Sequence record: NC_028448.1
DNA: 64,000 bases
Source of the DNA: Escherichia phage slur14
Direction: 5' to 3' (one strand)
In this document: one piece after another, positions 1 to 64,000 of the stretch
Position numbering within the stretch: position 1 is the first letter of the stretch
Layout of the letters: each line of letters begins with the position of its first letter
The notes under the pieces: generated by a model
What the model was told of the DNA's origin: nothing
The model's database searches: none
Seen by the model: the letters and a program-made list of their open reading frames with translations, nothing else
Made by a program: the position numbers and the translations under genes

Positions 1-845
1 TCGCTCAAAGAGTATTCTTTGCGGAATTTAACTTTGAAGCCAAAACCATGCTCACCACAAGCATCATCCCACGTAATGAAGCCTTTATCTTCAAGCGGGT
101 CTAAGATTTTACTCACATAAGTTTCACGATCATACTTATACGGAATCTCAGTGATATGCATTTGAGTTCGTGAAGTAAACTTATATGTTCCACGAATTTC
201 ATATTGCCCATCAATTTCAACGACTTCACCACGAAATTCTGGGAATTCTACCTTCGGTTTAGTTACTTTCTTTCCTTGAAGAGCTTGCAGTACAGCTTTC
301 TTAACAGAAGAAACACTATGAGGAAGAATGTAAGTTGCATAACCAGTTGCAATACCGGAAACGCCATTAAGAAGAACAGTAGGAATAACAGGCAAATAGA
401 AAGCAGGCGGAATGTGTTCTTTATCTTGATGTACCGGAGCATATTCAGTATCTTTATATACGTTATAGAAATTTTTACTTACACGAGCAAAAATATAACG
501 ACTTGCTGCTGCTTTTTGAACGGTACGAGAACCAAAGTTTCCTTGACCATCTAACAGAGGAAAGTTATTATTCCAAGTATTAGCCATCAAAGCACCTGCG
601 TCTTGCGCAGAGTTTTCACCATGATGATATCCAAGGTCCGCTACACCACCTGCAATAGAAGCGAGTTTGTGAAACTTATCTTTATTTCCTCGCGCCAAAT
701 CAAGAGCTCGAGCAATAACAAATCGTTGAACTGGCTTAAATCCATCAATCATATTTGGAATGGCACGATTTTCAACCGTGTACATAGCATAAGCCAATGC
801 TTCATTATCAATGATACTTTTTAAATCGCGATTATTCAGTTGCAT
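1..845 (-). CDS. 52: DNA topoisomerase II medium subunit gp52 (N-terminal part; gene continues beyond window start)
   Basis: Manual minus-strand translation from ATG at 845-843: MQLNNRDLKSIIDNEALAYAMYTVENRAIPNMIDGFKPVQRF..., GyrA-like; matches T4 gp52 from memory; synteny with stp/ndd/rII. Confidence 0.85.
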   Translation of the reverse strand, partial: MQLNNRDLKSIIDNEALAYAMYTVENRAIPNMIDGFKPVQRFVIARALDLARGNKDKFHKLASIAGGVADLGYHHGENSAQDAGALMANTWNNNFPLLDGQGNFGSRTVQKAAASRYIFARVSKNFYNVYKDTEYAPVHQDKEHIPPAFYLPVIPTVLLNGVSGIATGYATYILPHSVSSVKKAVLQALQGKKVTKPKVEFPEFRGEVVEIDGQYEIRGTYKFTSRTQMHITEIPYKYDRETYVSKILDPLEDKGFITWDDACGEHGFGFKVKFRKEYSLS

Positions 846-849
846 AAAT

Positions 850-990
850 TTACCATACTAGTGAATGTAGTGCCATAATAACATCAGAAATGAAAAGCAC
901 GACTTGAATTAATCCGAACATTACTCCATAATATAGTGCTATCAATAAAATAGCAAGGGCTAATGAATAGCCCAAGATTTTCTTAATCAT
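850..990 (-). CDS. small hydrophobic membrane protein (46 aa)
   Basis: Manual translation MIKKILGYSLALAILLIALYYGVMFGLIQVVLFISDVIMALHSLVW; below ORF-track size cutoff. Confidence 0.4.
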   Translation of the reverse strand: MIKKILGYSLALAILLIALYYGVMFGLIQVVLFISDVIMALHSLVW

Positions 991-1141
991 TAGTAGATAA
1001 CAACACAAATGTTAAATATGCACACATACCCTGAGCTAAAGCTTGCGAAAACACACTGCTGGCATCAATACAGATAGTTAAAACACATGCTACTATCCAA
1101 CAAATAAATGAAATAACTCCTAATAATTTTGCAATATTCAT
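983..1141 (-). CDS. small membrane protein (52 aa), Ac-like by size and position
   Basis: Manual translation MNIAKLLGVISFICWIVACVLTICIDASSVFSQ...; GGAAAAT SD-like upstream; lies between stp and gene 52. Confidence 0.45.
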   Translation of the reverse strand: MNIAKLLGVISFICWIVACVLTICIDASSVFSQALAQGMCAYLTFVLLSTND

Positions 1142-1148
1142 ATTTTCC

Positions 1149-1229
1149 TCACTGGCGTCCGAAGACGCCTTTGGTTTTAAGATTGTTACGATAGAACTGC
1201 ATCACGTGTTCGTTATGGAAATTACTCAT
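1149..1229 (-). CDS. stp: Stp peptide (26 aa), activator of host PrrC anticodon nuclease
   Basis: Manual translation [26 protein letters not shown]; start overlaps ndd stop (TAATG); matches T4 Stp from memory. Confidence 0.65.
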
Positions 1230-1687
1230 TAATATGCCTGCAAAACAAATTTAAAGTTATCAGCCAACATACGGTTCATTTCTTCAAGTGTTTGATACTC
1301 AGAATGATGATTACGAGTAAACGCCAAAGCTAACTGACCTTTACCAAATCCCGTCGTCAGAGGTTTCATCTTAGAAGCAGGCAGATAAAATACTGTGTAT
1401 GGAACATTGTTATTTGCAATAGTACGCGCAAGCTGAGACCGACGCTGACGAATATGACTTAGAACCGCACTGAATCCTTGCTTAGAACGCTGATTACCTA
1501 CATAAAATCGTGCAGACACGCACGGATTACTAAATGGACGACCATCTAATTTACACACTAAAAAGTAAAATCCAGGTTTAGATAAAATATCTTTATGTGG
1601 AACTCCCAAAAACCATTCACCGTTCTTGATTGTACCAATAACGGTAGCGCCTGCGTTGTTCAGATCAGTAACAGTCATATATTTCAT
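1229..1687 (-). CDS. ndd: Ndd nucleoid disruption protein
   Basis: Track ORF 1229..1735 trimmed to ATG with GAGGAA SD ([21 protein letters not shown]...); ~152 aa; position next to stp. Confidence 0.6.
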
Positions 1688-1747
1688 ATTAATTTCCTCT
1701 AAATTATTTTCTACTCCAAGGCCGCATGAATACACACGGCCATTAAA

Positions 1748-1963
1748 TTAATCGTCGCAGTCGACGCTCAATTCCCAGAATTCTTCTACGGTATAAGTTT
1801 CAGTATCATTTTCAATACAGAAACGTTCATTACTATTATTTGCTAAAGTAGCATTAACTGTCGGTTTCTCGCTAGTGCTCTTAAGAGGTGAAATACGAAT
1901 TAACTGATCACCGTTATCTAAACAAAAAATTTCACCAACTTTTACATCTTTAAAACTTTTCAT
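1748..1963 (-). CDS. hypothetical protein (71 aa)
   Basis: ORF track; minus-strand synteny. Confidence 0.5.
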   Translation of the reverse strand: MKSFKDVKVGEIFCLDNGDQLIRISPLKSTSEKPTVNATLANNSNERFCIENDTETYTVEEFWELSVDCDD

Positions 1964-2078
1964 AATTCACCTCAAGGAGTATAAAATCCAAATGCAGTTG
2001 TTGACCATCCCATCCAATATGGGAAATTTGCACCAATGTAAAACATAAGAATATAAAACCAAATGTTTAGTAAATTCA

Positions 2079-2276
2079 TCATTTTACACCATTCCAAATT
2101 GTTTCAACTACGGATTTTAAACCATTTTGATGAATATCAATTCCGACTACTGTCATCAAATAGATTCCAACTACAACTGAACCTAAGGCAAAAATCAGCA
2201 TGAAAATGAATAAAGCCGGAAAAATATTATCGAAAAACCATTCAATAGATGTAAAAGCACTGCGTTTACGCTTCAT
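2079..2276 (-). CDS. small membrane protein (65 aa)
   Basis: Track ORF trimmed to MKRKR start with GAGGAAAAT SD; hydrophobic core. Confidence 0.45.
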   Translation of the reverse strand: MKRKRSAFTSIEWFFDNIFPALFIFMLIFALGSVVVGIYLMTVVGIDIHQNGLKSVVETIWNGVK

Positions 2277-2283
2277 ATTTTCC

Positions 2284-2397
2284 TCACATAAATCCAAAGT
2301 AAACGTTTAATACATCAATCATTAAAACGATTGGGAATATACTCAAAACTATTAGTATTATAACTACATTCCATATAGCTTTAACAATCTTTTTCAT
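2284..2397 (-). CDS. small membrane protein (37 aa)
   Basis: Track ORF 2284..2532 trimmed to MKKIVKAIWN; upstream part of track ORF is read-through of promoter cassette. Confidence 0.4.
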   Translation of the reverse strand: MKKIVKAIWNVVIILIVLSIFPIVLMIDVLNVYFGFM

Positions 2398-2400
2398 TTT

Positions 2401-2457
2401 CTGTTCCTCCGTAGTTGATAGTTGTATAGTACCACAGAGGAACAGTCTTGTAAACAA
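2401..2457 (-). promoter_or_regulatory. early promoter with embedded stem-loop (PeSL-like cassette)
   Basis: Minus strand: GTTTAC -35, inverted repeat CTGTTCCTC/GAGGAACAG around -10 TGGTACTATAC, SD GGAGG in 3' arm. Confidence 0.6.
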
Positions 2458-2640
2458 CTTTTTTAAAAATATTCGTAATAAATGTGAATACCAACTACTA
2501 CCGCTGAAACCTGTGCAACCCACCACGCACAAGCAATAAGTACAGAATTCAAAATTTTCATAATAACCTCATCACAAAAGTAAATGTTAAACAAATTAAT
2601 GGAATACTAATTAACCAAACAAAACACCACCATAATGAAC

Positions 2641-2904
2641 TCATAGTTCAATCTCAATGATTTCCAGGTGTTTTTGTTTTATTGCCTTTTTAACACAATC
2701 ATGGACTAAATATGACCATGAATCATTATATTCTCCATTAACTAATCGTTGGAGATCTTCACGTGATGATAAGTAAGGTTGATCTGATTCCCATTTTGAT
2801 AAAAATACTGCAGTAAAAATATCTCCTTCACCTGTAGTTGAAGTCGTAAATGCAATAAATTCACCGGTAATTTTATGTTTAGCGTAATAAAATTTAAATT
2901 TCAT
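2641..2904 (-). CDS. hypothetical protein (87 aa)
   Basis: ORF track; GGAGGAG SD; promoter cassette just upstream. Confidence 0.55.
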   Translation of the reverse strand: MKFKFYYAKHKITGEFIAFTTSTTGEGDIFTAVFLSKWESDQPYLSSREDLQRLVNGEYNDSWSYLVHDCVKKAIKQKHLEIIEIEL

Positions 2905-2913
2905 TTTTACTCC

Positions 2914-2961
2914 TCCGTAGCTGATAGTTGTATAGTACCACGGTCCTTGTGGTATGTAAAC
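2914..2961 (-). promoter_or_regulatory. early promoter cassette
   Basis: GTTTAC ... TGGTACTATAC on minus strand upstream of 2641..2904. Confidence 0.55.
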
Positions 2962-2980
2962 TGTTTTGTGAAAAAATTTT

Positions 2981-3538
2981 TTAAATGGAAAGATACCATC
3001 CGTTGTAGTTGCTTTTTCTTACAACCTTACGAAGGTCTTCTCTGTCACCGATGAACTTCGGAGTGTACTGGATGACACCTGAATGAATTTCTTTAGTGTT
3101 GAATATAATTATACAGTCAGCGACTTGATGATTTAGAATGGGCCCTAGATTTATTCCAGAACCGTATGGATACTCTCCGCTGCATCCTGTTGTTACAGAA
3201 ATCCAACGTGAGTCAGTTTGGTGTGTCTTAACTTCTACACGAAGCCCGCAGTATCTTGGATGCGCCAATACATCCCATGCGTATGTATACGGGTCATTAA
3301 CATCCTCTTGGCCTTTATTGACATATCCGCTTAGCCAATCTGCTACAAAAAACTCTGCGTACACAGCGATACGGCATCTTTCGATAACTTCTGCCTTATC
3401 CTGATTCGGATTTTGTTTTAAAGAGTATCTTGCTGTATCAGCAATTTTGACCTTCATTTCACTAGTCAAGTCACTGTTCGATAGGGTAAATGTCGGAATC
3501 TGAAATAGTCTCTGTAAACCCGGATTCGTTTTCTGCAT
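2981..3538 (-). CDS. hypothetical protein (185 aa)
   Basis: ORF track; AAGGAAA SD before ATG at 3538; start overlaps upstream gene by 68 nt. Confidence 0.5.
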   Translation of the reverse strand: MQKTNPGLQRLFQIPTFTLSNSDLTSEMKVKIADTARYSLKQNPNQDKAEVIERCRIAVYAEFFVADWLSGYVNKGQEDVNDPYTYAWDVLAHPRYCGLRVEVKTHQTDSRWISVTTGCSGEYPYGSGINLGPILNHQVADCIIIFNTKEIHSGVIQYTPKFIGDREDLRKVVRKSNYNGWYLSI

Positions 3539-3800
3539 TTAGACTTTCCTTTTTACCACTGAGATAGGCGTTATATACTTTAAGAGTGCCATAATAAATT
3601 CGGTCATTTTCATCTAAAGACTCGCGGTCAAGTTCATCGAGCTCCTTTTTATCCATGACTATAACATTATTACAGTAAAGAAACCCAAGTTTTTCGTGAC
3701 CAAACTCAAATTTATTACAGTACACAATATTAGCGTGATGATTTCCGTGCAGTTTAATCTCTTTTATGTCGGAATCACCGATATTCATACAATAAATCAT
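3471..3800 (-). CDS. hypothetical protein (109 aa)
   Basis: ORF track; AAGGAAAAATT-ATG SD; hairpin upstream. Confidence 0.5.
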   Translation of the reverse strand: MIYCMNIGDSDIKEIKLHGNHHANIVYCNKFEFGHEKLGFLYCNNVIVMDKKELDELDRESLDENDRIYYGTLKVYNAYLSGKKESLNAENESGFTETISDSDIYPIEQ

Positions 3801-3811
3801 AATTTTTCCTT

Positions 3812-3840
3812 AAAACAAAAGGGCCGAAGCCCTTATTTTA
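3812..3840 (-). terminator. intrinsic terminator / RNA-stabilising hairpin
   Basis: Minus strand AAGGGC-UUCG-GCCCUU followed by UUUUGUUUU. Confidence 0.6.
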
Positions 3841-4032
3841 TTTGAATTGTGCAATTCTTTTCTCTAGACATTCAGCATAAGATTTCATTGAGATGAACTG
3901 TGAAAGTAGCAGTTCTTGCTCAACTGCACTAACTGTTAGAAACTTTGCGCTTTCTAAAAATTTGCTCAGTGCATTAATTTTGAGCATTAATTGATCGTAT
4001 TCTTCTTTTACTCGTGCTTGATAACCTAACAT
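3838..4032 (-). CDS. hypothetical protein (64 aa)
   Basis: ORF track; AAGGAAAATT SD. Confidence 0.5.
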   Translation of the reverse strand: MLGYQARVKEEYDQLMLKINALSKFLESAKFLTVSAVEQELLLSQFISMKSYAECLEKRIAQFK

Positions 4033-4046
4033 AATTTTCCTTAGTT

Positions 4047-4062
4047 AAGGGCCGAAGCCCTT
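4047..4062 (-). terminator. tetraloop hairpin at rIIB 3' end
   Basis: AAGGGCCGAAGCCCTT overlapping rIIB stop; no strong U-run. Confidence 0.4.
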
Positions 4063-4999
4063 ATTTAAATTGTTCAGTAACGTCTTCAACTACTTCGTAT
4101 TGGCAGGTACGCATTTTAGCGTCGTTGTAATCAATCGGAATTGATACTACATCGCGAGGATGTACTTTAACTTTTACGACTCGGCTGGTTGAACTGCCAA
4201 AGTGACGAATATAAGATTTAGAACACACATGCAGACCACGAGAACAAGTTTGTGTATCATCGTCATTCACACGAGTACGTGGCATTTTAACTACTTTACC
4301 AGGACTGTTATCAAAGGTATTTGAGTGACAGTCAAAGTAATTACTACGAACTACTTTCCAAGCATAGAAGTAACCATCTTCTGTAATTTCAATATCATTT
4401 GCTACCAAGAAATCAAAGAGTCGAGATACCGCTTTTTGGCTTGGGTTTTCCAACAGATTTTCCAAGAACGGAAAATAAAATTCAAAGTTTTCACCTTTTT
4501 CCATCGAGTCAAGAATACGATCAACCAAACCAGACCGTAATTCGATATTTTGATAGAACAAGCTTCCGCCTTCAATTCGAACATCGCCGGAAATATATTT
4601 TTCAACAGCGCGACGAACATTAATTTTTTGTGCCGCTTCTTCCAACTTATCTGCTACAAGCAGATTAAGAATTTCCTGGAAGTTTGAATGAGTATTAGGA
4701 GTTGCGTTATAAGTTACACCGTCAACGGTAATTGAAATGAATTTTTTAGATGCATTCCAAATAATGTCAGATTTAGCAACTGGAGCAATAGCTGCATCGC
4801 TATTAACTTTAACTGTAATATCACCGCTAATAGTAACTTTAGAGCGTTTAGCTTCTTCAGCATTTTTCAAAACACGACGGATTGTGTCAACCGATACACC
4901 TTGCCAATCAGCCAATTCCTGCTGAGTGTAATTACCACTTGAATACAGCTTAACAATTTCAGCTTGTTCGTTTTTGGTCAGGCATTTAATATTGTACAT
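4061..4999 (-). CDS. rIIB: rIIB rapid-lysis protein
   Basis: 312 aa, same length and N-terminus (MYNIKCLTKNEQAEIVKLYSSGNYTQQELADWQG) as T4 rIIB from memory. Confidence 0.95.
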   Translation of the reverse strand: MYNIKCLTKNEQAEIVKLYSSGNYTQQELADWQGVSVDTIRRVLKNAEEAKRSKVTISGDITVKVNSDAAIAPVAKSDIIWNASKKFISITVDGVTYNATPNTHSNFQEILNLLVADKLEEAAQKINVRRAVEKYISGDVRIEGGSLFYQNIELRSGLVDRILDSMEKGENFEFYFPFLENLLENPSQKAVSRLFDFLVANDIEITEDGYFYAWKVVRSNYFDCHSNTFDNSPGKVVKMPRTRVNDDDTQTCSRGLHVCSKSYIRHFGSSTSRVVKVKVHPRDVVSIPIDYNDAKMRTCQYEVVEDVTEQFK

Positions 5000-5010
5000 A
5001 ATTTTCCTTA

Positions 5011-7188
5011 TTAGGCCGCAAGGGCCTTCATAGTTTTAGCGATTTGGGAAACTTCATCATCACTTAAAGAGTTGCGATAACCAATGAAGTCGGAAACAAT
5101 ACGGAATTTCTTGGTAAACTCAGCAACCATTTTATCACTATTTTTTGAAGCATTACGTGATAATTCATCAAAGAGATTAGTTACTGTCCAGATATCATGA
5201 CCGATGGTATCTTTTCCACCATTGAAATACACACCGCGTAATGAACTAACCATATTACCAAGTCGTGTATATTCTTCAGAAACTTCATCTGTACTGAAGT
5301 ACTTCATCATAAAATCTAGTTCAGGATACTTGATAATTTTATCAATATATCGTTGAGCTGAACTTGAATAACCTACATACTTATCATAATCTACATCATC
5401 AAAAGCATCTACATATAAATCACGCAAAGCTTCAAAAATACATTGGCACTGACCGAGTTCTTTTACCTTTTTCTGTAAAAGCGGACGAATAACATAAAAT
5501 TCATTAATGCCAATAAGATTAGCCATACGAATCAAAATATTCATAGATGGATGACAAAGAGATGTAGTACCATCCATAGAGAAAATATCAGAACGATGCA
5601 TATACGCTACATAACCAGTAATTTCATCTGCTTCTGATGTGAGCGTAAATAATTCCTCTTTTTCCCAGCGCCCATCTTTAATTTCAAATTTAAATGCTGT
5701 AGCAGCTTTAGGACGAGGAGCTTTACTTTTAACTACCTTTGGAATATAGCTTTTAACTAAAGCTTCGATTTCTGACAAATAATGAATGTTAACTTCATCA
5801 CTTTCAAACATCGCCATAATATCAGGAAGTAAATCAATCTGCGATTCTACTTCTGGATTAATAAACAGAAGACGCTCGTTGTGATGAATATTTAAAGTGT
5901 TATTAAATTCACTATCATCTAACGCATGTGCTAATCCACGAACAATATTAACACGATTTTTAATATTATCAATAACGATATTAATTTTTGTTGTATTAAT
6001 ACCAAACAGACGATAACTTGATGCAACGGCTGAAGTTTCATGACTTTGCTTAATGCGTTTCAGTCGAGGGTCAAGATTTACTTCATACACAACTCCTGCA
6101 TTGCATAACTTACTGTCAGGTTCAAACATACTCTGCATCTTCTTATATGACAGATTTTTAGTCGTGAATTTGACTGAATTACTAATCATATAATCTCGAG
6201 CAGAATACCCCATCTTCATCAATTCACGATATGTGTGACGAGGAGATGTAGATTCTTTAAATCGTTTTACATCTTCATTAAATGCTTTCTCACTGAGTTC
6301 TTTAACTCGTTCAATGATATTTTTACGAGTGCGATCATCCAGTGAAAGAGCCTCGCGAGATGGAGCAATATCAAGTGAACCCATTGGAAATTTAATGTAA
6401 TTCACTTCATTGCGAATGCTTAGCCAGTTACGGTCTCTAATAACACCATCGATAGGATAAACAATACCGCCATAGATAGCATATAATCCACCACGATCAG
6501 GCCAGTATCTTTCTGGATTTACACCGTAATAGTCATCAAAATCCGGAAAATAATCAATTTCGCGGTCAAGACCATTAATGATAGCCAAATCTTTGAATGG
6601 TCGCATGATATAAGAAACTTCATAAGCAAAGTTTCTAAAGTCTTTTTCTTCAACTGGAACTACGATTTCAATACCAGTTTTATCATTTGGACCCATTTCT
6701 TTTACGAATGTAGGTTTAATTTGTGGACCATCGCCATCCATGTAAGCTACATAACCACGAATTTCGCCTTTATGATATGAAGTAATACTAAATGTATCAG
6801 TATAACTAAACGGAGATTTAGAACCTAAACCAAATCCGCCAATGAAATCGTTAGATTCAGCCTTAGATGAACTAAAGTATGAATTATACAACCCAGGAGA
6901 ATTATCATCACCTTGAATATCAAAATCGCTCATACCCGGACCAAAATCTCGACAAACAAATCGTGGATCTAAACGTCCAGGAACTTGTATGATAAATTTT
7001 TCAGGATTTCCATTGAGAGCATGGGCATCAATCATGTTGGTAATCAATTCACGGACTACTGCGCGAATTTTGTTTGTATACAAATCAGATGACAGAATTT
7101 TAAATACTTTAGGAGATGCTGTGATGCTAAATGCTTTTGATTTAGAACCATTACCAAGAATTGTTTCTTTTTCAGTGGTGATAATCAT
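5011..7188 (-). CDS. rIIA: rIIA rapid-lysis protein
   Basis: 725 aa as T4 rIIA; adjacent to rIIB. Confidence 0.95.
5013..5027 (-). terminator. hairpin at rIIA/rIIB junction
   Basis: AGGCC-GCAAG-GGCCT. Confidence 0.3.
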
Positions 7189-7198
7189 AATTTCCTCA

Positions 7199-7402
7199 TT
7201 AATTCATATTACGCTTAATAACTTCAGCAACTTCTAGTAGTTCATCTTTAGTTGCAGTGTCGGATTGAATTTTATCTCTAATATCCTTAAAGCGGTTTTT
7301 AAATTCTTCGGCTTCTCCCATATCGAAAAAGCGTTGAATGATTCTATATTCTCGATGAACTGCTTTATCAAAAAGTTCTAAATTTACTTTATATGATTTC
7401 AT
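7199..7402 (-). CDS. rIIA.1-like small protein
   Basis: ORF track; position between rIIA and topoisomerase gene; promoter cassette upstream. Confidence 0.6.
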
Positions 7403-7423
7403 TTCAATATCCTCATTTGCCCA

Positions 7424-7457
7424 ATTAATTATACCACATCCTTGTGGTAAAGTAAAC
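7424..7457 (-). promoter_or_regulatory. early promoter
   Basis: Minus strand GTTTACTTTACCACAAGGATGTGGTATAAT. Confidence 0.6.
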
Positions 7458-9277
7458 TACTGACTCATCCATTCTTTGCGAAGGTCAGCATTATCTCCCA
7501 TGAGCATTTCAAAAAGCTCTTTCCAGTTCTCAGGAAGTTTAACAACATCATATACTGGATTTTGAATCATTTCACGATATTCAGATTTTTCCAAAGAGCC
7601 AAGTCCTTTAATATAACGGATGCTATGTTTAGGTAGAGCATCTTTGGCACTCTCATATTCAGCGACTGTATAAAACCATTCTTGTTTTTTACCGACCTGA
7701 GCGATGATTACAGGAGTTTTGACGAAGCGAATTCTTCCTTGTTCAAACAGTTCTGGCCAATTACTAAAAAATCCGAGCAGAGAAGGATAAATGCTTCCTA
7801 GACCATCGTGGTCAGCATCGGTCATAATAGCAATATTATGATAATTCAAGTTTTCAGCCTTTTCACCAAGAACTAATCCAGTGATTGCGCAAATGTCAAA
7901 CAGTTCTTTGTTTTTAAGCATATCGGCATATGACATACCCCAACTGTTGAGAACTTTACCACGCAATGGATAACCACCATGAAGTTCTTTATCACGAACA
8001 TCAATAAGATATCCGATAGCAGAATCACCCTCAGTCAAGAACAATGTAGTGTCAGCATCTTTACCGCACAGATTAGCTTTAATATGTTTATGAACCTTTG
8101 CCTTAGAAGCCTTTTTAGCTGCTTTAGTTTCTGCTGCTTTTTCTGCCGCCAATTTACGAGCCAAAGCAGCTTCAATAATCGGCATCAGAATTGCTTCATT
8201 ATTTAGAATAGCGCGTGAAATCTTTTTAGCGTCAAGTTGAATATGACTACGAATTTCGCCAAATGGAGAAGTCAAACGCTCTTTAGTTTGAGAATCAAAT
8301 CGCATGTTTTTCATATCACGAACAAACATAACGATTGTCAAACATTCTTTTACACGCGCTTTAGTTACATCAATTTTGAACTTACGTTTGATTTGTGGAA
8401 TAAGGTCTTCACAAATATCATCCATAACACAGTCAATGTGATGGCCACCATTCTTAGTGTGAATGTTATTCACGTAAGTTAATTGACGAAATCCATCCGG
8501 TGAACGACCAACCGCAATAGAACAATTTTCTTGTTCTTGAACGATAGCATGCTCATCATATTGGCGTGCATATTTCTTAAAATTGCCCTGAACCTTTTTA
8601 CCATTAAAGGTAAATTGAATATCAGGATAAACTACTGCAAGTGTCTGGAGACGATCTAGTGTAATGTCAAGATAAACTTGGGACAGCTCATTAGTTTCAA
8701 ATGACATAAAATCAGGAATGAAAGTAACACGAGTTCCTTTCCATTTTCCAGGAATATCTTCCCATGATTTATTTTCCATGCCGTTTGAACAACGAACTAC
8801 AATATTATTTTGACCATCACCAGTTTCACCGACAAACATCACAGAAAAAATGTTTGTCAAACTAGAACCAACACCATTCATACCGCCAGTGACGCGTTCT
8901 TTATCATCGCCAAAGTTACCACCTGCTTTTGGAATAGTCCATGCAGCAACAGGACCAGGAATTTCTTCACCGGTAGGTGTTTTAACCATCGCCTGTGGAA
9001 TACCACGACCGTTATCTTCAACTGTTACTTGATTGTTTTTAATAGTAACATTAATTTTATTTGCGAATTTAAACTTAGTACGAATACCTTCATCTACTGA
9101 GTTATCGATAATTTCATCAATAAGCTTAACAAGACCAGGTACATACTGAACACTTTCCCATTTACCAAACAGAAAGCGCTCATGCATTTCATTAGCAGAA
9201 GAGCCAATGTACATGCCGCTACGCTTTTTGATATGTTCAATATCGCTCAGAATTTTAATTTCATTCTTAATCATCAC
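7457..9277 (-). CDS. 39: DNA topoisomerase II large subunit, continuous gp39+gp60 (GyrB-like ATPase + Toprim)
   Basis: 606 aa uninterrupted ORF (MMIKNEIKILSDIEHIKKRSGMYIGSS...); no internal stop or bypass gap. Confidence 0.93.
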   Translation of the reverse strand: MMIKNEIKILSDIEHIKKRSGMYIGSSANEMHERFLFGKWESVQYVPGLVKLIDEIIDNSVDEGIRTKFKFANKINVTIKNNQVTVEDNGRGIPQAMVKTPTGEEIPGPVAAWTIPKAGGNFGDDKERVTGGMNGVGSSLTNIFSVMFVGETGDGQNNIVVRCSNGMENKSWEDIPGKWKGTRVTFIPDFMSFETNELSQVYLDITLDRLQTLAVVYPDIQFTFNGKKVQGNFKKYARQYDEHAIVQEQENCSIAVGRSPDGFRQLTYVNNIHTKNGGHHIDCVMDDICEDLIPQIKRKFKIDVTKARVKECLTIVMFVRDMKNMRFDSQTKERLTSPFGEIRSHIQLDAKKISRAILNNEAILMPIIEAALARKLAAEKAAETKAAKKASKAKVHKHIKANLCGKDADTTLFLTEGDSAIGYLIDVRDKELHGGYPLRGKVLNSWGMSYADMLKNKELFDICAITGLVLGEKAENLNYHNIAIMTDADHDGLGSIYPSLLGFFSNWPELFEQGRIRFVKTPVIIAQVGKKQEWFYTVAEYESAKDALPKHSIRYIKGLGSLEKSEYREMIQNPVYDVVKLPENWKELFEMLMGDNADLRKEWMSQ

Positions 9278-9301
9278 TTATCCTCGTTTGGTTTCGGGAA
9301 T

Positions 9302-9329
9302 ATTATACTCCGGTAATCATAAAGCTAAA
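9302..9329 (-). promoter_or_regulatory. candidate MotA-dependent middle promoter for gene 39
   Basis: Minus strand AGCTTTA (MotA-box-like) 12 nt upstream of TATAAT. Confidence 0.4.
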
Positions 9330-9343
9330 GGCCCGAAGGCCTT
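9328..9343 (-). terminator. tetraloop hairpin
   Basis: AAGGCC-CGAA-GGCCTT directly after lipoprotein ORF stop. Confidence 0.45.
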
Positions 9344-9613
9344 TTATTTAAAACGAATAGTTGAATCCTTAAAGAACAGCCCAGAACATACTGTTCCTTC
9401 TACTTTCTGCCCAGTAGGTCCAATAGCACGAAATCCAGTATGTTGGAAATCATTTTCAGAACAACCAAACCAATTATATCCAGTGATTTCAATATTAGTA
9501 AAACCACTTGAAGATAAAACTTTGGTTGCATTATCAGCATCAGTACATCCTGCTAAAGACACTGCTAATACTAATGCCGCGATAGAACGATTAATATATT
9601 TCATAATTTTCAC
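9344..9613 (-). CDS. putative lipoprotein (89 aa)
   Basis: Signal peptide plus lipobox-like LAGC (MKIMKYINRSIAALVLAVSLAGCTD). Confidence 0.6.
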   Translation of the reverse strand: MKIMKYINRSIAALVLAVSLAGCTDADNATKVLSSSGFTNIEITGYNWFGCSENDFQHTGFRAIGPTGQKVEGTVCSGLFFKDSTIRFK

Positions 9614-9981
9614 TCAAATTTAATGGCTTGAAGAAGACTAATAATTCTCAAGCGACTTCTTTCATCTTTAACTGTAAAAGAAAGGGGGTCACCAGATTTC
9701 ATAGTAATGGTACATTCAAAATCAAAATCTTCGGAAACTTCTTTGAAGAAGTCAAATTCTTCATCATAAATTAGAACATTACTCTGACAACTATGAAGAA
9801 TTTTTCCATCATTTCCAGATGCTGTACTAATCATTGTAACATTATGACCTTTCATATCTTCAACGATAAATTCACTAGTCAATATTACAGCATTAATAGA
9901 ACTATTCCTATTACTAGCAGAAAGTAGATATTTCTGTTCTTCACCTTCACGAATGCGATATTTCTTACCAATTTTAAACAT
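9610..9981 (-). CDS. hypothetical protein (123 aa)
   Basis: ORF track; ATGA-type coupling to downstream gene. Confidence 0.5.
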   Translation of the reverse strand: MFKIGKKYRIREGEEQKYLLSASNRNSSINAVILTSEFIVEDMKGHNVTMISTASGNDGKILHSCQSNVLIYDEEFDFFKEVSEDFDFECTITMKSGDPLSFTVKDERSRLRIISLLQAIKFE

Positions 9982-9983
9982 AA

Positions 9984-10160
9984 TTACCCTTTAAGTAAGT
10001 CGTAAAAACCACCATTCACATGCTTAGGAGCAGAAGGCCGACGAGTAGACAAACGATGACATTTAGGGCAAACATCATTTTCTCGTTCAGAAATCTTTTT
10101 AATTTTTTCATATTCATGCCCGCAATCTTCGGATTGGCATTTATAATCATACATTGGCAT
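9984..10160 (-). CDS. small zinc-ribbon protein (58 aa)
   Basis: Manual translation MPMYDYKCQSEDCGHEYEKIKKISERENDVCPKCHRL...; two CxxC pairs; AAGGAA SD; absent from ORF track. Confidence 0.45.
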   Translation of the reverse strand: MPMYDYKCQSEDCGHEYEKIKKISERENDVCPKCHRLSTRRPSAPKHVNGGFYDLLKG

Positions 10161-10162
10161 AA

Positions 10163-10582
10163 TTATTCCTTAAAGTGTGCTTTCAACATCTGATACAAGG
10201 ACCATGCCTGTTCATTATTTTCAATAGTAACTTTCATGACTGGGAATTTTGTGAAATCTTCTATTTGTTCTTGCTCTTCCTGCTCTTGTTCTTCAGCTGC
10301 CTGATATGGATTTTCCACTTCATCAAAGAACCCAGCTTCGTTAGTAGAAAGCCAGATAAAGTTTTCGTCAAGGATATCACCATGTGTTGCATATCCAACT
10401 GTGCCAGTAGATGTCACAATTTTAGTAGGACGACCAAGATGGTCAACATCTAAAATTTTAAAAGGATGCATACCTAAGCGGCGTGCATAGATTCCGTTAT
10501 CAGTATGGTCTTTAATAAAAGCTTCTTGAGCTTGTTTATTTTTAAATTGATACCATTTATTAACTTCAAATTTAATAGCCAT
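10163..10582 (-). CDS. hypothetical acidic protein (139 aa), possibly GoF by size and position
   Basis: ORF track; [10 protein letters not shown] acidic repeat. Confidence 0.5.
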
Positions 10583-10797
10583 TAATAAATTTCCTTCCAG
10601 TAAGTTGTACCGTCTTCAGTGATTTCACGGAATACACCATAAATCGGTTGTTTATCACCAACCTTTTCATACACATAAACCGAAGTCAAGTGAGTAAACT
10701 TGATGGTGTGTTCCTTTTGAACTACTACCAAATTTGGATCGAATAATACATCTTCAAATTCGTCATTAGTGCAGTTCTGAACAATTTTACGTTTCAT
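10582..10797 (-). CDS. hypothetical protein (71 aa), possibly Cef by size and position
   Basis: ORF track. Confidence 0.45.
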
Positions 10798-10810
10798 TAC
10801 AATTTCCTCA

Positions 10811-11080
10811 TTAATTGAACAGTGGAGCGATGCGTTTCAGAAGAGTAGCAGCACCTTTGGCGAATTTTACATCATGAAAAACAGTTTCTTCTTCCGTTAC
10901 AACACGAGCTTTAATGTTTTCACAATCCCAATTTTTACGAACAATCTTCAAAAGCTGCAGTAAATCTTTACATTCAGCAATATCGATAACACATCCACGA
11001 GAATCTTCCATTATCGCACGATAACCATAAGCCATACCATAATCGTTGAAAGATTGCTCGATGATAATTAAGTTTTCCAT
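10811..11080 (-). CDS. hypothetical protein (89 aa)
   Basis: Track ORF starts at TTG; trimmed to ATG with GGAGAA SD. Confidence 0.5.
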   Translation of the reverse strand: MENLIIIEQSFNDYGMAYGYRAIMEDSRGCVIDIAECKDLLQLLKIVRKNWDCENIKARVVTEEETVFHDVKFAKGAATLLKRIAPLFN

Positions 11081-11177
11081 TTTATTCTCCAAGTTGTTTT
11101 CTGTATCAGTAGTTGATATTGATATAGTACCATAATCAACTACTGATGTATATAGTTTTATGAAAAAATTTTAAACT

Positions 11178-11669
11178 TTATGCATAACGAGCTTTGCTAT
11201 AGTGTTTAATCCAGCTTTCAGGAATGACTTTGTATGTTCCTAAAAATACCGTGTTGTACAACTTAACACCGTCTTCTACCCATTGATCGGTAATGTATGC
11301 ACACATAGCGCGAGTACGGTTAACAACACCTTCCTCACCTTCAGTAAATTCAAACTCATAAGGAGCAACGAACTTGATAGCTTGACCGAGTTTCCACTTA
11401 AAGTCTACACCTACATGCGAAGTATCAATCGTTTCAATTCCTTTAGCGGGAACAGCTTTCAAAAACGCAGGCTCAAGAAATTTCCATCGAACATAACCAA
11501 ACTGAGGTTTAGACATTCCATCTTTAGGAATGATACGCACTTTTACTTCAGAATCTTCATCTTTAACACCATGTTTAAGCTGAATGCTTACGACTTCAAC
11601 CAATTTTCCTGCTGCTTTAGAACGGGATTTATCAGATACACGAGCAATTTCACCGATATTAATATTCAT
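11178..11669 (-). CDS. motB: MotB-like protein
   Basis: 163 aa; position upstream of dexA as in T4; C-terminal TDQWVEDGVKLYN motif shared with next ORF. Confidence 0.6.
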   Translation of the reverse strand: MNINIGEIARVSDKSRSKAAGKLVEVVSIQLKHGVKDEDSEVKVRIIPKDGMSKPQFGYVRWKFLEPAFLKAVPAKGIETIDTSHVGVDFKWKLGQAIKFVAPYEFEFTEGEEGVVNRTRAMCAYITDQWVEDGVKLYNTVFLGTYKVIPESWIKHYSKARYA

Positions 11670-11742
11670 AATTATCTCTCACTTGTTAAAAAGATTTTAT
11701 ACTCCGCAGGACCATTATACTCTGGTCCCAAGAGTTTGTAAA

Positions 11743-12246
11743 CTAGCTTACACGAACATTAATCACTGCGCTGCGAGGAACTACAGAGTACTCTCCAGCA
11801 TGAACTACATTAAGAAGTTCAACGCCATCTTCAATCCACTGGTCAGTTACCCAACCGCCGACCGGATTCGCGAATGGACGACGAATGTAAACTGCCTTAC
11901 ACAACAAATCAGTCGGGTCTTCAATTTTTTCAACTGGTGCCACATACATAGAAACTAAATCCATATCAATATGGGATTTTTCCTGTTCTTCTTTTTCAAT
12001 TTCTGTCAATAGACTAAAATCTTTTTCATAAATAATAAGCGATGACACCATTCCATAATAGTTTCTAATTTCAATATACATCATGCCGATAAGAATTCCG
12101 CTATTAACACTAATAACAGTAAAAGGATATCCGCCAGTTAAAGCAAGAAGTTCACAAAACTTATTATGAGCTGTATTAGACAGTACCGGAAAATTCTTAA
12201 TTTCATCAAATTTTTTCAATTGATAAACAGCATTATTTTTAATCAT
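11743..12246 (-). CDS. MotB paralog (167 aa)
   Basis: C-terminal TDQWIEDGVELLNVVHAGEY resembles MotB C-terminus. Confidence 0.5.
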   Translation of the reverse strand: MIKNNAVYQLKKFDEIKNFPVLSNTAHNKFCELLALTGGYPFTVISVNSGILIGMMYIEIRNYYGMVSSLIIYEKDFSLLTEIEKEEQEKSHIDMDLVSMYVAPVEKIEDPTDLLCKAVYIRRPFANPVGGWVTDQWIEDGVELLNVVHAGEYSVVPRSAVINVRVS

Positions 12247-12256
12247 AATTTTCTCT

Positions 12257-12760
12257 TTAATCTAAGGTAATAAAGCCTTTTAGTTCGGCATGTGACTTGC
12301 GGAACATTACTTGATGCCCGCCAACGATAACTTGGTCATCTGGTACTTCGTATACAGCAAGATAAAATCCTTTCGAAGCTAATTCTTCACGCTCTTCTCG
12401 TGTGAACCATCTCATCATATCATATTCGCTAGCGAAAGCAAAATGATAAAGAGCTATAAACCATCCTGGAATATAGTGATCTACGCCTACATATTCTTCT
12501 TTCTCAAAATTAGTATTAATTGCTATATTAGCATTTTTAACTAATAATTTGTCTTCATGCGGCACAGGAATTCTTTTATTATCATTACTATGATGCATAA
12601 AATTGGGTCTGTCATAACCTACGCGTAATAACCACTCTTCACTCCATGAATCTATTATACTCCTGTACGGAGTTATTTGAACACAAAGATCTCGACGTAT
12701 TGTTATAGCATCTTCATAATTAAGAATACTAAATGATGATTCAACACGATAAATTTTCAT
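12257..12760 (-). CDS. hypothetical protein (167 aa)
   Basis: ORF track; GAGGATAAT SD; promoter cassette upstream. Confidence 0.55.
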   Translation of the reverse strand: MKIYRVESSFSILNYEDAITIRRDLCVQITPYRSIIDSWSEEWLLRVGYDRPNFMHHSNDNKRIPVPHEDKLLVKNANIAINTNFEKEEYVGVDHYIPGWFIALYHFAFASEYDMMRWFTREEREELASKGFYLAVYEVPDDQVIVGGHQVMFRKSHAELKGFITLD

Positions 12761-12770
12761 TTTATTATCC

Positions 12771-12817
12771 TCAGTAGCTATGGTGTTATAATACCATAAC
12801 TAACCGAGGAAGTAAAC
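12771..12817 (-). promoter_or_regulatory. early promoter cassette
   Basis: GTTTAC ... TGGTATTATAAC on minus strand. Confidence 0.55.
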
Positions 12818-12823
12818 AACTTT

Positions 12824-13507
12824 TTATCGTTTAATTGGAAGAGATAGAGGATCGCATTCTTCCTCTGACGGAGCATCTTCAAGACCCATAGCGTATCGCA
12901 AAGCATACTTCATCATCAGAATGTCTTTCGCACAGTCATGAATAGAATCATGTGCAACGAATCCATCTAAAGTTCCTTTTGGAAGAGGACACGTGGTCAT
13001 ATCACGAACAAGCAGAAGTGCTTCAATTCTGGTACGAATATCACGCTGATTCCAGAATTTACAAGGTTCTAACTTAAATGTATCAAGCTCATTCTCGGAA
13101 ACGCCGTTAAGACGTTGAATATCGCGAATGAGATCGACTAAAATTGGAAAATCAAACGACATTCCACGGCACCAACCTTGAGATTTCCAAGGATCGATGT
13201 TATGTGCATTGATGTAATCATTAAATTTTGCAATACCATCGATAGTGCTTACATCTTCATCGGATGGTGCAATATTTTTTCGAGCTTCAGGAGATTGATT
13301 CTTCCACCATTCGATAGTACTTTTAGTAAAAAGACGATGTCCTTTTTGGCTTTTTAAATCAAATTTGATTTTAATGCCACGTGAAACTAATTCATCAAAT
13401 GTTTCAACCACTTCTGGATTAGGGTCAAAAGCAATTACAGCTAAATCAATAACCGCTGCTTTTTCACCACTTCCCATTGTTTCAAAATCTATAATAAAAT
13501 CAAACAT
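12824..13507 (-). CDS. dexA: exonuclease A (DEDDh 3'-5' exonuclease)
   Basis: 227 aa; MFDFIIDFETMG...; length and sequence as T4 DexA from memory. Confidence 0.9.
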   Translation of the reverse strand: MFDFIIDFETMGSGEKAAVIDLAVIAFDPNPEVVETFDELVSRGIKIKFDLKSQKGHRLFTKSTIEWWKNQSPEARKNIAPSDEDVSTIDGIAKFNDYINAHNIDPWKSQGWCRGMSFDFPILVDLIRDIQRLNGVSENELDTFKLEPCKFWNQRDIRTRIEALLLVRDMTTCPLPKGTLDGFVAHDSIHDCAKDILMMKYALRYAMGLEDAPSEEECDPLSLPIKR

Positions 13508-13764
13508 TAAATTTTCCTCGCTAAATCACGAATTTGACCTACAGTATAGTCTTGAATATAAACTTTATTGATAGGCTCATCAATAAATTTTGCCATAGAT
13601 TCAATGTCTTTTTGTATTTCTTCAAGACTGTATACTATCTTTAAAGCTTTTTCGCGAATAGTAATATTTTCAGGACCCTGATTTTCTTTAATGACAGCTT
13701 TAACATTTGCCATAAGAGATTTAAATTGGTACCAACTTAATTCAATCATTAATAATCGCCTCAT
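13507..13764 (-). CDS. hypothetical protein (85 aa), member of three tandem paralogs
   Basis: ORF track; similar helical pattern to the two following ORFs. Confidence 0.5.
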   Translation of the reverse strand: MRRLLMIELSWYQFKSLMANVKAVIKENQGPENITIREKALKIVYSLEEIQKDIESMAKFIDEPINKVYIQDYTVGQIRDLARKI

Positions 13765-14002
13765 AAAGATAGCTAATTTCGCCTAAAACATAATCATTAA
13801 TTGTAACAGTTTTCACTTCACCGCAAAAGAATTCTAACGCAATTAAATCTCGTTCAATTTCTTCTAATTGAAGCATCAACTTACTAGATTCAATTTTTAC
13901 AGTTTCACGATTTTTACCATGAGCAATTTCATAAATTTCGCTCACTTTATCTTGAAGCAGATAAAACTGGTCTTTAGTTATTTCCACGAATAGCTTCCTC
14001 AA
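13742..14002 (-). CDS. hypothetical protein (86 aa), tandem paralog
   Basis: ORF track. Confidence 0.5.
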   Translation of the reverse strand: MRKLFVEITKDQFYLLQDKVSEIYEIAHGKNRETVKIESSKLMLQLEEIERDLIALEFFCGEVKTVTINDYVLGEISYLYEAIIND

Positions 14003-14234
14003 ATTTAATTAGTAATTTACAGACACTTTCATCTAGTGTAATTACCGTATCTGTATTACTGTGATATGATTGTTTTTCAATTCGTTTAATTGCTAATATA
14101 GTATCACTTATAAGATAAAGCTTATGAAGGAGCTCAGCTCCTGTTACCATAACATTAAGATTATCTTGCTTATTAGTATGCTTCCTTATACCATCTATTA
14201 GACGATTTAAATATTTTGAATTGATGTTAATCAT
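13974..14234 (-). CDS. hypothetical protein (86 aa), tandem paralog
   Basis: ORF track. Confidence 0.5.
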   Translation of the reverse strand: MININSKYLNRLIDGIRKHTNKQDNLNVMVTGAELLHKLYLISDTILAIKRIEKQSYHSNTDTVITLDESVCKLLIKFEEAIRGNN

Positions 14235-14240
14235 ATAGCC

Positions 14241-15560
14241 TCACACATAAAACACATCATAACGACCACGGGTGACACCAACATAAAGAAGCTGCTGAGC
14301 TAGTTCAGCATCTGCATAATGAATACAAGGCGTATAAATGAAAGCACGGTCTACAGACATACCCTGAGCTTTATGGAATGTTGATGCAGGAAGTGCTTTC
14401 ACTTTACTAAACTGTGATTTAGCATCCCAAAAATCACTCCACGGAGCTTTTCCGCCTTTGTTCCAATTTTTATAAGTTTCTGCCGTTTTACCTAAAAATA
14501 GGTTAAACTTATATAGCTCTTCATCAGATGAAATTATTTTAATCTTTTCACGATAATATTCATCATCGCCGTAAGTTTCTACTGTTAAATCCCAATGACG
14601 AATTAAGTATTCTCCAGGAACACCACGAGCTTTAACAAATGTTGATGTATACTCTGCTTCTATAATACGAACTAATTGTCCGTTATTAAAAATAATTTCT
14701 GACACAGGCTTTCCATCAATTTTATATGTTTTAATTAATGGTTCCTGCATTACAATAATTTCACCGACAATAAAATCTTTATCAGTTTCAAAAATCTTTT
14801 TACGAATAATGCTATTTAACTTATCAACAGATTTATTCGTAAATGCCATTACGCGATTTTCAAACAAATCATCTAAAGATTTGACGATTGAAAAATAATT
14901 TACCATAAAATCGCGTAAAGCGGTATCACCAGTAAATCCACGTACTCCATGCCCGTCAACAACTTTATCATAAATCCACTTACCATTACGAACGTCAGTA
15001 GCTACATCAATAATAGGAGCATTACTGCGTTTAACTTCAGTGAGTTCACACTGATAAAAATCTTTATGTGTAAAGAACGGACTGATATAAGCAGTGTTTT
15101 CTCCTGGGTCAACAGGTCTAATTTGCTTATTATCGCCTATTCCAATTATAGTACACCAAGGTGGGATAGTTGAAAGCAGAATTTTAAATAGCTTTCTATC
15201 ATACATTGACACTTCGTCGCAGATTAATACCCTGCATTTAGCTAAATCTGGTACTTCCTTCTGCTCAAAAAGAACATTTTCTTCATATGTTACTGGGTTA
15301 ATTTTAAGAATACTATGAATAGTACTCGCTTCTTTCCCTGATAGTTTTGAAAGAATCTTTTTAGCCGCATGCGTAGGAGCTGCTAAAATAATACCAGTTT
15401 CACCCGTAGATATTAAAGCTTCAATGATGAACTTAGTAAGAGTAGTCTTACCAGTACCAGCAGGTCCATTAATAGTTACATGATGTTTCTTTTCTTTAAT
15501 AGCCCTCATAACGATGTTAAAGGCATTTTTCTGGCCTTCTGTCAAATCATCAAATGTCAT
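14241..15560 (-). CDS. dda: Dda DNA helicase (SF1)
   Basis: 439 aa; Walker A GPAGTGKTT; same length as T4 Dda. Confidence 0.95.
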   Translation of the reverse strand: MTFDDLTEGQKNAFNIVMRAIKEKKHHVTINGPAGTGKTTLTKFIIEALISTGETGIILAAPTHAAKKILSKLSGKEASTIHSILKINPVTYEENVLFEQKEVPDLAKCRVLICDEVSMYDRKLFKILLSTIPPWCTIIGIGDNKQIRPVDPGENTAYISPFFTHKDFYQCELTEVKRSNAPIIDVATDVRNGKWIYDKVVDGHGVRGFTGDTALRDFMVNYFSIVKSLDDLFENRVMAFTNKSVDKLNSIIRKKIFETDKDFIVGEIIVMQEPLIKTYKIDGKPVSEIIFNNGQLVRIIEAEYTSTFVKARGVPGEYLIRHWDLTVETYGDDEYYREKIKIISSDEELYKFNLFLGKTAETYKNWNKGGKAPWSDFWDAKSQFSKVKALPASTFHKAQGMSVDRAFIYTPCIHYADAELAQQLLYVGVTRGRYDVFYV

Positions 15561-15868
15561 CGGAAAGTCCCTGCAATTGGAATACTAACAATACGCCCAG
15601 TATCTAGAATTCGTTGATATAATCTTTGTGTATCTACATCAGGCTTAACGTGTTTAACTTCTATTTTATTAAACCAAAACTTGCGTGGAGTCTCAACTAG
15701 TCTTCGAATTCCCATACCTAAAGCTAGTTTATATTGGTCTTTGAGAGTAGTAAAAACTCTATCAGCAATCTCTCTTTCAAAAAATACAGCAGGACGATGT
15801 TCATCAAGTGGAACTGGCGCCGTAAATCCGTCTTTGTCTCGGTAAACTATCGCATATACATAAACCAT
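15557..15868 (-). CDS. hypothetical protein (103 aa)
   Basis: ORF track; overlaps dda start by 4 nt. Confidence 0.55.
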   Translation of the reverse strand: MVYVYAIVYRDKDGFTAPVPLDEHRPAVFFEREIADRVFTTLKDQYKLALGMGIRRLVETPRKFWFNKIEVKHVKPDVDTQRLYQRILDTGRIVSIPIAGTFR

Positions 15869-15869
15869 A

Positions 15870-16616
15870 TTATCCTCGGATAAGTTTAAAAATTGAACAA
15901 TTCAGCGGATATCCTCTTTTCAGTTTAAGTTTATCAATAAAAGACAAGTTTTGATACCGCTCTACACCTTGAATAATTTTATCACACATATCATATTGCA
16001 TTTCTGCTTCTGACAACTTTTTCACAATTTTCCAATCCGAGCCTTTAAGAAGAACGTTCAGTTTAACAACTTCAGCGCCTTCTGCTATGCGAGAACCATC
16101 AATACGAGCTTTAAGTGCTATAATCCTTAGCTTAATATCAGAGGTCTGTTTTGATTTAGAAAGCTTAGAAATGTGTTCAATTCGGTTTTCACGTTTTTTC
16201 TGTATAGCTTTAATTTGATTATAAGTCTTTTTGATTTTAGCCCATTTCTTTTCATCTAAATTTAGTTTATGAACTTTTTTCGCAGATGAACGACCAATTC
16301 GCAAAGCAAACAAATCACGCTTTTCGATCAACTCTTCTAAAGTATAATCAGAACGAAATGTATTATACTTTTTCTTTACTGCAATAACATTCCCTTTAAT
16401 GTATCCAACGTTATTATCAAAACGTTCTAATGATAATTTCTCTCCTTCAATACGATTATCAAAAGGTTCTCCTGAGTAAGCACAAACTTTCTGATCTAAA
16501 ATGTTCTTAATGTAATTGAAGTCTAAGTTAAAATCTTTAGAACGTCTTTTTGCAGATGCCTGGGTATGCTCTAGACGACGTTTAATTTTACGAATTTGGT
16601 TATTAGACAGCTTCAT
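15870..16616 (-). CDS. srd: basic protein (248 aa), Srd-like by position
   Basis: Position between dda.1 and modA; lysine/arginine rich. Confidence 0.45.
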   Translation of the reverse strand: MKLSNNQIRKIKRRLEHTQASAKRRSKDFNLDFNYIKNILDQKVCAYSGEPFDNRIEGEKLSLERFDNNVGYIKGNVIAVKKKYNTFRSDYTLEELIEKRDLFALRIGRSSAKKVHKLNLDEKKWAKIKKTYNQIKAIQKKRENRIEHISKLSKSKQTSDIKLRIIALKARIDGSRIAEGAEVVKLNVLLKGSDWKIVKKLSEAEMQYDMCDKIIQGVERYQNLSFIDKLKLKRGYPLNCSIFKLIRG

Positions 16617-16647
16617 ATTTTTCTCACATCTTACGGACGGTTAACTA

Positions 16648-16682
16648 CTTATACTATAACATTTTTACTTTAACTTGTAAAC
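16648..16682 (-). promoter_or_regulatory. early promoter
   Basis: GTTTAC ... GTTATAGTAT on minus strand upstream of srd-like gene. Confidence 0.45.
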
Positions 16683-16738
16683 AACTTTATGAAAAATGCT
16701 TTAAAACTTTCATGGTATAATGAATCTAAGTCCTTCCA

Positions 16739-17341
16739 TTATAGATTAAATCCTTCAAAATCAAGAGTATAGATAGTGTATGTTGAATACTTTTTGTATT
16801 CATATCTATCTGCAATTCTAAATACACTTCCAGCTGGTATCATTACTTCTTGTTCATCTGAAACTAATTCCATATTACGATAACGATGACTATCCGGAAA
16901 CTTAAAGTTTGGATTGTATTCTTTACAGCGTAGAGCTTTTATAGCATACTCCTGGAAATTGAACACCATAGGAGCTTTGAATTCAAAAATAACTTGTGTG
17001 TTATACTCTAAACCGGAAGCAAAATGTAGAGCTATATTTTTATCATATGAAGCTGATACGACTTTATCAAATGTAATAATATCAATTCCTTGATTTAACA
17101 CCTGCTTAGTCTCAGCTGGAACACCTCTCCAAAGAGGTTTATCGTTTGGAACCAAACGAGATTTGATTATTTCATTTAACCAAGTATGGTCATCTGGTTT
17201 GTTGGTAATACAATGAATTAAAAGTTCAATTTCAGATAAATTAAACCCTTCAGAAAGTAATTCTTCACGAATAGAAGCACGCACCGATGCATCCATTGAT
17301 TTTATTTTAAAATCTTTTAGTTGCATTATTGAGTATTTCAT
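16739..17341 (-). CDS. modA: ModA ADP-ribosyltransferase
   Basis: 200 aa; synteny srd-modA-modB. Confidence 0.75.
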   Translation of the reverse strand: MKYSIMQLKDFKIKSMDASVRASIREELLSEGFNLSEIELLIHCITNKPDDHTWLNEIIKSRLVPNDKPLWRGVPAETKQVLNQGIDIITFDKVVSASYDKNIALHFASGLEYNTQVIFEFKAPMVFNFQEYAIKALRCKEYNPNFKFPDSHRYRNMELVSDEQEVMIPAGSVFRIADRYEYKKYSTYTIYTLDFEGFNL

Positions 17342-17961
17342 TCAACTACCTCAATATCATAAACTTTAAATGTTCCAAATGAATCGTGTAATTTTTCTTT
17401 TGAAATAGAAGTTATTCTATACTTTCCAATTGGAATCATCCATTCTTGTTCACGCACAATCATCATTAAGTTATCAGTACGCTCTGAATCTAGCCCATCA
17501 GTATCTTCATACGTGTACTTAAACTCAGTATTAGGAGAAGAAAGTATAATATCGCTGATATGGTCAGAATAATTAAAAGCTTTATCAGTTTTTAAGCGAA
17601 GTATTATTTTAGTAAAATATTCAGCATAAGAAAAAGAACATGCTGTGAGTAAACTAGTAGTAAATGAATCTACCCTGTTCGTTGAAAACACTTCTCCAAC
17701 TTGTAAATCTTTAATAAGTTCTTCTGTTGATTTTGATATACCACGATATAACTGATATGGTGATTTAGTTAAATGCTTTTTAATGATTTTATTCAATTGC
17801 CGATGAAGAGCTTCATTCTTTTTAGCTTCCATACATTGCCAAAGAACAGACTGCTCAAAGTCAGTAAATTTTTCACAGACCTTTTTATACATATCATATT
17901 GAAAATCAACGCTTTCAGCTTTTATAGATAACTGTTCAACATCTGCAAGATTAATAATCAT
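17338..17961 (-). CDS. modB: ModB ADP-ribosyltransferase
   Basis: 207 aa; adjacent paralog of modA. Confidence 0.75.
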   Translation of the reverse strand: MIINLADVEQLSIKAESVDFQYDMYKKVCEKFTDFEQSVLWQCMEAKKNEALHRQLNKIIKKHLTKSPYQLYRGISKSTEELIKDLQVGEVFSTNRVDSFTTSLLTACSFSYAEYFTKIILRLKTDKAFNYSDHISDIILSSPNTEFKYTYEDTDGLDSERTDNLMMIVREQEWMIPIGKYRITSISKEKLHDSFGTFKVYDIEVVE

Positions 17962-17982
17962 GATAGCCTCCGTATACTTCAG

Positions 17983-18017
17983 AAGCTATCATATCATCGT
18001 TAGAAAGGAAAGTAAAC
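17983..18017 (-). promoter_or_regulatory. early promoter
   Basis: GTTTAC ... GATATGATAG on minus strand upstream of modB. Confidence 0.45.
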
Positions 18018-18028
18018 AACTTTTTGAA

Positions 18029-18211
18029 TTATTTTGCCCAGGGAGCCCAGGGCGGAGGGTCAAGATGGTATGAAGCTAGTTCTTCTAGAAGAGCATCTGG
18101 GGCTTCAATTCCATAATTCTGTAATACTATACGGTACTCTTTCTTATAATCACTAGAATCATTCTGGATATTCGTAGAATGATTATCTTCTAACATCTCA
18201 AATAAATCCAT
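18029..18211 (-). CDS. hypothetical protein (60 aa)
   Basis: ORF track. Confidence 0.4.
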   Translation of the reverse strand: MDLFEMLEDNHSTNIQNDSSDYKKEYRIVLQNYGIEAPDALLEELASYHLDPPPWAPWAK

Positions 18212-18219
18212 ATTAATTC

Positions 18220-18690
18220 CTAGCGATAAAAACCAAAGTGACGATTAGCTTCAACAATCTTTCTTTCTTCTTCGGACATTCTCCAGCGTAGTCCAACATC
18301 AAAATGAGCCCAGACCATCCTAACAAATGCATTTATATCTTTAATATCTTCAATAATGAATGTTTTACTTTTAGAAGGTTGACTCGCTAATTTAACTTTA
18401 TCGTCTTCAAACATGTCAAAAAGACCATATTCATGAGCTCTTTTATAGCCTTTAATAGTTAAAGCTTCAGAAGAAGAAAACGGTGAATCAGTATTCTGCA
18501 AAATATCTTCAGTATGCTTTATAATTAGAATAATATTTTCTGGATATTTTCTTTCTTTTATATCTTTAATTAAAATATCCGGATTTTCTGCTAAAGGAAT
18601 AATTAACGAGCAATTTTTATCAAGTGTATTTACTGATTTACCTTCTTTGGACATAAATTCTATTGAATAATGTTTTGCTACTTCAATCAT
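18220..18690 (-). CDS. hypothetical protein (156 aa)
   Basis: ORF track. Confidence 0.55.
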
Positions 18691-18843
18691 GTGATTTCCT
18701 TTTGCCTACTAATGGACCGTCAGGAATTTTGTTTTCCTGGATATATTTCTCATTTTCTTCCATCATTTTACTGCCAATTTTAAGAAGCAAATCCAAGGCT
18801 TCATTTGCTTTTGCTTTGGCCTCTTCTAACGTCATATCTTTGC

Positions 18844-19047
18844 TCATGATTTATCACCGTAAATATCTCTCATTAATTTAAGAGCTGAGCGCTCTAATTT
18901 CTTTTCTTGCTCAGCTTTAATCATAGATTTCATCCACTCTTCTGATTCGTTCTGCATTTCTTTATTTGCTTGTTCAACCCAGCCATCATCAATATACATT
19001 GAGTTTGGTCTATTGAGCCATTCAAGAATCTTCTTCAGAACTTTCAT
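18844..19047 (-). CDS. hypothetical protein (67 aa), possibly Srh
   Basis: ORF track; position. Confidence 0.45.
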
Positions 19048-19507
19048 TTATTTTACCTAAAACAATAGTAGGAGCATCGTCAAATTCATGAATTTTTAGC
19101 AAATTTGGTTTTAAATTATTCCATACATAATAAATAAAGTATGATAAAGCATCTTCACTCGCAATTATAAATTTATTTCCTTCATTTATTTTCCAGTCAT
19201 ATACTGAATCGTACGAATAAAAAGATAAAGGATTACCATTATATTGTTCTGCGCTAACATTAATGTATTCGGATTTAGTAAATGCTTCAATTGCTCTAAA
19301 CGGACTATTTGGCACAGTTTCAATAATTCCGATCTTTTTAAGTTTTATTTCAACATCTTCTGGAACTGGCATTGAAACGAAATTTTCTACGAGATACATA
19401 GGGTTACAATAACCCTTATCAATCACTACGGCTACAGTAATTGGAACATCTTTAGCAAACGACATGCTATTACTGCTAATATACATTTCAAACAAAATCG
19501 CTTCCAT
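19022..19507 (-). CDS. hypothetical protein (161 aa), possibly Mrh
   Basis: Track ORF trimmed to ATG with GAGGAAAATT SD. Confidence 0.45.
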
Positions 19508-19515
19508 AATTTTCC

Positions 19516-19848
19516 TCAATCGCAAGATGTAGATGAACAACCAGAATCACAAGAACTTCCGCATGAATCACCTGCCCATACATGAACAGGGACATTTGTA
19601 TCATATGAATCAGAACTAGACTGTGTATTAGATGATGTAGTAGGTACTGACCAGCGCCAAGGATTTTTATAATATTCTTGGGCTTCTTCATAAGTCATAG
19701 TAACTGCTTCTACTGTTCCATCTCCCATATAAACATATTCAACTACAGTTAAAGAGAGGTAGTCATTTGAAATAGGAACTACACCTTCTCCGGGAGTTGT
19801 AGAGAAAAAATCCGTAAAGAAACTTTTAAACCAATTAAAGATAAACAT
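19516..19848 (-). CDS. hypothetical protein (110 aa) with Cys/Ser-rich C-terminal tail
   Basis: C-terminus [18 protein letters not shown]. Confidence 0.5.
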
Positions 19849-20054
19849 TACAAAAAGCCTCTCTTGAATTCGACTTGCTTTTCGCCATAATCATATCGAA
19901 TCTCTGCATTAAATTCGACAGAACCATCTGCGTACATCATAAATGAATGCACAACAACTTCTGTAGACCATGGCTGTAGTTCATATTTCTTCATTACATG
20001 TCGTGAAATGATAATATCTAAATCTTCATTTGGTTTAATCCAGCGATTTAACAT
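19848..20054 (-). CDS. hypothetical protein (68 aa)
   Basis: ORF track; early promoter cassette upstream. Confidence 0.5.
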   Translation of the reverse strand: MLNRWIKPNEDLDIIISRHVMKKYELQPWSTEVVVHSFMMYADGSVEFNAEIRYDYGEKQVEFKRGFL

Positions 20055-20077
20055 AGTGCTCTCCTCTATAAGATAAT

Positions 20078-20110
20078 TCTATTATACCATACTCATTTTG
20101 GAAAGTAAAC
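20078..20110 (-). promoter_or_regulatory. early promoter
   Basis: GTTTAC ... TGGTATAAT on minus strand. Confidence 0.6.
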
Positions 20111-20124
20111 CATTTAAATGAAAA

Positions 20125-20146
20125 AAGGACTCCCGAAGGAGTCCTT
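20125..20146 (-). terminator. hairpin downstream of soc
   Basis: AAGGACTCC-CGAA-GGAGTCCTT flanked by A/T runs. Confidence 0.55.
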
Positions 20147-20150
20147 GAAT

Positions 20151-20396
20151 TTATTCACCAGTTACTTTCCACAAATCTTCATTTGCAGCAATCCATTCAG
20201 TACGTTGATTTTCTTCATATACTGTAGAATATGCTGCTTTTTCTGAAGGGAATGTCTGATAATGAGCACCAGAAATTTTGTGAACGTCAGAATAAAGAGG
20301 GAAAGCTACAGAAATTTCCTTTCCTTCAATTTTCTTATTTCCATCTAATTTCTGCTCAAATGTTTTGATATTAACATAACCGCGAGTACTAGCCAT
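20151..20396 (-). CDS. soc: Soc small outer capsid protein
   Basis: 81 aa MASTRGYVNIKTFEQKLDGNKK...; TATAAATA late promoter ~30 nt upstream. Confidence 0.93.
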   Translation of the reverse strand: MASTRGYVNIKTFEQKLDGNKKIEGKEISVAFPLYSDVHKISGAHYQTFPSEKAAYSTVYEENQRTEWIAANEDLWKVTGE

Positions 20397-20412
20397 GTAA
20401 TTCTCCTTTTAT

Positions 20413-20622
20413 TTAAATTACATGATTATTTATAATAAATTCTCGCGGAACGTTAAAATACCCAATTTTAGTTAATATAACAACATCGCCGTTAATAATT
20501 ACCGGAGAATAATCTTCTGGAGCATTAAATTTCCAATGGGCTCTAATATTATATCCATCAGAACCAAATGCTCGACTAGCCGGTCTCCCGGCTTTTTGCC
20601 ATGCATAAAAATCAAATTTCAT
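20413..20622 (-). CDS. hypothetical protein (69 aa)
   Basis: ORF track. Confidence 0.5.
   Translation of the reverse strand: MKFDFYAWQKAGRPASRAFGSDGYNIRAHWKFNAPEDYSPVIINGDVVILTKIGYFNVPREFIINNHVI
20427..20434 (-). promoter_or_regulatory. late promoter TATAAATA for soc
   Basis: TATAAATA on minus strand ~30 nt upstream of soc ATG, inside preceding ORF. Confidence 0.6.
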
Positions 20623-20816
20623 TTTGAATGCTCTATAATTAATTTTAAAGCTTCTTCACTGACAAAAATTTCGTCAGGACCTTCTATAATTTCAACCATA
20701 CGAAGTTGATTAGTTAAGAGCTCACACACGAGCTCTTTGTTATAATCTTTAAATAGCTGGTCAATACGTTTCTTATGGGCTTTCTTGAGCTGGCGTTTAT
20801 TTAAACTAGCCATCAA
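20619..20816 (-). CDS. hypothetical protein (65 aa)
   Basis: ORF track. Confidence 0.5.
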   Translation of the reverse strand: MMASLNKRQLKKAHKKRIDQLFKDYNKELVCELLTNQLRMVEIIEGPDEIFVSEEALKLIIEHSK

Positions 20817-21331
20817 TAACCTCGGTCTTGACGAGCGAAGTTTTCAGCATTTTTCAGATAATAAAGTTTAAAGATTTCTTCAGCCGACATTCCAAGAGCA
20901 ATAAATTTATTCATGAAAAAGTGAAATTGATCAATCAGTTCAAATTTAATTTCAAGCTGATCTTCGGGAGATAAATCTTGAATTTTCTTGGATTGCATTT
21001 CAGAATAACGTTTCTTCCAAGGTTTCCATACAGCAGAAGCTTCTTTTTCACCATTACTCATACCACCAAGAGAAGTATATAGCTCGCGAGTTTCATCTGC
21101 GATATAATCGTCTTGGTTTCGCAACCAAGCAAGAACTTCTCCTGCAGTTTCAAGTGAATCAGGATGACGATTTGTTTCTGGCTTATCATTAGCCAAACGA
21201 ATCTGTAAATGCCGCTGCATGTCAAGCATAACCTGCAATGGGTCAATACTGTGCATAATATACTCAGCATATGCACGATTTGCTTTATCAACACCTTCGA
21301 TCAAATGAGCACATTCATTAAAGTGAGCCAT
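20813..21331 (-). CDS. 56: dCTPase/dUTPase gp56
   Basis: Track ORF trimmed to MAHFNECAHLIEGV start; matches T4 gp56 from memory. Confidence 0.88.
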   Translation of the reverse strand: MAHFNECAHLIEGVDKANRAYAEYIMHSIDPLQVMLDMQRHLQIRLANDKPETNRHPDSLETAGEVLAWLRNQDDYIADETRELYTSLGGMSNGEKEASAVWKPWKKRYSEMQSKKIQDLSPEDQLEIKFELIDQFHFFMNKFIALGMSAEEIFKLYYLKNAENFARQDRGY

Positions 21332-21391
21332 TATTTTTCCTTTCAATTCATTAATAAGTTAAATAATTATATCATTTGAGTATGTAAGCAA

Positions 21392-22731
<1,340 letters not shown>

Positions 22732-22740
22732 TATATCATC

Positions 22741-22786
22741 CTCAGCAATTTATTTTATAATACCATAACAAGCTGAGAAAGTAAAC
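22741..22786 (-). promoter_or_regulatory. early promoter cassette
   Basis: GTTTAC ... TGGTATTATAAA with flanking inverted repeat CTCAGC/GCTGAG. Confidence 0.55.
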
Positions 22787-22830
22787 AAATTTATGAAATT
22801 TGTGATAAATATTAATTTAAAGGAGGACAT

Positions 22831-23031
22831 ATGGTACAAAAATTAATGGCACTTGTTAATGCCATAAAAGGTAATAAAAAACGTATAGCTTTTACTATTT
22901 CTGCTATGGTAGGAATTTTACTCTGGAACTTTATTTTATCACCAATTGCAATTGCGCATGGTGTTAATATTCCAGTAGTTACTCTTGATACATTCGTAGA
23001 TCTAGCATTTGCTTTAGTTGGGTTAATTTAA
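22831..23031 (+). CDS. small hydrophobic membrane protein (66 aa), plus strand
   Basis: AAAGGAGG SD 4 nt before ATG; two predicted TM segments; convergent with gene 61. Confidence 0.4.
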   Translation: MVQKLMALVNAIKGNKKRIAFTISAMVGILLWNFILSPIAIAHGVNIPVVTLDTFVDLAFALVGLI

Positions 23032-24056
23032 ATCTTGGCATATTTAGATAGCCGCATTTTAGCCATCAACCCCTGGGCAATATTATTTTTCATATATTCC
23101 ATAATTTGTTCAGGGGTTGCACCTTCCTTTCTAATCATATCATTAACATCTTTTGATTTCCAGGGAGATTTATCCCAAAACATAACCCTTTCTCCTGCAT
23201 CAACTAATTTAGTCATTCGTTTAATAGTGTCAGGGTGACGAGGTTCATTATCTAAAACCCACACTCGTCTATCTTTAAATGGAACAACTTCTAGGTCTAA
23301 TTGACCACCCGTAATAGCTATACCATTTTCAATAAAAAGTGAATCTATAGGTCCTTCTAGAACATATACATCACCATCTTTAACTCGTTCGACTCCATAG
23401 ATTTTTGTTGCTTCAGGATAAGCTTTGATGGTGATATATTTTTGAGGAGCATCTTTCTTTAATGCACGTCCTTGAAACGACTCAGCTTTTCCATTAGCAT
23501 TATAAATTGGAATAACAAGACGAGGCTCAGAAATTTCCTTTTTATATGTTCCCGGTGCTATGCTATTAACCAATTTAGGCCATTCGGTTGTAAACCAAAG
23601 ATATTTCCATTTATCCTTTGGAATACAACGAGCTTTTACATATTTTATAATTGGATGGTCTTCCGCCAGTTTATCTAATCTAACACATGACGGAAGAGAT
23701 TTAATTATTTTCTTCTCAGGTTGTTTAGGAAGTTCTTTAGGTTTTTCTACTGGACGACTTTTACCTTTTTCTTTTCTTATTTCAAAGATATACTCACGAT
23801 ATAAATCAGGTTCAAACTCCTTTAAATATATTCCGATTGGTGCATGATAGTTACAGTTATAACAATGAATATTTCCTTCATTATTATCACCATAATACCA
23901 TCCACGGGCTTTATTTTGGTCGGTTTTTGAATCTCCGCAAACAGGACATCTAAACCGTAATTTAAAAGTTGAACTATTATTTACTTGTGTGAATTTAGGT
24001 AAATGAGCTAATGCACGGTATGCAAACTCATTATCAATCCAAGGTATTGATGACAT
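23028..24056 (-). CDS. 61: DNA primase gp61
   Basis: 342 aa; zinc-binding CPVCGDS...CYNC; same length as T4 gp61. Confidence 0.95.
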   Translation of the reverse strand: MSSIPWIDNEFAYRALAHLPKFTQVNNSSTFKLRFRCPVCGDSKTDQNKARGWYYGDNNEGNIHCYNCNYHAPIGIYLKEFEPDLYREYIFEIRKEKGKSRPVEKPKELPKQPEKKIIKSLPSCVRLDKLAEDHPIIKYVKARCIPKDKWKYLWFTTEWPKLVNSIAPGTYKKEISEPRLVIPIYNANGKAESFQGRALKKDAPQKYITIKAYPEATKIYGVERVKDGDVYVLEGPIDSLFIENGIAITGGQLDLEVVPFKDRRVWVLDNEPRHPDTIKRMTKLVDAGERVMFWDKSPWKSKDVNDMIRKEGATPEQIMEYMKNNIAQGLMAKMRLSKYAKI

Positions 24057-24058
24057 TT

Positions 24059-24223
24059 TTACTCTTCTTTTTCTTTAGATTCCTCTTTTTTCTTTTTAGG
24101 AATCTGTTCAGGACCTTTATTTACTACAGCACCTGATGTTGTTCCAGTAGAGATATTTTCAGGATTACCACCTGAATCTCCAGCAACCATATCTTCTTTA
24201 ATAAATTCTTTATATGTTTTCAT
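24059..24223 (-). CDS. small acidic/lysine-rich protein (54 aa)
   Basis: Manual translation MKTYKEFIKEDMVAGDSGGNPENISTG...; below track cutoff. Confidence 0.4.
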   Translation of the reverse strand: MKTYKEFIKEDMVAGDSGGNPENISTGTTSGAVVNKGPEQIPKKKKEESKEKEE

Positions 24224-24269
24224 ATTAACCTCTATTCATAAAAGCATTAAAAATTTGGTCATCAATAGA
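24221..24269 (-). repeat. 49-nt direct repeat, copy A (gene junction)
   Basis: catattaaCctctattcataaaagcattaaaaatttggtcatcaataga; 1 mismatch to copy B. Confidence 0.8.
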
Positions 24270-24581
24270 TGGAATAGCAACCTTTTCGGCATCATTTAGC
24301 AAATCATTAATTTCATCAGATATCATAACACATGTGCCTTTATTTCCTGTAATTGTTACTGCACAATTACGAACGTTTTCTTTATCAAATTTTAGGTTAA
24401 TATTTTCGTAGTGAAAATCCTTTAATGCCGAATATATCTTTAAAATGAAATTGTCTTTTACTACAATAAACCCAACTTCACTATTAAAACGTGGTTCATG
24501 GAAACTGTAATAAACCTTTTCATCTATGAAATCGTATGAAATTTTTTCCATTTTTAAATATGAAAATTCAGAACTATACAT
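24225..24581 (-). CDS. hypothetical protein (118 aa); C-terminal 14 aa duplicated from next ORF
   Basis: Ends SIDDQIFNAFMNRG, encoded by a 49-nt direct repeat. Confidence 0.5.
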   Translation of the reverse strand: MYSSEFSYLKMEKISYDFIDEKVYYSFHEPRFNSEVGFIVVKDNFILKIYSALKDFHYENINLKFDKENVRNCAVTITGNKGTCVMISDEINDLLNDAEKVAIPSIDDQIFNAFMNRG

Positions 24582-24627
24582 ATTAATCTCTATTCATAAA
24601 AGCATTAAAAATTTGGTCATCAATAGA
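24579..24627 (-). repeat. 49-nt direct repeat, copy B (gene junction)
   Basis: catattaaTctctattcataaaagcattaaaaatttggtcatcaataga. Confidence 0.8.
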
Positions 24628-25209
24628 AACATTTACTTTAGACTGTTTTTCAGATGGCAATTCATATCCACATATTACAATTTTATGATCAATATCAAAA
24701 TACACAGAAGCAATATGATTAATGATATTTTCAGTGAAGTCTAAATCGACATCAATATCTTTTTGACCAAAGCCCAAAGGATAAATAATGCGAGTAATTC
24801 GATTATCTTTAACAAAGATTCCACCGACATACTCTGTACTGCGTTTAAAGTCTACACGCCGACGAAATGAAAAATATTCAGGCTCTTTATGAGCTCGGCT
24901 CATAGGACACAACGAGTAACTAGAATAAGAGATGTCAAATCCTACGCCTTCGATATGAGCCAAAGTGTCATGATTAAACCAATTATAATCGTACGCCAAA
25001 TCCATTAGATTATAATATGTAAAAGGCACCGGATTAACATCATTAGTCACAAGCATGTAATTAGCAACTGCTATAATTTCATTATTTTTAACGAATACAA
25101 ACCGTGATTGATGCGAATGACCTGGACCCGCGTTTTCACGATTAATGATATAACACTGGGCACCTTTATATTTGTATGTATCTTTGCACTTGTGCATTTG
25201 ATAGAGCAT
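24583..25209 (-). CDS. hypothetical protein (208 aa)
   Basis: ORF track; ends SIDDQIFNAFMNRD. Confidence 0.55.
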   Translation of the reverse strand: MLYQMHKCKDTYKYKGAQCYIINRENAGPGHSHQSRFVFVKNNEIIAVANYMLVTNDVNPVPFTYYNLMDLAYDYNWFNHDTLAHIEGVGFDISYSSYSLCPMSRAHKEPEYFSFRRRVDFKRSTEYVGGIFVKDNRITRIIYPLGFGQKDIDVDLDFTENIINHIASVYFDIDHKIVICGYELPSEKQSKVNVSIDDQIFNAFMNRD

Positions 25210-25502
25210 TATTCACCTACCACTTCAGCGATGATATTTTTATTATTAAAGTTTTTATCGCAATACAGAACATAATTATACTGCATTACACCACCAGACT
25301 TAAGCTGTTTTTGCACTTCAGCTTTCATTTCAGGACGATCGCGCTCAACGATATTCATAATATCTGCTTCAATTTGGGTTTCAACTTCAGTCTGATCAGC
25401 AGTCATAGACCATTCGCACAAATCTTTATCATAACCTGCCATAGCAGGCTGAGCAGCACAAGAAGCTAAAGCAAAAATTGTAGCAAAGATAAATTTTTTC
25501 AT
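25209..25502 (-). CDS. sp: Spackle periplasmic superinfection-exclusion protein
   Basis: 97 aa; signal peptide MKKFIFATIFALASCAAQPAMA; matches T4 Sp from memory. Confidence 0.9.
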   Translation of the reverse strand: MKKFIFATIFALASCAAQPAMAGYDKDLCEWSMTADQTEVETQIEADIMNIVERDRPEMKAEVQKQLKSGGVMQYNYVLYCDKNFNNKNIIAEVVGE

Positions 25503-25510
25503 GATAATCT

Positions 25511-25558
25511 CCTCAGTAGTTTATGTTTATAGTATCTCAATTTCCAACAAAAGTAAAC
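25511..25558 (-). promoter_or_regulatory. early promoter upstream of sp
   Basis: GTTTAC ... GATACTATAAAC on minus strand. Confidence 0.5.
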
Positions 25559-25560
25559 AG

Positions 25561-25818
25561 CTATTTTAAAACTTTTGCATAATCACATGTTACAAACTGT
25601 TTCTCTAGCTTGACGATTTTACGAAAGTATCTTTTGCATTGGCGAATCTGCCGCTTCGTAGGGCGAACAGCAAACTTAATAAATTCCACTCGACCAAATG
25701 GAGGACTTTCTTCTGCTGGAATATCTAATACCAATTCCCACGTATCTGCAATAAGTGCTTTGAATTGTGTATTTTTCCTGACGTTATACGGAGTAGGTTT
25801 AAATAAAACAATATGCAT
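25561..25818 (-). CDS. hypothetical protein (85 aa)
   Basis: Track ORF trimmed to ATG with GAGGATAAT SD abutting dmd stop. Confidence 0.5.
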   Translation of the reverse strand: MHIVLFKPTPYNVRKNTQFKALIADTWELVLDIPAEESPPFGRVEFIKFAVRPTKRQIRQCKRYFRKIVKLEKQFVTCDYAKVLK

Positions 25819-25819
25819 A

Positions 25820-26002
25820 TTATCCTCGGCAATCCACTTCACATACTTTCTTGTCATCAATGAAAGCTTTAACTAATGCTTTATTAACTTCAGCATACTG
25901 AGTAGTAGCCCATTGAACGTCATCTTTCATCATTGTGATTTCTTTAGTAAACATGCTTTCATTCTTAAACCACCCCATAAAAACTACCTTTACCAATTCC
26001 AT
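25820..26002 (-). CDS. dmd: Dmd antitoxin (inhibitor of host RnlA/LsoA)
   Basis: 60 aa MELVKVVFMGWFKNESMFTKEITMMKDD...; matches T4 Dmd from memory. Confidence 0.9.
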   Translation of the reverse strand: MELVKVVFMGWFKNESMFTKEITMMKDDVQWATTQYAEVNKALVKAFIDDKKVCEVDCRG

Positions 26003-26023
26003 AACAATCTCCTCATTTAACCA

Positions 26024-26061
26024 ACAAGACTACTATACCATAGTCTTGTCAGCTTGTAAAC
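26024..26061 (-). promoter_or_regulatory. early promoter cassette upstream of dmd
   Basis: GTTTAC, stem CAAGACTA/TAGTCTTG around TGGTATAGT. Confidence 0.6.
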
Positions 26062-27488
26062 TAAAATTTTAATTCATTCGCCAAAGCATCTAACTGAGCT
26101 CGAGTCGATTCGTTTCTTTGATAGCGATTCTGTTCAGCCTGAATCTGTTGTGAACCTGCTACTTCGTTCACTTCAGTTGGAGTAGAATCTTGTTCAATTT
26201 CTACCCATTTCTGATTTCCTTTTTGAACACCCATCAAAAACTTATTCCATTTATTCTTATCACCATATCGTGATTTGATTTGCTTAATGAGTTGTTGTTC
26301 AGCAGCTGCTAACTCCTCGGTTTCAATGACCGCAAGCATAAAATCAGCTGTCGCTGGAAGACCAGCAGATTCTGCGATATCACTCATGTTAACATCGGAA
26401 GAGTCCCAAGCTTGTTTACCAACCTGTGCTGCAGTCCAAAGAACAGTTTCAGTTTCAACAGCCAGAGCACGCAATTCTTCTGCGATGGCTTTAACAGTTG
26501 TGTAACTATTTTCTGAATAAACTCTGATGCGGCAAGATTTACAAATACCTAGATAGTCGACAATAATGATTGTTGGAACAAAATTTTTCTTGAGCTTCAA
26601 TTCATTCAAGAGAGACCTGAATGTGTTAGCATCTGCCCCACCAGTAGGATACTGTTTAACGATTAAACGACCGAGAGTAGATTTCTCACGCCATTTTTCC
26701 ATTTTTCCTTTATACTCAGCGTAAGAAATATGCCCATCATCAATGTCATCAAGAGAAACATCAAGCATATTAGCATCAATACGCTTAGCACAGACTTCTT
26801 CTGCCATTTCCATGGAGATGTAAAGAACATTATGTCCGAGCTGCAAATAATCTGCTGCCAATGAACACAATCCTAATGACTTACCAACGTTAACGCCAGC
26901 CATTAAAACGTTCAGTGTTCCAGTCTCAGCTCCGCCTTTAGTAATTTTGTTCAGAATTCTGAGTTTAAATGGAACCTTACGAGCTTTATTCATATAAGAT
27001 AGCCAACGTGCTTCGTAGTCATCCATCCAATCATGACCAACGTAACTATCAAATGAAATTGATAATGCTTGGCGCATGATGTCAGGAATAGCACCAACAT
27101 CCGGCATTTTCTTATTTCGTTTTTCCGGAGGAAGTTCAGCATTAGTTTGAATTTCGATTATTTTAGACGTAGCATTAAACATCGCCCTTTGCTGAACATA
27201 TTTTTCTGTTTCTTTTATTAACCAACTGTGGTCTTCCGGAGAATCAGCCAGTTTTGAAATAAGTGTTTTTACACCAGAATATTCTGTTTCAGTAAATGAA
27301 CTATTTTCTAATGCAACATTTAACGCATTAATAGATGGAACGCTATGATACTCATTGACATGAGATTTAATTAATTTGAATGTATTTTTAGCTGGACCAC
27401 TTTCAAAATATTCTGAATCCATATATGGCCAAACTTTTGAAAAATAAGCTTGATCAAATATGAGATGAGAAAGAATAATTTCTACCAC
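26061..27488 (-). CDS. 41: replicative DNA helicase gp41
   Basis: 475 aa; DnaB-like Walker A GVNVGKS. Confidence 0.95.
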   Translation of the reverse strand: MVEIILSHLIFDQAYFSKVWPYMDSEYFESGPAKNTFKLIKSHVNEYHSVPSINALNVALENSSFTETEYSGVKTLISKLADSPEDHSWLIKETEKYVQQRAMFNATSKIIEIQTNAELPPEKRNKKMPDVGAIPDIMRQALSISFDSYVGHDWMDDYEARWLSYMNKARKVPFKLRILNKITKGGAETGTLNVLMAGVNVGKSLGLCSLAADYLQLGHNVLYISMEMAEEVCAKRIDANMLDVSLDDIDDGHISYAEYKGKMEKWREKSTLGRLIVKQYPTGGADANTFRSLLNELKLKKNFVPTIIIVDYLGICKSCRIRVYSENSYTTVKAIAEELRALAVETETVLWTAAQVGKQAWDSSDVNMSDIAESAGLPATADFMLAVIETEELAAAEQQLIKQIKSRYGDKNKWNKFLMGVQKGNQKWVEIEQDSTPTEVNEVAGSQQIQAEQNRYQRNESTRAQLDALANELKF

Positions 27489-27497
27489 ACTTACTCC

Positions 27498-27860
27498 TTA
27501 AAAGAATTTAAATTTTTTCTTTGACCTTTTATTAAATGCATCTTGCAGTTGCATTGTAATACATTTTTCTACATGAGGAGCTAACTCAGCTTTTCTTTCT
27601 TGGTCAAGAACAGCAAAGTCCATTACAACCTTTCCATCAACCCAATCTAATTTTGTCACATACACAATGTGTGTAGAACCATCTTCTAGTTTAATGACAA
27701 TCTCCTGGATAACATTTTCCATGGCAGATTTAATTATCTTAAGAGATTCATTAAAAAGACGTTCTTTTCTTTCTTCTTCCCCCTCCGAAGAGGGGGATTC
27801 GTCGATAATTTCTAGATCTAAGTCTAAATCATCTTTATTCATTAAATTCTTCCATATCAC
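27498..27860 (-). CDS. 40: gp40 (head assembly-associated)
   Basis: 120 aa; position between 41 and uvsX. Confidence 0.75.
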   Translation of the reverse strand: MIWKNLMNKDDLDLDLEIIDESPSSEGEEERKERLFNESLKIIKSAMENVIQEIVIKLEDGSTHIVYVTKLDWVDGKVVMDFAVLDQERKAELAPHVEKCITMQLQDAFNKRSKKKFKFF

Positions 27861-29016
27861 TTAACTGCTCGAGGTCAGTTTCTAAATCAGCTGCTGATTT
27901 ACTTTTACTTTCTGGAGATTTAAATTTTTCAACCTTTGAGTTAATCAATTCATCAACTTCAGCTTCAACAATTTCATTACTATCAATAGCACCTAACTGA
28001 TAAGCACGTTTAATAGCATCTCGGAATGGTTGATGCTTAAATAAAGGACCCCAGAATGTAGTGCAGTTGGTATCTTTTGCACGCCAAGATTTTTCTTCGC
28101 GAATCATCTCGCCGGTTTCTTCATCAAGAAATTCACGAGCATACCAGCCATTTTTAGGTTTTACCACGAATCCTAATTCTAGAGCCATATCTAACAATCC
28201 AGAATAAGGATCGATACCACCGTCAAATTTAACATCAATAAAGAATTTACTTTTTTCTTTAACGGTACGAGATTTTTCTACATTTAGAACAAATTGATAC
28301 CCCTGAAGATCAGAACCATCTTTAATCTGACGCTTACCGATAATGAATACAGTATCAGCCGAATACATTACGCCTGTACCACCTGTCATCACGGTTTTAC
28401 TAAACATTTCAATTGTTTCAATTGTATGGTTAACCGCAACGCACGGAATATTTTTAATGCTAAAATAAGGAGTAACAATACGGAATAATGACTTCAGTGA
28501 TTTAGCACGAGTCATATCTGCCACAGATTTTTCATTCAAGGCATCTTCCGTTTCTTTCTTAGAAGCCATATTACCGATTGAGTCGATGAATACAATAACC
28601 TTTTCACCACGCTCAATAGCTTCAAGCTGGTTCACCATATCAATTTTCAGTTGTTCAACTGACTGAATCGGCGTATGAATTACTCGTTCCGGGTCAACTC
28701 CCATGGATCGCAAATAAGCTGGAGTAATACCAAATTCGCTATCATAGAATAGACAAACCGCGTCAGGATATTTGTTCAAATACGCCGCAACCATAGTCAA
28801 AGACATATTTGATTTAAAGTGTTTAGAAGGCCCTGCGAAAATAGTTAAACCAGACTGCATACCACCATCAATCGCACCAGAAATAGCAATATTAAGCATT
28901 GGAATTTTTGTACGAATTACATCCTTTTCATTAAAGAATTTAGATGTAGTCAGTTCAGCAGTCATTTTAGAAGTGGAAGCTTTAATCAAACGGGATTTTA
29001 AATCTGCAATAGACAT
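27835..29016 (-). CDS. uvsX: UvsX recombinase (RecA-like)
   Basis: 393 aa; Walker A GPSKHFKS; near-identical to T4 UvsX from memory. Confidence 0.95.
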   Translation of the reverse strand: MSIADLKSRLIKASTSKMTAELTTSKFFNEKDVIRTKIPMLNIAISGAIDGGMQSGLTIFAGPSKHFKSNMSLTMVAAYLNKYPDAVCLFYDSEFGITPAYLRSMGVDPERVIHTPIQSVEQLKIDMVNQLEAIERGEKVIVFIDSIGNMASKKETEDALNEKSVADMTRAKSLKSLFRIVTPYFSIKNIPCVAVNHTIETIEMFSKTVMTGGTGVMYSADTVFIIGKRQIKDGSDLQGYQFVLNVEKSRTVKEKSKFFIDVKFDGGIDPYSGLLDMALELGFVVKPKNGWYAREFLDEETGEMIREEKSWRAKDTNCTTFWGPLFKHQPFRDAIKRAYQLGAIDSNEIVEAEVDELINSKVEKFKSPESKSKSAADLETDLEQLSDMEEFNE

Positions 29017-29093
29017 TCATTTTTTCCATAGGCATCATTATATTTTCCTCACTGGTTAAAGATAGAGTAATTATAACACAATAAATTTAGGCA

Positions 29094-29936
29094 TTAATCA
29101 ACTGCTATTGGATGAATAGCATTAAACTTATGAAATGCTTCTGATTTTTCTTTACGAGAAACACACATGCGAAGAACCTTTAATGGCTCGTCTTCTTCAC
29201 CCAACGATTTTCGTTTTTCAATATTAGAAGTTTTCCAACGAGCTTGCTCTGGAAACTCTCTATTGATTTGTTCAAGCGCTCTATTATGTTTAGAATTACT
29301 ACGAATTGAACTGCACCCGCCGGGAGCGTGTGATTTTCCAGATACAACTAGATATTTGAACAAGGCCAAATGCGGATAACCTTGATTAATTAAATTGAGA
29401 AATGCGTACATATCTTCACATAAATCAATTTTTCCATACCCAATTTGTTCTGTCGTAAGTTTTCCGAGGTCATACCATGTATTCGTGAATCCATATGAGT
29501 TTTCACGATAATTACCCCAAGATGAAGTAATTTTAAAAATTGGTAGACGAGCATGACCGTGATAATACCCGCAATCCATAGCATCCTCAACGTATTGAAT
29601 TAATTCATAGAACTGTTCACGAGTTAATTGATTAATTTTATCTACGCGCCGTTTATCGTCTCTCTTTCGTATTGAACTCATACGAATAGTAGTATCATCA
29701 TCAATCATCCAGATTCGTTGACCTGCATACATATCAGTAATTGCTTTACGAGTACCGGCAATTCCATTAACATCATCAGGAATAGTTACAATTTTAGCTC
29801 TAGACCCATAAGCATCATAATAAGCTTTTTCTTCGTGTTCACGCACTACAATATGTGGTTCATAATCAGTCGGAAACATATCAAGGGCAGAAACTGCCCC
29901 TACGCGTTGATAGCTTGGAATTACGAATTGAATCAT
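29094..29936 (-). CDS. GT-A-fold glycosyltransferase; putative beta-glucosyl-HMC-alpha-glucosyltransferase (T2/T6 type)
   Basis: DxD-like WMIDDDTT motif; occupies the T4 beta-gt locus between uvsX and 42; track ORF starts at GTG, trimmed to ATG. Confidence 0.55.
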   Translation of the reverse strand: MIQFVIPSYQRVGAVSALDMFPTDYEPHIVVREHEEKAYYDAYGSRAKIVTIPDDVNGIAGTRKAITDMYAGQRIWMIDDDTTIRMSSIRKRDDKRRVDKINQLTREQFYELIQYVEDAMDCGYYHGHARLPIFKITSSWGNYRENSYGFTNTWYDLGKLTTEQIGYGKIDLCEDMYAFLNLINQGYPHLALFKYLVVSGKSHAPGGCSSIRSNSKHNRALEQINREFPEQARWKTSNIEKRKSLGEEDEPLKVLRMCVSRKEKSEAFHKFNAIHPIAVD

Positions 29937-30673
29937 TTCCACTCACCGTTATAATCTTTTTTCACAATATGAGTTTCGCCAGTATTCCACCAATGATCAA
30001 CCAAGTAAAAATGACGAGAATATACATGAAGACTTCCAACATTCCATATAATAGAACCTGCTTTATACTGACGAGTTGAATCGCCTGCATTCAAATCAGA
30101 TACTAATTTATCTAATACGTATTTTTGCCATGCATAATCATTACGGAATCCGAAGACCACGTCATTTGAGCGCATGCTTACTACTGCATTGACTTTCTTA
30201 TCACGAATCAGGTACTGTACTGTATTCGTACACATGAAATCTGACATACCATCTTTATTGTAGTCAAATTGCATGGATGGACGAGTATAAATCATGATAC
30301 CACGTCGAGAATCAGGATTTTGACCAAGTTCAGCTAAACACATATCATACTGAGCATAGTTATCTTCTGACCAGATAGCCCAACCATAATTCGAGTTAAT
30401 TTCGCCTTTAGAAGATGCTACCTGCTGCCAAATCTTCGGTGTTTCACCTGGAATATCTTTAACGAACAAGCTCTTAGATTTATACCATTCAAGTTCACGC
30501 TGAATGTATTCATCATTAAGAGCGCCAAAAATAAAAGGTTCATCTGCTACAAATGATGCACCAATAATTTCAATAGTTTTAACCCCGGTTTTATCAATTA
30601 CGAAATCTTTTTCCTTTAATGCAAGACCCAAATCAAGACGGATTTCTTCAACTGTCATATAATCGTTAATCAT
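29933..30673 (-). CDS. 42: dCMP hydroxymethylase gp42
   Basis: 246 aa; near-identical to T4 gp42 from memory. Confidence 0.95.
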   Translation of the reverse strand: MINDYMTVEEIRLDLGLALKEKDFVIDKTGVKTIEIIGASFVADEPFIFGALNDEYIQRELEWYKSKSLFVKDIPGETPKIWQQVASSKGEINSNYGWAIWSEDNYAQYDMCLAELGQNPDSRRGIMIYTRPSMQFDYNKDGMSDFMCTNTVQYLIRDKKVNAVVSMRSNDVVFGFRNDYAWQKYVLDKLVSDLNAGDSTRQYKAGSIIWNVGSLHVYSRHFYLVDHWWNTGETHIVKKDYNGEWK

Positions 30674-30826
30674 TTAAACCTCAATTGATGCATTCATATT
30701 TAATTTGTAACAGTAATAAACTCCAACCTAAAATAATAGTTGGAATCATAAGAGGAACCGTTACACTATAGTATATACTTATTATAACCATCAAGATTAA
30801 AAGCAACACTGCTATAATTTTGCTTT

Positions 30827-31078
30827 TCATTCCTTCTCTCTGATGATAATTACCTGATTTGGCTGCGCAGACTTTTTAGTTTCACCTACAATTGACCAAA
30901 TAAATGTAATAAACCAACCAATAATTGACCAGTTAAACAGTAAAGATGTGAAAAAGATTCCTACTGTCGATTTTGACCCACGCATCAAGGCGATAAACCA
31001 TGGAAGCATGTATATAATAATAGCCAACACGCCTGATACTAAAACCATAAAAATTGAACCTGCTACTAAAGTTTCCAT
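30827..31078 (-). CDS. imm: Imm immunity (superinfection exclusion) membrane protein
   Basis: 83 aa; two TM segments; as T4 Imm. Confidence 0.9.
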   Translation of the reverse strand: METLVAGSIFMVLVSGVLAIIIYMLPWFIALMRGSKSTVGIFFTSLLFNWSIIGWFITFIWSIVGETKKSAQPNQVIIIREKE

Positions 31079-31085
31079 GTTTTCC

Positions 31086-31466
31086 TCACTTAGTCAAATT
31101 TTTTACGCATGAATTATAAGAATTCACTACATACTCCATCGGAGCATTTTTACCAGTACGCCATTGGTAATTATTAGCCCAATTAGCCCAAATTTCGGCG
31201 CAGTAGTTTTCAATTTTTTCTTCGCGTGTAATTACATCAGAATTACGATATGCTTGAGCAGATTCATCTGGACGAATAGCTTCGTCAAAATTCGCCTGCA
31301 TTTGTTCGACTGTTTGCTTTGGAGCTTCTTTATAACACTTGACATTAGGATTATAAAATTTGCTTGAACAGTTTACAATTTTTCCTGCATCAGACTGATT
31401 TACTACCGGTCCTTGAGCTACACAACCAGTAAGACCTAATGCAATAACCAAAATAGCGATTTTCAT
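31086..31466 (-). CDS. putative lipoprotein (126 aa)
   Basis: Signal peptide with LTGC lipobox. Confidence 0.6.
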   Translation of the reverse strand: MKIAILVIALGLTGCVAQGPVVNQSDAGKIVNCSSKFYNPNVKCYKEAPKQTVEQMQANFDEAIRPDESAQAYRNSDVITREEKIENYCAEIWANWANNYQWRTGKNAPMEYVVNSYNSCVKNLTK

Positions 31467-31476
31467 AATAATTTCC

Positions 31477-31713
31477 TCAAATACAAGTAGTAATTACTCC
31501 AGTAGTGCTTACACAGATATTACCTAATTGAACACCCAGCGTTCCATTAGTATTCACATGAAGATTATCATCAATTTTAACTGATATTTTACCATTAGTG
31601 TGAATAACGGTGCTAGATTCAATCACAGGTTGAGTATCATTTTCAACACTAACAAATGGAACTGCTGCTAATGCAACTAAACAAACTGCTAAGCATCCCA
31701 TAACAATTTTCAT
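31477..31713 (-). CDS. small secreted/membrane protein (78 aa)
   Basis: Track ORF 31477..31902 trimmed to MKIVMGCLAV; upstream part is promoter cassette read-through. Confidence 0.5.
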   Translation of the reverse strand: MKIVMGCLAVCLVALAAVPFVSVENDTQPVIESSTVIHTNGKISVKIDDNLHVNTNGTLGVQLGNICVSTTGVITTCI

Positions 31714-31734
31714 TTTATTCTCCAAATCCGTATT

Positions 31735-31777
31735 AGTTGATAATTGTATAGTACCACAGAGGAACAGTCTTGTAAAC
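31735..31777 (-). promoter_or_regulatory. early promoter cassette
   Basis: Near-identical copy of the 2401 cassette. Confidence 0.6.
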
Positions 31778-31864
31778 AGTTTTGTGAAAAAATTTTTAAT
31801 GAATTTACAGGACCTAGAATCATCTATTTTTCCTAAGTATAGATTTATATTACTTGTATGAAAA

Positions 31865-31882
31865 AGGGACCCGGAGGTCCCT
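31865..31882 (-). terminator. intrinsic terminator downstream of gene 43
   Basis: GGGACC-CGGA-GGTCCC; minus strand followed by UUUUU. Confidence 0.55.
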
Positions 31883-31894
31883 AGATTTATTCTA

Positions 31895-34591
31895 TCAGCC
31901 AAACAGGAAGTCTAACGAAGCTTTTTCTTCATAGTCCATACCAGCCGATTCACACATGCCCGCAAGCGGTTTAACAAACGATTTTTGGAACAAAGTTGAG
32001 TAGTCAATCCAAGATAGTACATCAGAACGAATTTCTTTTGGAAGTTCTGTGCCCGACGGCCAAGCAATGCACTTGTCACCAAATGGATTTCCTTCACGCA
32101 ATGGAAGAACCATTACTTTATTTCCATCCAAAATTGGAGCTACACCCAGACCACTAACAGCTCGACGATAAGTTAGCACACCGCGAATATGGAACGGACA
32201 TTTAAATCCTGGCCAACCTTTATCATCATATTTTGCTATATCGTTCGCAGTTTTTACTTCAGCAATAACTTTATAGTCAAGTTGACGATATTCTTTCTCG
32301 AAGTTCTTGTAGTATTCTTGGACAGACTCTTCACCTTCCTGAAGAATACGACGAATACTTTCTTCGAGAGCTTCTTGCACTGCTTTTGGTGTTGAACTCT
32401 GTTGAGTTTCCATACCCATGATTTTTAGATGCGGTTCAGCAAATCGTTTATCTTCCATATCATAAACGTTCAGAGCATAACGCTTTTTCGCTTTCCAAAA
32501 TCCACCAACGCCCTTTGAACCAAGTGGAGGGCAAGAAATAGCTTCACGGTCCATATGCATCAGATGCTCGCGATTATTCATATAATCACATAACTCACGA
32601 TATGCAACATCAATCATAGGTTCCATCTTTTTCTTACCAAACTGATTCATGAATTCAACTAAATCATTTTGTTCTTTAAAGCGGTCAAGACCTACTTTTT
32701 CAATTACTTTATCTACACAAACATATACCGAATCAGTATCACCCGCGGCAATGAAATCTTCACCATCAGTTCCACATACTTTATTTAGATATTCATTAAT
32801 TTTACGAGCAATCCACTGAATACCGACTTGACCGAAAATTGTGATAGCAGTAGCATTTCGCAAATCATAGTAACGGAAATGAATATTACCAAGAGCACCG
32901 TAAAGGCTGTTAATAAGAATTTTACGGTTCAGCTGATTTGTGTTAGCAAGTGTAGCCGCTTTTTCACATTCTTCAATCAAACTATTGAGAACAGATTCAG
33001 TATAATTCGATAGTTCATTTAAGAAATCATCACTGAACTTAACATATCGTTCAACTTCAGGTTTAGTTGAACAAGACCCTGCGCCTTTCATAATAATCTT
33101 TTTAATAGCTTCGGCATTCATTTCTTCAGCGAACATTTTCTTTTTCCAATCTTTACGCTGGAAAAATACTTTAGCGATTTCCTTTGGAATGATACCTTCT
33201 TGATGCTTATCGTACATCCATCCATTCGGAGAACAAGAATATTCATCACTCGGTTTAGGAGCTGTTCCTGCGATATATTCATGAATTGGATGAACTTTAA
33301 ACTGACCACGAATAGTCTCAGGACTAATGTTAACCTGACGAATAATGCTCGGATACAGAGACGTCAAGTCAAAACTCATAATATATCGACGAGCAATTGG
33401 TTTAGGTTCAAATACAAATGCACCCGGAAAACTCTGTTTAACATGCGAACCTTGCTGAGGAATAACCTTGTGTTCACCTTTCAATGAGTTAAAAATAATA
33501 GCATCCCAAGTTTTAATAGGACTCATTACACCAGAAAAAGGCATTTTAGCATAATAAGACATACTTAAAACTAGATCGATAAACCCGCGAATTTTATCAA
33601 TTGCTTGAACTGATTCTACGTCAATGATGTTATAACTAATGTATCGTTGATGATTAGTCTCACGGAGTTTATTAATAGGACCGTCGTATGGTAATTTACC
33701 TTTTTTGGTTTCATGTTGAGCAACTGATTCCAAAGAGAATGACGGCAAATTAGTAAAAGCAAATTTCTTGTACAAATCTAAATAATCAAGAATAGATACG
33801 CCATCAATAGAATAAATTTCTTTGCTACCGTACATATTTTGAATTAGTTTAGATTTTACCCGACCGATTGGAGAGAAGCGTTTCATACTACGTTCACCGA
33901 GAACCATTTTAACGCGATTCATGATATACGGAACGTCAAATCCCTCAATATTCCAACCAGTAAAAATAGCAGGTCGTTTCTGTTCCCAAAGATTGATATA
34001 TTCCATGAGCATATCACGCTCATTATCGAATGGCATATAAATTACTCGGTCAAGAATTTCTTGAGGAACTTCATCACCACCTTCACAGTCAAGCTTAGCA
34101 GCTAACTTTGCATCCCATTTTGATACTGAACCGTACATTGAATTCAACAAATCAAAGACGTAAAAACGATCGTCAATTGAATCATAATGAGTGATAGCAT
34201 CAATTTCATATTCAGCTTTCATTGGGTCAGGAAATTTATCACCAGTAACCTCAATGTCACAGTTAGCTACACGAACAAATTTTCGGTCATAAACAATTTC
34301 TGAACCATATGTATCACTGATATAAGCGAGTTTAAAATCGTTCATACCGAGAGCTTCGAGACCGATGTCTTCCATTCGTTTCATCCAATCTCGAGCATCT
34401 TTCATTGATGGAAATTTTTGAGGAGCGCAGTTTTTACCATAGATGTCTTTGTACTTTGACTCTTCCTTACAATGCCTAAACATAGTCGGAAGATATTCTA
34501 CTTCACGAGTACGTTCCTTTCCGTTTTCATCAATATAACGTTCAACGATGTTATTTCCGACTGTTTCAATAGAGATATAAAATTCTTTCAT
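31895..34591 (-). CDS. 43: DNA polymerase gp43 (family B)
   Basis: 898 aa, same as T4 gp43. Confidence 0.97.
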   Translation of the reverse strand: MKEFYISIETVGNNIVERYIDENGKERTREVEYLPTMFRHCKEESKYKDIYGKNCAPQKFPSMKDARDWMKRMEDIGLEALGMNDFKLAYISDTYGSEIVYDRKFVRVANCDIEVTGDKFPDPMKAEYEIDAITHYDSIDDRFYVFDLLNSMYGSVSKWDAKLAAKLDCEGGDEVPQEILDRVIYMPFDNERDMLMEYINLWEQKRPAIFTGWNIEGFDVPYIMNRVKMVLGERSMKRFSPIGRVKSKLIQNMYGSKEIYSIDGVSILDYLDLYKKFAFTNLPSFSLESVAQHETKKGKLPYDGPINKLRETNHQRYISYNIIDVESVQAIDKIRGFIDLVLSMSYYAKMPFSGVMSPIKTWDAIIFNSLKGEHKVIPQQGSHVKQSFPGAFVFEPKPIARRYIMSFDLTSLYPSIIRQVNISPETIRGQFKVHPIHEYIAGTAPKPSDEYSCSPNGWMYDKHQEGIIPKEIAKVFFQRKDWKKKMFAEEMNAEAIKKIIMKGAGSCSTKPEVERYVKFSDDFLNELSNYTESVLNSLIEECEKAATLANTNQLNRKILINSLYGALGNIHFRYYDLRNATAITIFGQVGIQWIARKINEYLNKVCGTDGEDFIAAGDTDSVYVCVDKVIEKVGLDRFKEQNDLVEFMNQFGKKKMEPMIDVAYRELCDYMNNREHLMHMDREAISCPPLGSKGVGGFWKAKKRYALNVYDMEDKRFAEPHLKIMGMETQQSSTPKAVQEALEESIRRILQEGEESVQEYYKNFEKEYRQLDYKVIAEVKTANDIAKYDDKGWPGFKCPFHIRGVLTYRRAVSGLGVAPILDGNKVMVLPLREGNPFGDKCIAWPSGTELPKEIRSDVLSWIDYSTLFQKSFVKPLAGMCESAGMDYEEKASLDFLFG

Positions 34592-34649
34592 AGATATTCC
34601 TTAGTTTATAGCCCGAGTTATTAGGCTCTTGATATATTATACTCCAAAT

Positions 34650-34667
34650 AAGGGGCCGAAGCCCCTT
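34650..34667 (-). terminator. tetraloop hairpin
   Basis: AAGGGGC-CGAA-GCCCCTT. Confidence 0.5.
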
Positions 34668-34669
34668 GC

Positions 34670-34891
34670 TTAAATTAGTACTATTTGTCGGTGAAAAATT
34701 GTCATTCCATCTGCATTAATTGACTTAACGACTGCGGTAAAGTGTTTTTGTTCTGGATGAATTAATTTTTGAAATTCTACCTGAAATTTTAGTTGAAGGT
34801 TTTCTGGTAAATCAAAAAGTGTTTCTGTTGCAGAAAGATTATATTTTTCTTTAAGAGACGCCATGTATTCTTGCGGAGTTATAGCAGTCAT
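34670..34891 (-). CDS. hypothetical protein (73 aa)
   Basis: Track ORF trimmed to ATG abutting regA stop. Confidence 0.45.
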   Translation of the reverse strand: MTAITPQEYMASLKEKYNLSATETLFDLPENLQLKFQVEFQKLIHPEQKHFTAVVKSINADGMTIFHRQIVLI

Positions 34892-34892
34892 A

Positions 34893-35261
34893 TTAATTAC
34901 CAATCGTATATTTAGGAACGAGCTTCCATTCATGTTTTTGTTTAAAAGAAATAACTCGGAAGTTATTAGTTAAATCTTTCATAAAAGTTCTTTGACCAGG
35001 AACGATTTCAATCAGTCCCCAATCTTCTAACAGCCATGCAATCGAATCACGACGAACTTCATCTTCTTCTGTCATTTCAACTTGGCGACCATCCATACGA
35101 AGCATTTCTTTAAAATGAACGATATAGTATAGTCCTTTTTTCTGAAGAATATGACAGGACTGATACAGAACTTTATCTTTATTATTAGCAATTCCCATAC
35201 GAGTCAAAGTTTCTTTTACTTTCAGAAAATCTTCAGGTTTTTTAAGAGTAATTTCAATCAT
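34893..35261 (-). CDS. regA: RegA translational repressor
   Basis: 122 aa; near-identical to T4 RegA from memory. Confidence 0.93.
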   Translation of the reverse strand: MIEITLKKPEDFLKVKETLTRMGIANNKDKVLYQSCHILQKKGLYYIVHFKEMLRMDGRQVEMTEEDEVRRDSIAWLLEDWGLIEIVPGQRTFMKDLTNNFRVISFKQKHEWKLVPKYTIGN

Positions 35262-35262
35262 T

Positions 35263-35826
35263 TTACCATTCCAATGCTAGTTTTTTGAGTTGTTTCTGTT
35301 CTTTTACGTTCTTAGTCACTTCTTTCAAAAAATCATCCGTGACTAAACCTTTTAGTTCTTTTAATACTAAAGGAAGTTTTCCATTTTTAGTAAGAATTGA
35401 TTTATAGTTAATTGCATCATTTGTATTAACTTGATACCGTTTAGCAAGTAACTTAATAATCAATACTTCGGTGGAATCTTCAACCAGTTTTGCCCATTTA
35501 CCATATCTTTTACCACGAGGAACTGCAGCCATCAGATAATTAAAATGAGCTTCATCACTTAAACCTGATCCAATTAAATTCATAGCATATACAGCTGGCA
35601 TGCATTCAGGAAATTGTGATAATGCATTCTCAACCATGTATTTTGAATAATCTTTTTGAGCAATAGAGCATTTAGTTTTATTATTAATAGCTCCAATTAT
35701 TTCAAAAAATTCATTTTCAGCTTTTTCTTTAAAAGAATCAGCAGCGGATTGGACAGCTGTCCAATCTTTTGAATACCAAGCAACTTGATGCTCGTTTAAT
35801 TGAATATCATCTTCAAATAAGCTCAT
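35263..35826 (-). CDS. 62: clamp loader small subunit gp62
   Basis: Track ORF trimmed to MSLFEDD start (187 aa). Confidence 0.9.
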
Positions 35827-35827
35827 A

Positions 35828-36787
35828 TCACTTCCACTGCATTTCACATGCTAACTGAATGAAAAGATAAGCTAGATGCAATTCAGTATTAGCTGCAATA
35901 CCATGATACTGGTTATTTTCACCAACAATTTCATACATACGAATAATACTTTGCGGAGTTACGCGTGTATAGATTTCTTCGGCAAGTTTACCCACGAACC
36001 ACGAATAATCAGCTGCATATTTTGGTGCTAAAGCTCTGAGTTGTTTAACATCTTTATTTTTGAGAGACTCAAGAACATCATCAATAGCACCACGATCGTT
36101 AGTAACCAGTGATAAAATACCAGCATCCAAAACACCTTTAGATGAATAACTATCGAGCTCGCCAATAGTTTTACGAAAATCAGGAAAATTCTTTTTAACC
36201 AAAGCTGCTACAACTTTCATATCAGCTATAGCAATTCCTTCATGCTTACAGATTTCAGTCAATCGACGAATCATCTGCTTCATCATTTCAATTTTATCTT
36301 CATCGGTCGGTTGACCGAATGTAATAACTCGGCAGCGTGACTGAAGCGGTTTAATAATACCATCAATATTGTTAGCAGTAATAATAATACTACAGTTTGA
36401 ACTATAAGCTTCCATAAATGAACGAAGATGTCGCTGAGACTCTGCTAGCCCTGAACGGTCAAATTCATCAATAACGATTACTTTTTGACGACCATCAAAT
36501 GAAGCTGCACTGGCAAAATTAGTCAAAGGACCGCGAACGAAATCAATTTTACAGTCTGATCCATTTACAAACATCATATCAGCATTTACATCATGACACA
36601 ATGCTTTTGCTACAGTTGTTTTACCTGTTCCTGGAGAAGGAGAATGAAGAATAATATGTGGAATCTTACCTTTACTTGTAATAGATTTAAAGGTTTCTTT
36701 ATCAAAGGCGGGAAGAATACATTCATCGATAGTAGATGGACGATATTTCTGTTCAAGAATGTGTTCTTTTTCATTTACGGTAATCAT
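35828..36787 (-). CDS. 44: clamp loader ATPase subunit gp44
   Basis: Track ORF trimmed to MITVNEKEH (319 aa); Walker A GTGKTT. Confidence 0.95.
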
Positions 36788-36821
36788 AATTTCCTCATTC
36801 AAGTTTTAGTGTAAATTATAA

Positions 36822-36835
36822 AGGGCCGAAGCCCT
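36822..36835 (-). terminator. tetraloop hairpin between 44 and 45
   Basis: AGGGC-CGAA-GCCCT. Confidence 0.45.
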
Positions 36836-36838
36836 CTA

Positions 36839-37525
36839 TTAAAAATCGTGGGTAGAATCAGCTTCAAGAGCTACTACATAATTCGCGTGTTCACCTTCAA
36901 ATTTAGCAGCACCTTGTTTACCTTTTGCCCAGAGCAGAAGTTTATAATTTCCTGGTTGCATTTTCATATTTGCCATATTGATAATGAAATTAAATGTATT
37001 TTCACCATCATAATCACCAAGAGTCAAAGAATATTTAACACGGGTCAGAGCAGAATCTTCTACTTTATTAAAACCGTTAATTACGATTTTACCTTCTTTT
37101 ACCGTGATAGCAATTGTATCAATTTGCAGACCACGAGATACACGCAACAGTTGTTGAAGGTCTTCAGCTTTAATTTCAGTAACAACAGATGCTACCGGGA
37201 ATGGAATTGGTTTATTAGGAGCAACTACTGTACTCGGATCGGCTGCTGGCCAAAAAATTGTTGAACGAGCATCAGCAATTTTAATATTTCCATCTTCTGA
37301 CTGGGAAATTTCTGCATCATCATTAACTAGAGACAGAATACCGAGAAAACCGTTCAAATCGTAAATTGCTACATCAAAATCAATAACGTCAGAAATATTT
37401 GCTTCCGCATAAGTTGTACCATTAACTGCGCGAGTCATAATAAATTGACCGGATTTAAGCATAATGCCAGAGTTAATAGTAGCGAAATTTTTCAAAATAT
37501 TCAGTGTATCTTTAGACAGTTTCAT
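36839..37525 (-). CDS. 45: sliding clamp gp45
   Basis: 228 aa as T4 gp45. Confidence 0.95.
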   Translation of the reverse strand: MKLSKDTLNILKNFATINSGIMLKSGQFIMTRAVNGTTYAEANISDVIDFDVAIYDLNGFLGILSLVNDDAEISQSEDGNIKIADARSTIFWPAADPSTVVAPNKPIPFPVASVVTEIKAEDLQQLLRVSRGLQIDTIAITVKEGKIVINGFNKVEDSALTRVKYSLTLGDYDGENTFNFIINMANMKMQPGNYKLLLWAKGKQGAAKFEGEHANYVVALEADSTHDF

Positions 37526-37580
37526 GTAATTTCCTTCAATTCAAATGAGATTTAATTTTATAACTAATTTAATAAAGCAA

Positions 37581-37970
37581 TTAACGATTAAAATCAGCCG
37601 CAATTGTTTCCGCAACAATTTGAGCAGCAACAATTAGACGTTCATCTGCATTACCGCAATAATCATCTTCAAGACGTTCACCACATGAAGTCATAATAAA
37701 TTTAGCACCGGCGTTTAGGGATTCTGTAGTATGTTTGCGCATTAGTTCAATCCATTTATTACTTACTTCACGATCGATAGCTTCATAATACGCATGACGA
37801 GCAGGTGCAGATTTAATTTTGTTCTGAATAACTTCCATTGCGTTATCAGAAAGAGACAAAACCCATGCTCGACGAATTTTATTTTGGTTTTGTGGATTTG
37901 ATTCAGAACGCACGTGTTTTGGCTGAATATCTTTTACATCAACGTTATAATTCACAGTAATTTTAGTCAT
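37581..37970 (-). CDS. rpbA: RpbA RNA polymerase-binding protein
   Basis: 129 aa; position between 45 and 46. Confidence 0.8.
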
Positions 37971-37979
37971 AATACACCT

Positions 37980-38168
37980 TTAGTCATAATAATCAGTAAC
38001 AGTCCAAGCTTCATTTCTATTGGACATTATTTTTGTATATTCTGCTTTAAATGCATTCCTAAGCATAGATTCAGTAACTATATGCTCTTCATTAGAAAAA
38101 TTATTTCTCAGAATATATCGTTTTATTTCAGGAATAGTTAATAGATGCTGTCCAGTTGAATATTCCAT
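37980..38168 (-). CDS. hypothetical protein (62 aa)
   Basis: ORF track. Confidence 0.5.
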   Translation of the reverse strand: MEYSTGQHLLTIPEIKRYILRNNFSNEEHIVTESMLRNAFKAEYTKIMSNRNEAWTVTDYYD

Positions 38169-38223
38169 GTTTTTCCTCCATAGAGATTATACTCTAATAA
38201 ATTAAAGCATAATCTCTTATAAA

Positions 38224-39906
38224 TTAAACCATTACAGTAAATCGACCAACTTTCTTCATTTGAAGATGCTGACCGTATTCTTGCGGGTCATGGTCTTTAT
38301 GCGAAATTATAAAAACATTAGTGTTTTTCATTGAATTTATAATATTAGCTACACCTTTAATACCTTCGGCATCAAATGACCCATCAAACACTTCATCGAG
38401 TATTAATGTACTAATACTAACACCAGATACAATAGAAGCAATATCACGCCAAGTAAATAAAAGAGCAATATCAATTCTTGCTTTTTCACCTTCACTAAAT
38501 GAAGCATAACTAAAATCTTCGCGACCACGGGATTTAATTGTCTCATTAAATTCTTCATCTAATGTAAACACATAATCCGCTTCCATTATTTTAAGATAAT
38601 GGTTAATCTGCTTATTAAATAATGGAATGTACTTTTTAATAATAGCACCTTTAATACCAGAATCTTTGAGCATATCAGTCAAAATTCCTCGGTGGTATTT
38701 TTCCATTACTAAATTAGTTTTTGTCTTAACAATTTTATCAAGTTCTTCTTGAAGCAGTGCTATTTCATCAGCATGGTCAATAAACTCAGAAGATGCTTTT
38801 TCTATAGCCGCTTTAACTTTTTTAGCTTTATCTACTGCTGCGATCAGAGATTGCTTTTTATTGCGAATATCATTTGCCAACGACTGCTGAGTTTTAATAT
38901 TATCTCGGTATTCATCAACAAGAACTTTTAAATTATCACGATGTGTTGAAAGCTGTTCAAACGAATGCGTGCATTCAGAAACTTTATCTTTAATTTTAGA
39001 AACAACTTTATCACCGGAACTCAATTGTGACAAACAGGTTGGACATAATCCACCTTCGTGATACATATTAATGACTTTATTATATGAGTCAATTTTTGAT
39101 TTAATTAAAACTGCTTCTTGACCGATTTTATTAAATGCATCAGTCGGGTCTTCATCTAAAACAATATTAACTAATCTTTCATTAGCTTCTTCTATTTCCG
39201 ATTTTAGCGTTCTAGCTTCTTTTGCCAAATCATCATACATATTTTGCAGACGAATAAGGTTTTCACCAGTTAATTTTTTCTGTCGTTCAACGTTATCATT
39301 ATATATTTTAATTTGTTGGATAATACTATCTTTTTTAACATCAAGCACTTGGTTTTGTGAATTTAATTCACGTATTAGTGCTTTATTAAGCTTATCCATT
39401 TCAGCTAATGTTCCTACCTCGAGCAGGTCTTCCACAAGCTTTCTTCGCGCAGGGGTCGACAAACCCATGAAAGGGGTATACCCTGCTGTACCAAGGACAA
39501 CAATCTGCTTGAAACTGGCATATGACATTCCGATAAGCTGTTCAAATTCTGCTTGGAAATCTTTACTGCTGGCAGATTCATTAAGACGTGTACCGTTAAC
39601 GGTGATTTCGAAAACGTTTGGTTTTTGTCCTCTTTTGATATAGTACTTTTTCTCATCATATTCCATCCACAGTTCAACTAAAAGTTCTTTCTTATTTGTG
39701 CTGTTTATTAATTGACCTTTCTTTACATCACGAAATGGCTTGCCAAAAAGCCCAAATGTGATGGCTTCTAACATAGTAGACTTACCACCGCCATTTCGTC
39801 CAGTAATAAGAGTTTTTTGAACCTTATCTAGTTGAATGTCAATAGGATTTCCACCTACTGACATTATATTTTGATACCTAACTCGGTTTAGTTTAAAATT
39901 CTTCAC
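38224..39906 (-). CDS. 46: recombination endonuclease subunit gp46 (Rad50/SbcC-like ATPase)
   Basis: 560 aa; Walker A GRNGGGKST; coiled-coil middle region. Confidence 0.95.
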   Translation of the reverse strand: MKNFKLNRVRYQNIMSVGGNPIDIQLDKVQKTLITGRNGGGKSTMLEAITFGLFGKPFRDVKKGQLINSTNKKELLVELWMEYDEKKYYIKRGQKPNVFEITVNGTRLNESASSKDFQAEFEQLIGMSYASFKQIVVLGTAGYTPFMGLSTPARRKLVEDLLEVGTLAEMDKLNKALIRELNSQNQVLDVKKDSIIQQIKIYNDNVERQKKLTGENLIRLQNMYDDLAKEARTLKSEIEEANERLVNIVLDEDPTDAFNKIGQEAVLIKSKIDSYNKVINMYHEGGLCPTCLSQLSSGDKVVSKIKDKVSECTHSFEQLSTHRDNLKVLVDEYRDNIKTQQSLANDIRNKKQSLIAAVDKAKKVKAAIEKASSEFIDHADEIALLQEELDKIVKTKTNLVMEKYHRGILTDMLKDSGIKGAIIKKYIPLFNKQINHYLKIMEADYVFTLDEEFNETIKSRGREDFSYASFSEGEKARIDIALLFTWRDIASIVSGVSISTLILDEVFDGSFDAEGIKGVANIINSMKNTNVFIISHKDHDPQEYGQHLQMKKVGRFTVMV

Positions 39907-40166
39907 AAAAGATTCCTTTTAATGTATCTTTTAGACCATTCTATCATATCATCATAATCTAAAAAGTATTCATCAAATTCAGCCATGCAAACAACACCTT
40001 GTGCTGCTTTTGATGTGATATAAATTATTCCAACATATCTAGAATCTTCTTCGGTGTAATCAATATTTGCTATGAATTCATCATTAATGTCAAATGTCGA
40101 AAACTTCACAGTATGCATCCTTAATACAAGATACAGCCATATCTCGTAATGATTTAGGTGTGTCAT
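39903..40166 (-). CDS. hypothetical protein (87 aa)
   Basis: ORF track; start uncertain, overlaps next ORF. Confidence 0.4.
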   Translation of the reverse strand: MTHLNHYEIWLYLVLRMHTVKFSTFDINDEFIANIDYTEEDSRYVGIIYITSKAAQGVVCMAEFDEYFLDYDDMIEWSKRYIKRNLL

Positions 40167-40353
40167 TATCTAAAATGTTGAAGTTAAAAGATACAGCCCA
40201 GTCAGTGCAAACTGTAACCTTTTTAATACAATTATCTTCAACCTCTAACGGTTCAAACCAATATTCAATAATTTCTTTATGCCCAATATCATCTTTTACT
40301 TCGCATTCAAAATGCTGACTCATCATAACATTTTTAAATTCATCAAAAGTCAT
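40090..40353 (-). CDS. hypothetical protein (87 aa)
   Basis: ORF track; coupled to gene 47. Confidence 0.5.
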   Translation of the reverse strand: MTFDEFKNVMMSQHFECEVKDDIGHKEIIEYWFEPLEVEDNCIKKVTVCTDWAVSFNFNILDNDTPKSLRDMAVSCIKDAYCEVFDI

Positions 40354-41369
40354 TGTGTTGCCTCTACATATAGCTGATTCGCATATTGAATAAGTGCTTC
40401 ACGGTCAGAATCAGTGATGTCTGGAATTGCATTAATGTATTCTTCCATCAACGTCTGAAGAGATTGAACTTCAACTTCTTCACTGTCATCTGACTCGACA
40501 GAGTTATCAATTTTTGACACAACTCGTAATGAATGCACAACTTTTTCTAGTTCAGATTCGAACTTCGTCAGATTTTTGTCTACCTCAGTTACTATAACAC
40601 GTACTGATAGATTTGTAAAATCTTTATAGTCAATTTTTCCTTTAAATGGATAATGAATTCTACGATGCCAGGTAGTATTGTTTGGAATAAATTCCATTCG
40701 TTCTGTTTCTGTATCAAACATCCAGAACCCACGAGGGTCATTCTCGTCACCTGCAGTTAGTGTCCATGGTGTCCCAATATATCTGACGTTTGCAGCCTCA
40801 GAGATAGTATGGAAGTGACCAGACCACACCTCTTTATAAGTCTTAAGGAAATCAGGTTCAAGACCGTGAGATTTCATTCCTTTATAAAAATAAAATCCAT
40901 TCAGTTCCCAGTGACCAACACAAAAAGAAGCAGATGAAGTTTTGATGTGCTCAAGAATTTCACCAGTATTTTCTTCGCACATCCAAGGAATTAAATCAAT
41001 TAAACATCCGTCAAAATCGACTGTAGTAGGCTTATCATATACTTTAACATTAGGATATTTAGCCAAAAGCTCAGTAGAGGCATTTGGATGCATTACATTT
41101 TTGTAGTGGAGATCGTGATTTCCTACAATAGTATGTAATGTGATTCCAGCACCATCAAGCATTTGAACTATTTCACGGGCAAACTCCATAGTTTTATGTG
41201 TGATTGCTTTTCGCACATCAAAAATATCACCGTATTGAATCCAGGTAGTAATTCCATTTTTCTTAGAATATTCTATCGCTTGCTTAATTCCATCAATTTG
41301 AATACCGCGAATCCACTCATCATCAGCTTTAACGCCTAAATGCCAATCACCTAAATTTAAAATTTTCAT
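40350..41369 (-). CDS. 47: recombination endonuclease subunit gp47 (Mre11/SbcD-like)
   Basis: 339 aa; metallophosphoesterase motifs GDWH...GNHD. Confidence 0.95.
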   Translation of the reverse strand: MKILNLGDWHLGVKADDEWIRGIQIDGIKQAIEYSKKNGITTWIQYGDIFDVRKAITHKTMEFAREIVQMLDGAGITLHTIVGNHDLHYKNVMHPNASTELLAKYPNVKVYDKPTTVDFDGCLIDLIPWMCEENTGEILEHIKTSSASFCVGHWELNGFYFYKGMKSHGLEPDFLKTYKEVWSGHFHTISEAANVRYIGTPWTLTAGDENDPRGFWMFDTETERMEFIPNNTTWHRRIHYPFKGKIDYKDFTNLSVRVIVTEVDKNLTKFESELEKVVHSLRVVSKIDNSVESDDSEEVEVQSLQTLMEEYINAIPDITDSDREALIQYANQLYVEATQ

Positions 41370-41529
41370 ATATCAAGAACCGTCATTGAAATGCAAAATA
41401 AAATTATTGAAATAAATCCATCTGGAGTGCTAAAGAACCCAATCCAACATGCTCTAGTGAATAGATAAAATGCAAGAAAAAGTATCACATATCCAAGAAA
41501 TATCATTATATCAAACTCCGTATAAAGCT

Positions 41530-41547
41530 AAAGGGCCGAAGCCCTTT
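41530..41547 (-). terminator. tetraloop hairpin at a-gt 3' end
   Basis: AAAGGGC-CGAA-GCCCTTT overlapping a-gt stop. Confidence 0.5.
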
Positions 41548-42748
41548 ATTTTGTAATAATGTCAAACTGTTCTTTAAAACAGAAGCTTGAATCTTGATGC
41601 TGATACAAAAATTCATATGCTTTTTCTCGCTCACGGTCATAAAGAGCTCGGTCAGATGACAGTTCTTTAATACGCTCGAATGTTGATTCCATGTCATTTT
41701 CATCAAACCAAATGATACCGCTATCATGCGAGGTCAAAGGAGTATTATCAACACGGAATTTTAAATTTTCGCCAGTAGATTTCCAGAAAACAGGAATTGT
41801 ACCGCAAGCACCTAATTCAAGATGAGTATATTCTAGTGAGCGTTGTAAGTATTTCTGGTTAAGTTTACTCAACTGATATCCAAAGCCAGATTTACTCATT
41901 CGTTCAAGCATTTCACTATTAATATAACAATCTAGGATTTGTGCCGGTTGATTCGGCGTGAGATTCATTTTATCGATCTCACGATTACCGTAATATTCAT
42001 ACGGAATACCTTTTTCCTTAATTGCAATAAAAGCAGGGGAACGTTCAAGACCTTCCATTACAGTGGATTTACCAGCAGGTTTTAAGAATTTTTCGTGAAA
42101 ATCAAACATCTGGTAAAAACCTTTCCATGTAGTCGTACGACCAATCCAACGATTGATATTCATGTTAATTTCAGAAACATCTTTCCAGTAGGTTGATCGA
42201 ACTTTCGCAATATCCATAGGAGGCTGAAAGTTATATACGGTCGGTGCTTCTTCAATATCATCAAACAGAGAAACAGTTTCCGGATACCATTCTTTCATCA
42301 AAACTTTATTAAAGTCACCATTATCAGAATGGCTAAAAATAACATCAGCTCGACGAACAGTTTCTTCTAATCCCAAATTTCGACGCAAAGAAAGAACAGA
42401 ATGATCATGCTGATAAACTACAACACGAATAGAAGGTTTAATATTATCTAAAAGTTTTTTATAGTTATTAATCGTGGCTTCTTGAACGGAAGTAGCAGGA
42501 ACAGAATTAATAATTAGAATATCACAATCATTTACCAGCTTAAGTGCTTTATCGTATTCTTTAGCTAAAATAACTGGAATTGAAAATGATTTGTGGTCAT
42601 GAGAACTTGTACGAGTAAATGATTTATCTTTAGCATAAACCAAAGTTACTTCATGACCATTCTTAATAAACCAATCACGTTGCTCAAGAGAAAATTTAGT
42701 TACACCACAACCTTCAAGACCTCGAGCCATAAAAATACATACTTTCAT
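41546..42748 (-). CDS. a-gt: alpha-glucosyltransferase
   Basis: 400 aa; near-identical to T4 alpha-gt from memory. Confidence 0.95.
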   Translation of the reverse strand: MKVCIFMARGLEGCGVTKFSLEQRDWFIKNGHEVTLVYAKDKSFTRTSSHDHKSFSIPVILAKEYDKALKLVNDCDILIINSVPATSVQEATINNYKKLLDNIKPSIRVVVYQHDHSVLSLRRNLGLEETVRRADVIFSHSDNGDFNKVLMKEWYPETVSLFDDIEEAPTVYNFQPPMDIAKVRSTYWKDVSEINMNINRWIGRTTTWKGFYQMFDFHEKFLKPAGKSTVMEGLERSPAFIAIKEKGIPYEYYGNREIDKMNLTPNQPAQILDCYINSEMLERMSKSGFGYQLSKLNQKYLQRSLEYTHLELGACGTIPVFWKSTGENLKFRVDNTPLTSHDSGIIWFDENDMESTFERIKELSSDRALYDREREKAYEFLYQHQDSSFCFKEQFDIITK

Positions 42749-42799
42749 TTAATATCCTCTTTGTTTTGGTTTATTTTATCAAAAATTTATAAAGCAATA

Positions 42800-42817
42800 T
42801 AGGAGCCGAAGCTCCTA
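42800..42817 (-). terminator. tetraloop hairpin
   Basis: TAGGAGC-CGAA-GCTCCTA. Confidence 0.4.
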
Positions 42818-42931
42818 TCCGCATAATACGCCATACAGAGGCTCATTAGAACTTTTAAATTTTATGCGCTTATATGTTATAGTTCCTTCTGCTTTAGCTT
42901 TATCATGAGACTCTTTAAAGCGTCTCATCAT
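42815..42931 (-). CDS. small basic ORF (38 aa)
   Basis: Manual translation MMRRFKESHDKAKAEG...; GAGGAA SD; stop lies in hairpin. Confidence 0.3.
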   Translation of the reverse strand: MMRRFKESHDKAKAEGTITYKRIKFKSSNEPLYGVLCG

Positions 42932-42991
42932 TTCCTCTTTAGAGGAACGAATTTTATTATAATCTATTTCACAAGTCTGGGCGTTCATCTT

Positions 42992-43195
42992 TCACAGTTG
43001 CCACCATTTTTTGACTTGATAAGAATCAACCCACACTTTCATATTAGGGTCTGCTCTTACAATAGGAGGATTAACTTCTTTAATTGAACTATCATGGTAT
43101 TCTTTTTCAGAAATTTTCACGCAAAGATGACCATTCAAAGATTCAGTAAATCCTGCATTAATTTTAAGACGCTTGAATTTTACGTGTGTAAGCAT
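42992..43195 (-). CDS. hypothetical protein (67 aa)
   Basis: Track ORF starts at TTG; trimmed to ATG with GAGGA SD. Confidence 0.45.
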   Translation of the reverse strand: MLTHVKFKRLKINAGFTESLNGHLCVKISEKEYHDSSIKEVNPPIVRADPNMKVWVDSYQVKKWWQL

Positions 43196-43481
43196 CAATC
43201 ATATCCTCAATTTGCGATCTAGTAGTCTTCCAAAGAATACTGATGAGTTCATCGTTATATGGCTGTTTTAGAATATCCCGACTTTTCTTGATAGCATATT
43301 CGTATTGAGCAAAATTATTGTTTTCAGCTGCGATCTGAGCGTGCTTATAAAGACGATTCAGTTCGCGTTTGTTTTTAGACAATAACTTATTTGCTTTTCT
43401 TTCTGCTTCAAGACGGTTCTTTTCTTCAATAGAAGAAATAAGCTTTTCCACTTCATCATTAATTTCGGGTTTATCAGTCAT
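43164..43481 (-). CDS. hypothetical helical protein (105 aa)
   Basis: ORF track. Confidence 0.55.
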   Translation of the reverse strand: MTDKPEINDEVEKLISSIEEKNRLEAERKANKLLSKNKRELNRLYKHAQIAAENNNFAQYEYAIKKSRDILKQPYNDELISILWKTTRSQIEDMIDAYTRKIQAS

Positions 43482-43482
43482 A

Positions 43483-43701
43483 TTATTTCTCTAATATAAA
43501 ATAAAAATCATCATCTGTTAAATGATACCGATAGTTTAATTCTACACCATTAGATTTAAAAGCGGTATCATACGGATTTTCTGGATCAATATCAATGTCA
43601 AGAGCTAAAACTTCCCTGAGATACATTTTAAGTAAATAGGGAATAGCTTCAACTTCAGGTATTTCTTCCAAGAATCCGGAGAGGTTAATCGTTAGCCTCA
43701 T
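43483..43701 (-). CDS. hypothetical protein (72 aa)
   Basis: ORF track. Confidence 0.5.
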
Positions 43702-44242
43702 ATAAAAAATCCAAACTAGGAGAATCGTCTACAACACTTTTCTTTTCAGCCCCTGGTGTTCTATAGGTTGATTCTTCGTAATGCGTCATTTTATCGTAGA
43801 TGTCTTGAATAAAAGTTTCATCTACTAACGCAACCATATCGTCGTCACGACTGTCATAGACATTGTGAACGAAGTAACTATATTTCTTTGCAACTTCCTT
43901 ACGTTCTTTTTTAATACGTTGGACGAATGCATTAAAACAAGCTTGAGTTATATACGCATGTGGGTTTTTATATTTCGTTTCATCAAAATTGTGAAGCCCC
44001 TTAATAGAAGCTTCTATACCATCTGCAATCATTTCTTGTTTCCAAGACTGGGTGTATCCTGAAAAGTTGAAACGTTTAGATAAGCCTTCTGCAATAAGCA
44101 TAATGGCTAATCCGATAGTATCATTCTGACGAACTACTTTATTTGGGTCTTTATTATTTGCTAATTCTGTTTTCCAATCAATAATAGCTTGTAAAAGCTC
44201 TTTATTGTTTACGTAATTATATTTAGGCTTAGTTTCTGACAT
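43685..44242 (-). CDS. 55: late-transcription sigma factor gp55
   Basis: Track ORF starts at GTG; trimmed to [17 protein letters not shown] (185 aa). Confidence 0.93.
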
Positions 44243-44320
44243 TTTCACCTCTTAGCTCAATTCATAGATCTATTATATCATAATATTTGAAGATCTATCT
44301 TAAAGCACAGAGGATATCAG

Positions 44321-44590
44321 TTATCTAAGTAAGCAGTATGCTTGGAACACTTTCTCCATCATCTTTTTAAATTCATGAATATCTATATAATGACTAGTTA
44401 AATCAGCATGATATAAAAAGTCTAAAAACTTTTTATGGGTATTAGAATATTTACTTCCAGTTAATTCAGAAACATGGCTTTCCCAATATCCAACACCAGT
44501 TTTATTTGGGAAAAATGAAATTTTCATGTATTGGTCAACATAGAAAATACCAAAATTTTCAATAGCAATAGAAATATTAATTAATTTCAT
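44321..44590 (-). CDS. hypothetical protein (89 aa)
   Basis: ORF track. Confidence 0.5.
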   Translation of the reverse strand: MKLINISIAIENFGIFYVDQYMKISFFPNKTGVGYWESHVSELTGSKYSNTHKKFLDFLYHADLTSHYIDIHEFKKMMEKVFQAYCLLR

Positions 44591-45132
44591 ACATTCATCA
44601 ACTTAGCCGCTTCAAGAGCTGCATCTAGTGAATCAAATTGGTCAACATATTCAATCAATTCGCCGTAATTGGCATATAACCACCATTGGCTAAATTCATA
44701 CTCAAGGATGAATCCATTTCCTTCAATTTGAGTTAAACCAATGCCATTTGTATTTACTTCATATCCGGCAAGACGCAAATCGTTAATAAGAGCTTCGTTC
44801 ATAATTATTACCTTAGTAATTTTCAGGTCTGCAAATTTTTTCTTGCGTTGATTTTTCATGCGACGAATAGTTTTATCGGAAATTTCATGCTTTTGATAAG
44901 CTTTAGATTCTACACCAAAAGCTTTAACATCAAATTCTGACAAGATATATTGAACCAACAATTCACGGACAGTATTGCGTCCAATCTTCTGATCATTCTG
45001 TTTCATCATCTGATGAAGCTCTTTTTCCCATTTATCCAAAATTTGAGGAGTTACAATATCGCCTTTTTCTAGCAAAGAAACTACTTTATCGTATGCGTAA
45101 GAATTAATGACGTTTTTAATTTGAATAGTCAT
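44587..45132 (-). CDS. hypothetical protein (181 aa)
   Basis: ORF track; hairpin downstream. Confidence 0.55.
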   Translation of the reverse strand: MTIQIKNVINSYAYDKVVSLLEKGDIVTPQILDKWEKELHQMMKQNDQKIGRNTVRELLVQYILSEFDVKAFGVESKAYQKHEISDKTIRRMKNQRKKKFADLKITKVIIMNEALINDLRLAGYEVNTNGIGLTQIEGNGFILEYEFSQWWLYANYGELIEYVDQFDSLDAALEAAKLMNV

Positions 45133-45170
45133 ACATTATCCTCAATTACGTTAAAATTTTATTATCCAAA

Positions 45171-45186
45171 AAGGGCCGAAGCCCTT
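45171..45186 (-). terminator. tetraloop hairpin
   Basis: AAGGGC-CGAA-GCCCTT; minus strand followed by U-run. Confidence 0.5.
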
Positions 45187-45385
45187 AGCTAAACTTTTTG
45201 GCACCCTTCCAGCCTTCGTACATCATTGCGGCTGATATTAATATTGCTCCTGAGCAACTTGAATATTTGTGATTCCAAAACCAGTTCAGAAAAACTTCGT
45301 CATCAATACCTTGGGCTATCATATTTTCAAAGAACTGACGACGAGCTTCGGCAATTCGTTGTGATAATTTAGATTCAGGATTCAT
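45185..45385 (-). CDS. hypothetical protein (66 aa)
   Basis: ORF track. Confidence 0.5.
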   Translation of the reverse strand: MNPESKLSQRIAEARRQFFENMIAQGIDDEVFLNWFWNHKYSSCSGAILISAAMMYEGWKGAKKFS

Positions 45386-45517
45386 TTAAATTTTCCAGTT
45401 ACCGTTTTCATCAATAAATTTAATCCAGTCATTTACTGACCACTTGGTCGTATCGCCTTTTGGAGCAATATTTAAAGTGTATAATCCTTGTTTAAAAAGC
45501 ATGCGTTTGATATTCAT
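45386..45517 (-). CDS. small protein (43 aa)
   Basis: Track ORF trimmed to ATG with GAGGAAAAT SD. Confidence 0.4.
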   Translation of the reverse strand: MNIKRMLFKQGLYTLNIAPKGDTTKWSVNDWIKFIDENGNWKI

Positions 45518-45524
45518 ATTTTCC

Positions 45525-45818
45525 TCAGCTGTAACGATAGCACTCGTTTGATTTACGCTTAGCAACTCGTTGAGAAGTATTGTAATCAAAATCATCGTCA
45601 ATGTAAACTGATTTTTTCAACTTTCTTACTTCACCGCGTAATTGACGATTTAGCTCATCTTTAACTTCTGAATCAATGCCTTTCATTCTACGCCATTTAT
45701 CTGAGCGAAAAATGTTTTCAACCATATCTTTATGACTTACCCCATCAGGAGCTTTACGCTTTCCGAAATAGTCATAATCACGCACTTTTAAGTCTTTACG
45801 ACGATACGTTTTACCCAT
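45525..45818 (-). CDS. basic protein (97 aa)
   Basis: Track ORF trimmed to MGKTYRRKDL start. Confidence 0.45.
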   Translation of the reverse strand: MGKTYRRKDLKVRDYDYFGKRKAPDGVSHKDMVENIFRSDKWRRMKGIDSEVKDELNRQLRGEVRKLKKSVYIDDDFDYNTSQRVAKRKSNECYRYS

Positions 45819-45993
45819 GGAGTTTAATTTCCTTAGCAACTGAACTAAATACAGCACGATCACAAATCATGCGTTTATGTAACTTGAGTATAATATAGCA
45901 AACTTCAAAACTATTTACATGAGTAACACGAACAGCATTACCATTAATGAGATAATACTGTCCCTTTTTAATTTCTTTATCAACCATAACCAT
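45811..45993 (-). CDS. hypothetical protein (60 aa)
   Basis: ORF track; early promoter upstream. Confidence 0.5.
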   Translation of the reverse strand: MVMVDKEIKKGQYYLINGNAVRVTHVNSFEVCYIILKLHKRMICDRAVFSSVAKEIKLHG

Positions 45994-46017
45994 ATCAATT
46001 CCTCAAAGGCAATTCAT

Positions 46018-46053
46018 ATGTTAATAATACCACAGTTTGAGCTCGTTGTAAAC
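46018..46053 (-). promoter_or_regulatory. early promoter
   Basis: GTTTAC ... TGGTATTAT on minus strand. Confidence 0.55.
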
Positions 46054-46134
46054 AACTTTGTGAAAATTATTTTAGGGAATGATAAGAAAGGAACGATAGC
46101 TTAGAATGGTAATATACAGAATGCGAGAAAGAAA

Positions 46135-46147
46135 GGCCCAGAGGGCC
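46135..46147 (-). terminator. hairpin downstream of nrdH
   Basis: GGCCC-AGA-GGGCC. Confidence 0.4.
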
Positions 46148-46151
46148 CGTC

Positions 46152-46460
46152 TTAGTCTTCTATGATATCTCTATCATATCCAAGTGAAATGAGAGTTTCT
46201 TTGAAGTGTTTAATGTTCTTTTGTCTGGAATCATTGATGAAAATGACTGGATAACGAATGTTAAGAGATGTGAATCCAGCGCGTTTAGCAAGAGATACAA
46301 TCAGTGGACGATCATACTCAATCTTACCATTATTTGTAAGAACTTTATAGAAAGTAAAAGGAGCATTGAGCTCCTTTAGAAGTTTTGTAACTGATTGACA
46401 TCCAGGACAACGACCAACTTCATCTGGAATTCCATAGACTTCAATCTTATTTTGTTTCAC
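46152..46460 (-). CDS. nrdH: glutaredoxin-like protein NrdH
   Basis: 102 aa; CPGC redox motif; adjacent to nrdG/nrdD. Confidence 0.85.
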   Translation of the reverse strand: MKQNKIEVYGIPDEVGRCPGCQSVTKLLKELNAPFTFYKVLTNNGKIEYDRPLIVSLAKRAGFTSLNIRYPVIFINDSRQKNIKHFKETLISLGYDRDIIED

Positions 46461-46462
46461 AA

Positions 46463-46675
46463 CTATTCCTTACTAAGAGCAGCATTCAGCTTGTTAGTAA
46501 TTTTATCCAGACGCTCATTGAACTCACTAGAAGATAAGCCCTTTTCTGGAGAAATCAAACTAATCACGAAAAATATAGCAATAAAAGGAATAAGGAAAAT
46601 AGCTCCAACTGCCATAAACAGAAAGAATGTTACAGTTGTAAGAAAATCAGCTAAACCTTTACGAAATTTATACAT
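46463..46675 (-). CDS. small membrane protein (70 aa)
   Basis: One TM segment. Confidence 0.5.
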   Translation of the reverse strand: MYKFRKGLADFLTTVTFFLFMAVGAIFLIPFIAIFFVISLISPEKGLSSSEFNERLDKITNKLNAALSKE

Positions 46676-46790
46676 ATTTTACCCTTAATTGATTAACCAA
46701 GCATTGATAAGCACTAAACTATATTGGGAATAAAATTCTGGACCAAAATGAAAAATCATATCATTTATAGTATCCATAATGTAATTCAAT

Positions 46791-47261
46791 TTAATCATGT
46801 TTCCACACCCCATCGGTATTTGACCAAAGCCGCTGATTATCTGATCCTCGCCACAGCTTTTTAGTCGGAAGATTTTTCTCATACTTCCCATCAATAATAA
46901 CATCAACATATTTAAGCATTTCTAGCTGTTTAACATCTTCAAACTTATATCCTGTCCACAACCAAATGCTTTTATTGGGATAAAGATTTTTTACTGTTTG
47001 AACAATGCAATGAATAACATCTCGGTTATCAGGATAGAGAGGGTCACCTCCAGTTATAGTCAATCCTTCTATATAATCATTATTCAAACATTCAATTAAT
47101 TGCTCTAGTGTTTCACCAGTGAATGGAATACCATTTCTAGCATTCCATGTTGATTTATTATAACACCCTTCACATTTATGCAAACAACCTGTAACGAAAA
47201 GAACGGTCCTGCAGCCAGGACCATTAATAAAATCGCAAGGATAAAATCTATCATAATTCAT
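46791..47261 (-). CDS. nrdG: anaerobic ribonucleotide reductase activating protein NrdG (radical SAM)
   Basis: 156 aa; CxxxCxxC motif CLHKCEGC. Confidence 0.92.
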   Translation of the reverse strand: MNYDRFYPCDFINGPGCRTVLFVTGCLHKCEGCYNKSTWNARNGIPFTGETLEQLIECLNNDYIEGLTITGGDPLYPDNRDVIHCIVQTVKNLYPNKSIWLWTGYKFEDVKQLEMLKYVDVIIDGKYEKNLPTKKLWRGSDNQRLWSNTDGVWKHD

Positions 47262-49075
47262 TGGTGTTTAACCCTATGCATGATTTCTTTATTTTTGCCG
47301 AGATTAAATCCGCGTTCGTTCGGGTTTCCAAGATAGCCGCATGTTCTTCTTATTGTGTTCATCTTTTTAGGATCAGTTTCTCCACAAATAGAACAAACAA
47401 ATCCGTTTTCAGTAGGAGTCATTTCATGAGTGCTTCCACACGTAAAACATTTATCTACTGGCATGTTAACACCAAAATAATCTAAATGTTGTGCAGCATA
47501 ATCCCATACAGCCTCAAGACCTTTTAGGTTATTTTTCATATCAGGAAGTTCAACATAAGAAATGTGACCACCTGTCGCAATGAAATGATATGGTGCTTCA
47601 CGAGAAATCTTTTCAAACGGAGTGATATTTTCTTCTACTGAAACATGGAAACTATTAGTGTACCAACCTTTATCAGTAACATCTTTTACGCTTCCATATT
47701 TTTCAGTATCAAGTTTACAGAAGCGATAGCAAAGGTTTTCAGCAGGAGTAGAATACAAGCTAAAAGCAAAACCGGTTCTTTCGGTCCACTGTTTAAGATG
47801 AGCATTCATCTTAGTTAAAATTTCTTGTCCAATATCACGACCGACAAGAATATTCAATTCGTGAATACCAATGTATCCTAAGGACACTGAACTTCTACCG
47901 TTTTTAAATAACTCAATTATGTCGTCATCAGGTTTAAGACGAACCCCGAATGCACCTTCTTGGTAAAGAATAGGAGCAACAGTAGCTTTAACTCCTTTTA
48001 AGGAACTAATTCTACACATCAAAGCTTCAAAACACAAATCCATACGTTCATTAAATAGCTCAACAAATTTCTGTTCATTGAACTGTGTTCCAATATAAGA
48101 ATCTAACGCGATGCGAGGAAGATTCAGTGTTACAACACCAAGATTATTACGTCCATCAAGAATTTCATTACCAGTCGAATCTTTCCATACGCTCAAGAAA
48201 CTACGGCATCCCATCGGAGAAACAGGAACAGATGAACCAGTGATAGCTTTATTGTTCTTGGCTGAAATAATATCAGGATACATCCTTTTGCTTGCGCACT
48301 CTAGAGCAAGCTGCTTAATATCATAGTTCGGATCGTCTTTGTAAAGATTAACGCCTTCTTCGACGAACATAACAAGCTTAGGGAAAATAGGAGTTATCCC
48401 ATCACGACCAAGACCTTTAATACGATTTTTCAGAATTGCTTTCTGAATCATTCGTTCAGTCCAGTCAGTTCCCGTACCAAATGTAATTGTTACAAAAGGT
48501 GTTTGCCCGTTTGAACTAAAGAGAGTATTTACTTCATATTCATAAGCTTGGAATGCATCGTATACGTCTTTTTCTGTTTTAGATTGAGCATAATTCAACG
48601 CATCAGCGATTTGCCATTTTTCTGCATCCTCAATATGTTTTGCATATGTGCGTTTAACATAAGGAGAAAGTACTTTATCTACATTCGCAAAAGTCGTTCC
48701 GCCATATTGATGGGAAGCAACCTGTGCAGTAATTTGTGCCATAATTGCAGTAGCAACGCCAATTGATTTAGGAGTTTCAATCTGTGCATTACCAAGCTTA
48801 AATCCGTTCTCAAGCATTCCTTTTAAATCTACTAAACAGCAATTAGTAAATGGAAGAGCAGGGGAATAATCAATATCATGGAAATGAATAATTCCGCTTT
48901 CATGCGCTTTCATAATAAAAGACGGGACCATATTTTTGGCAATGTGTTTAGACACAATACCAGCCATAAGGTCCCGTTGAGTTGGAAAAACACGAGAATC
49001 TTTATTAGCATTCTCGTTCAAAAGGTCTTTATTAGTTTTATGAATCAATCCTTCAATTTCTTTTTCAATTGTCAT
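47258..49075 (-). CDS. nrdD: anaerobic ribonucleoside-triphosphate reductase NrdD
   Basis: 605 aa uninterrupted; C-terminal glycyl-radical and Cys-rich region. Confidence 0.95.
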   Translation of the reverse strand: MTIEKEIEGLIHKTNKDLLNENANKDSRVFPTQRDLMAGIVSKHIAKNMVPSFIMKAHESGIIHFHDIDYSPALPFTNCCLVDLKGMLENGFKLGNAQIETPKSIGVATAIMAQITAQVASHQYGGTTFANVDKVLSPYVKRTYAKHIEDAEKWQIADALNYAQSKTEKDVYDAFQAYEYEVNTLFSSNGQTPFVTITFGTGTDWTERMIQKAILKNRIKGLGRDGITPIFPKLVMFVEEGVNLYKDDPNYDIKQLALECASKRMYPDIISAKNNKAITGSSVPVSPMGCRSFLSVWKDSTGNEILDGRNNLGVVTLNLPRIALDSYIGTQFNEQKFVELFNERMDLCFEALMCRISSLKGVKATVAPILYQEGAFGVRLKPDDDIIELFKNGRSSVSLGYIGIHELNILVGRDIGQEILTKMNAHLKQWTERTGFAFSLYSTPAENLCYRFCKLDTEKYGSVKDVTDKGWYTNSFHVSVEENITPFEKISREAPYHFIATGGHISYVELPDMKNNLKGLEAVWDYAAQHLDYFGVNMPVDKCFTCGSTHEMTPTENGFVCSICGETDPKKMNTIRRTCGYLGNPNERGFNLGKNKEIMHRVKHQ

Positions 49076-49545
49076 TTTAAACTCTTTCTAAGCTGCTTCT
49101 TGAATGAAGCTATTAACTGTGTTTTTGTGTCAGATTCATTATATTCAAATCCTCTTTGAAGCATCTCGGCCATCATTTCCTCTTTTCCTAAACGAGAAAA
49201 TTCCTTTGATTTATCTCCAACAAAGTTAGGGTGAATATTATTTTGGGTGTAATCGGATTTTAAATAAGTAAGTAAATTTTCTAACCATTCAAGATAATCA
49301 ACACCTTGTCCCTTTAAGCCAGAACGATTAAATTTGTGCTTCATTTGACCTTCTGCGGCATTGCATAGATTACAAAGCAATCCACGTACCTTTCCTGCTT
49401 TTGGTCCATTTAATTCATGGTCATGATCGAGGTGATTAGCTTGAACATCAGGATTTAGTTCTCGTTGGCAAATTAAGCATTTACCATTTTGTGCATCATA
49501 AAATTTCTGTTTTTCTTCTTTATATAATTTGCCAGTCAATAACAT
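49072..49545 (-). CDS. 49: endonuclease VII (Holliday junction resolvase) gp49
   Basis: 157 aa; zinc-binding CLICQ...HLDHDH...CNLCN; near-identical to T4 gp49 from memory. Confidence 0.95.
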   Translation of the reverse strand: MLLTGKLYKEEKQKFYDAQNGKCLICQRELNPDVQANHLDHDHELNGPKAGKVRGLLCNLCNAAEGQMKHKFNRSGLKGQGVDYLEWLENLLTYLKSDYTQNNIHPNFVGDKSKEFSRLGKEEMMAEMLQRGFEYNESDTKTQLIASFKKQLRKSLK

Positions 49546-49586
49546 AATAAACCCTTACCTTAAATAGATAAGGGTATTTATTATTT

Positions 49587-50072
49587 TCAAGTATTGTAAA
49601 ACATTTGATTCAATCGCTTATATTGCCGAATCTTTTGGTCAGAAAAAGAAATTTGAGTTTCAAGCCATTCAATATATTCTGCCGCAGCTTGCATCAGGTT
49701 ACCTTCATAGCCATCGTTATTTTCTTGTGCAGCTAATTTAGCTAATGCGTATGAAATACGTTCACCTTGAAAATCGGCTTTAGGCTTCTGAACAACTTGA
49801 TTAGTTCGCTCTACAACTTCTTCAATTTCGCCATTTTCTACTGATTCAGTATTCCACAAGCACCAATACGTAATTGGCTTATCATAGATGTTAATAATCT
49901 TTCCGTCGGAAAGTTCAATTTCAATAATTCCAGTATCAGGCTCTATATCATCTTCACATTCTTTTGCAAGTTCACGAACTTTAAAGACAGTACCTGCACT
50001 AAGTTCCGGCCAGTAATTACACAGCCCTGTATCAGCACGATTAATTCTAAACCACTTATCTACTGTAATCAT
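49587..50072 (-). CDS. pin: Pin (inhibitor of host Lon protease)
   Basis: Track ORF starts at TTG; trimmed to MITVDKWF with GGAG SD (161 aa as T4 Pin). Confidence 0.7.
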   Translation of the reverse strand: MITVDKWFRINRADTGLCNYWPELSAGTVFKVRELAKECEDDIEPDTGIIEIELSDGKIINIYDKPITYWCLWNTESVENGEIEEVVERTNQVVQKPKADFQGERISYALAKLAAQENNDGYEGNLMQAAAEYIEWLETQISFSDQKIRQYKRLNQMFYNT

Positions 50073-50109
50073 GTCCCATCTCCATATCAATTAAGTCATT
50101 TATCGTTGG

Positions 50110-50141
50110 TTCATTATATACTGTTTCTTCATCAGTGTAAA
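50110..50141 (-). promoter_or_regulatory. early promoter upstream of pin
   Basis: GTTTAC, 18-nt spacer, TATAAT on minus strand. Confidence 0.45.
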
Positions 50142-50194
50142 CCGGTTCTTCCGGCTCTGGCTCTACAGTTTCCCATCTAACCGCCCACCAAGGT

Positions 50195-50365
50195 TTAACC
50201 CCGAAGCTTATTAAGTTCTTCATAATCAATCCAGGATTCTAGTCCTGATGGCAAATCAGATTCAATTTCCCAAAGAAGCTCTTCAATTTTCTGAAGACGA
50301 TCTAGTTCTTCGGCTGGAATAGTAACCATTGACGGAGTTCTTGATACACTAATATCGTAAATCAT
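50195..50365 (-). CDS. small protein (56 aa)
   Basis: Track ORF trimmed to MIYDISV start. Confidence 0.4.
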   Translation of the reverse strand: MIYDISVSRTPSMVTIPAEELDRLQKIEELLWEIESDLPSGLESWIDYEELNKLRG

Positions 50366-50367
50366 AT

Positions 50368-50583
50368 TTACCCCAGTTTGACCATACAATCGCCATATTT
50401 CCATTTAGAAATAGACTTTTCACCGTTAGAATAATAAACTTCGAGTTTAGCACGGTTATTTTTAATTTGAATAACTTTGGCTGTCATCAAAGTTCCATAC
50501 CCGTAATAAACTGCAACCTCATCACCTACATATACCGCGCTTCCGCGGTAGTCATGGATATAATCAGTTCCTTCGAGAATCAT
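50368..50583 (-). CDS. hypothetical protein (71 aa)
   Basis: ORF track. Confidence 0.5.
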   Translation of the reverse strand: MILEGTDYIHDYRGSAVYVGDEVAVYYGYGTLMTAKVIQIKNNRAKLEVYYSNGEKSISKWKYGDCMVKLG

Positions 50584-50843
50584 TTAAAGTATTCCCGCAA
50601 TTTGTCAAATCCACCAATATAACTTCCATCAGGAGCAAATACCTGGGGCATTGTCAAGCCGATTTGAGTATCACGACCTAGTTTAGTCAGAAGCTCAGCG
50701 ATTTTCTCATCATCAAAAACACCTTTTTCCGGCATAATGTTGATAAATTCAAACGGTTGTTTCTTCACTGTCAAAAGACGTTTTGCATTATCGCAATACA
50801 CACATTTGTGGATGTTGCTATCATAACCATATACTTTAAACAT
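50580..50843 (-). CDS. nrdC: glutaredoxin NrdC
   Basis: 87 aa; CVYC active site; matches T4 NrdC from memory. Confidence 0.93.
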   Translation of the reverse strand: MFKVYGYDSNIHKCVYCDNAKRLLTVKKQPFEFINIMPEKGVFDDEKIAELLTKLGRDTQIGLTMPQVFAPDGSYIGGFDKLREYFK

Positions 50844-50844
50844 A

Positions 50845-51087
50845 TTATTCCTTAATTCCTAGTACTTGTTTAAAAGTCTCGTCGTAATCAAGACTTTGGC
50901 CCGTTTGTTCTTTATGTTTGTATATAATATCACTTACTTCTGATAGCATATTTTTATATGAACGAGTTAAAGCAGATTTAAGCACGCTGTATCTATCAGG
51001 AAATTTACCGTGTTCATTATAATAAGCTATTGCTAATTCACGGACTGCCTTTTCAGCAGTCTCCATATATTCTTTACGCTTGGTCAT
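50845..51087 (-). CDS. hypothetical protein (80 aa)
   Basis: ORF track. Confidence 0.5.
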
Positions 51088-51089
51088 TT

Positions 51090-51479
51090 TTAATCCAAAA
51101 TATTATTAGGCATTGGTTGAACACTCGCAAGTTCTTTAAAGAACTCAGTAGAGTCAGGTAATTTAACCATTTCCGGAGCATGCTTACTAAATTTATGTTT
51201 GCAATGACGGCATTTATATTCAAGTTCCGGTTTACGCCAGTTAATCAATTGAACTTGTTCAGTACCGCATTCAGGACAATTAGGAACGTTTTTAGAAGCC
51301 CTTTCGCGACGTTTAACCATAACCATAATAGCATCCCAGGCTGGAGGTTTAAAATCTAAATCATCACAACCATGAATCTTTCCGCGCATTTCCAGATCGT
51401 CTTCTTCACCAGCCATAATAATTTTAATTAGACTGGAATTACTTGAAGCTGCAATATCTTCTAATAGACGCTTTTTCAT
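51090..51479 (-). CDS. hypothetical zinc-ribbon protein (129 aa)
   Basis: CPECG...CRHC motif. Confidence 0.55.
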
Positions 51480-52405
51480 TTCAATACCTCAATAGCATTA
51501 CGTAAACCATTTGCTTTTGCATTAAGAGCTTTTAACAATTTAGTGTGTTCGGCAATCTGAGCTTCAACTTCAACTAGTCGAGATTTGAGGTATTCACGTT
51601 CTTCGCTCAAGTTATCAATCTTTTCTACTTTAGGCTCTTTTACAACTGTCTTATATGTATTAGGGTTCTTCAGTTTAATTAAAATGCGTGAACTGTATAA
51701 CATTGAACCATTATCTTCGGTTTCGTCATACATTTCTACTACGTCCATGATTTTTAACATCATGCGGAGTTTATAAGATAACGAACGAATAGTTTTGTTG
51801 TGCTTATTAATTTCTCTAGAGTTCATGGTGCCGAGATTACGTGAGTAATAATAAGGAACCTGGATATTAATTAATACTGATGAACCACCTGGCTTGTGTG
51901 TTACTTCATCAGCAATAACCCAATCCTTAACATGAACTGTATTTGTACGGTCATCGCCCGCGGTAAATAGTTTGCGAGCATGCTTAAAAAGCATATTCAC
52001 TTGGTCATTGAATTGACAAGCAAATTTATCAGCAAATTTAGTTTCAGGAATGGTAGATAACCAATCAGCCAAATGGGTCTTTTTAACATCGTTAACAATA
52101 GTAAATTCAACCAAATCAGTTATAGATGTCTCAGATTTAATAAAGCTCGGCTTCATAAAGTTTTTAATGTTATCGCGAGCTACAGTAGAAGATAACATAC
52201 GAGAACGTTTAAACCATTGAAGCAAATTGCCCAACGAATGAGAATAAGCGTTTTGAGTATCTTTACAGATATGATTTTCCTGGCCAACATATTGAAGGAA
52301 ATCACGAAGAATATTATTGATTACTGCTCTGTGTCCGATCTGATAATTACGGTGTTTAGTAATAAGACTGTCAAAATAATCAATATAATGTTTACGAGTT
52401 TTCAT
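51476..52405 (-). CDS. hypothetical protein (309 aa) with C-terminal coiled coil
   Basis: C-terminal [42 protein letters not shown]. Confidence 0.6.
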   Translation of the reverse strand: MKTRKHYIDYFDSLITKHRNYQIGHRAVINNILRDFLQYVGQENHICKDTQNAYSHSLGNLLQWFKRSRMLSSTVARDNIKNFMKPSFIKSETSITDLVEFTIVNDVKKTHLADWLSTIPETKFADKFACQFNDQVNMLFKHARKLFTAGDDRTNTVHVKDWVIADEVTHKPGGSSVLINIQVPYYYSRNLGTMNSREINKHNKTIRSLSYKLRMMLKIMDVVEMYDETEDNGSMLYSSRILIKLKNPNTYKTVVKEPKVEKIDNLSEEREYLKSRLVEVEAQIAEHTKLLKALNAKANGLRNAIEVLK

Positions 52406-52457
52406 GTTCTTCTCACTTGGTTAATGATTTATACTCCGAGCCATCCTTGGCTTTAAA

Positions 52458-53459
52458 TTACTTAATTAACTGTAAAGCTTGTTCCAGACGATCAAGACGA
52501 TTAACAGATTCTTCCCAAATCCTTTTAGCCTGCTCATATTCTTTCTGCGCTTTATTAGAAATTTCTAGAACTTCTTTATAAGCTTTTTCTAGTGCAATAA
52601 CTTCTGGACGAATTTCTACCGGTTCAGGTGAATCGTCAAGACATTCCATTAGTTCCTCAAGGGTAGTTTCTTCTTTAGGAGTATTCACAATTTCATCACA
52701 TTTTTGTTGGTAAATTTCTTTATCAGTAGGTGAATAAGCACATTTCACTTCACGAAGACTAATTACAATTTTATATCCTTCCCAACCGCATATATTCTTA
52801 AAAGGATAAGTATGAATATTTTCTACTGTTTCCATACAAAGTAATGCGGTCTCTAATTGACGAGTTATAGTGCTAGCAATTGAGAAAAATTTATTAATAT
52901 TCTTTTGGTTAGTTTCTGGTGTAAAAAATCCATAATTCACAAAAATAGATACTTTATTTTTATCAAGTTCATATTCTTTTACGATAATCATATCAGAAGC
53001 CAAAGGATGAATTTGACGATAATCGCCATAACATAATTTAGAAGCTGATTTTAGAATCTGTCCTTTGAAAAGTCTGAAATTACTAATCCAACGACGAGTA
53101 AAAATATTCTCAGGGTCTTCTTTATTATTAAGATGATAAGAATTAACATCACCGAACCAATTATATCCTACTACATCTTTAGTTCGTTTAATTTCTTTCC
53201 CAAAATTACCAAGAATATCCCGATTAACCAAATATGAAAGAAGACGAGACTCTTTAAAGGTTTTCTTGATAACATCTTTATCTACACGACTAGAAATTTT
53301 ACGAATTTCATGAATAAATTTAGTAGAAGAAACAATACTTGCATCAACACTATTGAGCCATTGATTGATAATAGAAAGAACGATATTTTGACCAAACATC
53401 GGTATAGCTTTATCATCAATAACGCTATTGAATGATTTGATATATTCGTTACGAGTCAT
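52458..53459 (-). CDS. hypothetical protein (333 aa) with C-terminal coiled coil
   Basis: Track ORF trimmed to MTRNEY with GAGGAG SD; C-terminal LEKAYKEVLEISNKAQKEYEQAKRIWEESVNRLDRLEQALQLIK. Confidence 0.6.
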   Translation of the reverse strand: MTRNEYIKSFNSVIDDKAIPMFGQNIVLSIINQWLNSVDASIVSSTKFIHEIRKISSRVDKDVIKKTFKESRLLSYLVNRDILGNFGKEIKRTKDVVGYNWFGDVNSYHLNNKEDPENIFTRRWISNFRLFKGQILKSASKLCYGDYRQIHPLASDMIIVKEYELDKNKVSIFVNYGFFTPETNQKNINKFFSIASTITRQLETALLCMETVENIHTYPFKNICGWEGYKIVISLREVKCAYSPTDKEIYQQKCDEIVNTPKEETTLEELMECLDDSPEPVEIRPEVIALEKAYKEVLEISNKAQKEYEQAKRIWEESVNRLDRLEQALQLIK

Positions 53460-53484
53460 ATTAATCTCCTCAGTAGAAAGTAAG

Positions 53485-53517
53485 AACATTATACCACATC
53501 CTTGTGGCAAAGTAAAC
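53485..53517 (-). promoter_or_regulatory. early promoter
   Basis: GTTTACTTTGCCACAAGGATGTGGTATAAT; near-copy of the 7424 promoter. Confidence 0.6.
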
Positions 53518-54542
53518 TAGTTCAGTGCATTTAGTGCATTGTTCAGTTTAGAACGTTGCTTTGTCAGATTTTGAACCCTTGACTGAGCTTGTTTTAACAC
53601 CTTTTCAGCTTCTAGCACTTCATTAGTTGCTTTAACGAGTTCATCATCTACTGCCTTAAGAGACTTCTCAATCGCATCCGCGTGCCATTTTTCAACAGGT
53701 TTAAGACTCGGATTTTCAACAGGAAGAAAATTCACTTTATTGAATTTCCATGCATCTTTATTACCTGAACTATACATCCAAAATTTAGGATCGTTTGATA
53801 AGTAATTGGATAAATTTAAATTTAAGTTATCTTGTACTTCCTGCTTTTTCTCTTGCGGGACTTCGTCCTTTCTCAAAAATTCATATTTAAATGAAACGAT
53901 CATATCAAGTTCATATGATGTTGTATCTAACTTAAATCGTTCAAAACGAGGTAAAATCTTAGATTGAACAGCAGCAACAACATCCATATACTTAAATGCT
54001 TCTGTCAACTGTGATTTAAGGCATTCACAAATTGAAAGAGAATTTTTTGTATTAGGTTTAAAGCTAATTCGTGCAGTTCTATTATTTTCTTTTAACGGTC
54101 TTACTTCCATCTGAAGAGTATAACCATCAAATTTCAGGTTCTTTAAGTTAATATCAGAACCTTTTAATCGACTAGCAGTAGACAAAATTTGCTTTAATTG
54201 TTTACGGAATAGAGCAATAAATCTCCATTCAAGACGATAATGATTTGGATTGAAAAATCCAGATGATAAATCAACCTTACTTTGACCAACGCCTTGAACA
54301 AATAGAGGATTTTTATAATCAATAGTTTTACAGAAATCGGTGAGCTGCTCACGAGCAGTCATTTGTGTAATATACCCAGCTTTACTAAAATGACGTAACC
54401 ATTCACTGCTATTCATATACTTAAAGTGAATATCACGATTAACTTTATCAGGGTCTAAATTATTTTGGCACAAAAATGTCATAACATCACGAGTATAGCT
54501 GGCATTACGAACCATATCTTCAATTTGAGAACGAGTTTTCAT
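53517..54542 (-). CDS. hypothetical protein (341 aa) with C-terminal coiled coil
   Basis: C-terminal VDDELVKATNEVLEAEKVLKQAQSRVQNLTKQRSKLNNALNALN. Confidence 0.6.
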   Translation of the reverse strand: MKTRSQIEDMVRNASYTRDVMTFLCQNNLDPDKVNRDIHFKYMNSSEWLRHFSKAGYITQMTAREQLTDFCKTIDYKNPLFVQGVGQSKVDLSSGFFNPNHYRLEWRFIALFRKQLKQILSTASRLKGSDINLKNLKFDGYTLQMEVRPLKENNRTARISFKPNTKNSLSICECLKSQLTEAFKYMDVVAAVQSKILPRFERFKLDTTSYELDMIVSFKYEFLRKDEVPQEKKQEVQDNLNLNLSNYLSNDPKFWMYSSGNKDAWKFNKVNFLPVENPSLKPVEKWHADAIEKSLKAVDDELVKATNEVLEAEKVLKQAQSRVQNLTKQRSKLNNALNALN

Positions 54543-54550
54543 GGTGTTCC

Positions 54551-55453
54551 TTAAGATTTAAGTAAATCAACAATTTTAATTAATTTTTCACGCTCAGATT
54601 TAGCTTTACTACTCAATCCAGATAGTCTGAAAATTTCATCGTCATACTGTTGAATAGAAATATTCAGCTCTTCAATTTGCTTATTAAAATAATCAATTTG
54701 CTCAGAATGTTTTTCATTACTGCGAACTGGTACAGGTTTTGTAGGCAATTTAGTTAAACTGGATTCATCCGGGCGATAAATTAAAATACAACTTGAACCA
54801 ATCGGGCATTTAGCACCAGACACATATTCTAATGTTCCGGCTTCTTTTAAAACTTCAAAAGCTAAACAGAGATGATGCCCCATATTAACATAATCTGTAG
54901 AGCGAGCTCTGACGTAATAATCATCGCCGCGAATACTAAATTTAAAGCATTTAAGGTCTTCTGTATTATTGGTCTTAAAAATCATTTGTTTATCTAGACC
55001 TTTAGCTAATCGAGCGCCTAATGCTAATAATCGTCGTTGATTTTCCCACAAATCTGCGATCATTTGGTCAAATGATAATTTCGGCATTAGTCGACCGTAA
55101 AGATCATAGCCTTTATTATAATTGCGAAGAATTTCACTTGCATTAATACGAGACAATGCTCCAATTTTATTAAGGGCTTTCATAATGCGATTAGATAAAC
55201 CCATTCCAGACCCGTTTGTTCGCTGCAAATGTTTTTCTAATCCAAATCCAATATCAACTTTAAATTTATCTAAAATTTCAGCATGAACATCTCTGTCAAT
55301 AACATTCAAATCCAAAGTTGGGTTAAATCTATGAAAAAATTTATCTGGCTCTCCACGACGAAGTACAGTCCATTCATTTAATTTTTTATTAACTAAAGAT
55401 TTAATTACTGCATTGACATTATTAATTACTACTGACATATTTTCCTCACTCAA
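54551..55453 (-). CDS. hypothetical protein (300 aa) with C-terminal coiled coil
   Basis: C-terminal FNKQIEELNISIQQYDDEIFRLSGLSSKAKSEREKLIKIVDLLKS. Confidence 0.6.
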   Translation of the reverse strand: MSEENMSVVINNVNAVIKSLVNKKLNEWTVLRRGEPDKFFHRFNPTLDLNVIDRDVHAEILDKFKVDIGFGLEKHLQRTNGSGMGLSNRIMKALNKIGALSRINASEILRNYNKGYDLYGRLMPKLSFDQMIADLWENQRRLLALGARLAKGLDKQMIFKTNNTEDLKCFKFSIRGDDYYVRARSTDYVNMGHHLCLAFEVLKEAGTLEYVSGAKCPIGSSCILIYRPDESSLTKLPTKPVPVRSNEKHSEQIDYFNKQIEELNISIQQYDDEIFRLSGLSSKAKSEREKLIKIVDLLKS

Positions 55454-55860
55454 TTTTCAATTTTAATTTTACTAAATACGCAGAATATGATGGAAAAGAC
55501 TATATAAGCACCACACACAGATTGAACTAATACCATTCCAAAGAACCAAACAATATTATCAAACAATGTCTGTTTTACGTCGAAAGGACGTAAACTTACA
55601 GTAATATTATCACCTTTTTCTATTGAAGAATACATCTCTGGGGAAATATATTCGCTAAATCTATAACCGTCTTTGAGTTCATATACGGCAATAAACGATA
55701 AACTAGACCCTTTTCCTTGTGTTCCTGTAATGGTATTAACTACAGTAACATCATAATCTTTATAATGCATATAATCATTAATTGCGTAATAACCATATGC
55801 AACTACTACACATAAACAACATATCAATAAATTCAATCTTTTAATTATCAACTGTTTCAT
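55450..55860 (-). CDS. membrane protein (136 aa)
   Basis: N- and C-terminal TM segments. Confidence 0.55.
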   Translation of the reverse strand: MKQLIIKRLNLLICCLCVVVAYGYYAINDYMHYKDYDVTVVNTITGTQGKGSSLSFIAVYELKDGYRFSEYISPEMYSSIEKGDNITVSLRPFDVKQTLFDNIVWFFGMVLVQSVCGAYIVFSIIFCVFSKIKIEN

Positions 55861-55915
55861 AATAATCTCAATTAAAAGGGCTTAGAACCATTATACCATC
55901 CTTGGTATAAAGCGG

Positions 55916-56443
55916 TTATGCGAGTACCGTCTTTAACCGTTCTTCAAACTTCCGAAGAGTATTTTGGCGTTCAGCTCTTTGCTTTTTGTAAGTTTCAATA
56001 CGCTCTGAAATGAGAGTGTATCGTTCATTTACTGATTCTTTCATAAAATCAGGAATTTCACGAGAAGCTTTAATCTCGTCAAATTTATCAATAACAGCTT
56101 GCTCTTCAGCAATTAAGTTATCATACATTAAAATATCTTTCTTGATGAACTCAATATCTTCTTGAGTTACACGAGATAATTTAGATGCTTTATCCTTTTT
56201 GTACTGTTCGTTAGTATCACGAGACCAGTGCAATGTACGATTTTTATTCGTATTTTTGTAAATTTCTACAATACCGATCTCATCAATAATAACGATCCAA
56301 TTCCAACGGGATTTGTAAATTTGTCCTCCATCAACAGTGATTTCACCTCCGATTGAGATGTCATTAAAGAACTTGCTTTGTGCTTCAGATTTAAATTTAC
56401 CATCGTTGTAATTTACCAAGTTGAAAATATCTTTAGCGTTCAT
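55916..56443 (-). CDS. hypothetical protein (175 aa)
   Basis: Track ORF 55916..56503 trimmed to MNAKDIF; upstream part is promoter cassette read-through. Confidence 0.55.
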   Translation of the reverse strand: MNAKDIFNLVNYNDGKFKSEAQSKFFNDISIGGEITVDGGQIYKSRWNWIVIIDEIGIVEIYKNTNKNRTLHWSRDTNEQYKKDKASKLSRVTQEDIEFIKKDILMYDNLIAEEQAVIDKFDEIKASREIPDFMKESVNERYTLISERIETYKKQRAERQNTLRKFEERLKTVLA

Positions 56444-56449
56444 TTTGTG

Positions 56450-56501
56450 TTCCTCCGTAGTTGATAGTTGTATAGTACCACAGAGGAACGGTCTTGTAAA
56501 C
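56450..56501 (-). promoter_or_regulatory. early promoter cassette
   Basis: Near-identical copy of the 2401 cassette. Confidence 0.6.
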
Positions 56502-56503
56502 AA

Positions 56504-56818
56504 CTAAAAGAAACTTCTTTCACAATTTTTTCCACTGAACCACGCACTCACTGCTTTCTTAGTCTCAGGAGCAGTGTTATCCATAAACCATTCAAAGGCA
56601 GCCTTTTTATGATTCTGGAGGGCTTCTCGGGCTTTAATCTGCTCACGGTCTATTAACACTAACACATGAGCCTTTCTTGTCACCAAGGGCTTCTTATGAT
56701 TCTTGGAGTATTCCCAGTCATTTGTCCAACGCATTGTCGTTGCGAACTGATGAACCGCGTCTTTAATTTTAGTTTCGTAAATTTCACGAGCCTTTGAGTA
56801 TAACATCACTACCTCCAT
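56504..56818 (-). CDS. hypothetical protein (104 aa)
   Basis: ORF track. Confidence 0.5.
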   Translation of the reverse strand: MEVVMLYSKAREIYETKIKDAVHQFATTMRWTNDWEYSKNHKKPLVTRKAHVLVLIDREQIKAREALQNHKKAAFEWFMDNTAPETKKAVSAWFSGKNCERSFF

Positions 56819-56907
56819 TTACCAGTTTAATTCTAATCATCTTTTTGATGGCAGTCCATATAATCTATTTCTGAACTGCCTTTTTGTCATAGAAGTCCTC
56901 TTATGAA

Positions 56908-57876
56908 TTATTTCAGAAGAGTAACCTCAGCGATTTCTTGCCAGCCGTTTTTGTCGGTCATAATAAAGTCAGCAAGATAAAGTGCAGTACGCAGTGAAAC
57001 ATTGCGTAAACGGTTAACATTGACTTTCATCCATGATAATGCTTTATAAGTTTCTTCATCAGAAAGACCGCGCTTTTGCATCATGTCGGTTGAAAGAATA
57101 ACATCTTCAACCCTGACCATAATTTCTTCATTAGTGTGAACACCCAAATCTAAATAAACTGAGCGGGACACTAATGCTTGTAAATGTGGAGCAAGTTTAG
57201 TACCACGGTCTAATTCGCGGTCAATGTCAACGTTTGTGATAAAAACAATCGTTCCTTTAAATTCAAACTCACGCTCAATGCCTTTTTCTTCTAAGTAAGA
57301 AGATGCAGTGCTCCAGCAGACTTTACGGGTCTCTCCGGTGTCCAGAGCGGCTTTTAGAAGATTAAGAATGTCCATATCAGAGAAAACATCCACATCATCA
57401 ATCAAAAGGACAGAATTCTCTTCACGATTATTCCAGAGCTGTTCATAAAGACCAATACCAGAGATTTTACCGTTAATGCTTTTATATTCAATGTATCCAT
57501 TATCATTTGCTTTATTCAAAGCTTTATCTAAAGAATACGTTTTACCAATACCCGCCGCACCAGAGATAATTAATGAACGAATGTTTCCGTTAATAATACC
57601 ATTCGTCATCATTCCCATAACATTAAATCTTTTATTAATGCGGGTTTTCATATCTTCATATGATTCTTTAACTTCTTCAACTTTTACACCATCATATGAA
57701 ATGTCTGATTTGTAAACCCAAACACCGCGACGTTTACCGTCAATTTCAACAAAAACTTTACCATCTCCTTGTGCATCTACCGGAGCATTATCTGGGAACC
57801 ATTCGCCTAAGAGCTCAAAAGTTCCAGAGATTTCTTTACCGAAGTAGATACCCTTATTGATAGTTACAGTTTTCAT
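56908..57876 (-). CDS. AAA+/P-loop ATPase (322 aa)
   Basis: Walker A GAAGIGKT and Walker B LLIDDVD. Confidence 0.65.
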   Translation of the reverse strand: MKTVTINKGIYFGKEISGTFELLGEWFPDNAPVDAQGDGKVFVEIDGKRRGVWVYKSDISYDGVKVEEVKESYEDMKTRINKRFNVMGMMTNGIINGNIRSLIISGAAGIGKTYSLDKALNKANDNGYIEYKSINGKISGIGLYEQLWNNREENSVLLIDDVDVFSDMDILNLLKAALDTGETRKVCWSTASSYLEEKGIEREFEFKGTIVFITNVDIDRELDRGTKLAPHLQALVSRSVYLDLGVHTNEEIMVRVEDVILSTDMMQKRGLSDEETYKALSWMKVNVNRLRNVSLRTALYLADFIMTDKNGWQEIAEVTLLK

Positions 57877-57933
57877 TTTATTCTCCTTTGATTTGATAGG
57901 ACTACTATAACATAGTCCTATCAGTTTGTATAC

Positions 57934-58134
57934 TTATTTTGACATTTCTTCGATGTCACGACGATACCCGTCACGAACTTCACGAAGAGCTTCAAGGCCA
58001 CACATAGGCTCGATACCAGTAATGTGAACTTGATTAATCTGATACTCTACATCTTCTAACTGAGCGAAAACATAACGACGTTCAGCTGCACAACCAGATT
58101 TAGCTTTACCGAAACGTTTATTCAAAGTAGTCAT
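57934..58134 (-). CDS. hypothetical protein (66 aa)
   Basis: ORF track; promoter cassette upstream. Confidence 0.5.
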   Translation of the reverse strand: MTTLNKRFGKAKSGCAAERRYVFAQLEDVEYQINQVHITGIEPMCGLEALREVRDGYRRDIEEMSK

Positions 58135-58159
58135 TTTGTATCTCCAATTTACTCATTTG

Positions 58160-58202
58160 TTTTGATAGGTCTATAGTATCAACAACTACAGACCATGTAA
58201 AC
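58160..58202 (-). promoter_or_regulatory. early promoter
   Basis: GTTTAC ... GATACTATAG on minus strand. Confidence 0.5.
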
Positions 58203-58205
58203 AAT

Positions 58206-58469
58206 TTATTTTAATTTTCGCCAAATTTTTACTGCTTCTCGCCTCGATACTTCTACGGCGCCAAGTTCTATAGCTTTTTGACGACGACTTGCACGTAAGT
58301 CATAATGTTTAATGCGTTTATCTTGAAACCAAGAACGTTTCATTCCTATTGCTTCTGCCATTTCGTGAAGCTCTTCAATATCTCCATCAGTGAACATATG
58401 ACAATTTTTAGTTGGATGACCGCGAAGTTTCCATCCATGATTCATTAAAACATCTACGTAAACTGTCAT
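58206..58469 (-). CDS. hypothetical protein (87 aa), DUF4031-like
   Basis: Pattern MFTDGD..EL...A..IG....WFQ....HYDL...R..AI..GA recalled as DUF4031-like. Confidence 0.45.
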   Translation of the reverse strand: MTVYVDVLMNHGWKLRGHPTKNCHMFTDGDIEELHEMAEAIGMKRSWFQDKRIKHYDLRASRRQKAIELGAVEVSRREAVKIWRKLK

Positions 58470-58615
58470 TGATTCTTCTCCAAATAAGTTTCGATAATTT
58501 TCTGGGCGAGATAAACCGCGTTATCTTCAGTTGCGTCTTCTAAGAAACTTTCAAAACACTCTGAAATTTCTTCTGTATCAATCAACTTTTTTACTTCAAT
58601 TGGTGTAATTTTCAT
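58466..58615 (-). CDS. small acidic protein (49 aa)
   Basis: Manual translation MKITPIEVKKLIDTEEISECF...; ATGA overlap with downstream gene. Confidence 0.35.
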   Translation of the reverse strand: MKITPIEVKKLIDTEEISECFESFLEDATEDNAVYLAQKIIETYLEKNQ

Positions 58616-58639
58616 TTTGTTTTCCGTTTAAGTGTTTGT

Positions 58640-58681
58640 TTTGATAGTTGTATAGTACCATAAAGCTTTATGCTTGTAAAC
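58640..58681 (-). promoter_or_regulatory. early promoter cassette
   Basis: GTTTAC ... TGGTACTATAC with AAAGCTTT palindrome. Confidence 0.55.
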
Positions 58682-58711
58682 AGTTTTGTGAAAAATTTTT
58701 GAAATAAAAAA

Positions 58712-58731
58712 AGGGAGCCTTCGGGCTCCCT
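58712..58731 (-). terminator. intrinsic terminator downstream of nucleotidyltransferase gene
   Basis: Minus strand AGGGAGCC-CGAA-GGCUCCCU followed by UUUUUUU. Confidence 0.65.
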
Positions 58732-58732
58732 A

Positions 58733-59746
58733 TCATTTATAATAGCTTCGGTGGTTTTCAAGATAAACCTTCTCAAGGAAGTCATCCCAGAAACCCATGT
58801 CTACTTTTTGCTGCATACCGTTCTTAGAAGCTTCAGTAGATGCTGCTTCTACTTGATCGACCACATCTTCCAAAAACTCTTGAACTGTTTTAAATGGGTG
58901 TTTACCCAACTTCACGTCGAGAATAAATGGAGCATCTTGGAGTGGATAAACCAAGTCACCAGTTTTGTAAATTTCCAATAGTTGGAGTCCACCACGGCAG
59001 GCATGGCTCAGAGCTTTCCAGTCAATGCCTTCATTGGCTTCGGCCTTACGAGCGCGTTCACCGTATTCAGCATCTAATTTGTTCAGTGACTGCTTAAGCT
59101 CAATAAGAGAAAGCGTTGTCTGATATTTACGACCCAACACAGTGTAGAACGTTTGTGGGCCTGTTTTCTCATGATTATGGAACACCCATTCACAGAATTC
59201 GTTTTCTGGAAGACGATGCTTAATATCTTCAACTTTAGTACGACGCTGCTTAATAGAACCATCTTCTTGGTAATCAATCCATTGCTCAGGGATTTGATTA
59301 ACTACTTTCAATACATCACGTAATGCAGCCAAACGAGAACCCTTGACGCCATATTTAGAAGCTTGCTTACGGACATATCCTAAATAGGATTTCATGTTAG
59401 TCGTATAAAAACGAGAACGGTTGTCTTGAATAAACTTCCACACATCAGGCAAATCAGATTTAACCACTAGTTCAGGTGGAGTGTGAAGCATATCCAATGC
59501 TACGGTTTCACCATCTGCTGCTAATTTAAAGAAATATTTAAGACTGTATAGTTCATGGTCAATATCATCTTTAGTGTTTTTAGATGATGTGTTGTTAGTG
59601 TTTTTACTCATATGCTCTTTAACATTTCCGATAAGAATATCGCGAGCAGGAGGAACAAAGATTTCTTTAAAATCTACATCAGATTCTGGGGTAGAAGTTC
59701 CATAAAGATGACTACCAAAATAGCTTTTCATTACTGTTTTCATCAT
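58733..59746 (-). CDS. Pol-beta-superfamily nucleotidyltransferase (337 aa)
   Basis: N-terminal FGSHLYGTSTPESDVDF fits G[SG]x(9-13)DxD NTase motif; terminator directly downstream. Confidence 0.6.
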   Translation of the reverse strand: MMKTVMKSYFGSHLYGTSTPESDVDFKEIFVPPARDILIGNVKEHMSKNTNNTSSKNTKDDIDHELYSLKYFFKLAADGETVALDMLHTPPELVVKSDLPDVWKFIQDNRSRFYTTNMKSYLGYVRKQASKYGVKGSRLAALRDVLKVVNQIPEQWIDYQEDGSIKQRRTKVEDIKHRLPENEFCEWVFHNHEKTGPQTFYTVLGRKYQTTLSLIELKQSLNKLDAEYGERARKAEANEGIDWKALSHACRGGLQLLEIYKTGDLVYPLQDAPFILDVKLGKHPFKTVQEFLEDVVDQVEAASTEASKNGMQQKVDMGFWDDFLEKVYLENHRSYYK

Positions 59747-60216
59747 TCAGCCTTATATTCAATAACAGGACATACTTTAGCTTTACGAGCTTTTAAAAAT
59801 TCGACGATAATCGATTTCTTAGGTTGAATAGGAGGTAAACCTTTATACGCCCTATCAATATTTTCTACGTGTAAAGCATAATCCTTTTTCCATTTATAAT
59901 CTTTATATTTTTCACGCAGTTGTGCAGGAATAACAAATGAACCGATAATAAGTAAAACAAGCAAAATGGCAAGTATAAATGCTGATGGAATAAGAGTCCA
60001 TAAACTACCAAAAATAAGCCATTTCTGCATGATTTCTGCGCAGATAATAGTTAGACCTACGAGTATAGTACATCCGAAAAAAGAAACGAAAAATGTAGGA
60101 ATAACAATAGACCAAAAATACGCGCACAGTGTCTTAGGTCGTTGCCATTCATCGTTAAACAATTTGAATAATTTATAGTGCCAAGAGTTTTCATTAATAA
60201 TCATAATTATAATCAT
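59743..60216 (-). CDS. membrane protein (157 aa, ~3 TM)
   Basis: Hydrophobic segments; ATGA overlap with nucleotidyltransferase gene. Confidence 0.55.
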   Translation of the reverse strand: MIIIMIINENSWHYKLFKLFNDEWQRPKTLCAYFWSIVIPTFFVSFFGCTILVGLTIICAEIMQKWLIFGSLWTLIPSAFILAILLVLLIIGSFVIPAQLREKYKDYKWKKDYALHVENIDRAYKGLPPIQPKKSIIVEFLKARKAKVCPVIEYKAE

Positions 60217-60734
60217 CCTTTCATTGAAGGCGTAACGGTTGTTAAATACTTAATCATAGCTTCAGCTTCTGATTTTGATAATGAAATTTCTCCATTGTTT
60301 TGACGAATAGAAATAAAATCCGGATGACGGTCACCACCGGCTTTTAAAACACACATATAAGTATCAGTTTCATCTTCAATATTTGAAATGATTGAAGCAG
60401 TTCCACACGAATGTGGTTTTTGATAAATCAATACAGCTTTTCTTCCACCATTTGACTGTTCATAAACTTTTAATACATCAAACAAATCACTTCTTTTATC
60501 AATAGCTAAAATGTTGTTTTCATCTTCAATGTTAAATCCTTCGGATACTTCATAAAGTGTCACCCATAAATCACCTATATCGATAGTAGCATTTTCCTTT
60601 CCATGACTTTCAAGAGCATGACAAATTTTCTTGATTTCGTCATAACTCATTTTAATAATATCATCTCCTTGACTAAGAAAGATGTCATTTTTAAATTCAA
60701 CACGAATTAAACCGCTTCCACTTGAAATAAACAT
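60213..60734 (-). CDS. hypothetical protein (173 aa), paralog of next ORF
   Basis: Shares GFNIEDE and C-terminal EA.A.IKYLTTVTPSM with 60741..61274. Confidence 0.55.
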   Translation of the reverse strand: MFISSGSGLIRVEFKNDIFLSQGDDIIKMSYDEIKKICHALESHGKENATIDIGDLWVTLYEVSEGFNIEDENNILAIDKRSDLFDVLKVYEQSNGGRKAVLIYQKPHSCGTASIISNIEDETDTYMCVLKAGGDRHPDFISIRQNNGEISLSKSEAEAMIKYLTTVTPSMKG

Positions 60735-60740
60735 ATTTCC

Positions 60741-61274
60741 TCACTTTGAAATCATAGTTGGAATGACAGAATCAAGATAAGTCTTTAACGCAATAGCTTC
60801 GTCTTTGGTAAATGTGACAATATGCGCTCGAAAATCATCAATTTGACGAATAGTTAAGACATCTCCATCTTCATAACATTTTGATACATTTAAAACAGTT
60901 TCATCATTCTGATTGCAAGCGTTAGTAATAATAGCATTGCAATTTTTGAGCCATTTTAAACTATGTTTTCTTTCATTAGAATAATAAAAATATTTAATCT
61001 TAGCTATAAAACTATCCCAATGGATAACTGATAAGCATATTGACTCGCTTTCAATGTTAAATCCTGGGCATAAAGAATAGAAATGAATTTTATGCTCATC
61101 ATTAATGCTTACAATTTTATCAGTGTAAGGTTTTTCAATTTGGGTTAAATGAATAATTTCGCTAGGCGTAAAATATAGCATATCGTCTTCTTGCGTCAAA
61201 CGATACATATTATTTACTTTTTCTATAGCCAATTCACCAAAAAATGAACTAACTTCTAATACTAATCGTTTCAT
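60741..61274 (-). CDS. hypothetical protein (177 aa), paralog of previous ORF
   Basis: Shares GFNIESE and C-terminal EAIALKTYLDSVIPTM. Confidence 0.55.
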   Translation of the reverse strand: MKRLVLEVSSFFGELAIEKVNNMYRLTQEDDMLYFTPSEIIHLTQIEKPYTDKIVSINDEHKIHFYSLCPGFNIESESICLSVIHWDSFIAKIKYFYYSNERKHSLKWLKNCNAIITNACNQNDETVLNVSKCYEDGDVLTIRQIDDFRAHIVTFTKDEAIALKTYLDSVIPTMISK

Positions 61275-61275
61275 A

Positions 61276-61554
61276 TTAATCCTTTTTATTTGCGCTGATT
61301 TGTTCTAAAATTTTAGAGTATTCCTTTGTATCAGATTTACGTACAATTGATACACTATAAGGCATACTATCGGTGTCTTTTATAAAGCGTTCCAAATGAC
61401 ACTCTAACAAAATTTCTGGATTATAAATCGTGTACATCAAATTACCTGTTGCTCCACGATATTGGCAGATTTCTACTGATTGAACACCATTCCATAATTT
61501 TGTTAAAACTAAGTCACCTACTTCTAATTTAGGAAAACTCATATTATTCACCAA
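61276..61554 (-). CDS. hypothetical protein (92 aa)
   Basis: ORF track. Confidence 0.5.
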   Translation of the reverse strand: MVNNMSFPKLEVGDLVLTKLWNGVQSVEICQYRGATGNLMYTIYNPEILLECHLERFIKDTDSMPYSVSIVRKSDTKEYSKILEQISANKKD

Positions 61555-61729
61555 TTAAAGTTTCAATATAAGAATCAAGATTTACTTTAGCTTCTTCCAT
61601 AAGAGTTTTGTATTTAATCTTGTTAGCATGTCCGGAGAAAGCTGATTCATCAATAATTGTTGATGTATGAACAGCTTTACTATACGTCTCAATTAATTCT
61701 CTTAATTTAAAAGCCTGCTCACTTGTCAT
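61544..61729 (-). CDS. small helical protein (61 aa)
   Basis: N-terminus MTSEQAFKLRELIETY resembles neighbouring small ORFs. Confidence 0.5.
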   Translation of the reverse strand: MTSEQAFKLRELIETYSKAVHTSTIIDESAFSGHANKIKYKTLMEEAKVNLDSYIETLIGE

Positions 61730-61849
61730 TACATACTCCTTTGAATAATATCAATAATGTTGTTCACCAGATTATAAGTAAACATTGGGTAATTATATTG
61801 AATCATCACATACACAACAAACAAAACTTTCATTCTCTTCTCCTTGGCA

Positions 61850-61891
61850 GTTGACAAGATTACTATACCATAACCTTGCCAACTTGTAAAC
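61850..61891 (-). promoter_or_regulatory. early promoter cassette
   Basis: GTTTAC ... TGGTATAGT with flanking inverted repeat. Confidence 0.55.
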
Positions 61892-61893
61892 CA

Positions 61894-62040
61894 TTAAATG
61901 ACGTTTTCAATAAAATTCTGAAGCTTTGTGTGAGCATCAACCATGATTTTCATTTCTTCTTTTGCGAAAGCTGTACCTCTTTCCCGAGCAGAATACTCAT
62001 AGTCAGAAACTGCATTAGCATATTCTTCAATTAGTTTCAT
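61894..62040 (-). CDS. small protein (48 aa)
   Basis: Manual translation MKLIEEYANAVSDYEYSARERG...; weak SD. Confidence 0.3.
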   Translation of the reverse strand: MKLIEEYANAVSDYEYSARERGTAFAKEEMKIMVDAHTKLQNFIENVI

Positions 62041-62056
62041 TAAAAACATCTGCTTT

Positions 62057-62251
62057 TCAGTTTTCATTATTCCACCTAATCATTTCAAGATATTGAACTA
62101 ACTTAGCTTTAGATTTATCCAAATCCTTTTTAGCTGCTTCTATACCGTCGTATGAATATCCTTCACAATGCTCAACTGCTAATTGATATGAATCTATTTC
62201 AATATCACGTGCTAATTTAATGATTTTTTCAAACTGTTCGCGTGTTAGCAT
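62057..62251 (-). CDS. small helical protein (64 aa)
   Basis: MLTREQFEKIIKLARDIEID... Confidence 0.5.
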   Translation of the reverse strand: MLTREQFEKIIKLARDIEIDSYQLAVEHCEGYSYDGIEAAKKDLDKSKAKLVQYLEMIRWNNEN

Positions 62252-62253
62252 AC

Positions 62254-62457
62254 TTAAACTCTCGTATTATGATCGATAATTTCATCAAGAAACATATCTA
62301 ACGCTTCTAAAGCATTATCCACTTTAGTTTCAAAGTCTTTAATGCCTTTATTCGAAATACCCGATGAATACCAAGCAAAGTTAATGCGCTCCTCGTCTGC
62401 TTTACGAATTAAAGCTACCAATTCCTTAATTTTATCAGCTTGTTCGATACTAATCAT
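62254..62457 (-). CDS. small helical protein (67 aa)
   Basis: Track ORF trimmed to [15 protein letters not shown]. Confidence 0.45.
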   Translation of the reverse strand: MISIEQADKIKELVALIRKADEERINFAWYSSGISNKGIKDFETKVDNALEALDMFLDEIIDHNTRV

Positions 62458-62645
62458 TATTCCACCACATATGAAAGAGAGAATATTGCACACGCCATGT
62501 GAGTTGCAACTTCATCACACATATTATAACGTTTCTTAAGAAGTTCTACAAGTTCTTCACTAGTAACTTCATCCATGTCGACGAAAAAATCACCATTAAT
62601 GATGACGTAGATATTTCCTTCTTGATTGAGTGCTTCAATTTTCAT
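62457..62645 (-). CDS. small acidic protein (62 aa)
   Basis: Track ORF trimmed to MKIEALNQ; promoter cassette upstream. Confidence 0.5.
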
Positions 62646-62664
62646 GATGTTCTCCTCTTTATCC

Positions 62665-62703
62665 GATGGTTGTATAGTATCACAGCTCAAATGGAAAGTA
62701 AAC
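62665..62703 (-). promoter_or_regulatory. early promoter
   Basis: GTTTTAC ... TGATACTATAC on minus strand. Confidence 0.45.
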
Positions 62704-62718
62704 CGGTAAAATGAAAAA

Positions 62719-62736
62719 AGTCTCCCGAAGGAGACT
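62719..62736 (-). terminator. hairpin downstream of rI.-1
   Basis: AGTCTCC-CGAA-GGAGACT; minus strand followed by U-run. Confidence 0.5.
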
Positions 62737-62740
62737 AACG

Positions 62741-63127
62741 TTATTCGAGGGAAAGAAGATACTTACTCTGGTAAAACATTCCAGTAATATCATCTATCGT
62801 GCTTTGGATGGCTGGAGGCATTTCTTTATAAATGCTGTTAGATTGGTCTAGTATGCGATCAATCATTTTAATTGTGTCGGTAGGAAGTTTACTAGCATCT
62901 GGAATTGAAGGTGTGTATTTTCTACCAGAATACCCCAAATATTGCTCACCAAATTTATCAATCAAATCTGGCAACTCGGAGAAAATAAAATCGTATGCTT
63001 TGTGTCTAGCATAACTTTTAGTTTCAAAATGTGCAGAATGAAAATAAGCTTGTGCAGCCATTAATAAACCTAAGTATTCATCTGCCTTTGAAGGTTTTCC
63101 ACTTTGTGAAAAGTCGCTGAATTTCAT
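62741..63127 (-). CDS. rI.-1-like protein (128 aa)
   Basis: Position immediately downstream of rI; ATGA coupling. Confidence 0.55.
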
Positions 63128-63417
63128 TCAGTCTCCAATTTAATGTTCATAATTCTAGCGTATGATTGTGCCATCTCCGCGCCTCGTTCTATACATTCAA
63201 AATCAGAAGAGCACGGGTCATTTTTATAGGTCGTTCTCATAAAACTATAGAATTGTTCAGACGATTCTACGCTTTTATTTTCAAAAAGCATATAAACGTG
63301 CCTAATACCAGATTCCATAAATTTATCAAAATGAGGATCGACATTCGCTTCAATCGGTGGAGATAAAGCAAACGCTAATCCTAGCATGGCAAATAGTGCC
63401 GTTGCTTTTAAGGCCAT
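63124..63417 (-). CDS. rI: RI lysis-inhibition regulator (antiholin)
   Basis: 97 aa MALKATALFAMLGLAFALSPPIEANVDPHFDKF...; matches T4 RI from memory. Confidence 0.9.
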   Translation of the reverse strand: MALKATALFAMLGLAFALSPPIEANVDPHFDKFMESGIRHVYMLFENKSVESSEQFYSFMRTTYKNDPCSSDFECIERGAEMAQSYARIMNIKLETE

Positions 63418-63429
63418 AAAGGCCTCCTA

Positions 63430-63642
63430 TCATTTTTGTCCTGTATTTACTTTATGCCGATGCACGGCCTTAACTTTATCAAGGTATTTTTCAAAATTTC
63501 GCAATCTAGTATAGTCTGCCGGAGATTGGTTGAGTGATACTTCTCGACGCAAAGCTGAAATGATATTTCCAACTTCCCTACGAATTTCATCTAATTGAAG
63601 AACGGTAAGATTGCGAAGTTGCTTTTCAGTTAATTGTAGCAT
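63430..63642 (-). CDS. hypothetical protein (70 aa), rI.1 position
   Basis: ORF track; TATAAATA late-promoter motif ~30 nt upstream. Confidence 0.5.
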
Positions 63643-63667
63643 ATATACCCCTTTAGTTAGATAAACC

Positions 63668-63675
63668 TATTTATA
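63668..63675 (-). promoter_or_regulatory. late promoter TATAAATA
   Basis: TATAAATA on minus strand ~30 nt upstream of ORF 63430..63642. Confidence 0.5.
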
Positions 63676-63684
63676 ACTTTTGCA

Positions 63685-64000
63685 CTAACCGAGCTTTTTA
63701 GTTAATTCATTCCAATGTTTTCTACACAAAGAAACATAAATTTCATCACCAATACAGATTTGATTACCTTCTTTAACTGGTGTTCCATCTTCCATTAATC
63801 GAGCTGTCATAATAGCTTTTTTACCACAATGACAAACTGCCTTTAGTTCAATAAGTTTATCTGCAATCGCCAAAAGTTCTTTAGAACCTTCAAATAATTT
63901 TCCAGCGAAATCAGTCCTTAGTCCATAAGCCATAACAGGAACATTATATGTATCAACAATTCGGCTTAATTGATGCACTTGTTCAGTTTTTAAAAACTGA
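63685..64000 (-). CDS. tk: thymidine kinase (C-terminal part; gene starts beyond window end)
   Basis: C-terminal zinc motif CHCGKKA...[15 protein letters not shown]; position next to rI as in T4. Confidence 0.8.

Follow-up and report, generated by a model that had tools for sequence, protein, structure and literature searches.

The promoter-plus-stem-loop modules scattered over this stretch of 64,000 nucleotides of Escherichia phage slur14 (NC_028448.1; hereafter the window) are probably T-even early promoters fused to the leader and ribosome binding site of the gene that follows, i.e., units of the PeSL family, whose stems would act on read-through RNA and which would serve as homology patches. 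The modules themselves are the known early promoters of T4, and the cassette family has already been published as PeSL, for RB49 and phi1 by Arbiol 2010 (PMC2839356) and for PST and T4, with an exchange of ndd.4/.5, by Comeau 2014 (PMC4122927). A preliminary description of this DNA stated that such cassettes had been proposed to shuffle genes in T4-type phages, which is accurate (PMC2839356, PMC4122927). Stem-loops lying between or over the promoter boxes were likewise known for RB49/phi1 (PMC2839356). What is added here is an excess of stems between cognate arms, a sense-strand bias of their G.U pairs, an exclusivity between stems and terminators, and a pairing of anti-SD sequences with the SD.

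The window covers a Tequatrovirus early region, from gene 52 to rI, and shows about 96% identity to many sequenced T4 relatives. The search for all copies, using a PWM built from the copies themselves, gives 22 T4-type early promoters, all of them on the minus strand of the window; the plus strand has none. The bare pattern GTTTA(C/T)-N16-18-TAnnnT is found 25 times on the minus strand vs 3 times on the plus strand. The promoter lies 25-61 nt from the start of the downstream called gene at 21 of the 22 sites, so that the "at least 15 gene starts" first proposed turn out to be an underestimate. The promoters are made of an UP element, GTTTAC, an 18-nt spacer, TGn and TAnnnT (consensus of 20 copies: ..AaaA.tTTt.A.aAA.TtGTTTAC...T.TGGTAttATA.aa.TAtcaa). 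They thus show the features defining T4 early promoters (Pe), which are a -35 GTTTAC, a spacing of 17-18 bp, a TGn extended -10, TAnnnT as -10 and, at about -40 to -55, an UP element rich in A/T; the -35 box is degenerate in two copies (ATATAC at 11153, GTATAC at 57933). Their location is also that of Pe promoters: co-oriented, just 5' of early genes and with T4 counterparts, at least 18 of the 22 cassettes having matching sites at corresponding positions in T4. Five copies drive ORFs without T4 counterpart. Since most cassettes stand at T4 positions, they are by this comparison old, conserved regulatory sites and not recently moved elements. Furthermore, the cassette is present at 4-8 places per record in 554 phage records, a paralogue in the T4 motA record Z48569 carries annotated -35 and -10 signals, and an independent repeat finder returns the same families (D1-D4, D8, D9). 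The 22 sites are the following (energies in kcal/mol).

2395..2455, minus strand: early promoter and leader of the ndd.4 homologue (37 aa); predicted SD-masking stem CTGTTCCTCTGTGG ... ACGGAGGAACAG, -23.2, z -5.3; T4 orthologue at 166807.
2902..2961, minus strand: early promoter of an 87-aa ORF absent from T4, where the counterpart (P ndd.6) drives ndd.6; short CCAC/GTGG spacer hairpin only.
7400..7457, minus strand: rIIA.1 early promoter, subtype 2; hairpin within the spacer, CCACA AGGA TGTGG.
11078..11153, minus strand: early promoter, -35 ATATAC, of an 89-aa ORF absent from T4; perfect 13-bp stem around the -10, -20.2, z -5.8; SD GGAGAATAAAATG.
11667..11743, minus strand: motB early promoter; tight stem enclosing the -10 (GGGACC/GGTCC, extended), -16.8, z -3.8.
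12758..12817, minus strand: motB.2 early promoter; long stem that begins immediately after the -35 (TTCCTCGG...) and reaches the SD (..CTGAGGA), -23.7, z -5.5.
16614..16682, minus strand: srd early promoter, without significant stem.
17959..18017, minus strand: modB early promoter; 5' arm formed by the -10 and leader start, 3' arm over SD and AUG, -18.0, z -3.6.
20052..20146, minus strand: mrh.2 early promoter directly after an intrinsic terminator (20125-20146, UUCG loop and T-run); terminator-type PeSL layout.
22729..22786, minus strand: early promoter of a 186-aa ORF that T4 lacks; stem TTTCTCAGC ... GCTGAGGA over the SD, -12.1, z -2.3.
25500..25558, minus strand: sp (spackle) early promoter, without stem.
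26000..26061, minus strand: dmd early promoter; it overlaps the gene 41 end, and its -10 is enclosed by a tight stem, -18.9, z -3.9.
31711..31882, minus strand: terminator (31865-31882), then early promoter (-35 at 31777) of a 78-aa ORF inserted ahead of imm.1; without stem, z +1.2.
45515..45608, minus strand: weak candidate promoter within coding sequence, 5' of the 55.4 homologue; no TGn, PWM 19.9 bits; kept in T4 and RB69.
45991..46053, minus strand: 55.6 early promoter; terminator at 46135-46147, 81 nt upstream.
53457..53517, minus strand: nrdC.4 early promoter, subtype 2; hairpin within the spacer.
56441..56501, minus strand: nrdC.8 early promoter; predicted SD-masking stem, -19.4, z -4.4; 67 nt shared with the 2455 cassette at 97% identity.
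57874..57933, minus strand: nrdC.10 promoter, -35 GTATAC; tight stem GATAGGACTA/TAGTCCTATC, -17.7, z -4.6; SD GGAGAATAAAATG.
58132..58202, minus strand: early promoter of a 66-aa ORF that T4 lacks; the -10 is enclosed by a stem, GGTCT..AGACC.
58613..58731, minus strand: terminator (58712-58731), then early promoter of a 49-aa ORF, the T4 counterpart driving nrdC.10; terminator-type PeSL layout, without embedded stem.
61831..61891, minus strand: mobD.2 early promoter; tight 14-bp stem around the -10, -19.0, z -4.1.
62643..62736, minus strand: mobD.5 early promoter after a terminator (62719-62736, UUCG loop); terminator-type PeSL layout.

Some of these units are closely related to each other. 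The near-identical copies reported at 2401, 31735 and 56450 share the minus-strand 34-mer GTTTACAAGACTGTTCCTCTGTGGTACTATACAA, found without mismatch at 2422-2455 and 31744-31777 and with one mismatch at 56468-56501, while no copy is expected from shuffles. In the same way, the second subtype reported at 7424 and 53485 corresponds to GTTTACTTT(A/G)CCACAAGGATGTGGTATAAT at 7428-7457 and 53488-53517, a pair that is 97% identical. The mechanical ORFs 2284..2532, 31477..31902 and 55916..56503 all exist and do run through the cassette as had been pointed out, the real starts being the SD-preceded ATGs at 2397, 31713 and 56443. The spurious peptide that they were said to share is identical in one ORF and only near-identical in the other two (read-through peptides LFTRLFLCGTIQLSTTEE, LFTRLFLCGTIQLSTNTD and (M)FTRPFLCGTIQLSTTEE).

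Not every copy carries a stem. An inverted repeat enclosing the -10, initially given as part of the module, occurs in about 10 of the 22 copies (2455, 56501, 12817, 22786, 18017, 61891, 57933, 26061, 11743 and 11153), with dG of -12 to -24 kcal/mol and z of -2.3 to -5.8 against dinucleotide shuffles. The same folding finds none at 31777, 58681, 25558, 16682 and 46053, the copy at 31777 retaining the 5' arm but having a different leader. GGAGG, which was described as frequent in the 3' arm, is there in two copies (2455 and 56501) and not in the others, GAGGA occupying this place at 12817 and 22786. Where present, stems are real and promoter-specific. Cognate spacer/leader duplexes of the window have a mean of -11.6 vs -8.0 kcal/mol for non-cognate ones, and none of 20000 permutations reaches the observed mean. 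Among 181 promoter clusters taken from T-even relatives (2.1 Mb), 27.6% of cognate vs 3.3% of non-cognate pairs have a dG<=-12, an approximately 8-fold excess (z=-14.9).

Stem sequences are wholly different between promoters, and those at the positional orthologues of the dmd cassette (26061) are unrelated; covariation column by column is weak, as the stems vary in register. With strand-symmetric selection, more G.U pairs are on the side of the sense strand (43 vs 15, p=0.002; control 594 vs 636), and the stem differences between the window and T4 are A-U to G.U changes, the mobD.2 stem (61891) having two G.U pairs where T4 has A-U. This bias argues that the stems act as sense RNA rather than as DNA. 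The inverted repeats could instead form cruciforms or single-strand hairpins that aid melting, bind a dimeric repressor or make recombination hot spots, as the position of the -10 in the loop and the mapping of RB49 PeSL crossovers in or near stem-loops would allow. This seems very improbable: stems that differ completely between promoters offer no common protein site, a sense-strand bias of G.T oppositions is unlike a feature of duplex DNA, and an exclusivity with upstream RNA terminators would have no rationale at the DNA level.

This exclusivity is marked. Canonical terminators lie 5' of 62703, 58681 and 20110, and farther from 31777 and 46053. Among the relatives, embedded stems occur in 2 of the 31 clusters with an intrinsic terminator within 120 nt upstream vs 58 of the 149 without (p=2.6e-4, the clusters being not fully independent); counted per family of downstream proteins, the values are 0/13 vs 26/71 (p=0.007). 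The embedded stems are not followed by a U-tract (only 1.7-2.3 T in the next 8 nt) and by this criterion may not be intrinsic terminators themselves. The PeSL authors nevertheless read them as attenuators or terminators of upstream transcription and not as translational masks. One RB49 PeSL stem cuts downstream lacZ expression as much as rrnB T1, the exclusivity would fit functional substitutes, and the tight stems (9-13 bp, loops of 6-9 nt) have a suitable shape, so this reading may hold for them. As an account of all stems it is unlikely, considering the missing U-tract, the long loops of the SD-covering stems and an enrichment of anti-SD sequences in spacers that has no reason under pure termination. 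Moreover, it is well established that many downstream genes of T4, from gene 41 to dmd and from motB to cef, are expressed by read-through. The tight stems end 3-15 nt 5' of a GGAG or GGAU SD; as they do not touch it, masking cannot be their role, and the function that we infer for them comes only from their exclusivity with terminators.

Other stems do reach the SD. Anti-SD 5-mers are found in 14.4% of spacers vs 2.4% of background windows (p=2.5e-13), clustered at spacer positions 2-5, and about a third of the stemmed copies pair such an anti-SD with the SD of the gene itself. The SD is covered by 21 of the 55 strong stems of the relatives, the loops of the SD-covering stems being long (12 nt in the median, at most 24). 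In the window, a helix over the SD and/or the AUG with its 5' arm upstream of the proximal start is found at 2455, 56501, 12817, 22786 and 18017; a calculation of SD accessibility gives clear discrimination only at 2455, 18017 and 31777. The SD is often also the optimal RegB cleavage site GGAGAAUAAAA. RegB requires this site to be single-stranded and is inhibited by structure (Durand 2006, PMC1702504), and the nrdC.8 and motB.2 sites are cut by RegB in T4 (PMC1702504). The stems could therefore be intercistronic RNA stability elements, guarding the 3' end of the upstream cistron after a RegB cut in the GGAG of the SD or a nearby RNase E cut. The short distance between the tight stems and the SD, the RegB optimum at several SDs with nrdC.8 and motB.2 as known cases, and the exclusivity, since a terminator hairpin would in itself shield the 3' end, all suit this possibility. 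We hold it to be quite unlikely, for it leaves unexplained the stems that bury GGAG itself, and the distance from stem to SD is variable.

The reading that we prefer is as follows. The unit, approximately 60-100 bp long, comprises an optional terminator, the A/T-rich UP element, GTTTAC, the 18-nt spacer, TGn, TAnnnT, a conserved start region ACAACTATCAAC, the SD and the ATG. It is established for T4 that early promoters are fired immediately by the host sigma-70 polymerase, and host sigma-70 RNA polymerase would fire from every copy right after infection. The spacer and the leader are stretches free in sequence and often mutually complementary. With a 5' arm that precedes the transcription start, a hairpin can form only in RNA that was begun at an upstream promoter and read through; the stems thus most likely act only on read-through RNA. 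In the anti-SD copies, the anti-SD (TTCCTCC) right after the -35 is the 5' arm, and, by analogy with T4 e, soc, 49 and I-TevI, the masked read-through RNA would be poorly translated and shielded from RegB, so that the short-lived early promoter of the gene itself would be the sole source of its protein. The remaining stemmed copies have a tight stem whose loop contains the -10, and this would insulate or attenuate read-through RNA, as terminators do elsewhere. We propose tentatively that embedded stems and upstream terminators might be mutually exclusive insulators, the anti-SD subclass limiting both translation and RegB exposure to RNA from the own early promoter. If true, translation would be gated as "immediate-early only" across the class, in an early counterpart of the late-promoter hairpins of e, soc and I-TevI, and the gate might contribute to the sharp and unexplained way in which early protein synthesis is shut off.

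Being repeated and conserved over tens of bases, the units could also act as homology patches at which an ORF is now and then inserted, lost or exchanged and one copy converts another. The ndd.4 cassette of the window is 97% identical to the nrdC.8 cassette and only about 88% to its T4 orthologue, which points to ectopic conversion between the two. The copy at 31777, with a core identical to that of 2455 and a different leader (..GGAGAATAAAATG), is a chimera of one core and another leader. For three indels between the window and T4, the junction falls exactly within a cassette's conserved leader or SD (2914; 31700; 58609 with 57886), and two others adjoin cassettes (11073, 22799). As to the initial claim that cassettes bracket the most variable ORFs, the association is suggestive and not significant, genes absent from T4 representing 6/21 of the cassette-led genes vs 13/107 of the others (OR 2.9, p=0.086), or 6/21 vs 16/107 with six relatives (OR 2.3, p=0.20). 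In its strong form, the PeSL model holds that the cassettes are primarily mobile recombination modules and that mini-circle exchange drives most gene-content variation of the region. This model has been published for RB49/phi1, with mini-circles detected by inverse PCR, and proposed for PST/T4 (PMC2839356, PMC4122927); the junctions and the conversion given above, together with the 5 of 13 variable modules that begin at a cassette vs 16% of all gene starts (hand count; binomial p ~0.05), go in the same direction. We doubt this strong form, considering the non-significant association and the T4 counterparts of most cassettes. In addition, homing-endonuclease or intron differences account for 7 of the 22 indels, approximately 10 lie at boundaries without cassette, and a direct repeat of 49 nt, which is no promoter, flanks one insertion (24225-24581). 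The complementarity of arms, specific to each promoter, would also be left unexplained.

Compared with T4 Pe, the promoters of the window share the UP element, GTTTAC, TGn, TAnnnT, the conserved start region and the orientation, as well as the position before motB, motB.2, srd, modB, mrh.2, sp, dmd, 55.6, nrdC.4, nrdC.8, mobD.2, mobD.5, rIIA.1 and ndd.4. Nothing essential separates them, the differences being the two degenerate -35 boxes and the five ORFs missing in T4. Like PeSLs, also described for nt-1/KVP40 (Comeau 2014), the units combine an AT-rich region with an early promoter, a stem-loop, an SD and an ATG in a cassette of about 100 bp that recurs between genes and close to indels, with a stem of z<=-2.3 in about 10 of the 22 and an upstream terminator-type stem in 3-5. 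The RB49/phi1 stems mostly lie in the interval from the -35 to the -10 or overlap the -10, and G-T pairs were noted in them; however, RB49 stems are G4...C4-rich with TTGACA-type promoters, whereas those of the window are AU-richer and promoter-specific. For PST, a figure legend puts the stems just 5' of the promoter, as in 3-5 copies of the window, while about 10 have stems around the -10. The RegB/S1 target (Durand 2006) is exactly matched by the SDs of 57933, 31777 and 11153, GGAGAATAAAA(TG), but it is a component of the cassette and not the cassette, other copies carrying GGAGG or GAGGA variants. Finally, the hairpins of T4 e, soc, 49 and I-TevI have their 5' arm upstream of the proximal start and their 3' arm with the SD and/or AUG, so that only long read-through transcripts fold, a geometry shared by 2455, 56501, 12817, 22786 and 18017. 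Their internal promoters are late (gp55) and late proteins are kept off early, whereas the early sigma-70 internal promoters of the window would confine synthesis to the immediate-early burst.

The promoter cassettes recognized in the preliminary description are present far above chance. The near-identical copies that it placed at three sites correspond to the 34-mer GTTTACAAGACTGTTCCTCTGTGGTACTATACAA, found on the minus strand at 2455, 31777 and 56501 (promoters are named here by the window coordinate of the first G of their -35 element, minus strand) with 0, 0 and 1 mismatches, chance expectation being none. In the same way, the two copies of the second subtype, 7457 and 53517, share 97% identity across 32 nt. 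A weight matrix derived from the copies identifies 22 sites on the minus strand of the whole window versus 0 on the plus strand, and 21 of the 22 are followed, 25-61 nt downstream, by a start codon preceded by an SD, where at least 15 gene starts had been proposed. A promoter-blind repeat finder recovered the same cassette families in the window. The cassettes flag genuine gene starts and also account for the shared peptide rightly suspected to be spurious: three long mechanical ORFs begin at TTG, run through the cassette and encode a near-identical peptide. Their true starts are 2397, 31713 and 56443, and annotation should shorten the ORFs accordingly, to 2284..2397, 31477..31713 and 55916..56443.

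The consensus of the copies consists of an A/T-rich UP element, GTTTAC, an 18-nt spacer with a TGG end, TAnnnT and then ACAACTATCAAC. It belongs to the class of T4 early promoters, whose matching layout has been reviewed (PMC2988021, PMC1524935). Since no promoter feature is annotated in the T4 GenBank and RefSeq records, orthology was set by sequence. T4 promoters match at corresponding positions for at least 18 of the 22 window sites, including those of ndd.4, rIIA.1, motB, motB.2, srd, modB, mrh.2, sp, dmd, 55.6, nrdC.4, nrdC.8, mobD.2 and mobD.5; in T4 record Z48569, both the -35 and the -10 of a paralogue, the motA promoter, are annotated. The core cassette occurs in 554 phage records, at 4-8 places per genome, and no family reached the gathering threshold in an Rfam scan of the window.

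Such elements are already known as PeSLs (early promoter, stem-loop and SD/ATG, repeated within hyperplastic regions), which were defined in RB49/phi1 (PMC2839356), proposed as mediators of modular shuffling via mini-circles (PMC2839356, PMC4122927) and later extended to PST/T4 and nt-1/KVP40, including the ndd.4/.5 exchange (PMC4122927). As these papers match both the cassettes first described here and the shuffling literature then alluded to, that description was accurate and its interpretation agrees in essence with what has been published: the cassettes are known T4 early promoters/PeSLs at conserved positions, of low novelty. Being textbook T4 combined with a published concept, the family is no discovery. 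In the openly accessible literature, which leaves older T4 papers outside its coverage, no earlier account of T4 early promoters with dyad symmetry was found; the stems of T4 itself may have an earlier mention.

More than 800 phage records are matched by the first 20 kb of the window, the closest being Tequatrovirus genomes (about 96-97% identity) that carry rIIA, rIIB, topoisomerase and dda. The window aligns colinearly with T4 (AF158101), starting at gene 52 (T4 164360), passing through the rIIB/rIIA origin and ending at rI/tk (T4 60078), with 88-99% identity and every gene of the window on the minus strand. This colinearity is broken by 22 indels or replacements, 7 of which are homing-endonuclease or intron differences.
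7457-9274; 29094-29936; 42739-42764; 47241-47261; 48537-48540; 59747-60716: window/T4 differences, positions listed jointly

Gene 39 is a single 605-aa ORF in the window, without the gene 60/60.1/mobA split of T4; mobB, mobC, mobD and the I-TevII intron of nrdD are missing, and a 280-aa TAGT glycosyltransferase-family protein stands in place of T4 segA and beta-gt.

The cassettes had also been expected to coincide with breakpoints of gene content. This holds for individual events, three window/T4 differences having junctions exactly inside conserved cassette sequence:
Promoter 2961, minus strand: junction after ...ACAACTATCA.CTAC; 87-aa ORF inserted ahead of ndd.6
Promoter 31777, minus strand: junction at GGAGAATAAAATGAAAAT; 78-aa ORF inserted ahead of imm.1
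Promoters 58681 and 57933, minus strand: junction between ...ACAACTATCAA of the former and GGAGAATAAAATG of the latter; 3 ORFs and 2 promoters inserted ahead of nrdC.10

Cassettes are directly adjoined by a further two indels (11073 and 22799). Furthermore, the ndd.4 cassette of the window shares 97% identity with the nrdC.8 cassette and differs from its T4 orthologue at about 7 of 61 positions; this greater proximity indicates ectopic conversion between copies. However, the evidence is against a strong shuffling claim, in which cassettes would account for gene-content variation in general. Genes absent from T4 are not significantly enriched behind cassettes (6/21 cassette-led versus 13/107 other genes, p=0.086), nor are variable genes in a comparison of six relatives (6/21 versus 16/107, p=0.20); the 7 homing-endonuclease or intron differences also count against it, and one insertion is bounded by a 49-nt non-promoter repeat. 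The two copies of this direct repeat (24221-24269 and 24579-24627, 98% identical) flank a 118-aa ORF (24225-24581), located between the 61.1 and 61.2 homologues, which is paralogous, at 36% identity, to the C-terminal part of gp61.2.

Among the variable ORFs led by cassettes, a 186-aa ORF (22171-22731, minus strand), absent from T4 and several close relatives, lies directly upstream of a homologue of dam (GATC methylase; 21392-22171, minus strand). Its Pfam matches, which stay below threshold, are to BanI and to the GATC restriction endonuclease DpnII (for DpnII, 16.8 bits with a cutoff of 23, E=0.0045). It is a member of PHROG 8706 (function unknown) and may be a candidate Dam-associated nuclease. 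Of the ORFs inserted between promoters 58681 and 58202, one (58206-58469, minus strand) encodes a protein assigned by Pfam to DUF4031 (E=7e-22). The remaining variable ORFs led by cassettes fall in PHROG families of unknown function.

When the interval from -35 to ATG of each promoter is folded as RNA, well-defined strong hairpins appear at 10 window promoters. In some, the 3' arm includes the SD; five others are tight, with the -10 within a 6-8 nt loop, and end ahead of the SD.
2455, minus strand: stem, 3' arm includes SD, -23.2 kcal/mol, z -5.3
56501, minus strand: stem, 3' arm includes SD, -19.4 kcal/mol
12817, minus strand: stem, 3' arm includes SD, -23.7 kcal/mol
22786, minus strand: stem, 3' arm includes SD, -12.1 kcal/mol
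18017, minus strand: stem, 5' arm is the -10 and 3' arm the SD and AUG, -18.0 kcal/mol
61891, minus strand: tight stem, -19.0 kcal/mol
57933, minus strand: tight stem, -17.7 kcal/mol
26061, minus strand: tight stem, -18.9 kcal/mol
11743, minus strand: tight stem, -16.8 kcal/mol
11153, minus strand: tight stem, -20.2 kcal/mol

Copy 31777, whose 5' arm is identical to that of 2455 and whose leader is different, has no fold (z +1.2). The arms are specific to each promoter: in the window, duplexes between spacer and leader average -11.6 kcal/mol for cognate pairs (both from one promoter) versus -8.0 kcal/mol for non-cognate pairs, and the observed mean was reached in 0 of 20000 permutations.

For a wider survey, a scan of IMG/VR with GTTTAC-N15-TGGTAYWATA, which among the matches listed gave mostly single, apparently chance hits in unrelated contigs, was replaced by protein-anchored retrieval (motB.2, nrdC.10 and gp41) of 93 loci from T-even relatives, totalling 2.1 Mb. 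The matrix found 419 sense versus 7 antisense sites, forming 181 sequence clusters, among which 50 cognate pairs (27.6%) reach a duplex of dG<=-12 versus 3.3% of non-cognate pairs (z=-14.9). These tests and the fold z-scores of the window rule out chance or composition as the origin of the stems. The promoter just after gene 41 bears strong stems of unrelated sequence in at least five lineages, and among close relatives its stem changes A-U to G.U. Column-wise covariation in a promoter-anchored alignment gave weak signals (maximum z about 3) because stem registers differ, and the register-free comparison of cognate and non-cognate pairs was used in its place.

A shared protein operator is ruled out, the stems having no common sequence. 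When stems were picked by Watson-Crick pairs only, which is strand-symmetric, and G.U pairs were allowed afterwards, the sense strand was more stable in 43 cases versus 15 for the antisense strand (Wilcoxon p=0.002), whereas non-cognate controls were symmetric (594 versus 636). This bias points to stems acting as sense RNA. As the transcription start implied by promoter geometry falls downstream of the 5' arm, the folding RNA could only be read-through from an upstream promoter.

The distribution of intrinsic terminators agrees with this dependence on read-through. Those close to window promoters are:
Directly upstream of 62703, 58681 and 20110, minus strand: intrinsic terminators (GC stem, often UUCG loop, T-run)
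81-87 nt upstream of 46053 and 31777, minus strand: intrinsic terminators of the same canonical form

Among survey clusters, embedded stems (dG<=-10) occur in 2/31 with a terminator within 120 nt upstream versus 58/149 without (Fisher p=2.6e-4), or 0/13 versus 26/71 when each downstream-protein family is counted once (p=0.007). Thus, a promoter would be either shielded by a terminator or equipped with a stem folding solely in read-through RNA. A second dispersed repeat, GGGC-UUCG-GCCC or GGCC-UUCG-GGCC hairpins with a U-run, corresponds to UUCG-tetraloop intrinsic terminators, which are known T4 features; seven are mostly at gene boundaries without an early promoter:
3819-3834, 4047-4062, 9329-9344, 34651-34666, 36821-36836, 41531-41546 and 45171-45186, minus strand: UUCG terminators

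In the survey, the 3' arm spans the SD in 21 of 55 strong stems, whose 5' arm, beginning directly behind the -35, opens with TTCCTC(C) or similar; in the remaining ones, which are tight, the -10 is in the loop and the stem ends 3-15 nt before the SD. Anti-SD pentamers are found in 14.4% of spacers versus 2.4% of background windows (p=2.5e-13), concentrated at spacer positions 2-5. Read-through and proximal RNA differ clearly in how unpaired their SD-AUG region is on average (mean unpaired probability) at three promoters only, and this measure was therefore left out of the evidence.

SD-covering stems would block translation and RegB access on read-through RNA, so that the protein of the gene would be made solely from its own early promoter. 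GGAGAATAAAA is the optimal single-stranded RegB/S1 site, T4 nrdC.8 and motB.2 are cut, and structure inhibits RegB (Durand et al., PMC1702504). Three SDs of the window match this optimum:
57876-57888, 31713-31725 and 11080-11092, minus strand: SD exactly GGAGAATAAAA(TG)

This 13-mer also forms the downstream junction of two window/T4 indels. A long SD-covering stem, TTTTCCTCTTGACTG ... TCAGTTAAGAGGAGAA, is present outside the window as well, at the regB promoter of T4 (T4 62797); judging from this pairing, regB read-through RNA would mask the GGAG at which RegB cleaves its own mRNA.

Tight stems could insulate or attenuate read-through RNA. Arbiol et al., who place PeSL stems most often between -35 and -10 or overlapping the -10, interpret them as terminators or attenuators (PMC2839356). 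The 8 nt following embedded stems contain only 1.7-2.3 T, and the absence of a T-run rules out canonical intrinsic terminators; the tight stems may still act in attenuation or in RNA stability.

Three regularities are worth testing: the promoter-specific arms, the sense-strand wobble bias, and terminator exclusivity with the anti-SD subclass. New in quantitative terms, they support an RNA-level, read-through-specific role and suggest a testable translational gate for early genes. If confirmed, they would raise the motif from description to a testable rule, by which tandem early promoters uncouple translation of their own genes from upstream transcription, and phage engineering would gain compact expression parts that insulate themselves. 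The geometry of the SD-covering stems matches that of the known hairpins of T4 e, soc, 49 and I-TevI, in which an internal promoter is the sole source of translatable RNA; the window stems differ from these hairpins in that their internal promoter is an early one.

Follow-up and report, generated by a model that had tools for sequence, protein, structure and literature searches.

The DNA analysed here, referred to below as the window, is a 64-kb stretch (64,000 nucleotides) of Escherichia phage slur14 (NC_028448.1). The window represents a Tequatrovirus genome, and its positions 22100-23200 show 100% identity to phages slur03, slur08, Lutter and BYEP02. Next to gene 61, which encodes the DNA primase, it carries a small ORF on the plus strand, and very few other genes run counter to the uniformly minus-strand early region (Table 1). 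As originally predicted, this ORF converges on the 3' end of gene 61, and the two run tail to tail with an overlap of 4 nt (TTAA) in which their stop codons interlock. The 66-aa ORF had been singled out for a strong Shine-Dalgarno sequence placed 4 nt before its ATG, and AAAGGAGG was confirmed at that position. It is a rare feature in this DNA: the window contains 59 plus-strand ORFs that open with ATG and reach 50 aa or more, of which the small ORF is the only one equipped with a 5-mer Shine-Dalgarno sequence, and AAGGAGG occurs a single time in the whole 64 kb, both strands counted.

Table 1. Positions of the small ORF, its predicted signals and protein segments, and its neighbours in the window
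Feature	Position	Strand	Basis or remarks
dam	21392..22171		
Sigma-70-like early promoter, TTTACT-17-TGnTATTAT, for the operon of the 186-aa ORF and dam	22757..22785	-	Sequence motif
Late-promoter-like box GATAAATA	22804..22811	+	T4 late consensus TATAAATA; mismatch at the first, tolerated position
Shine-Dalgarno sequence AAAGGAGG	22819..22826	+	4-nt spacer ACAT to the ATG at 22831
Small ORF, 66 codons, MVQKLMALVNAIKGNKKRIAFTISAMVGILLWNFILSPIAIAHGVNIPVVTLDTFVDLAFALVGLI	22831..23031	+	ATG 22831-22833, TAA 23029-23031
Terminator-like hairpin ATGGCATTAACAAGTGCCAT with T run	22836..22865	-	Within codons 2-12 of the small ORF
Predicted first transmembrane helix, codons 19-41	22885..22953	+	Hydropathy, AlphaFold2, invariant columns; basic stretch K13-R18 before it
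Predicted second hydrophobic/amphipathic helix, codons 49-66 (D53, D57, G64)	22975..23028	+	Hydropathy, AlphaFold2, alignment with the last helix of PF11351
Gene 61 (DNA primase), convergent neighbour	23028..24056	-	Ends at 23028

The existence of the gene is already known, since hundreds of phage genomes carry an annotation for it and PHROG lists it as a separate family. By tblastn the small protein was matched in 691 phage records, 685 of them at a coverage of at least 80% and 6 below; the T4 copy lies at 17738-17938 and shows 97% identity. In the T4 RefSeq record (NC_000866.4) nothing is annotated between dam and gene 61. Many omics studies rely on this record, and their data sets cannot report the gene. 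The other T4 records and most relatives call the small ORF a hypothetical protein, and equivalents include CDS F10A_0032 of phage Lutter, RB32ORF030w, RB69ORF029w (Mosigvirus) and gp16.1 of Salmonella phage S16 (Gelderlandvirus). Some records carry the automatic labels 'holin', 'putative holin', 'putative membrane protein' or 'putative head morphogenesis protein'. A literature search on T4 transcription near gene 61, on T4 small proteins and on the names of the ORF and its family found no paper on the small ORF.

A plus-strand small ORF converging on the minus-strand gene 61 was found in at least seven genera of the Tevenvirinae (Tequatrovirus, Mosigvirus, Gaprivervirus, Moonvirus, Kanagawavirus, Jiaodavirus and Gelderlandvirus) and in a metagenomic T4-like contig. 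The gene order that is kept consists of gene 56 or dam, then the small ORF on the plus strand and then gene 61 on the minus strand. The DNA upstream is highly variable from phage to phage: dam may be present there, alone or together with the 186-aa ORF, gene 56 may follow directly, or the place may be taken by a homing endonuclease or other ORFs. Mosigvirus phages possess the small ORF and have no dam gene, and in Yersinia phage P8 a homing-endonuclease gene intervenes between the small ORF and gene 61. The latter case argues that the small ORF owes its preservation to something other than its overlap with gene 61 and, taken together, the two cases indicate that neither neighbour is needed for its conservation.

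The small ORF is a genuine protein-coding gene under coding constraint. Among 12 distinct Tequatrovirus coding sequences pN/pS was 0.17, and the changes seen in a comparison of 13 sequences were conservative (V/I, I/L, N/S, K/R), with the exception of A/T at residue 25 and V2A. Amino-acid identity between genera amounted to 51-54% in the annotated frame vs. 17-31% out of frame; for the comparison with Mosigvirus the values were 54% in frame and 31% and 19% in the other two frames. By codon position, the between-genus differences were distributed as 30/12/39 and 31/11/39. Between-genus dN/dS is uninformative because the synonymous sites are saturated (pS about 0.6-0.9), and the within-genus value was used instead. 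Conservation and Ka/Ks across T-even genomes had been proposed as a check on the ORF, and it proved to be intact in all but six of the matched records and constrained within Tequatrovirus. The claim that a genuine small membrane protein is encoded here on the opposite strand is upheld by the ~685 records from at least seven genera, by the low pN/pS and by the frame-specific conservation, and is further backed by the conserved promoter box and Shine-Dalgarno sequence described below as well as by the existing GenBank annotations.

The ORF might conceivably have arisen by chance between two genes, or be an error of annotation with no product made; it is short, AT-rich and hydrophobic, the curated T4 reference annotation does not contain it, and the literature search turned up no experimental report of it. 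This explanation is effectively refuted by the comparative data (conservation, synteny, selection and motifs), and we regard it as scarcely credible: the matches below 80% coverage are confined to the six mentioned, and an HMM search yields a coherent family of similar-sized proteins.

T4 late promoters consist of an 8-bp box, TATAAATA, located about one helical turn upstream of the start (PMC2988020). The leader of the small gene has the same layout, with a TATAAATA-type box about one helical turn before a predicted transcription start at ~22817-22819, as expected of a T4 late unit, which needs no -35 element; in phage Lutter an 8-bp plus-strand promoter is annotated at the position of this box. 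A NATAAATA box lies just 5' of the small gene in nearly all lineages, and the ATAAATA core is found 3-22 nt upstream of the Shine-Dalgarno sequence in 8 of 9 independent leader types; these include two different ones from Tequatrovirus and those from Mosigvirus, Gaprivervirus, Kanagawavirus, Jiaodavirus and the metagenomic T4-like contig. Across leaders the box takes the form GATAAATA, AATAAATA, CATAAATA or TATAAATA, its first base being off consensus in most lineages (G, A or C), and phage Moon has a degenerate late box only. Variation at -13 is common in T4, where 9 of 50 listed late promoters have A at this position and others show single deviations (PMC2988020). The alignment of the window with T4 turns near-identical a few bases 5' of the promoter box, and all genera inspected retain GGAGG or GGAG 5' of the ATG. 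The proximal box of Jiaodavirus and of one Kanagawavirus stands only 3-5 nt from GGAGG, so that the predicted start would clip the Shine-Dalgarno sequence.

The window as a whole is poor in such boxes. ATAAATA was counted 7 times vs. 39 +/- 6 expected, a depletion of about five-fold, and TATAAATA twice vs. 11.4 +/- 2.9 expected. Since the motif is strongly avoided in this early-gene window, a conserved box placed before a strong ribosome-binding site is unlikely to be accidental. The proposed search for a promoter upstream of the ORF on the plus strand has thus turned up a late-promoter-like box and no convincing sigma-70 promoter. In T4, all early and middle transcription in the region of the small gene is on the opposite strand (PMC2988020), and the plus-strand orientation would for this reason restrict expression of the gene to the late period. 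Judging from these sequence signals, the small gene is probably transcribed only late, from a gp55-type late promoter of its own, and box and orientation together would form an arrangement by which a small membrane protein is made in the late period only.

The start of the ORF had been thought to overlap the early promoter of the opposite strand. This is not the case, as the sigma-70-like promoter lies 46 nt before the ATG, next to the plus-strand late box and pointing away from it; a promoter is annotated near its position in phage Lutter. The first codons are instead covered by a minus-strand hairpin of terminator type, with a T run, which is probably the terminator of the gene 61 transcript. 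In phage fPS-2 an annotated terminator covers the first 49 nt of its ORF, which is the equivalent region. A minus-strand terminator inside the ORF was not found to be conserved across all genera, a clear hairpin with T run being present in Tequatrovirus only.

It is conceivable that the RNA rather than the protein is the functional product, a late antisense transcript into gene 61 shutting off primase expression or destabilising read-through early RNA. Because the stop codons overlap, any full-length mRNA would be complementary to the last part of the gene 61 message; a search of the plus strand gave no intrinsic terminator within 4 kb downstream of the small ORF, and the hairpin that probably terminates gene 61 has its complement in the 5' end of the ORF. 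Transcription of both strands, at different times, is documented for several sites of the T4 genome (PMC2988020). A T4 dRNA-seq preprint reports 150 phage start sites, 22 of them antisense (bioRxiv 10.1101/2024.04.04.588121). A purely RNA-based function is at odds, however, with the selection seen at the protein level, including amino acids that are invariant despite saturated synonymous sites, and with the conservation of the Shine-Dalgarno sequence. Moreover, the gene is retained in the phage where a homing-endonuclease gene parts it from gene 61, and its relatives in prophages have no primase neighbour. We therefore consider an RNA function improbable; a side-effect on gene 61 RNA, as a by-product of late antisense transcription, is possible. 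The original prediction had also envisaged the transcript as a regulator of the dam-region messages, which is not in keeping with the layout: the transcript would start at ~22817 and run away from dam, entering gene 61 from its 3' end, it would have only gene 61 mRNA or gene 61 read-through RNA to pair with, and the ORF is kept in the Mosigvirus phages that lack dam.

The product of the small gene is predicted to be an inner-membrane protein of 66 residues that forms a two-helix hydrophobic hairpin. Kyte-Doolittle windows outline hydrophobic segments at residues ~18-47 and ~45-66, and AlphaFold2, run on a 25-sequence alignment (mean pLDDT 79), places helices at residues 2-12, 16-42 and 52-62. 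The two methods agree on the two membrane helices that had been predicted, the first being strongly hydrophobic and the second marginal as a membrane span on hydrophobicity alone; the second is short (~18 residues) and carries D53 and D57. Its assignment to a hairpin is supported by the homology, described below, with the two helices at the end of PF11351 proteins. Five basic residues are found among the N-terminal 18 (K4, K13, K16, K17 and R18), and by the positive-inside rule the N-terminus would be cytoplasmic.

Residues W32, N33 and P38 are invariant, G44, P48 and G64 are invariant or nearly so, and residue 53 is acidic. The two helices are joined by a conserved loop, A-H-G-V-N-I-P, with the motif G44-x-x-(I/L)-P48. 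Helix-helix association is classically driven by an invariant Asn halfway along a transmembrane helix, and the one present here suggests self-association or binding of a partner. In being small, with at least one predicted transmembrane helix, the protein resembles a holin. Its C-terminus reads ...AFALVGLI, the charge is located at the N-terminus, and a hydrophilic, highly charged C-terminal domain is absent. A dual start of the holin/antiholin type was considered for Tequatrovirus, where Met1 and Met6 flank Lys4, but was rejected as other genera have no Met6.

The small protein is a full-length member of phrog_2024, a family without assigned function (E = 1.5e-31, 109 bits; residues 2-66 aligned with positions 1-65 of the 65 in the profile). 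No Pfam family was found for it even at E <= 1, neither NCBI-style family names nor the PADLOC defence models gave a match, and a Foldseek search of the AlphaFold2 model against PDB and BFVD returned family members only, with nothing significant outside. A single-sequence, word-indexed protein search retrieved relatives at 91% identity or more only, and alignments were needed to reach further. An exhaustive HMMER search with the family profile among 1.84 billion cluster representatives found only 23 proteins, all of them 45-99 aa long.

Distant relatives of 82-99 aa are common in enterobacterial chromosomes (one of them, P0121, on 941 contigs), where they sit in lambdoid prophages downstream of the tail-tip gene. 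Unlike the small gene, these prophage relatives are always accompanied by two conserved soluble proteins (~180 and ~105 aa), and are encoded with a nuclease gene as well. One of the soluble partners weakly matches a 'minor tail protein' PHROG. The possibility that the two are spanins was rejected, since they have neither an N-terminal transmembrane helix nor a lipobox. Several of the relatives are found within or adjoining Phage_lysozyme cassettes, as in one operon (L040) with the order 82 aa, 180 aa, 109 aa, lysozyme; two genes without assigned function separate the homologue from the lysozyme gene, and the better holin candidate in the prophage cassettes is another, coiled-coil protein that has a single transmembrane helix. 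The prophage-type cassette was also seen away from any prophage, beside restriction-modification and KAP NTPase genes.

The sole relationship detected outside this family is with PF11351 (GTA_holin_3TM). PF11351 comprises three-helix holins of marine and alphaproteobacterial phages, and its name links the type to the release of gene-transfer agents. The small protein itself scores below the PF11351 gathering threshold of 24.8 bits. When 43 family members were scanned singly, 11 gave sub-threshold matches to the same part of PF11351 (best E = 0.002) and 8 matched PHROG holin families, no other family recurring comparably. A weak tblastn match led to gp44 of Roseobacter phage CRP-125, a true PF11351 protein (57.9 bits) whose gene is located between the tail-fibre genes and the gene for DNA maturase A, which is the place of holin gene 17.5 in the T7 gene order. 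Alignment of the family profile with gp44 by hhalign gave a probability of 93.5% and a score of 40.6, compared to 7.8 for reversed gp44, at most 17.4 for 200 full shuffles and at most 21.5 for 200 block shuffles; three unrelated holins reached at most 10.3.

We also built a PF11351-type alignment of 7 members, against which hhalign gave 89.3% (E = 2e-6) for a profile of T4-like sequences only and 95.6% (E = 1e-8) for the wider family profile. The match spans ~50 residues of hydrophobic sequence, consisting of the two C-terminal helices and their connecting loop. In six phages inspected for additional PF11351 members, the gene directly abuts an endolysin gene in four. A correspondence between the N-terminal amphipathic helix of the small protein and the N-terminus of PF11351 is not supported, hhalign having given no N-terminal alignment even with permissive settings. 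On this profile evidence, the small protein is a truncated remote relative of the C-terminal hairpin of PF11351, outside the membership of that family.

Taken together, we consider it likely that the locus holds a genuine T4-type gene for a late, two-helix inner-membrane protein that is derived from a holin and most likely serves as an accessory in the lysis phase. In the course of events that we infer, in which the late expression, the topology in the membrane, the oligomerisation and a part in lysis are all predicted, transcription of the opposite strand in the early and middle periods would keep the gene off up to the onset of late transcription. Its product would then build up in the inner membrane and self-associate, or bind a partner, through the polar Asn of its helix. 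During the lysis phase it may act as an accessory holin-like protein or as a modulator of lysis timing, rather than as the main holin, given that T4 already has holin T. Mutants of T4 in t fail to lyse, holin T being needed for lysis, and the small protein can therefore not be a sufficient holin. Possible actions include seeding, delaying or sharpening the triggering of holin T, or depolarising the membrane. The more specific proposal, that T4 and its relatives possess a second late holin-derived membrane protein acting in the timing of permeabilisation or in lysis inhibition, is a tentative one.

A competing explanation to be taken seriously is a membrane role that has nothing to do with lysis. 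The late protein might take part in membrane steps of head assembly, in late superinfection exclusion or an ejection block, or in countering a membrane-associated host defence, and its likeness to holins would then reflect no more than a shared ancestral membrane hairpin. In T4-type phages the small gene never adjoins t, e, rI or the spanin genes, and its product has neither the charged C-terminus typical of holins nor the N-terminal half of PF11351. The company kept by the prophage homologue, with its two soluble partners and the weak link of one of them to tail proteins, and the occurrence of the cassette near restriction-modification and KAP NTPase genes would likewise fit another task, and the short, predicted periplasmic loop motif, the most conserved part of the protein, would suit binding of a partner. 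On the other hand, the only significant homology outside the family is to holins, several relatives lie in or beside lysozyme cassettes, and for the specific alternatives, including defence, for which PADLOC found no match, there is no positive evidence. We judge a role apart from lysis to be possible, if less likely, and a lysis-related role to be the most likely single function. Should a role in lysis timing or inhibition hold true, the small protein would be an extra, so far missing component of T4 lysis, which is among the most studied lysis systems; should it have no role in lysis, it would still be a well-conserved late membrane protein whose function is cheap to test.

As a predicted late accessory to lysis, the small protein can be compared with several known systems. 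T4 itself uses holin T, which is unrelated to it. Class II holins and pinholins, such as S68 of phage 21 and gp17.5 of T7, resemble it in length (~65-70 aa), in having two hydrophobic helices and in its predicted late expression, but show no detectable sequence relationship to it (hhalign score at most 10.3). PF11351 proteins are longer (130-150 aa vs. 66 aa) and possess an N-terminal helix, a long polar linker, an invariant GWRP motif and a basic C-terminal tail, all of which the small protein lacks, and their genes often stand beside an endolysin gene, whereas the T4-type small gene stands beside the primase gene. The C-terminal hairpin is nevertheless common to both, with an aromatic-x-F...P helix, a G...LP loop, an acidic residue and a (L/V)G(L) helix. 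The prophage relatives of 82-99 aa are longer than the small protein as well, with an N-terminal amphipathic region, and have in common with it the C-terminal module (phrog_2024, E ~1e-10) and the motif W/Y-N...P...G..LP..(D/E).

The start of the plus-strand small membrane-protein gene appears to serve both strands, since codons 2-12 of the small ORF contain a minus-strand hairpin followed by a T run (see table below) that is probably the intrinsic terminator of the gene 61 (DNA primase) transcript. The clear form of this hairpin is confined to Tequatrovirus.

The interval bounded by gene 56 and the small ORF (about 21350..22800 in the window, and the equivalent loci) is a hot spot where close relatives differ in gene content. 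In T4 it contains only dam, in the window dam plus a restriction endonuclease-like ORF, in fPS-2 and KP1079 a homing endonuclease and in T2 and HY03 other ORFs, and it is empty in Pu-Krd-SF6, EcNP1 and Mosigvirus. The promoter box of the small ORF, a late-promoter-like element, is carried by two different leader sequences.

The ORF that accompanies dam in the window is absent from T4. It encodes 186 aa, its stop overlaps the dam start as ATGA, and it weakly resembles restriction endonucleases of type II, with E = 0.0045 to DpnII in Pfam and E = 9e-5 to REase_II in PADLOC; in phage Shinka it is labelled 'putative restriction endonuclease'. Judged by these similarities, a DpnII-like (GATC) nuclease fold beside a GATC methylase would be a curious pairing in a T-even phage.

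The T4 late-promoter core is strongly depleted in the window, which is an early-gene region. In the whole window ATAAATA occurs 7 times vs. 39 +/- 6 expected, and TATAAATA twice vs. 11.4 +/- 2.9, a scarcity that would fit with stray late promoters being selected against.

Beyond gene 61, the adjacent 118-aa and 208-aa ORFs have near-identical C-terminal peptides (...SIDDQIFNAFMNRG and ...SIDDQIFNAFMNRD), which, on the sequence, suggests a local duplication or a common C-terminal module.

Coordinates of the features (window positions unless another record or locus is named)
Feature	Position	Strand	Remark
Putative intrinsic terminator, gene 61 transcript	22836..22865	-	hairpin + T run
186-aa ORF	22171..22731	-	directly upstream of dam; phrog_8706
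118-aa ORF	24225..24581	-	C-terminal peptide nearly the one of neighbouring 208-aa ORF
208-aa ORF	24583..25209	-	at position of T4 61.2
ATAAATA	12028, 19130, 22805, 24781	+	whole-window scan
ATAAATA	20427, 49575, 63668	-	whole-window scan
T4 copy of small ORF	NC_000866.4 17738..17938 (L001 2501..2701)		97% identical to window protein
Cassette with small-ORF relative	L023 3670..5291		
Cassette with small-ORF relative	L026		
Cassette with small-ORF relative	L027 3260..5082		
Cassette with small-ORF relative	L037 1635..4279		
Cassette with small-ORF relative	L040 4001..5610		

The T4 RefSeq record carries no feature at the position of the conserved small ORF, and analyses built on that annotation cannot report it. 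Lambdoid enterobacterial prophages have a conserved cassette in which the small membrane protein is represented by a relative of 69-99 aa, accompanied by two soluble, uncharacterised proteins (~180 aa and ~105 aa). A Phage_lysozyme gene and a GIY-YIG or endonuclease VII gene usually lie close by. Two of the 180-aa proteins, when compared, were 39% identical (E = 3e-22). The cassette of locus L026 lies outside a prophage, where its neighbours are an EcoRII-type restriction-modification system and a gene for a KAP NTPase.

Follow-up and report, generated by a model that had tools for sequence, protein, structure and literature searches.

A 49-nt direct repeat in the anti-TA island of Escherichia phage slur14 is probably the shared 3' end of two diverged AdfA-family genes

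Among the counter-defense loci of T-even phages, the region known as the 'anti-TA island' is published as comprising adfA (gene 61.2), tifA (61.4) and dmd (PMC9391042). For anti-DarT factor A (AdfA) the reference is LeRoux et al. 2022, cited by both PMC11825919 and PMC9391042. A single substitution in RB69 AdfA, R164H, confers binding and neutralization of the DarT1 toxin (PMC11825919). T4 AdfA is a weak DarT1 binder, for which the authors propose another DarT homologue as target, and T2, said to be naturally without an adfA homolog, forms no plaques on DarTG1 cells once adfN has been deleted (PMC11825919). Recombination in T4 can use microhomologies of 6-10 bp, and amplification and deletion of the adjacent dmd-tifA segment have been obtained in the laboratory (Srikant et al. 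2022, PMC9391042). Gene 61.1, on the other side of adfA, is named by Nolan 2006 merely as a conserved ORF.

Repeat-mediated insertions and deletions are standard T4 biology, and the 118-aa gene that is the subject of this study, its similarity to 61.2 and the island itself are likewise already known. In the GenBank record of phage RB51 the gene is called RB32ORF033c (a name taken from RB32), carries the note 'similar to gp61.2', and is 98% identical to the 118-aa ORF analyzed here; the annotation concerns the same gene and already notes its relation to 61.2, but is silent on the identical DNA tail, the four-state polymorphism and the recombination that are described below. Another kind of repeated sequence reported from T4-type phages is the PeSL cassette of Arbiol et al. 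in 2010, said to consist of an early promoter and a stem-loop in an intergenic position, and reportedly proposed to mediate modular shuffling by recombination.

The window (the whole stretch of DNA analyzed, 64,000 nucleotides) belongs to a Tequatrovirus. Over the region of interest there is 100% identity to Escherichia phages slur03, slur08 and vB_Eco_BGP, and many other Tequatroviruses match it at 97-99% identity. The minus-strand gene order is sp, adfA, the 118-aa ORF, 61.1 and gene 61, with 61.4, dmd and gene 41 lying beyond sp (Table 1). The 208-aa protein is full-length AdfA: it matches the entire PF23813 profile with 451.9 bits (E 3e-136), is 97% identical to T4 gp61.2, and has His165 at the equivalent of RB69 R164. 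The first-pass annotation had called ORFs of 118 and 208 aa between gene 61 and sp, and had assigned the locus to the T4 61.1-61.4 anti-defense region; both the ORFs and their location are as it claimed, and the assignment was right, this being the published anti-TA island with adfA, tifA and dmd (PMC9391042). Mobility driven by a homing endonuclease was considered and rejected, as the window has no seg, mob or HNH gene in the interval from gene 61 to gene 41.

Table 1. Features of the repeat-bearing locus and its surroundings in the window
Feature	Position	Strand	Basis or remark
dam	21392-22171	-	ORF list
Extra 186-aa ORF	22171-22731	-	ORF list
Primase gene 61	23028-24056	-	ORF list
Gene 61.1, 54 aa	24059..24223	-	Conserved downstream flank; start codon within repeat copy 1
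Repeat copy 1	24221..24269	-	Last 14 codons of the 118-aa ORF (SIDDQIFNAFMNRG) and stop, 1 base, ATG of 61.1
Middle-promoter-like sequence in copy 1 (MotA-type, TGCTTTTATGAATAGAGGTTAATAT)	24222..24246	-	Pattern scan; putative
118-aa ORF (RB32ORF033c / phrog_4122)	24225..24581	-	Probable short single-domain AdfA relative
Repeat copy 2	24579..24627	-	Last 14 codons of adfA (SIDDQIFNAFMNRD) and stop, 1 base, ATG of the 118-aa ORF
Same middle-promoter-like sequence in copy 2	24580..24604	-	Pattern scan; putative
adfA (T4 gene 61.2), anti-DarT factor A, 208 aa	24583..25209	-	PF23813
sp (spackle)	25209..25502	-	Conserved upstream flank; stop overlaps adfA ATG (TAATG)

A repeat search of positions 22000-27000 returned a single 49-nt direct repeat, by far the longest there, whose two copies are identical at 48 of 49 bases (with a C/T difference at the ninth base) and are spaced 358 nt from start to start. 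Allowing up to three mismatches, the whole 64-kb window contains just these two copies of the 49-mer, and no match to it was found in 100 dinucleotide-preserving shuffles. Read on the minus strand, each copy is TCT ATT GAT GAC CAA ATT TTT AAT GCT TTT ATG AAT AGA G[G/A]T TAA T ATG and comprises the final 14 codons of one gene (SIDDQIFNAFMNR[G/D]), its stop codon, one further base, and the ATG with which the following gene begins; the repeat, its C/T difference and its reading as a duplicated gene junction had been described correctly in every detail from the letters alone. Copy 1 includes the GAGG Shine-Dalgarno sequence of 61.1 and is identical to the sole copy in T4, T2 and RB51. Copy 2 departs from it by a single G-to-A change that replaces Gly by Asp and GAGG by GAGA, and that also weakens the ribosome-binding site ahead of the 118-aa gene. 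The Asp variant of the tail occurs in 38 phage records, with the start of the 118-aa gene next in every match listed, and in sequence it looks like a point mutation of the adfA tail later than the last homogenization.

We hypothesize, with a probability of about 0.7, that two tandem and anciently diverged genes of the AdfA family have the repeat as their shared 3' end, that the tail is under protein-level selection, and that recombination homogenizes the tail DNA and adds or drops cassettes. The 14-residue tail, for which a C-terminal helix attached by a flexible linker is predicted, would then be a family signature maintained by selection on the protein. Its last bases would double as translation signals (ribosome-binding site and start codon) for the gene that follows, and possibly as a middle promoter.

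The motif of the tail ([S/A/T][I/V/T]DDQIFNAFM[N/K][R/K][G/D] and a stop, followed nearly always by TATG, and by AATG in RB69-type adfA) ends the AdfA proteins of Tequatrovirus and Mosigvirus (RB69, G2285), a 117-119-aa family found in Tequatrovirus and in Gaprivervirus-like phages (VR7, L020, L025), a 145-aa family of VR7-like and JS98-like phages, and a 120-aa protein (P0016) encoded on a 173-kb contig. The amino acids of the tail are conserved across four genera, and tails compared between genera differ at 5-7 of 45 positions, at synonymous sites; this synonymous drift of the DNA argues for selection on the peptide, and the occurrence of an identical peptide in different synonymous codons on orthologues in other phages indicates that the tail is an old feature of the family. 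The structural models show the tail as a helix that a low-confidence linker connects to the core, an arrangement that fits a role of the modeled helix as an interaction motif.

The bodies of the 118-aa protein and AdfA, upstream of the tail, are probably also homologous, each single line of evidence being weak or assisted by the tail. The match of the 118-aa protein to PF23813 spans profile positions 113-211 (the C-terminal half) and reaches 34.3 bits, above the Pfam gathering threshold of 27 bits, but tail-only matches to the AdfA profile reach 16-22 bits, so that about half of the score comes from the tail and the body adds just ~12 bits. Its database relatives (P0001-P0005) have precomputed PF23813.2 matches. 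The two-half architecture of the family (~208-216 aa) is seen in the 208-aa gene and not in the 118-aa ORF, which has one half and the tail. By BLASTP the two window proteins are 35% identical over 102 columns; with the 14-residue tails removed, residues 21-77 of the 118-aa protein still align with residues 109-169 of AdfA (E 0.002; 6 of 1000 shuffles score as well), in the register predicted from the position of the tail. A comparison by hhalign with tails trimmed (P 0.001-0.003, probability 10-26%) gives weak homology of the bodies at the sequence level. The motif VG.I.VKDN.I, present in both proteins, forms the center of the profile-profile alignment; it is found also in the N-terminal half of AdfA, and the sequence hints that AdfA may be an internal duplication of one domain.

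Structural comparison points in the same direction. The AF2 models (pLDDT 83.8 for the 118-aa protein, and a moderate 71.7 for AdfA) share their order of elements: beta-meander, helix, strand and tail helix. When BFVD viral models were searched by Foldseek, the best non-family matches of the 118-aa protein were AdfA proteins and the 145-aa family (E 1e-4 to 8e-4, TM 0.5-0.56), and the sole non-AdfA match of AdfA below E 0.02 was the 118-aa family (E 2.7e-4), the 3Di+AA score being raised in these comparisons by the identical tail, and the RMSDs being high. PDB sequence searches gave nothing for AdfA and merely noise (E ~0.9) for the 118-aa protein, and NCBIfam has no family for either the 118-aa or the 208-aa protein. 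A HMMER search with the 118-aa protein against 1.84 billion representative proteins returned three clusters of its own family and one spurious long protein, which indicates that the family is narrow. The likeness to AdfA consists of the Pfam match, the common C-terminal tail, the VG.I.VKDN.I motif, a position in the same slot between sp and 61.1, and AdfA as the nearest structural neighbor; the differences are that only the C-terminal half of the profile is matched, and that Cys73 takes the place of His or Arg.

The first-pass annotation had read the same junction otherwise: an unrelated ORF, extra or chimeric, would recently have been inserted or duplicated at the 61.1/61.2 junction and have taken over the last 14 codons of adfA, the tail being a grafted module. 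The break in homology is indeed abrupt at the first tail codon (the DNA of the two bodies is 43% identical overall and 30% identical at third codon positions, where composition alone would give 34%, and in the tail 39 of 39 bases match over 13 aligned codons), similarity of the bodies alone is marginal in sequence, and different bodies do bear the same tail, as in P0016 and in the 145-aa family, which shows no sequence similarity outside it; both the 145-aa family and the 119-aa protein of VR7 reach the AdfA profile through the tail alone. These observations are outweighed by the presence of the tail-bearing 118-aa family in another genus (Gaprivervirus-like), where its members are 46-51% identical to the window protein and use synonymous codons of their own, so that any grafting would have to be ancient; by the roughly 290 records that have the 118-aa gene at 80% identity or more; by the register of the body similarity, which is the right one relative to the tail; and by the fact that AdfA and the 118-aa family are reciprocal best matches in structure (TM ~0.5). 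The claim of a 'borrowed' tail is not upheld, as the tail occurs in other synonymous codons on orthologues elsewhere and the body resembles a diverged AdfA domain (34.3 against 27 bits, and reciprocal Foldseek best matches). We consider it improbable that the 118-aa ORF is a recent chimera or that its tail was recently grafted.

Recombination at the junction, the other part of that earlier proposal, is strongly indicated. In a survey of roughly 500 GenBank Tequatrovirus-like records, four arrangements of the interval between sp and 61.1 were found to be common. Both genes, recognized by the adfA-tail-118-aa junction, are present in 152 records; in the window and slur03 the adfA tail ends in NRD and that of the 118-aa gene in NRG, and in RB51 and L013 a divergent adfA allele is combined with a 118/119-aa gene. 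About 170-180 records are of the T4 type, with adfA only, a number that was estimated from an evenly spaced sample and by difference, the direct junction count (231) being confounded by apparently joined pieces of tandem genomes. The 118-aa gene alone (T2 type, recognized by the sp-to-118-aa junction) is found in 141 records, and neither gene (RB3 type) in about 27-36. The record of phiD1 has four tail copies and runs of N in the region, and was treated as unreliable.

The boundaries of these arrangements are precise. T4, from which the 118-aa ORF is absent, has one 49-mer identical to copy 1 of the window, and its interval is shorter by exactly one 358-bp repeat unit. In T2, 12 nt are followed by the 118-aa gene only, and in RB3 the interval consists of 12 nt (TTAGAGGCTAAT) only. 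At the sp-side junctions of T2 and RB3 the sequence TAGAGG[T/C]TA[G/A]TATG is similar to the final 14 nt of the tail (TAGAGGTTAATATG), so that every cassette lies between direct repeats, one of 49 nt and the other of ~14 nt. A Gaprivervirus-like pair of loci repeats the pattern: L020 has the 145-aa and 119-aa genes and L021 has only the former, the difference being exactly one cassette of 361 nt with the same tails as its bounds.

Identity matrices for 11 loci indicate that the flanks are mosaic and that the arrangement states are at odds with the relationships of the flanks. The downstream flank of Elenatom, for example, is 99.4-99.5% identical to those of the adfA-only loci L011 and L012, and its upstream flank is 99.8% identical to that of the tandem locus L013; likewise, the upstream flanks of T2, of L022 (adfA only) and of the window (both genes) are at least 98% identical to one another. 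Comparison with related phages had been put forward as a test for old paralogy, in the form of a two-gene arrangement with diverged tails throughout. The two-gene arrangement is not universal, four states being common; the tails are diverged in VR7, though nearly identical in Tequatrovirus. Judged from these sequences, old paralogy and continuing repeat-mediated exchange are found together.

Within single genomes, the two tails differ at 1 of 45 positions in the window, 2 in L013, 3 in RB51, 3 in L025 and 7 in VR7. In L025 both tails contain CAG and TTC, each of which is confined to one tail in VR7, a sequence pattern typical of what episodic gene conversion would give; the 7 differences in VR7 indicate that homogenization is not universal. 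No Asp tail joined to 61.1, the expected recombinant, was present among the matches listed, and the window's own repeat therefore gives no direct footprint of a crossover in that set.

The recombination that we infer, together with its direction, would proceed as follows. With all cassettes ending in the same ~45-50 nt, the highly active homologous recombination of T4 could align tails that do not correspond, or tails that belong to two phages infecting the same cell. Unequal pairing would delete or duplicate the 118-aa cassette in frame, leaving the remaining ORF and the downstream start intact. If an adfA tail paired with the repeat on the sp side of a T2-type genome, the two reciprocal products would be a tandem locus and an empty site. 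The shorter repeat of 13-15 nt (TAGAGGyTArTATG) on the sp side would account for the loci of T2 and RB3. Recombination between the tails of one genome would homogenize their DNA, which would explain an identity of 48 of 49 bases beside bodies whose identity is at the level of chance. As T4 recombines at 6-10 bp, an identity of 49 nt should be an efficient substrate.

The laboratory amplification of dmd-tifA (PMC9391042) is similar in several respects: the neighborhood is the same, repeats flank the segment, loss leaves one copy of the repeat and gain gives a tandem, and the genes concerned are counter-defense genes. It differs in that fortuitous microhomologies of 6-10 bp were used during laboratory evolution, whereas here the repeat is a conserved coding tail of 49 nt and the events are inferred from natural variation, and in that here every product is in frame and the start of the downstream gene is intact. 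The repeat is probably a recombination site in a known anti-defense island, and not a new type of element.

A second alternative dispenses with recombination between the copies altogether: their near-identity would be due to purifying selection on overlapping signals, and the presence or absence of cassettes to unrelated deletions. The conservation of the tail amino acids across four genera and the crowding of GAGG, TAA and ATG into the last 15 nt are in keeping with this explanation. So are the promoter-like matches, for both tails fit a loose MotA-type pattern (MotA box TGCTT near -30, TAnnnT at -10, spacing 11-13 bp) whose matches in the window (32) outnumber the 15 expected, and the depositors of phage Lutter labeled the same 27 nt 'promoter' in both tails. 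The MotA box of the tail, however, departs from consensus at its last base, and the motif is lost in the tails of RB69 and VR7; the sequence match makes a MotA-dependent middle promoter only a lead. Moreover, the synonymous sites of the 5' part of the tail (TCT ATT GAT GAC CAA ATT TTT) lie outside these signals and drift in RB69, VR7, L014 and L015, yet are identical in the two window copies; the bounds of the insertions and deletions coincide exactly with the repeat in two genera; and the tails of L025 share variants that in VR7 occur in one tail only. Selection without exchange is quite unlikely.

A candidate RNA hairpin in the tail (TCTATT...AATAGA) was rejected: its folding energy equals that of shuffled sequence (z 0.04 and -0.26), and no covariation was seen in RB69 or VR7. 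Between positions 23900 and 26100, sigma-70 promoters were found at a chance-level count, with none inside the repeat, and no terminators were found. The repeat resembles the PeSL cassettes in being a repeated sequence at gene boundaries in plastic regions of T4-type genomes, and differs from them in being coding, in having no significant hairpin (z ~0), and in the absence of a sigma-70 early-promoter match in the tail.

An assembly artefact in the window sequence, of which the four tail copies and N runs of the related phiD1 record are reminiscent as a case resembling repeat-induced misassembly, is in practice refuted, for the adfA-tail-118-aa junction is found in 152 independent GenBank phage records from various groups, including RB18, RB27, RB32/RB51, slur and BASEL phages.

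With regard to function, the 118-aa protein retains the helix that bears the specificity residue of AdfA, and has an invariant Cys73 at the specificity position, which is His or Arg in AdfA. T2 carries the 118-aa gene only, without adfA; as T2 deleted for adfN has this gene and nevertheless fails on DarTG1 cells, the protein is not neutralizing that DarT1 at native levels, which suggests that it does not block the DarT1 tested. By analogy with T4 AdfA, it may be aimed at another DarT homologue. That it is a toxin-binding inhibitor of different specificity is a tentative proposal with the odds against it. More speculative still is the idea that the conserved tail is a plug-and-play junction of the T-even anti-toxin island, and that the 118-aa protein (as a mini-AdfA) and the 145-aa family neutralize DarT variants or toxins that full-length AdfA does not. 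Recombination during co-infection could then exchange, stack or remove any toxin-binding domain that ends in the tail, with its neighbors unharmed, and this, if true, would explain why ~94% of Tequatrovirus-like records retain one cassette or more.

In the literature searched there was no description of a common tail across AdfA-like families, of a four-state polymorphism with exact repeat boundaries, or of a short AdfA-family member in 'adfA-less' phages such as T2. Of all phage anti-toxin islands, the one that holds this locus (with dmd, tifA and adfA) is the best studied; none of the present findings overturns current understanding. For annotation, the tail-bearing ORFs of 118, 145 and 120 aa belong grouped with AdfA, and not listed as unrelated hypotheticals. 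If our main reading is right, T2 and ~140 other sequenced phages that are described or treated as adfA-less have a short AdfA-family gene in the same slot, which is a candidate counter-defense factor, and the common tail would provide a simple mechanism for the natural shuffling of T-even counter-defense genes, complementing the microhomology-based amplification seen in the laboratory next door.

Both genera show, in the tandem arrangements examined, a ribosome-binding site weakened to GAGA or AAGG in the tail copy that precedes the 118/119-aa gene (24579-24627 in the window), while the last tail copy (24221-24269 in the window) retains GAGG. The comparison covered the window, RB51 and locus L013 for Tequatrovirus, and VR7, L020 and L025 for the Gaprivervirus-like phages. 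The weakened site may lower translation of the short gene.

Yersinia phage phiD1 (L004, NC_027353) has four tail copies, two 118-aa genes and one 33-aa fragment at 1501-2459, and Ns lie within exactly this stretch of the record; the extra copies probably stem from misassembly at the repeat rather than from a genuine triplication. In phage Elenatom (L007, 1168-1790), adfA is broken into a 98-aa N-terminal and a 64-aa C-terminal ORF next to an intact 119-aa gene, and this adfA looks pseudogenised.

Other genes of the window and of related loci are listed in the table. The 186-aa ORF (family phrog_8706) is missing from T4, where a gap of about 310 bp takes its place; the ORF is also carried by the IMG/VR locus L012. 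Its matches to the restriction endonuclease families DpnII (GATC; E 0.0045) and BanI (E 0.009) are weak and sub-threshold, and the ORF could represent a remnant or divergent endonuclease with the Dam methylase as its partner. The 66-aa ORF, whose product is hydrophobic, is the counterpart of a gene annotated as dam.1 or RB32ORF030w in RB3, RB51 and T2. The tail-bearing cassette of VR7-like and JS98-like phages is followed by a gene for a 73-aa DUF7279 protein; because the same Pfam family also matches window gene 61.4 (tifA), the island contains more than one DUF7279 member.

Coordinates of other genes in the window and in related loci
Feature	Location	Strand	Position
186-aa ORF	window 22171-22731	-	directly upstream of dam; ORF stop overlaps dam start
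66-aa ORF	window 22831-23031	+ (opposite strand)	flanked by the 186-aa ORF and gene 61
DUF7279 73-aa gene	L006 2159-2380
DUF7279 73-aa gene	L014-L021 and L025, about 3729-4317

P0008 (119 aa), a member of the 118-aa family, carries an NCBI label that places it in a metagenome-assembled genome of Limosilactobacillus reuteri; its source is almost certainly a T4-like phage contaminating the L. reuteri bin. P0016, a 120-aa protein encoded on a 173-kb contig, has a precomputed match to PF23813, the Pfam AdfA family, and combines a different body with the same ending, TTDDQIFNAFMNRG. Such a protein suggests that additional tail-bearing subfamilies exist.

Follow-up and report, generated by a model that had tools for sequence, protein, structure and literature searches.

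NrdC.11 of a T4-like phage as a candidate RNA-end repair nucleotidyltransferase in a conserved but plastic gene neighbourhood

RNA repair was first discovered in phage T4, where Pnkp and Rnl1 act against the PrrC nuclease, and host nucleases of the RloC type are thought to defeat this repair by taking an extra nucleotide. The Pnkp–Rnl1 pathway requires 3'-OH and 5'-phosphate ends, and the RlaP nucleotidyltransferases, which leave a 3'-OH end, were predicted by comparative genomics to refill in phages the nucleotides lost to RloC-type nucleases before ligation (PMC7824862); the concept of refilling by NrdC.11 is therefore that of others and is not new here. A December 2025 preprint describes bacterial RlaP enzymes that put one or two NMPs on RNA 3'-OH ends, with neither DNA nor protein serving as substrate, and that favour substrates mimicking cleaved tRNA; aminoacylation of a tRNA missing one anticodon-loop nucleotide was restored by RlaP (PMC12776372). 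Activity was demonstrated for two Pseudomonas enzymes only, T4 NrdC.11 is listed among the family members, and the repair role of the family is termed 'potential' by this single preprint (PMC12776372). Mutants of T4 lacking nrdC.11–mobD.3 are viable (PMC9825161), which is compatible with an accessory role and gives no positive support for it.

The region studied here belongs to an analysed stretch of 64,000 nucleotides (the window) and has 100% identity to the T4 relative Escherichia phage slur03. Four minus-strand ORFs are present as described in the earlier note, and correspond to a MobD.1 ortholog (61274..60741, 177 aa), a second y05I-family paralog (60734..60213, 173 aa), a small membrane protein (60216..59743, 157 aa as an ORF), and an NrdC.11 ortholog (59746..58733, 337 aa). 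The tight packing reported there is also seen, with a 6-nt gap at the first junction and ATGA overlaps at the next two. For the membrane protein, whose homologs all begin M-x-I-N-x-N/S-S-W-H, the ATG at 60204 is most likely the true start (153 aa, matching RefSeq), and there would therefore be an 8-nt gap upstream of the gene and no overlap. The NrdC.11 start in both RefSeq and T4 is at 59743 (336 aa).

The tightly packed unit is longer than these four genes, which are preceded by mobD.2, a 61-aa ORF and a Tudor-domain ORF, all following an early-promoter-like site. This site (61862..61890, minus strand; GTTTACAAG...TGGTATAGT) has TTTACA and TATAGT hexamers 17 nt apart, matches the sigma-70 consensus at 10 of 12 positions with an extended -10 TG, and probably starts the transcription unit, as judged from its sequence. 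The mobD.2 ortholog (61729..61833, minus strand, 34 aa) is absent from the slur03 annotation, but its translation (MKVLFVVYVMIQYNYPMFTYNLVNNIIDIIQRSM) is almost identical to T4 MobD.2, and an AAGGAG motif lies upstream. The 61-aa ORF (61544..61729, minus strand) matches phrog_4859 (E 5e-39) and is missing from T4, no match being found when it was compared with the T4 locus by tblastn. The Tudor-domain protein (61276..61554, minus strand; PF24144 Phage_tudor, E 2.7e-40) starts at 61542 in RefSeq (88 aa); its gene is also missing from T4, and in Kanagawavirus-type loci it is likewise placed upstream of a y05I_C gene. A pattern search of the block revealed neither MotA-type middle promoters nor late promoters.

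At the distal end of the unit is an intrinsic terminator (58731..58712, minus strand), a G+C-rich hairpin with an 8-bp stem, six G-C pairs and a CGAA loop, directly followed by TTTTTTT. It folds at -14.9 kcal/mol (z -3.6), none of 200 shuffled sequences folds as well, and it is the most stable compact hairpin with a T-run in a scan of the window (the runners-up are at -13.2 and -13.0 kcal/mol), as the earlier note had claimed. An L20_leader match across the terminator in an Rfam scan of 56500–62500 scored 26 bits (E 0.055), short of the gathering score of 58.7, and is taken as chance. A 57-aa ORF (58612..58785) that spans the hairpin is missing from the slur03 RefSeq annotation and is unlikely to be a real gene. 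A second early-promoter-like site (58652..58680, minus strand; TTTACA, 17 nt, TACTAT, with TG) marks the presumed start of the unit that follows. The syntenic downstream neighbour of NrdC.11, NrdC.10 (56908..57876, minus strand), is an AAA/STAND-like ATPase with weak AAA and nSTAND Pfam matches in its own transcription unit; it is found in 1310 phage records and lies downstream of NrdC.11 in all 13 of the linked IMG/VR loci. We read the block as the distal end of an early transcription unit that lies in the variable tk–nrdC region of this T4-like phage, the unit having the predicted order promoter, mobD.2, 61-aa ORF, Tudor protein, MobD.1, MobD.1 paralog, membrane protein, NrdC.11, and terminator.

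The mobD.1–nrdC.11 region of T4 is alike in strand, in the upstream mobD.2, in the terminator hairpin (with a TTCG loop, compared with CGAA in slur03, its reverse complement), and in the early promoter that follows, which in T4 is upstream of nrdC.10. It differs in gene content: T4 has the order mobD.1, mobD, nrdC.11, with the HNH homing endonuclease gene mobD in place of the second y05I paralog and the membrane-protein gene, and only slur03 has the 61-aa ORF and the Tudor gene between mobD.2 and mobD.1, as well as three extra small genes after the terminator, a DUF4031 gene among them.

The 337-aa protein encoded by the last gene of the block is 98% identical to T4 NrdC.11 (NP_049709) and is its ortholog, and it matches PF10127 (RlaP) with an E-value of 2.5e-11 (44.2 bits, compared with a cut-off of 23), in agreement with the earlier call of a Pol-beta-type nucleotidyltransferase (NTase). 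Although the earlier note named no characterised T-even function, the gene is not an unrecognised one: T4 nrdC.11 has been recognised as a COG3541 nucleotidyltransferase since 2006 (PMC1524935) and was later placed in RlaP. The active-site motif FGSHLYGTSTPESDVDF occupies residues 10–26. Across 66 diverse homologs (34–55% identity), all of which match PF10127, residues G11, S12, D23, D25 and D63 are invariant, so that the two aspartates proposed to be catalytic are conserved together with a third carboxylate, D63; D61 and D85 are conserved in at least 90% of these homologs, and R231, H248, R251 and K279 are likewise invariant. The search returned 3428 cluster representatives at E<=1e-3, and of the 1516 phage records that match, at identities as low as about 30%, 1442 have the protein at full length. 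Neither single-sequence nor family-profile searches matched any chain in a copy of the PDB that seems to lack the PfRlaP crystal structure, and an NCBIfam scan of all of the proteins gave nothing useful. Judged from these sequence comparisons, NrdC.11 is a Pol-beta-superfamily nucleotidyltransferase of the RlaP family that is predicted to be active, with G11-S12, D23, D25 and D63 as the predicted catalytic residues.

NrdC.11 shares with the characterised RlaP enzymes both the Pfam family and the G-S...DxD...D catalytic set. It may also resemble them in layout, with the NTase domain at the N terminus and a helical domain behind it; in the PfRlaP crystal structure these two domains form a cleft. 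The differences are that NrdC.11 belongs to SSN cluster 5 whereas the characterised enzymes are in cluster 1a (PMC12776372), that it has an additional beta-rich insert at about residues 155–209, and that there is no ligase in the phage operon. The PF10127 profile aligns to residues 7–135 only, and because the C-terminal two thirds of NrdC.11 fall in this separate subgroup, its substrate choice could differ.

The cellular members of the NrdC.11 subgroup resemble the characterised enzymes in adjoining RNA ligases (PMC12776372). We collected 80 cellular loci in which a full-length NrdC.11-like protein is encoded (32–54% identity) and scored the neighbours within 6 kb. A gene for a Pnkp ligase, Hen1, RtcB, Ro60/TROVE, or an Rnl1-like or Pnk-like protein is present in 17 of the 80, and RNA-repair neighbours occur in 10 of the 42 loci that have complete flanks. 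For the Pnkp-ligase, Hen1, RtcB and Ro60 groups, a single example of each was confirmed with Pfam (E 1e-37 to 1e-178).

The best overall explanation, to which we give a probability of roughly 0.6, is that NrdC.11 acts in RNA-end repair as a counter-defence, with neighbours that lie in a plastic order. By analogy with the Pseudomonas enzymes, which suggests both an RNA substrate and a repair role in the phage, NrdC.11 would most likely extend the 3'-OH end of a broken RNA by one or two untemplated NMPs. A tRNA that had been cut and trimmed by a host anticodon nuclease of the RloC type would thus be refilled, and could then be rejoined by Pnkp and Rnl1 of the phage, with NrdC.11 serving as an accessory enzyme of counter-defence and RNA repair. 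As in T4, both enzymes of the sealing pathway are encoded by slur03, elsewhere in the genome and not adjacent to nrdC.11, and the 5'-phosphate-ligase chemistry of Rnl1 and Pnk suits the 3'-OH end that RlaP leaves. NrdC.11 is not known to belong to the Pnkp–Rnl1 pathway, and its role in refilling RloC-trimmed ends is a prediction. The repair model also leaves unexplained the recurring order of y05I_C protein, membrane protein and NTase, and the recurrence of membrane protein then NTase in an Acinetobacter phage.

A different target for an active NrdC.11, other than trimmed anticodon loops, is an alternative that we consider unlikely. The enzyme could mend or tail the 3'-CCA of tRNA, tag RNAs of host or phage to alter their stability, or nucleotidylate a protein or small molecule. 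Such a role would be in keeping with the labelling by RlaP of rRNA-sized and full-length tRNA-sized RNAs in addition to fragments, with its low NTP specificity (PMC12776372), and with the distinct C-terminal half of the NrdC.11 subgroup, which lies outside of the Pfam model. However, the tested RlaP enzymes left E. coli proteins and DNA unmodified (PMC12776372), and the Pnkp/Hen1, RtcB and Ro60 neighbours of the cellular relatives are genes of break repair or RNA quality control, not of CCA maturation or antibiotic resistance.

The two genes at the promoter-proximal end of the block are diverged paralogs, as had been proposed, with 28% identity over 175 columns (E 9e-11) and the related motifs GFNIESE and GFNIEDE. 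The slur03 and T4 MobD.1 proteins are 82% identical. The second protein (60213..60734) matches PF24449 (E 7e-33) and PF24448 (E 4e-23), and has matches in 458 phage records, of which about 432 reach at least 80% identity; it is confined to a subset of Tequatrovirus and is lacking in T4. A chimeric MobD.1/paralog protein also exists. In a structural model, the N-terminal half of MobD.1 forms two beta-beta-beta-beta-alpha repeats, the pairing that characterises PC4-like/PUR/Whirly domains, and the C-terminal T4_y05I_C domain, which also exists as stand-alone proteins of 71–76 aa, has the same pattern, although with a model pLDDT of only about 50. A comparison of the internal repeats with hhalign gave a weak match of repeat 1 to the C-terminal domain (E 0.005, probability 7%; LTQEDD...FTPSE and IRQIDD...FTKDE), which is suggestive. 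The modelled N-terminal domain resembles in its two repeats those of Pur-alpha, Whirly PBF-2 p24, StWhy2, trypanosome MRP1/MRP2 and Borrelia Bpur, and the repeats I–II and dimerising repeat III of Pur-alpha (PMC7549692) parallel the N-terminal pair and third C-terminal pattern of MobD.1. Unlike these proteins, MobD.1 and its paralog match neither the PUR nor the Whirly Pfam families, and since at E<=0.1 Pfam gives only PF24449 and PF24448 (T4_y05I_N and T4_y05I_C) and a weak DUF7189, MobD.1 shares the modelled fold but stands outside those sequence families. As PC4/PUR/Whirly-fold proteins, both probably bind single-stranded RNA or DNA.

The third gene encodes a membrane protein, as the earlier note recognised, but its count of about three transmembrane helices is doubtful. 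The hydropathy profile has two long hydrophobic stretches, at about residues 29–64 and 66–102, and its N and C termini are basic, such that by the positive-inside rule an even number of helices (two or four) with both ends cytoplasmic is more likely than three. The protein matches phrog_944 'membrane protein' (E 6.5e-50), and neither it nor four diverse homologs match any Pfam family. Its conserved motifs, an N-terminal INxNSWHY...LCxY and a basic C-terminal KA[KR]xxKxC, include residues that are invariant at 24–33% identity.

From record counts and about 30 inspected loci, the distributions of the four genes are nested and unequal, with 1516 phage records for the NTase, 890 for the membrane protein, 725 for MobD.1, and 458 for the paralog. 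A y05I_C gene, the membrane gene and the NTase gene follow one another in this order in four Tevenvirinae genera, and the membrane gene lies directly or closely upstream of the NTase gene in Tequatrovirus, Mosigvirus, Jiaodavirus, Kanagawavirus and an Acinetobacter straboviral phage, with a start/stop overlap in slur03 and ST0. The two are linked in 13 of 20 IMG/VR loci, with a y05I or y05I_C gene immediately upstream in 12 of the 13; in the other seven, the NTase gene is more than 5 kb away or absent. The supposed four-gene cassette therefore survives as a recurring order but not as a co-occurring set, given the unequal distributions and the absence of two middle genes from T4. We conclude that the order in which the four genes adjoin is conserved but plastic, and that they do not make up an obligate four-component machine.

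This recurring order and linkage, together with the description of Hailong as a two-gene operon in which a transmembrane protein is paired with an NTase (PMC13434031), could be taken to mean that the y05I-domain protein, membrane protein and NTase form one membrane module, for example a Hailong-like pair in which an oligonucleotide made by the NTase gates or decoys a channel, mimicking or neutralising a HalA/HalB-type defence. This proposal is close to the nucleotide-signalling idea of the earlier note. The gene order, membrane protein then NTase, is indeed that of HalA/HalB, but we judge the proposal quite improbable. There is no sequence similarity between the systems, and NrdC.11 resembles HalB at the level of fold only; its homologs all belong to PF10127, a different NTase family that is linked to RNA repair. 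At 153 aa the phage membrane protein is small, and its pairing with the NTase is not obligate: T4 keeps NrdC.11 without a membrane gene, the seven phage loci noted above have the membrane gene alone, and none of the 80 cellular loci has a membrane-protein, MobD.1, Tudor or AAA gene near the NTase gene, having RNA-repair genes instead, so that a universal partnership can be ruled out. A shared order inside one virus family can be plain inheritance. A PADLOC scan of all of the proteins gave no matches, although its 2023 library may predate Hailong. The anti-defence role suggested earlier is plausible as RNA repair, while nucleotide signalling finds no support in the PADLOC scan or in the neighbours of the cellular homologs. 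A related reading, in which the conserved order marks a membrane-associated nucleic-acid module instead of a soluble repair enzyme whose neighbours are there by chance, is highly speculative and we give it little credence. In such a module, for instance, a short oligonucleotide or an RNA-end modification made by the phage might be coupled to the membrane protein and serve as decoy or antidote against host channels that are gated by oligonucleotides, as in Hailong, with the PUR-like protein holding the single-stranded product.

That the block has no coherent function, its ORFs being dispensable and drifting within a hyperplastic region and the NTase motif a relic, is scarcely credible, for although the region gains and loses genes (as the differences from T4, with its homing endonuclease, illustrate), the chimeric protein exists and the T4 deletions are viable, NrdC.11 is full-length in nearly all of its phage records down to about 30% identity, its catalytic residues are all invariant, and the motifs of the membrane protein persist among very distant homologs.

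RNA-end repair by NrdC.11 is thus the reading that we prefer. To what was previously proposed, these analyses make a modest addition: the conserved catalytic residues of the NrdC.11 subgroup, the finding that this subgroup and not just the Pseudomonas-type RlaP adjoins RNA-repair genes in cellular genomes, a modelled PUR/Whirly-type fold for MobD.1, and a view of the 'cassette' as a variable neighbourhood with no fixed module. If NrdC.11 does refill the nucleotide removed by RloC-type nucleases, it would fill the place of a missing third enzyme in the phage RNA-repair pathway, and would represent a further round in the arms race between phage and host.

The four minus-strand genes picked out by the earlier note (60741..61274, 60213..60734, 59743..60216 and 58733..59746), packed with 4-nt overlaps or 6-nt gaps, are all present as claimed; what the note describes is a known region, correctly read. 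Over its 2.8 kb the region matches Escherichia phage slur03 (Tequatrovirus) at 100% identity and hundreds of relatives among the T-even phages at 95–99%, and the four open reading frames (ORFs) are labelled in the slur03 RefSeq record as 'nucleotidyltransferase', two hypothetical proteins, and, by a misnomer, 'molybdopterin-guanine dinucleotide biosynthesis protein MobD'. The same name is attached to both MobD.1 and MobD.4 in slur03 RefSeq and many GenBank records; in many records NrdC.11 and NrdC.10 are misnamed 'thioredoxin'. A 61-aa ORF is labelled 'helicase loader', likewise in error. Judged from homolog N-termini, the membrane protein most likely starts at 60204, and both RefSeq and T4 place the NrdC.11 start one codon further downstream than in the claimed ORF.

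The unit begins upstream of the 177-aa gene. After a good match to an early promoter (61862..61890, minus strand) come, in close succession, a mobD.2 ortholog, the 61-aa ORF and a Tudor-domain ORF, and then the four genes. The mobD.2 ortholog (61729..61833, minus strand; 34 aa) is near-identical to T4 MobD.2 and has an AAGGAG ribosome-binding site, and is missing from the slur03 annotation. Upstream of it slur03 has a 57-aa ORF (62067..61894), and T4 MobD.2a (38 aa) matches the first two thirds of this before diverging and ending early. The closing terminator (58712..58731, minus strand), an 8-bp G+C-rich hairpin with a run of seven T residues, is indeed the strongest in the window at -14.9 kcal/mol, although by a slight margin over the next-best compact terminator hairpins. 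A second early-promoter-like site lies immediately past it, and both hairpin and promoter are kept in T4. A sub-threshold match to the Rfam L20_leader over the nrdC.11 end and terminator (58699..58860, minus strand; 26 bits against a gathering score of 58.7, E 0.055) is most likely due to chance.

The T4 gene order is mobD.2, mobD.1, mobD (an HNH homing endonuclease), nrdC.11, terminator and nrdC.10. T4 NrdC.11 is 98% identical to the 337-aa protein and T4 MobD.1 82% identical to the 177-aa protein, whereas T4 lacks counterparts of the 173-aa paralog, the membrane protein, the Tudor protein and the 61-aa ORF, with mobD occupying the place of the paralog and membrane genes. Three small genes between the terminator and promoter and nrdC.10 in slur03 (58206..58469 on the minus strand, 58466..58615 and 57934..58134) are likewise absent from T4; a DUF4031 protein (E 7e-22) is the product of one of them. 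The two phages share the same terminator stem, while its 4-nt loop is reverse-complemented (CGAA in slur03, TTCG in T4), so the whole palindrome is flipped between them. T4 mutants that have lost nrdC.11–mobD.3 are viable (PMC9825161).

The 337-aa protein, for which a nucleotidyltransferase active site had been proposed, contains the FGSHLYGTSTPESDVDF motif, and the assignment survives examination of both fold and catalytic residues. It is matched by Pfam PF10127 (RlaP, 'RNA repair pathway DNA polymerase beta family') at residues 7–135 (E 2.5e-11, above the curated threshold) and over its full length by phrog_388 'nucleotidyltransferase', and 3428 of 1.84 billion cluster representatives, searched exhaustively, proved to be relatives at E ≤ 1e-3. 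Among 66 aligned relatives with 34–55% identity, all of which match PF10127, G11, S12, G16, S22, D23, D25, N57, D63, Y132, R231, H248, R251, P268 and K279 are invariant; these correspond to the predicted Pol-beta G-S turn, DxD pair and third carboxylate, and to basic residues of the helical part. AlphaFold models the protein with confidence (pLDDT 94): an N-terminal alpha/beta nucleotidyltransferase domain is combined with helical bundles, and residues at about 155–209 form a beta-rich insert.

A COG3541 nucleotidyltransferase domain was matched to nrdC.11 in 2006 (PMC1524935), and Burroughs and Aravind took the name 'RlaP' for PF10127 from the position of its genes beside those for RNA ligases; in a later survey of jumbo phages they predicted that phage RlaP replaces nucleotides lost to RloC-type nucleases prior to ligation (PMC7824862). 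Two Pseudomonas RlaP enzymes are the subject of a December 2025 preprint by Carruthers, Fatma and Huang (PMC12776372). These extend RNA 3'-OH ends by one or two NMPs with a preference for Mn2+, and are inactive on DNA and on protein. On a cleaved-tRNA mimic they favour the broken end, and through their action a tRNA short of one anticodon-loop nucleotide regains part of its aminoacylation; a crystal structure reveals a nucleotidyltransferase domain and a helical domain (PMC12776372). 'T4NrdC.11' is explicitly included in the family, but in a different sequence cluster (PMC12776372).

Since the PF10127 model spans only the N-terminal third, the RNA-repair context was checked for full-length NrdC.11-like proteins, at 80 cellular loci (one genome per prokaryotic species; 32–54% identity over essentially the whole length). 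Clustering of neighbours gave recurrent gene families, single examples of which were identified by Pfam as Pnkp ligase domain (E 3e-178), Hen1 (E 3e-112), RtcB (E 2e-132) and Ro60/TROVE (E 5e-37). By tblastn, 17 of the 80 loci have at least one Pnkp-ligase, Hen1, RtcB, Ro60, Rnl1-like or Pnk-like gene within 6 kb, as do 10 of the 42 with complete flanks. The membrane protein, MobD.1, Tudor protein and NrdC.10 ATPase were found near none of the 80. Immediately downstream of the NrdC.11-like gene, 18 of the 80 have another RlaP-like paralog in the same orientation, so that two nucleotidyltransferase genes stand in tandem. In slur03, genes for RNA ligase (Rnl1) and polynucleotide kinase are present about 80 kb from the block, and Rnl1 requires a 3'-OH end, the end that RlaP leaves (PMC12776372). 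The suggestion of a nucleotide-signalling module fares poorly: the Hailong defence nucleotidyltransferase HalB resembles NrdC.11 at the fold level only, and while this resemblance favours signalling, several observations count against it.

The first two ORFs are paralogs, as proposed (28% identity, E 9e-11), sharing GFNIE[SD]E and the same pair of Pfam domains, PF24449 and PF24448 ('y05I-like putative transcription factor' N- and C-terminal domains). The family is narrow, with 38 clusters, all T-even-like, in a search of 5.8 billion proteins. The N-terminal 100 residues are modelled confidently as two beta-beta-beta-beta-alpha repeats, a predicted PC4-like fold, which is found in proteins binding single-stranded DNA or RNA (PMC7549692). 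The C-terminal domain has the same secondary-structure pattern in a low-confidence model, and also occurs in other genera as stand-alone proteins of 71–76 aa; it would fit a dimerising third repeat as in Pur-alpha. The internal sequence-repeat signal in MobD.1 is weak. A 179-aa metagenomic protein is a natural chimera of the N-terminal part of MobD.1 and the C-terminal part of the 173-aa paralog, and looks like the product of recombination between tandem paralogs with deletion of one copy.

The membrane protein matches no Pfam, NCBIfam or PADLOC family, and phrog_944 is its sole family match. Its homologs, of which all those detected are phage-derived, share an invariant N-terminal I-N-x-x-S-W-H...P-x-x-L-C-x-Y and C-terminal K-A-x-x-x-K-x-C at 24–33% identity. 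Seven distant large-phage loci, one of high G+C content, encode membrane proteins with INKSSWHY...LCPY and LKAKKxKxCP at the respective termini, and none has a nucleotidyltransferase within 5 kb of the membrane gene; the family is a widespread phage one that lacks a Pfam model.

Whether the genes form a four-gene cassette, as the earlier note had it, was addressed by tblastn over 50,697 phage records. Hits came in 1516 records for NrdC.11, 1310 for NrdC.10, 890 for the membrane protein, 725 for MobD.1 and 458 for the second paralog, where about 432 are close copies. Of 584 records that match the 2.8-kb query around the block (58600–61400), 379 do so over 80% or more of its length. At inspected loci the order is conserved and the content variable: MobD.1-like, membrane and nucleotidyltransferase genes in Mosigvirus; (Tudor), stand-alone y05I_C, membrane, one or two small ORFs and nucleotidyltransferase in Jiaodavirus and Kanagawavirus; zinc-finger, membrane, small ORF, nucleotidyltransferase and NrdC.10 in Acinetobacter Lazarusvirus; and a nucleotidyltransferase with no membrane gene in an Erythrobacter phage and a KVP40-like Vibrio phage. 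Among 20 IMG/VR loci retrieved via the membrane protein, 13 have the nucleotidyltransferase 0–1.7 kb downstream, followed by NrdC.10, with y05I or y05I_C immediately upstream in 12 of them, whereas at the seven more distant ones, the large-phage loci described above, the membrane gene stands by itself. Within the Tevenvirinae the linkage is therefore real but not obligate, given also the unequal record counts and the lack of the two middle genes in T4, and on present data it is not separable from inherited gene order. At all the linked straboviral loci that were inspected, the AAA/STAND-like ATPase NrdC.10 (56908..57876, minus strand) comes after NrdC.11. As a partner of the nucleotidyltransferase it may be a stronger candidate than the genes upstream, although its transcription unit is a separate one and none of the cellular loci has it.

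NrdC.11 is thus a member of a known family for which, by analogy with its characterised relatives, the role in RNA-end repair proposed in the literature is plausible, and the order y05I_C, membrane protein, nucleotidyltransferase is the conserved feature that RNA repair leaves over.
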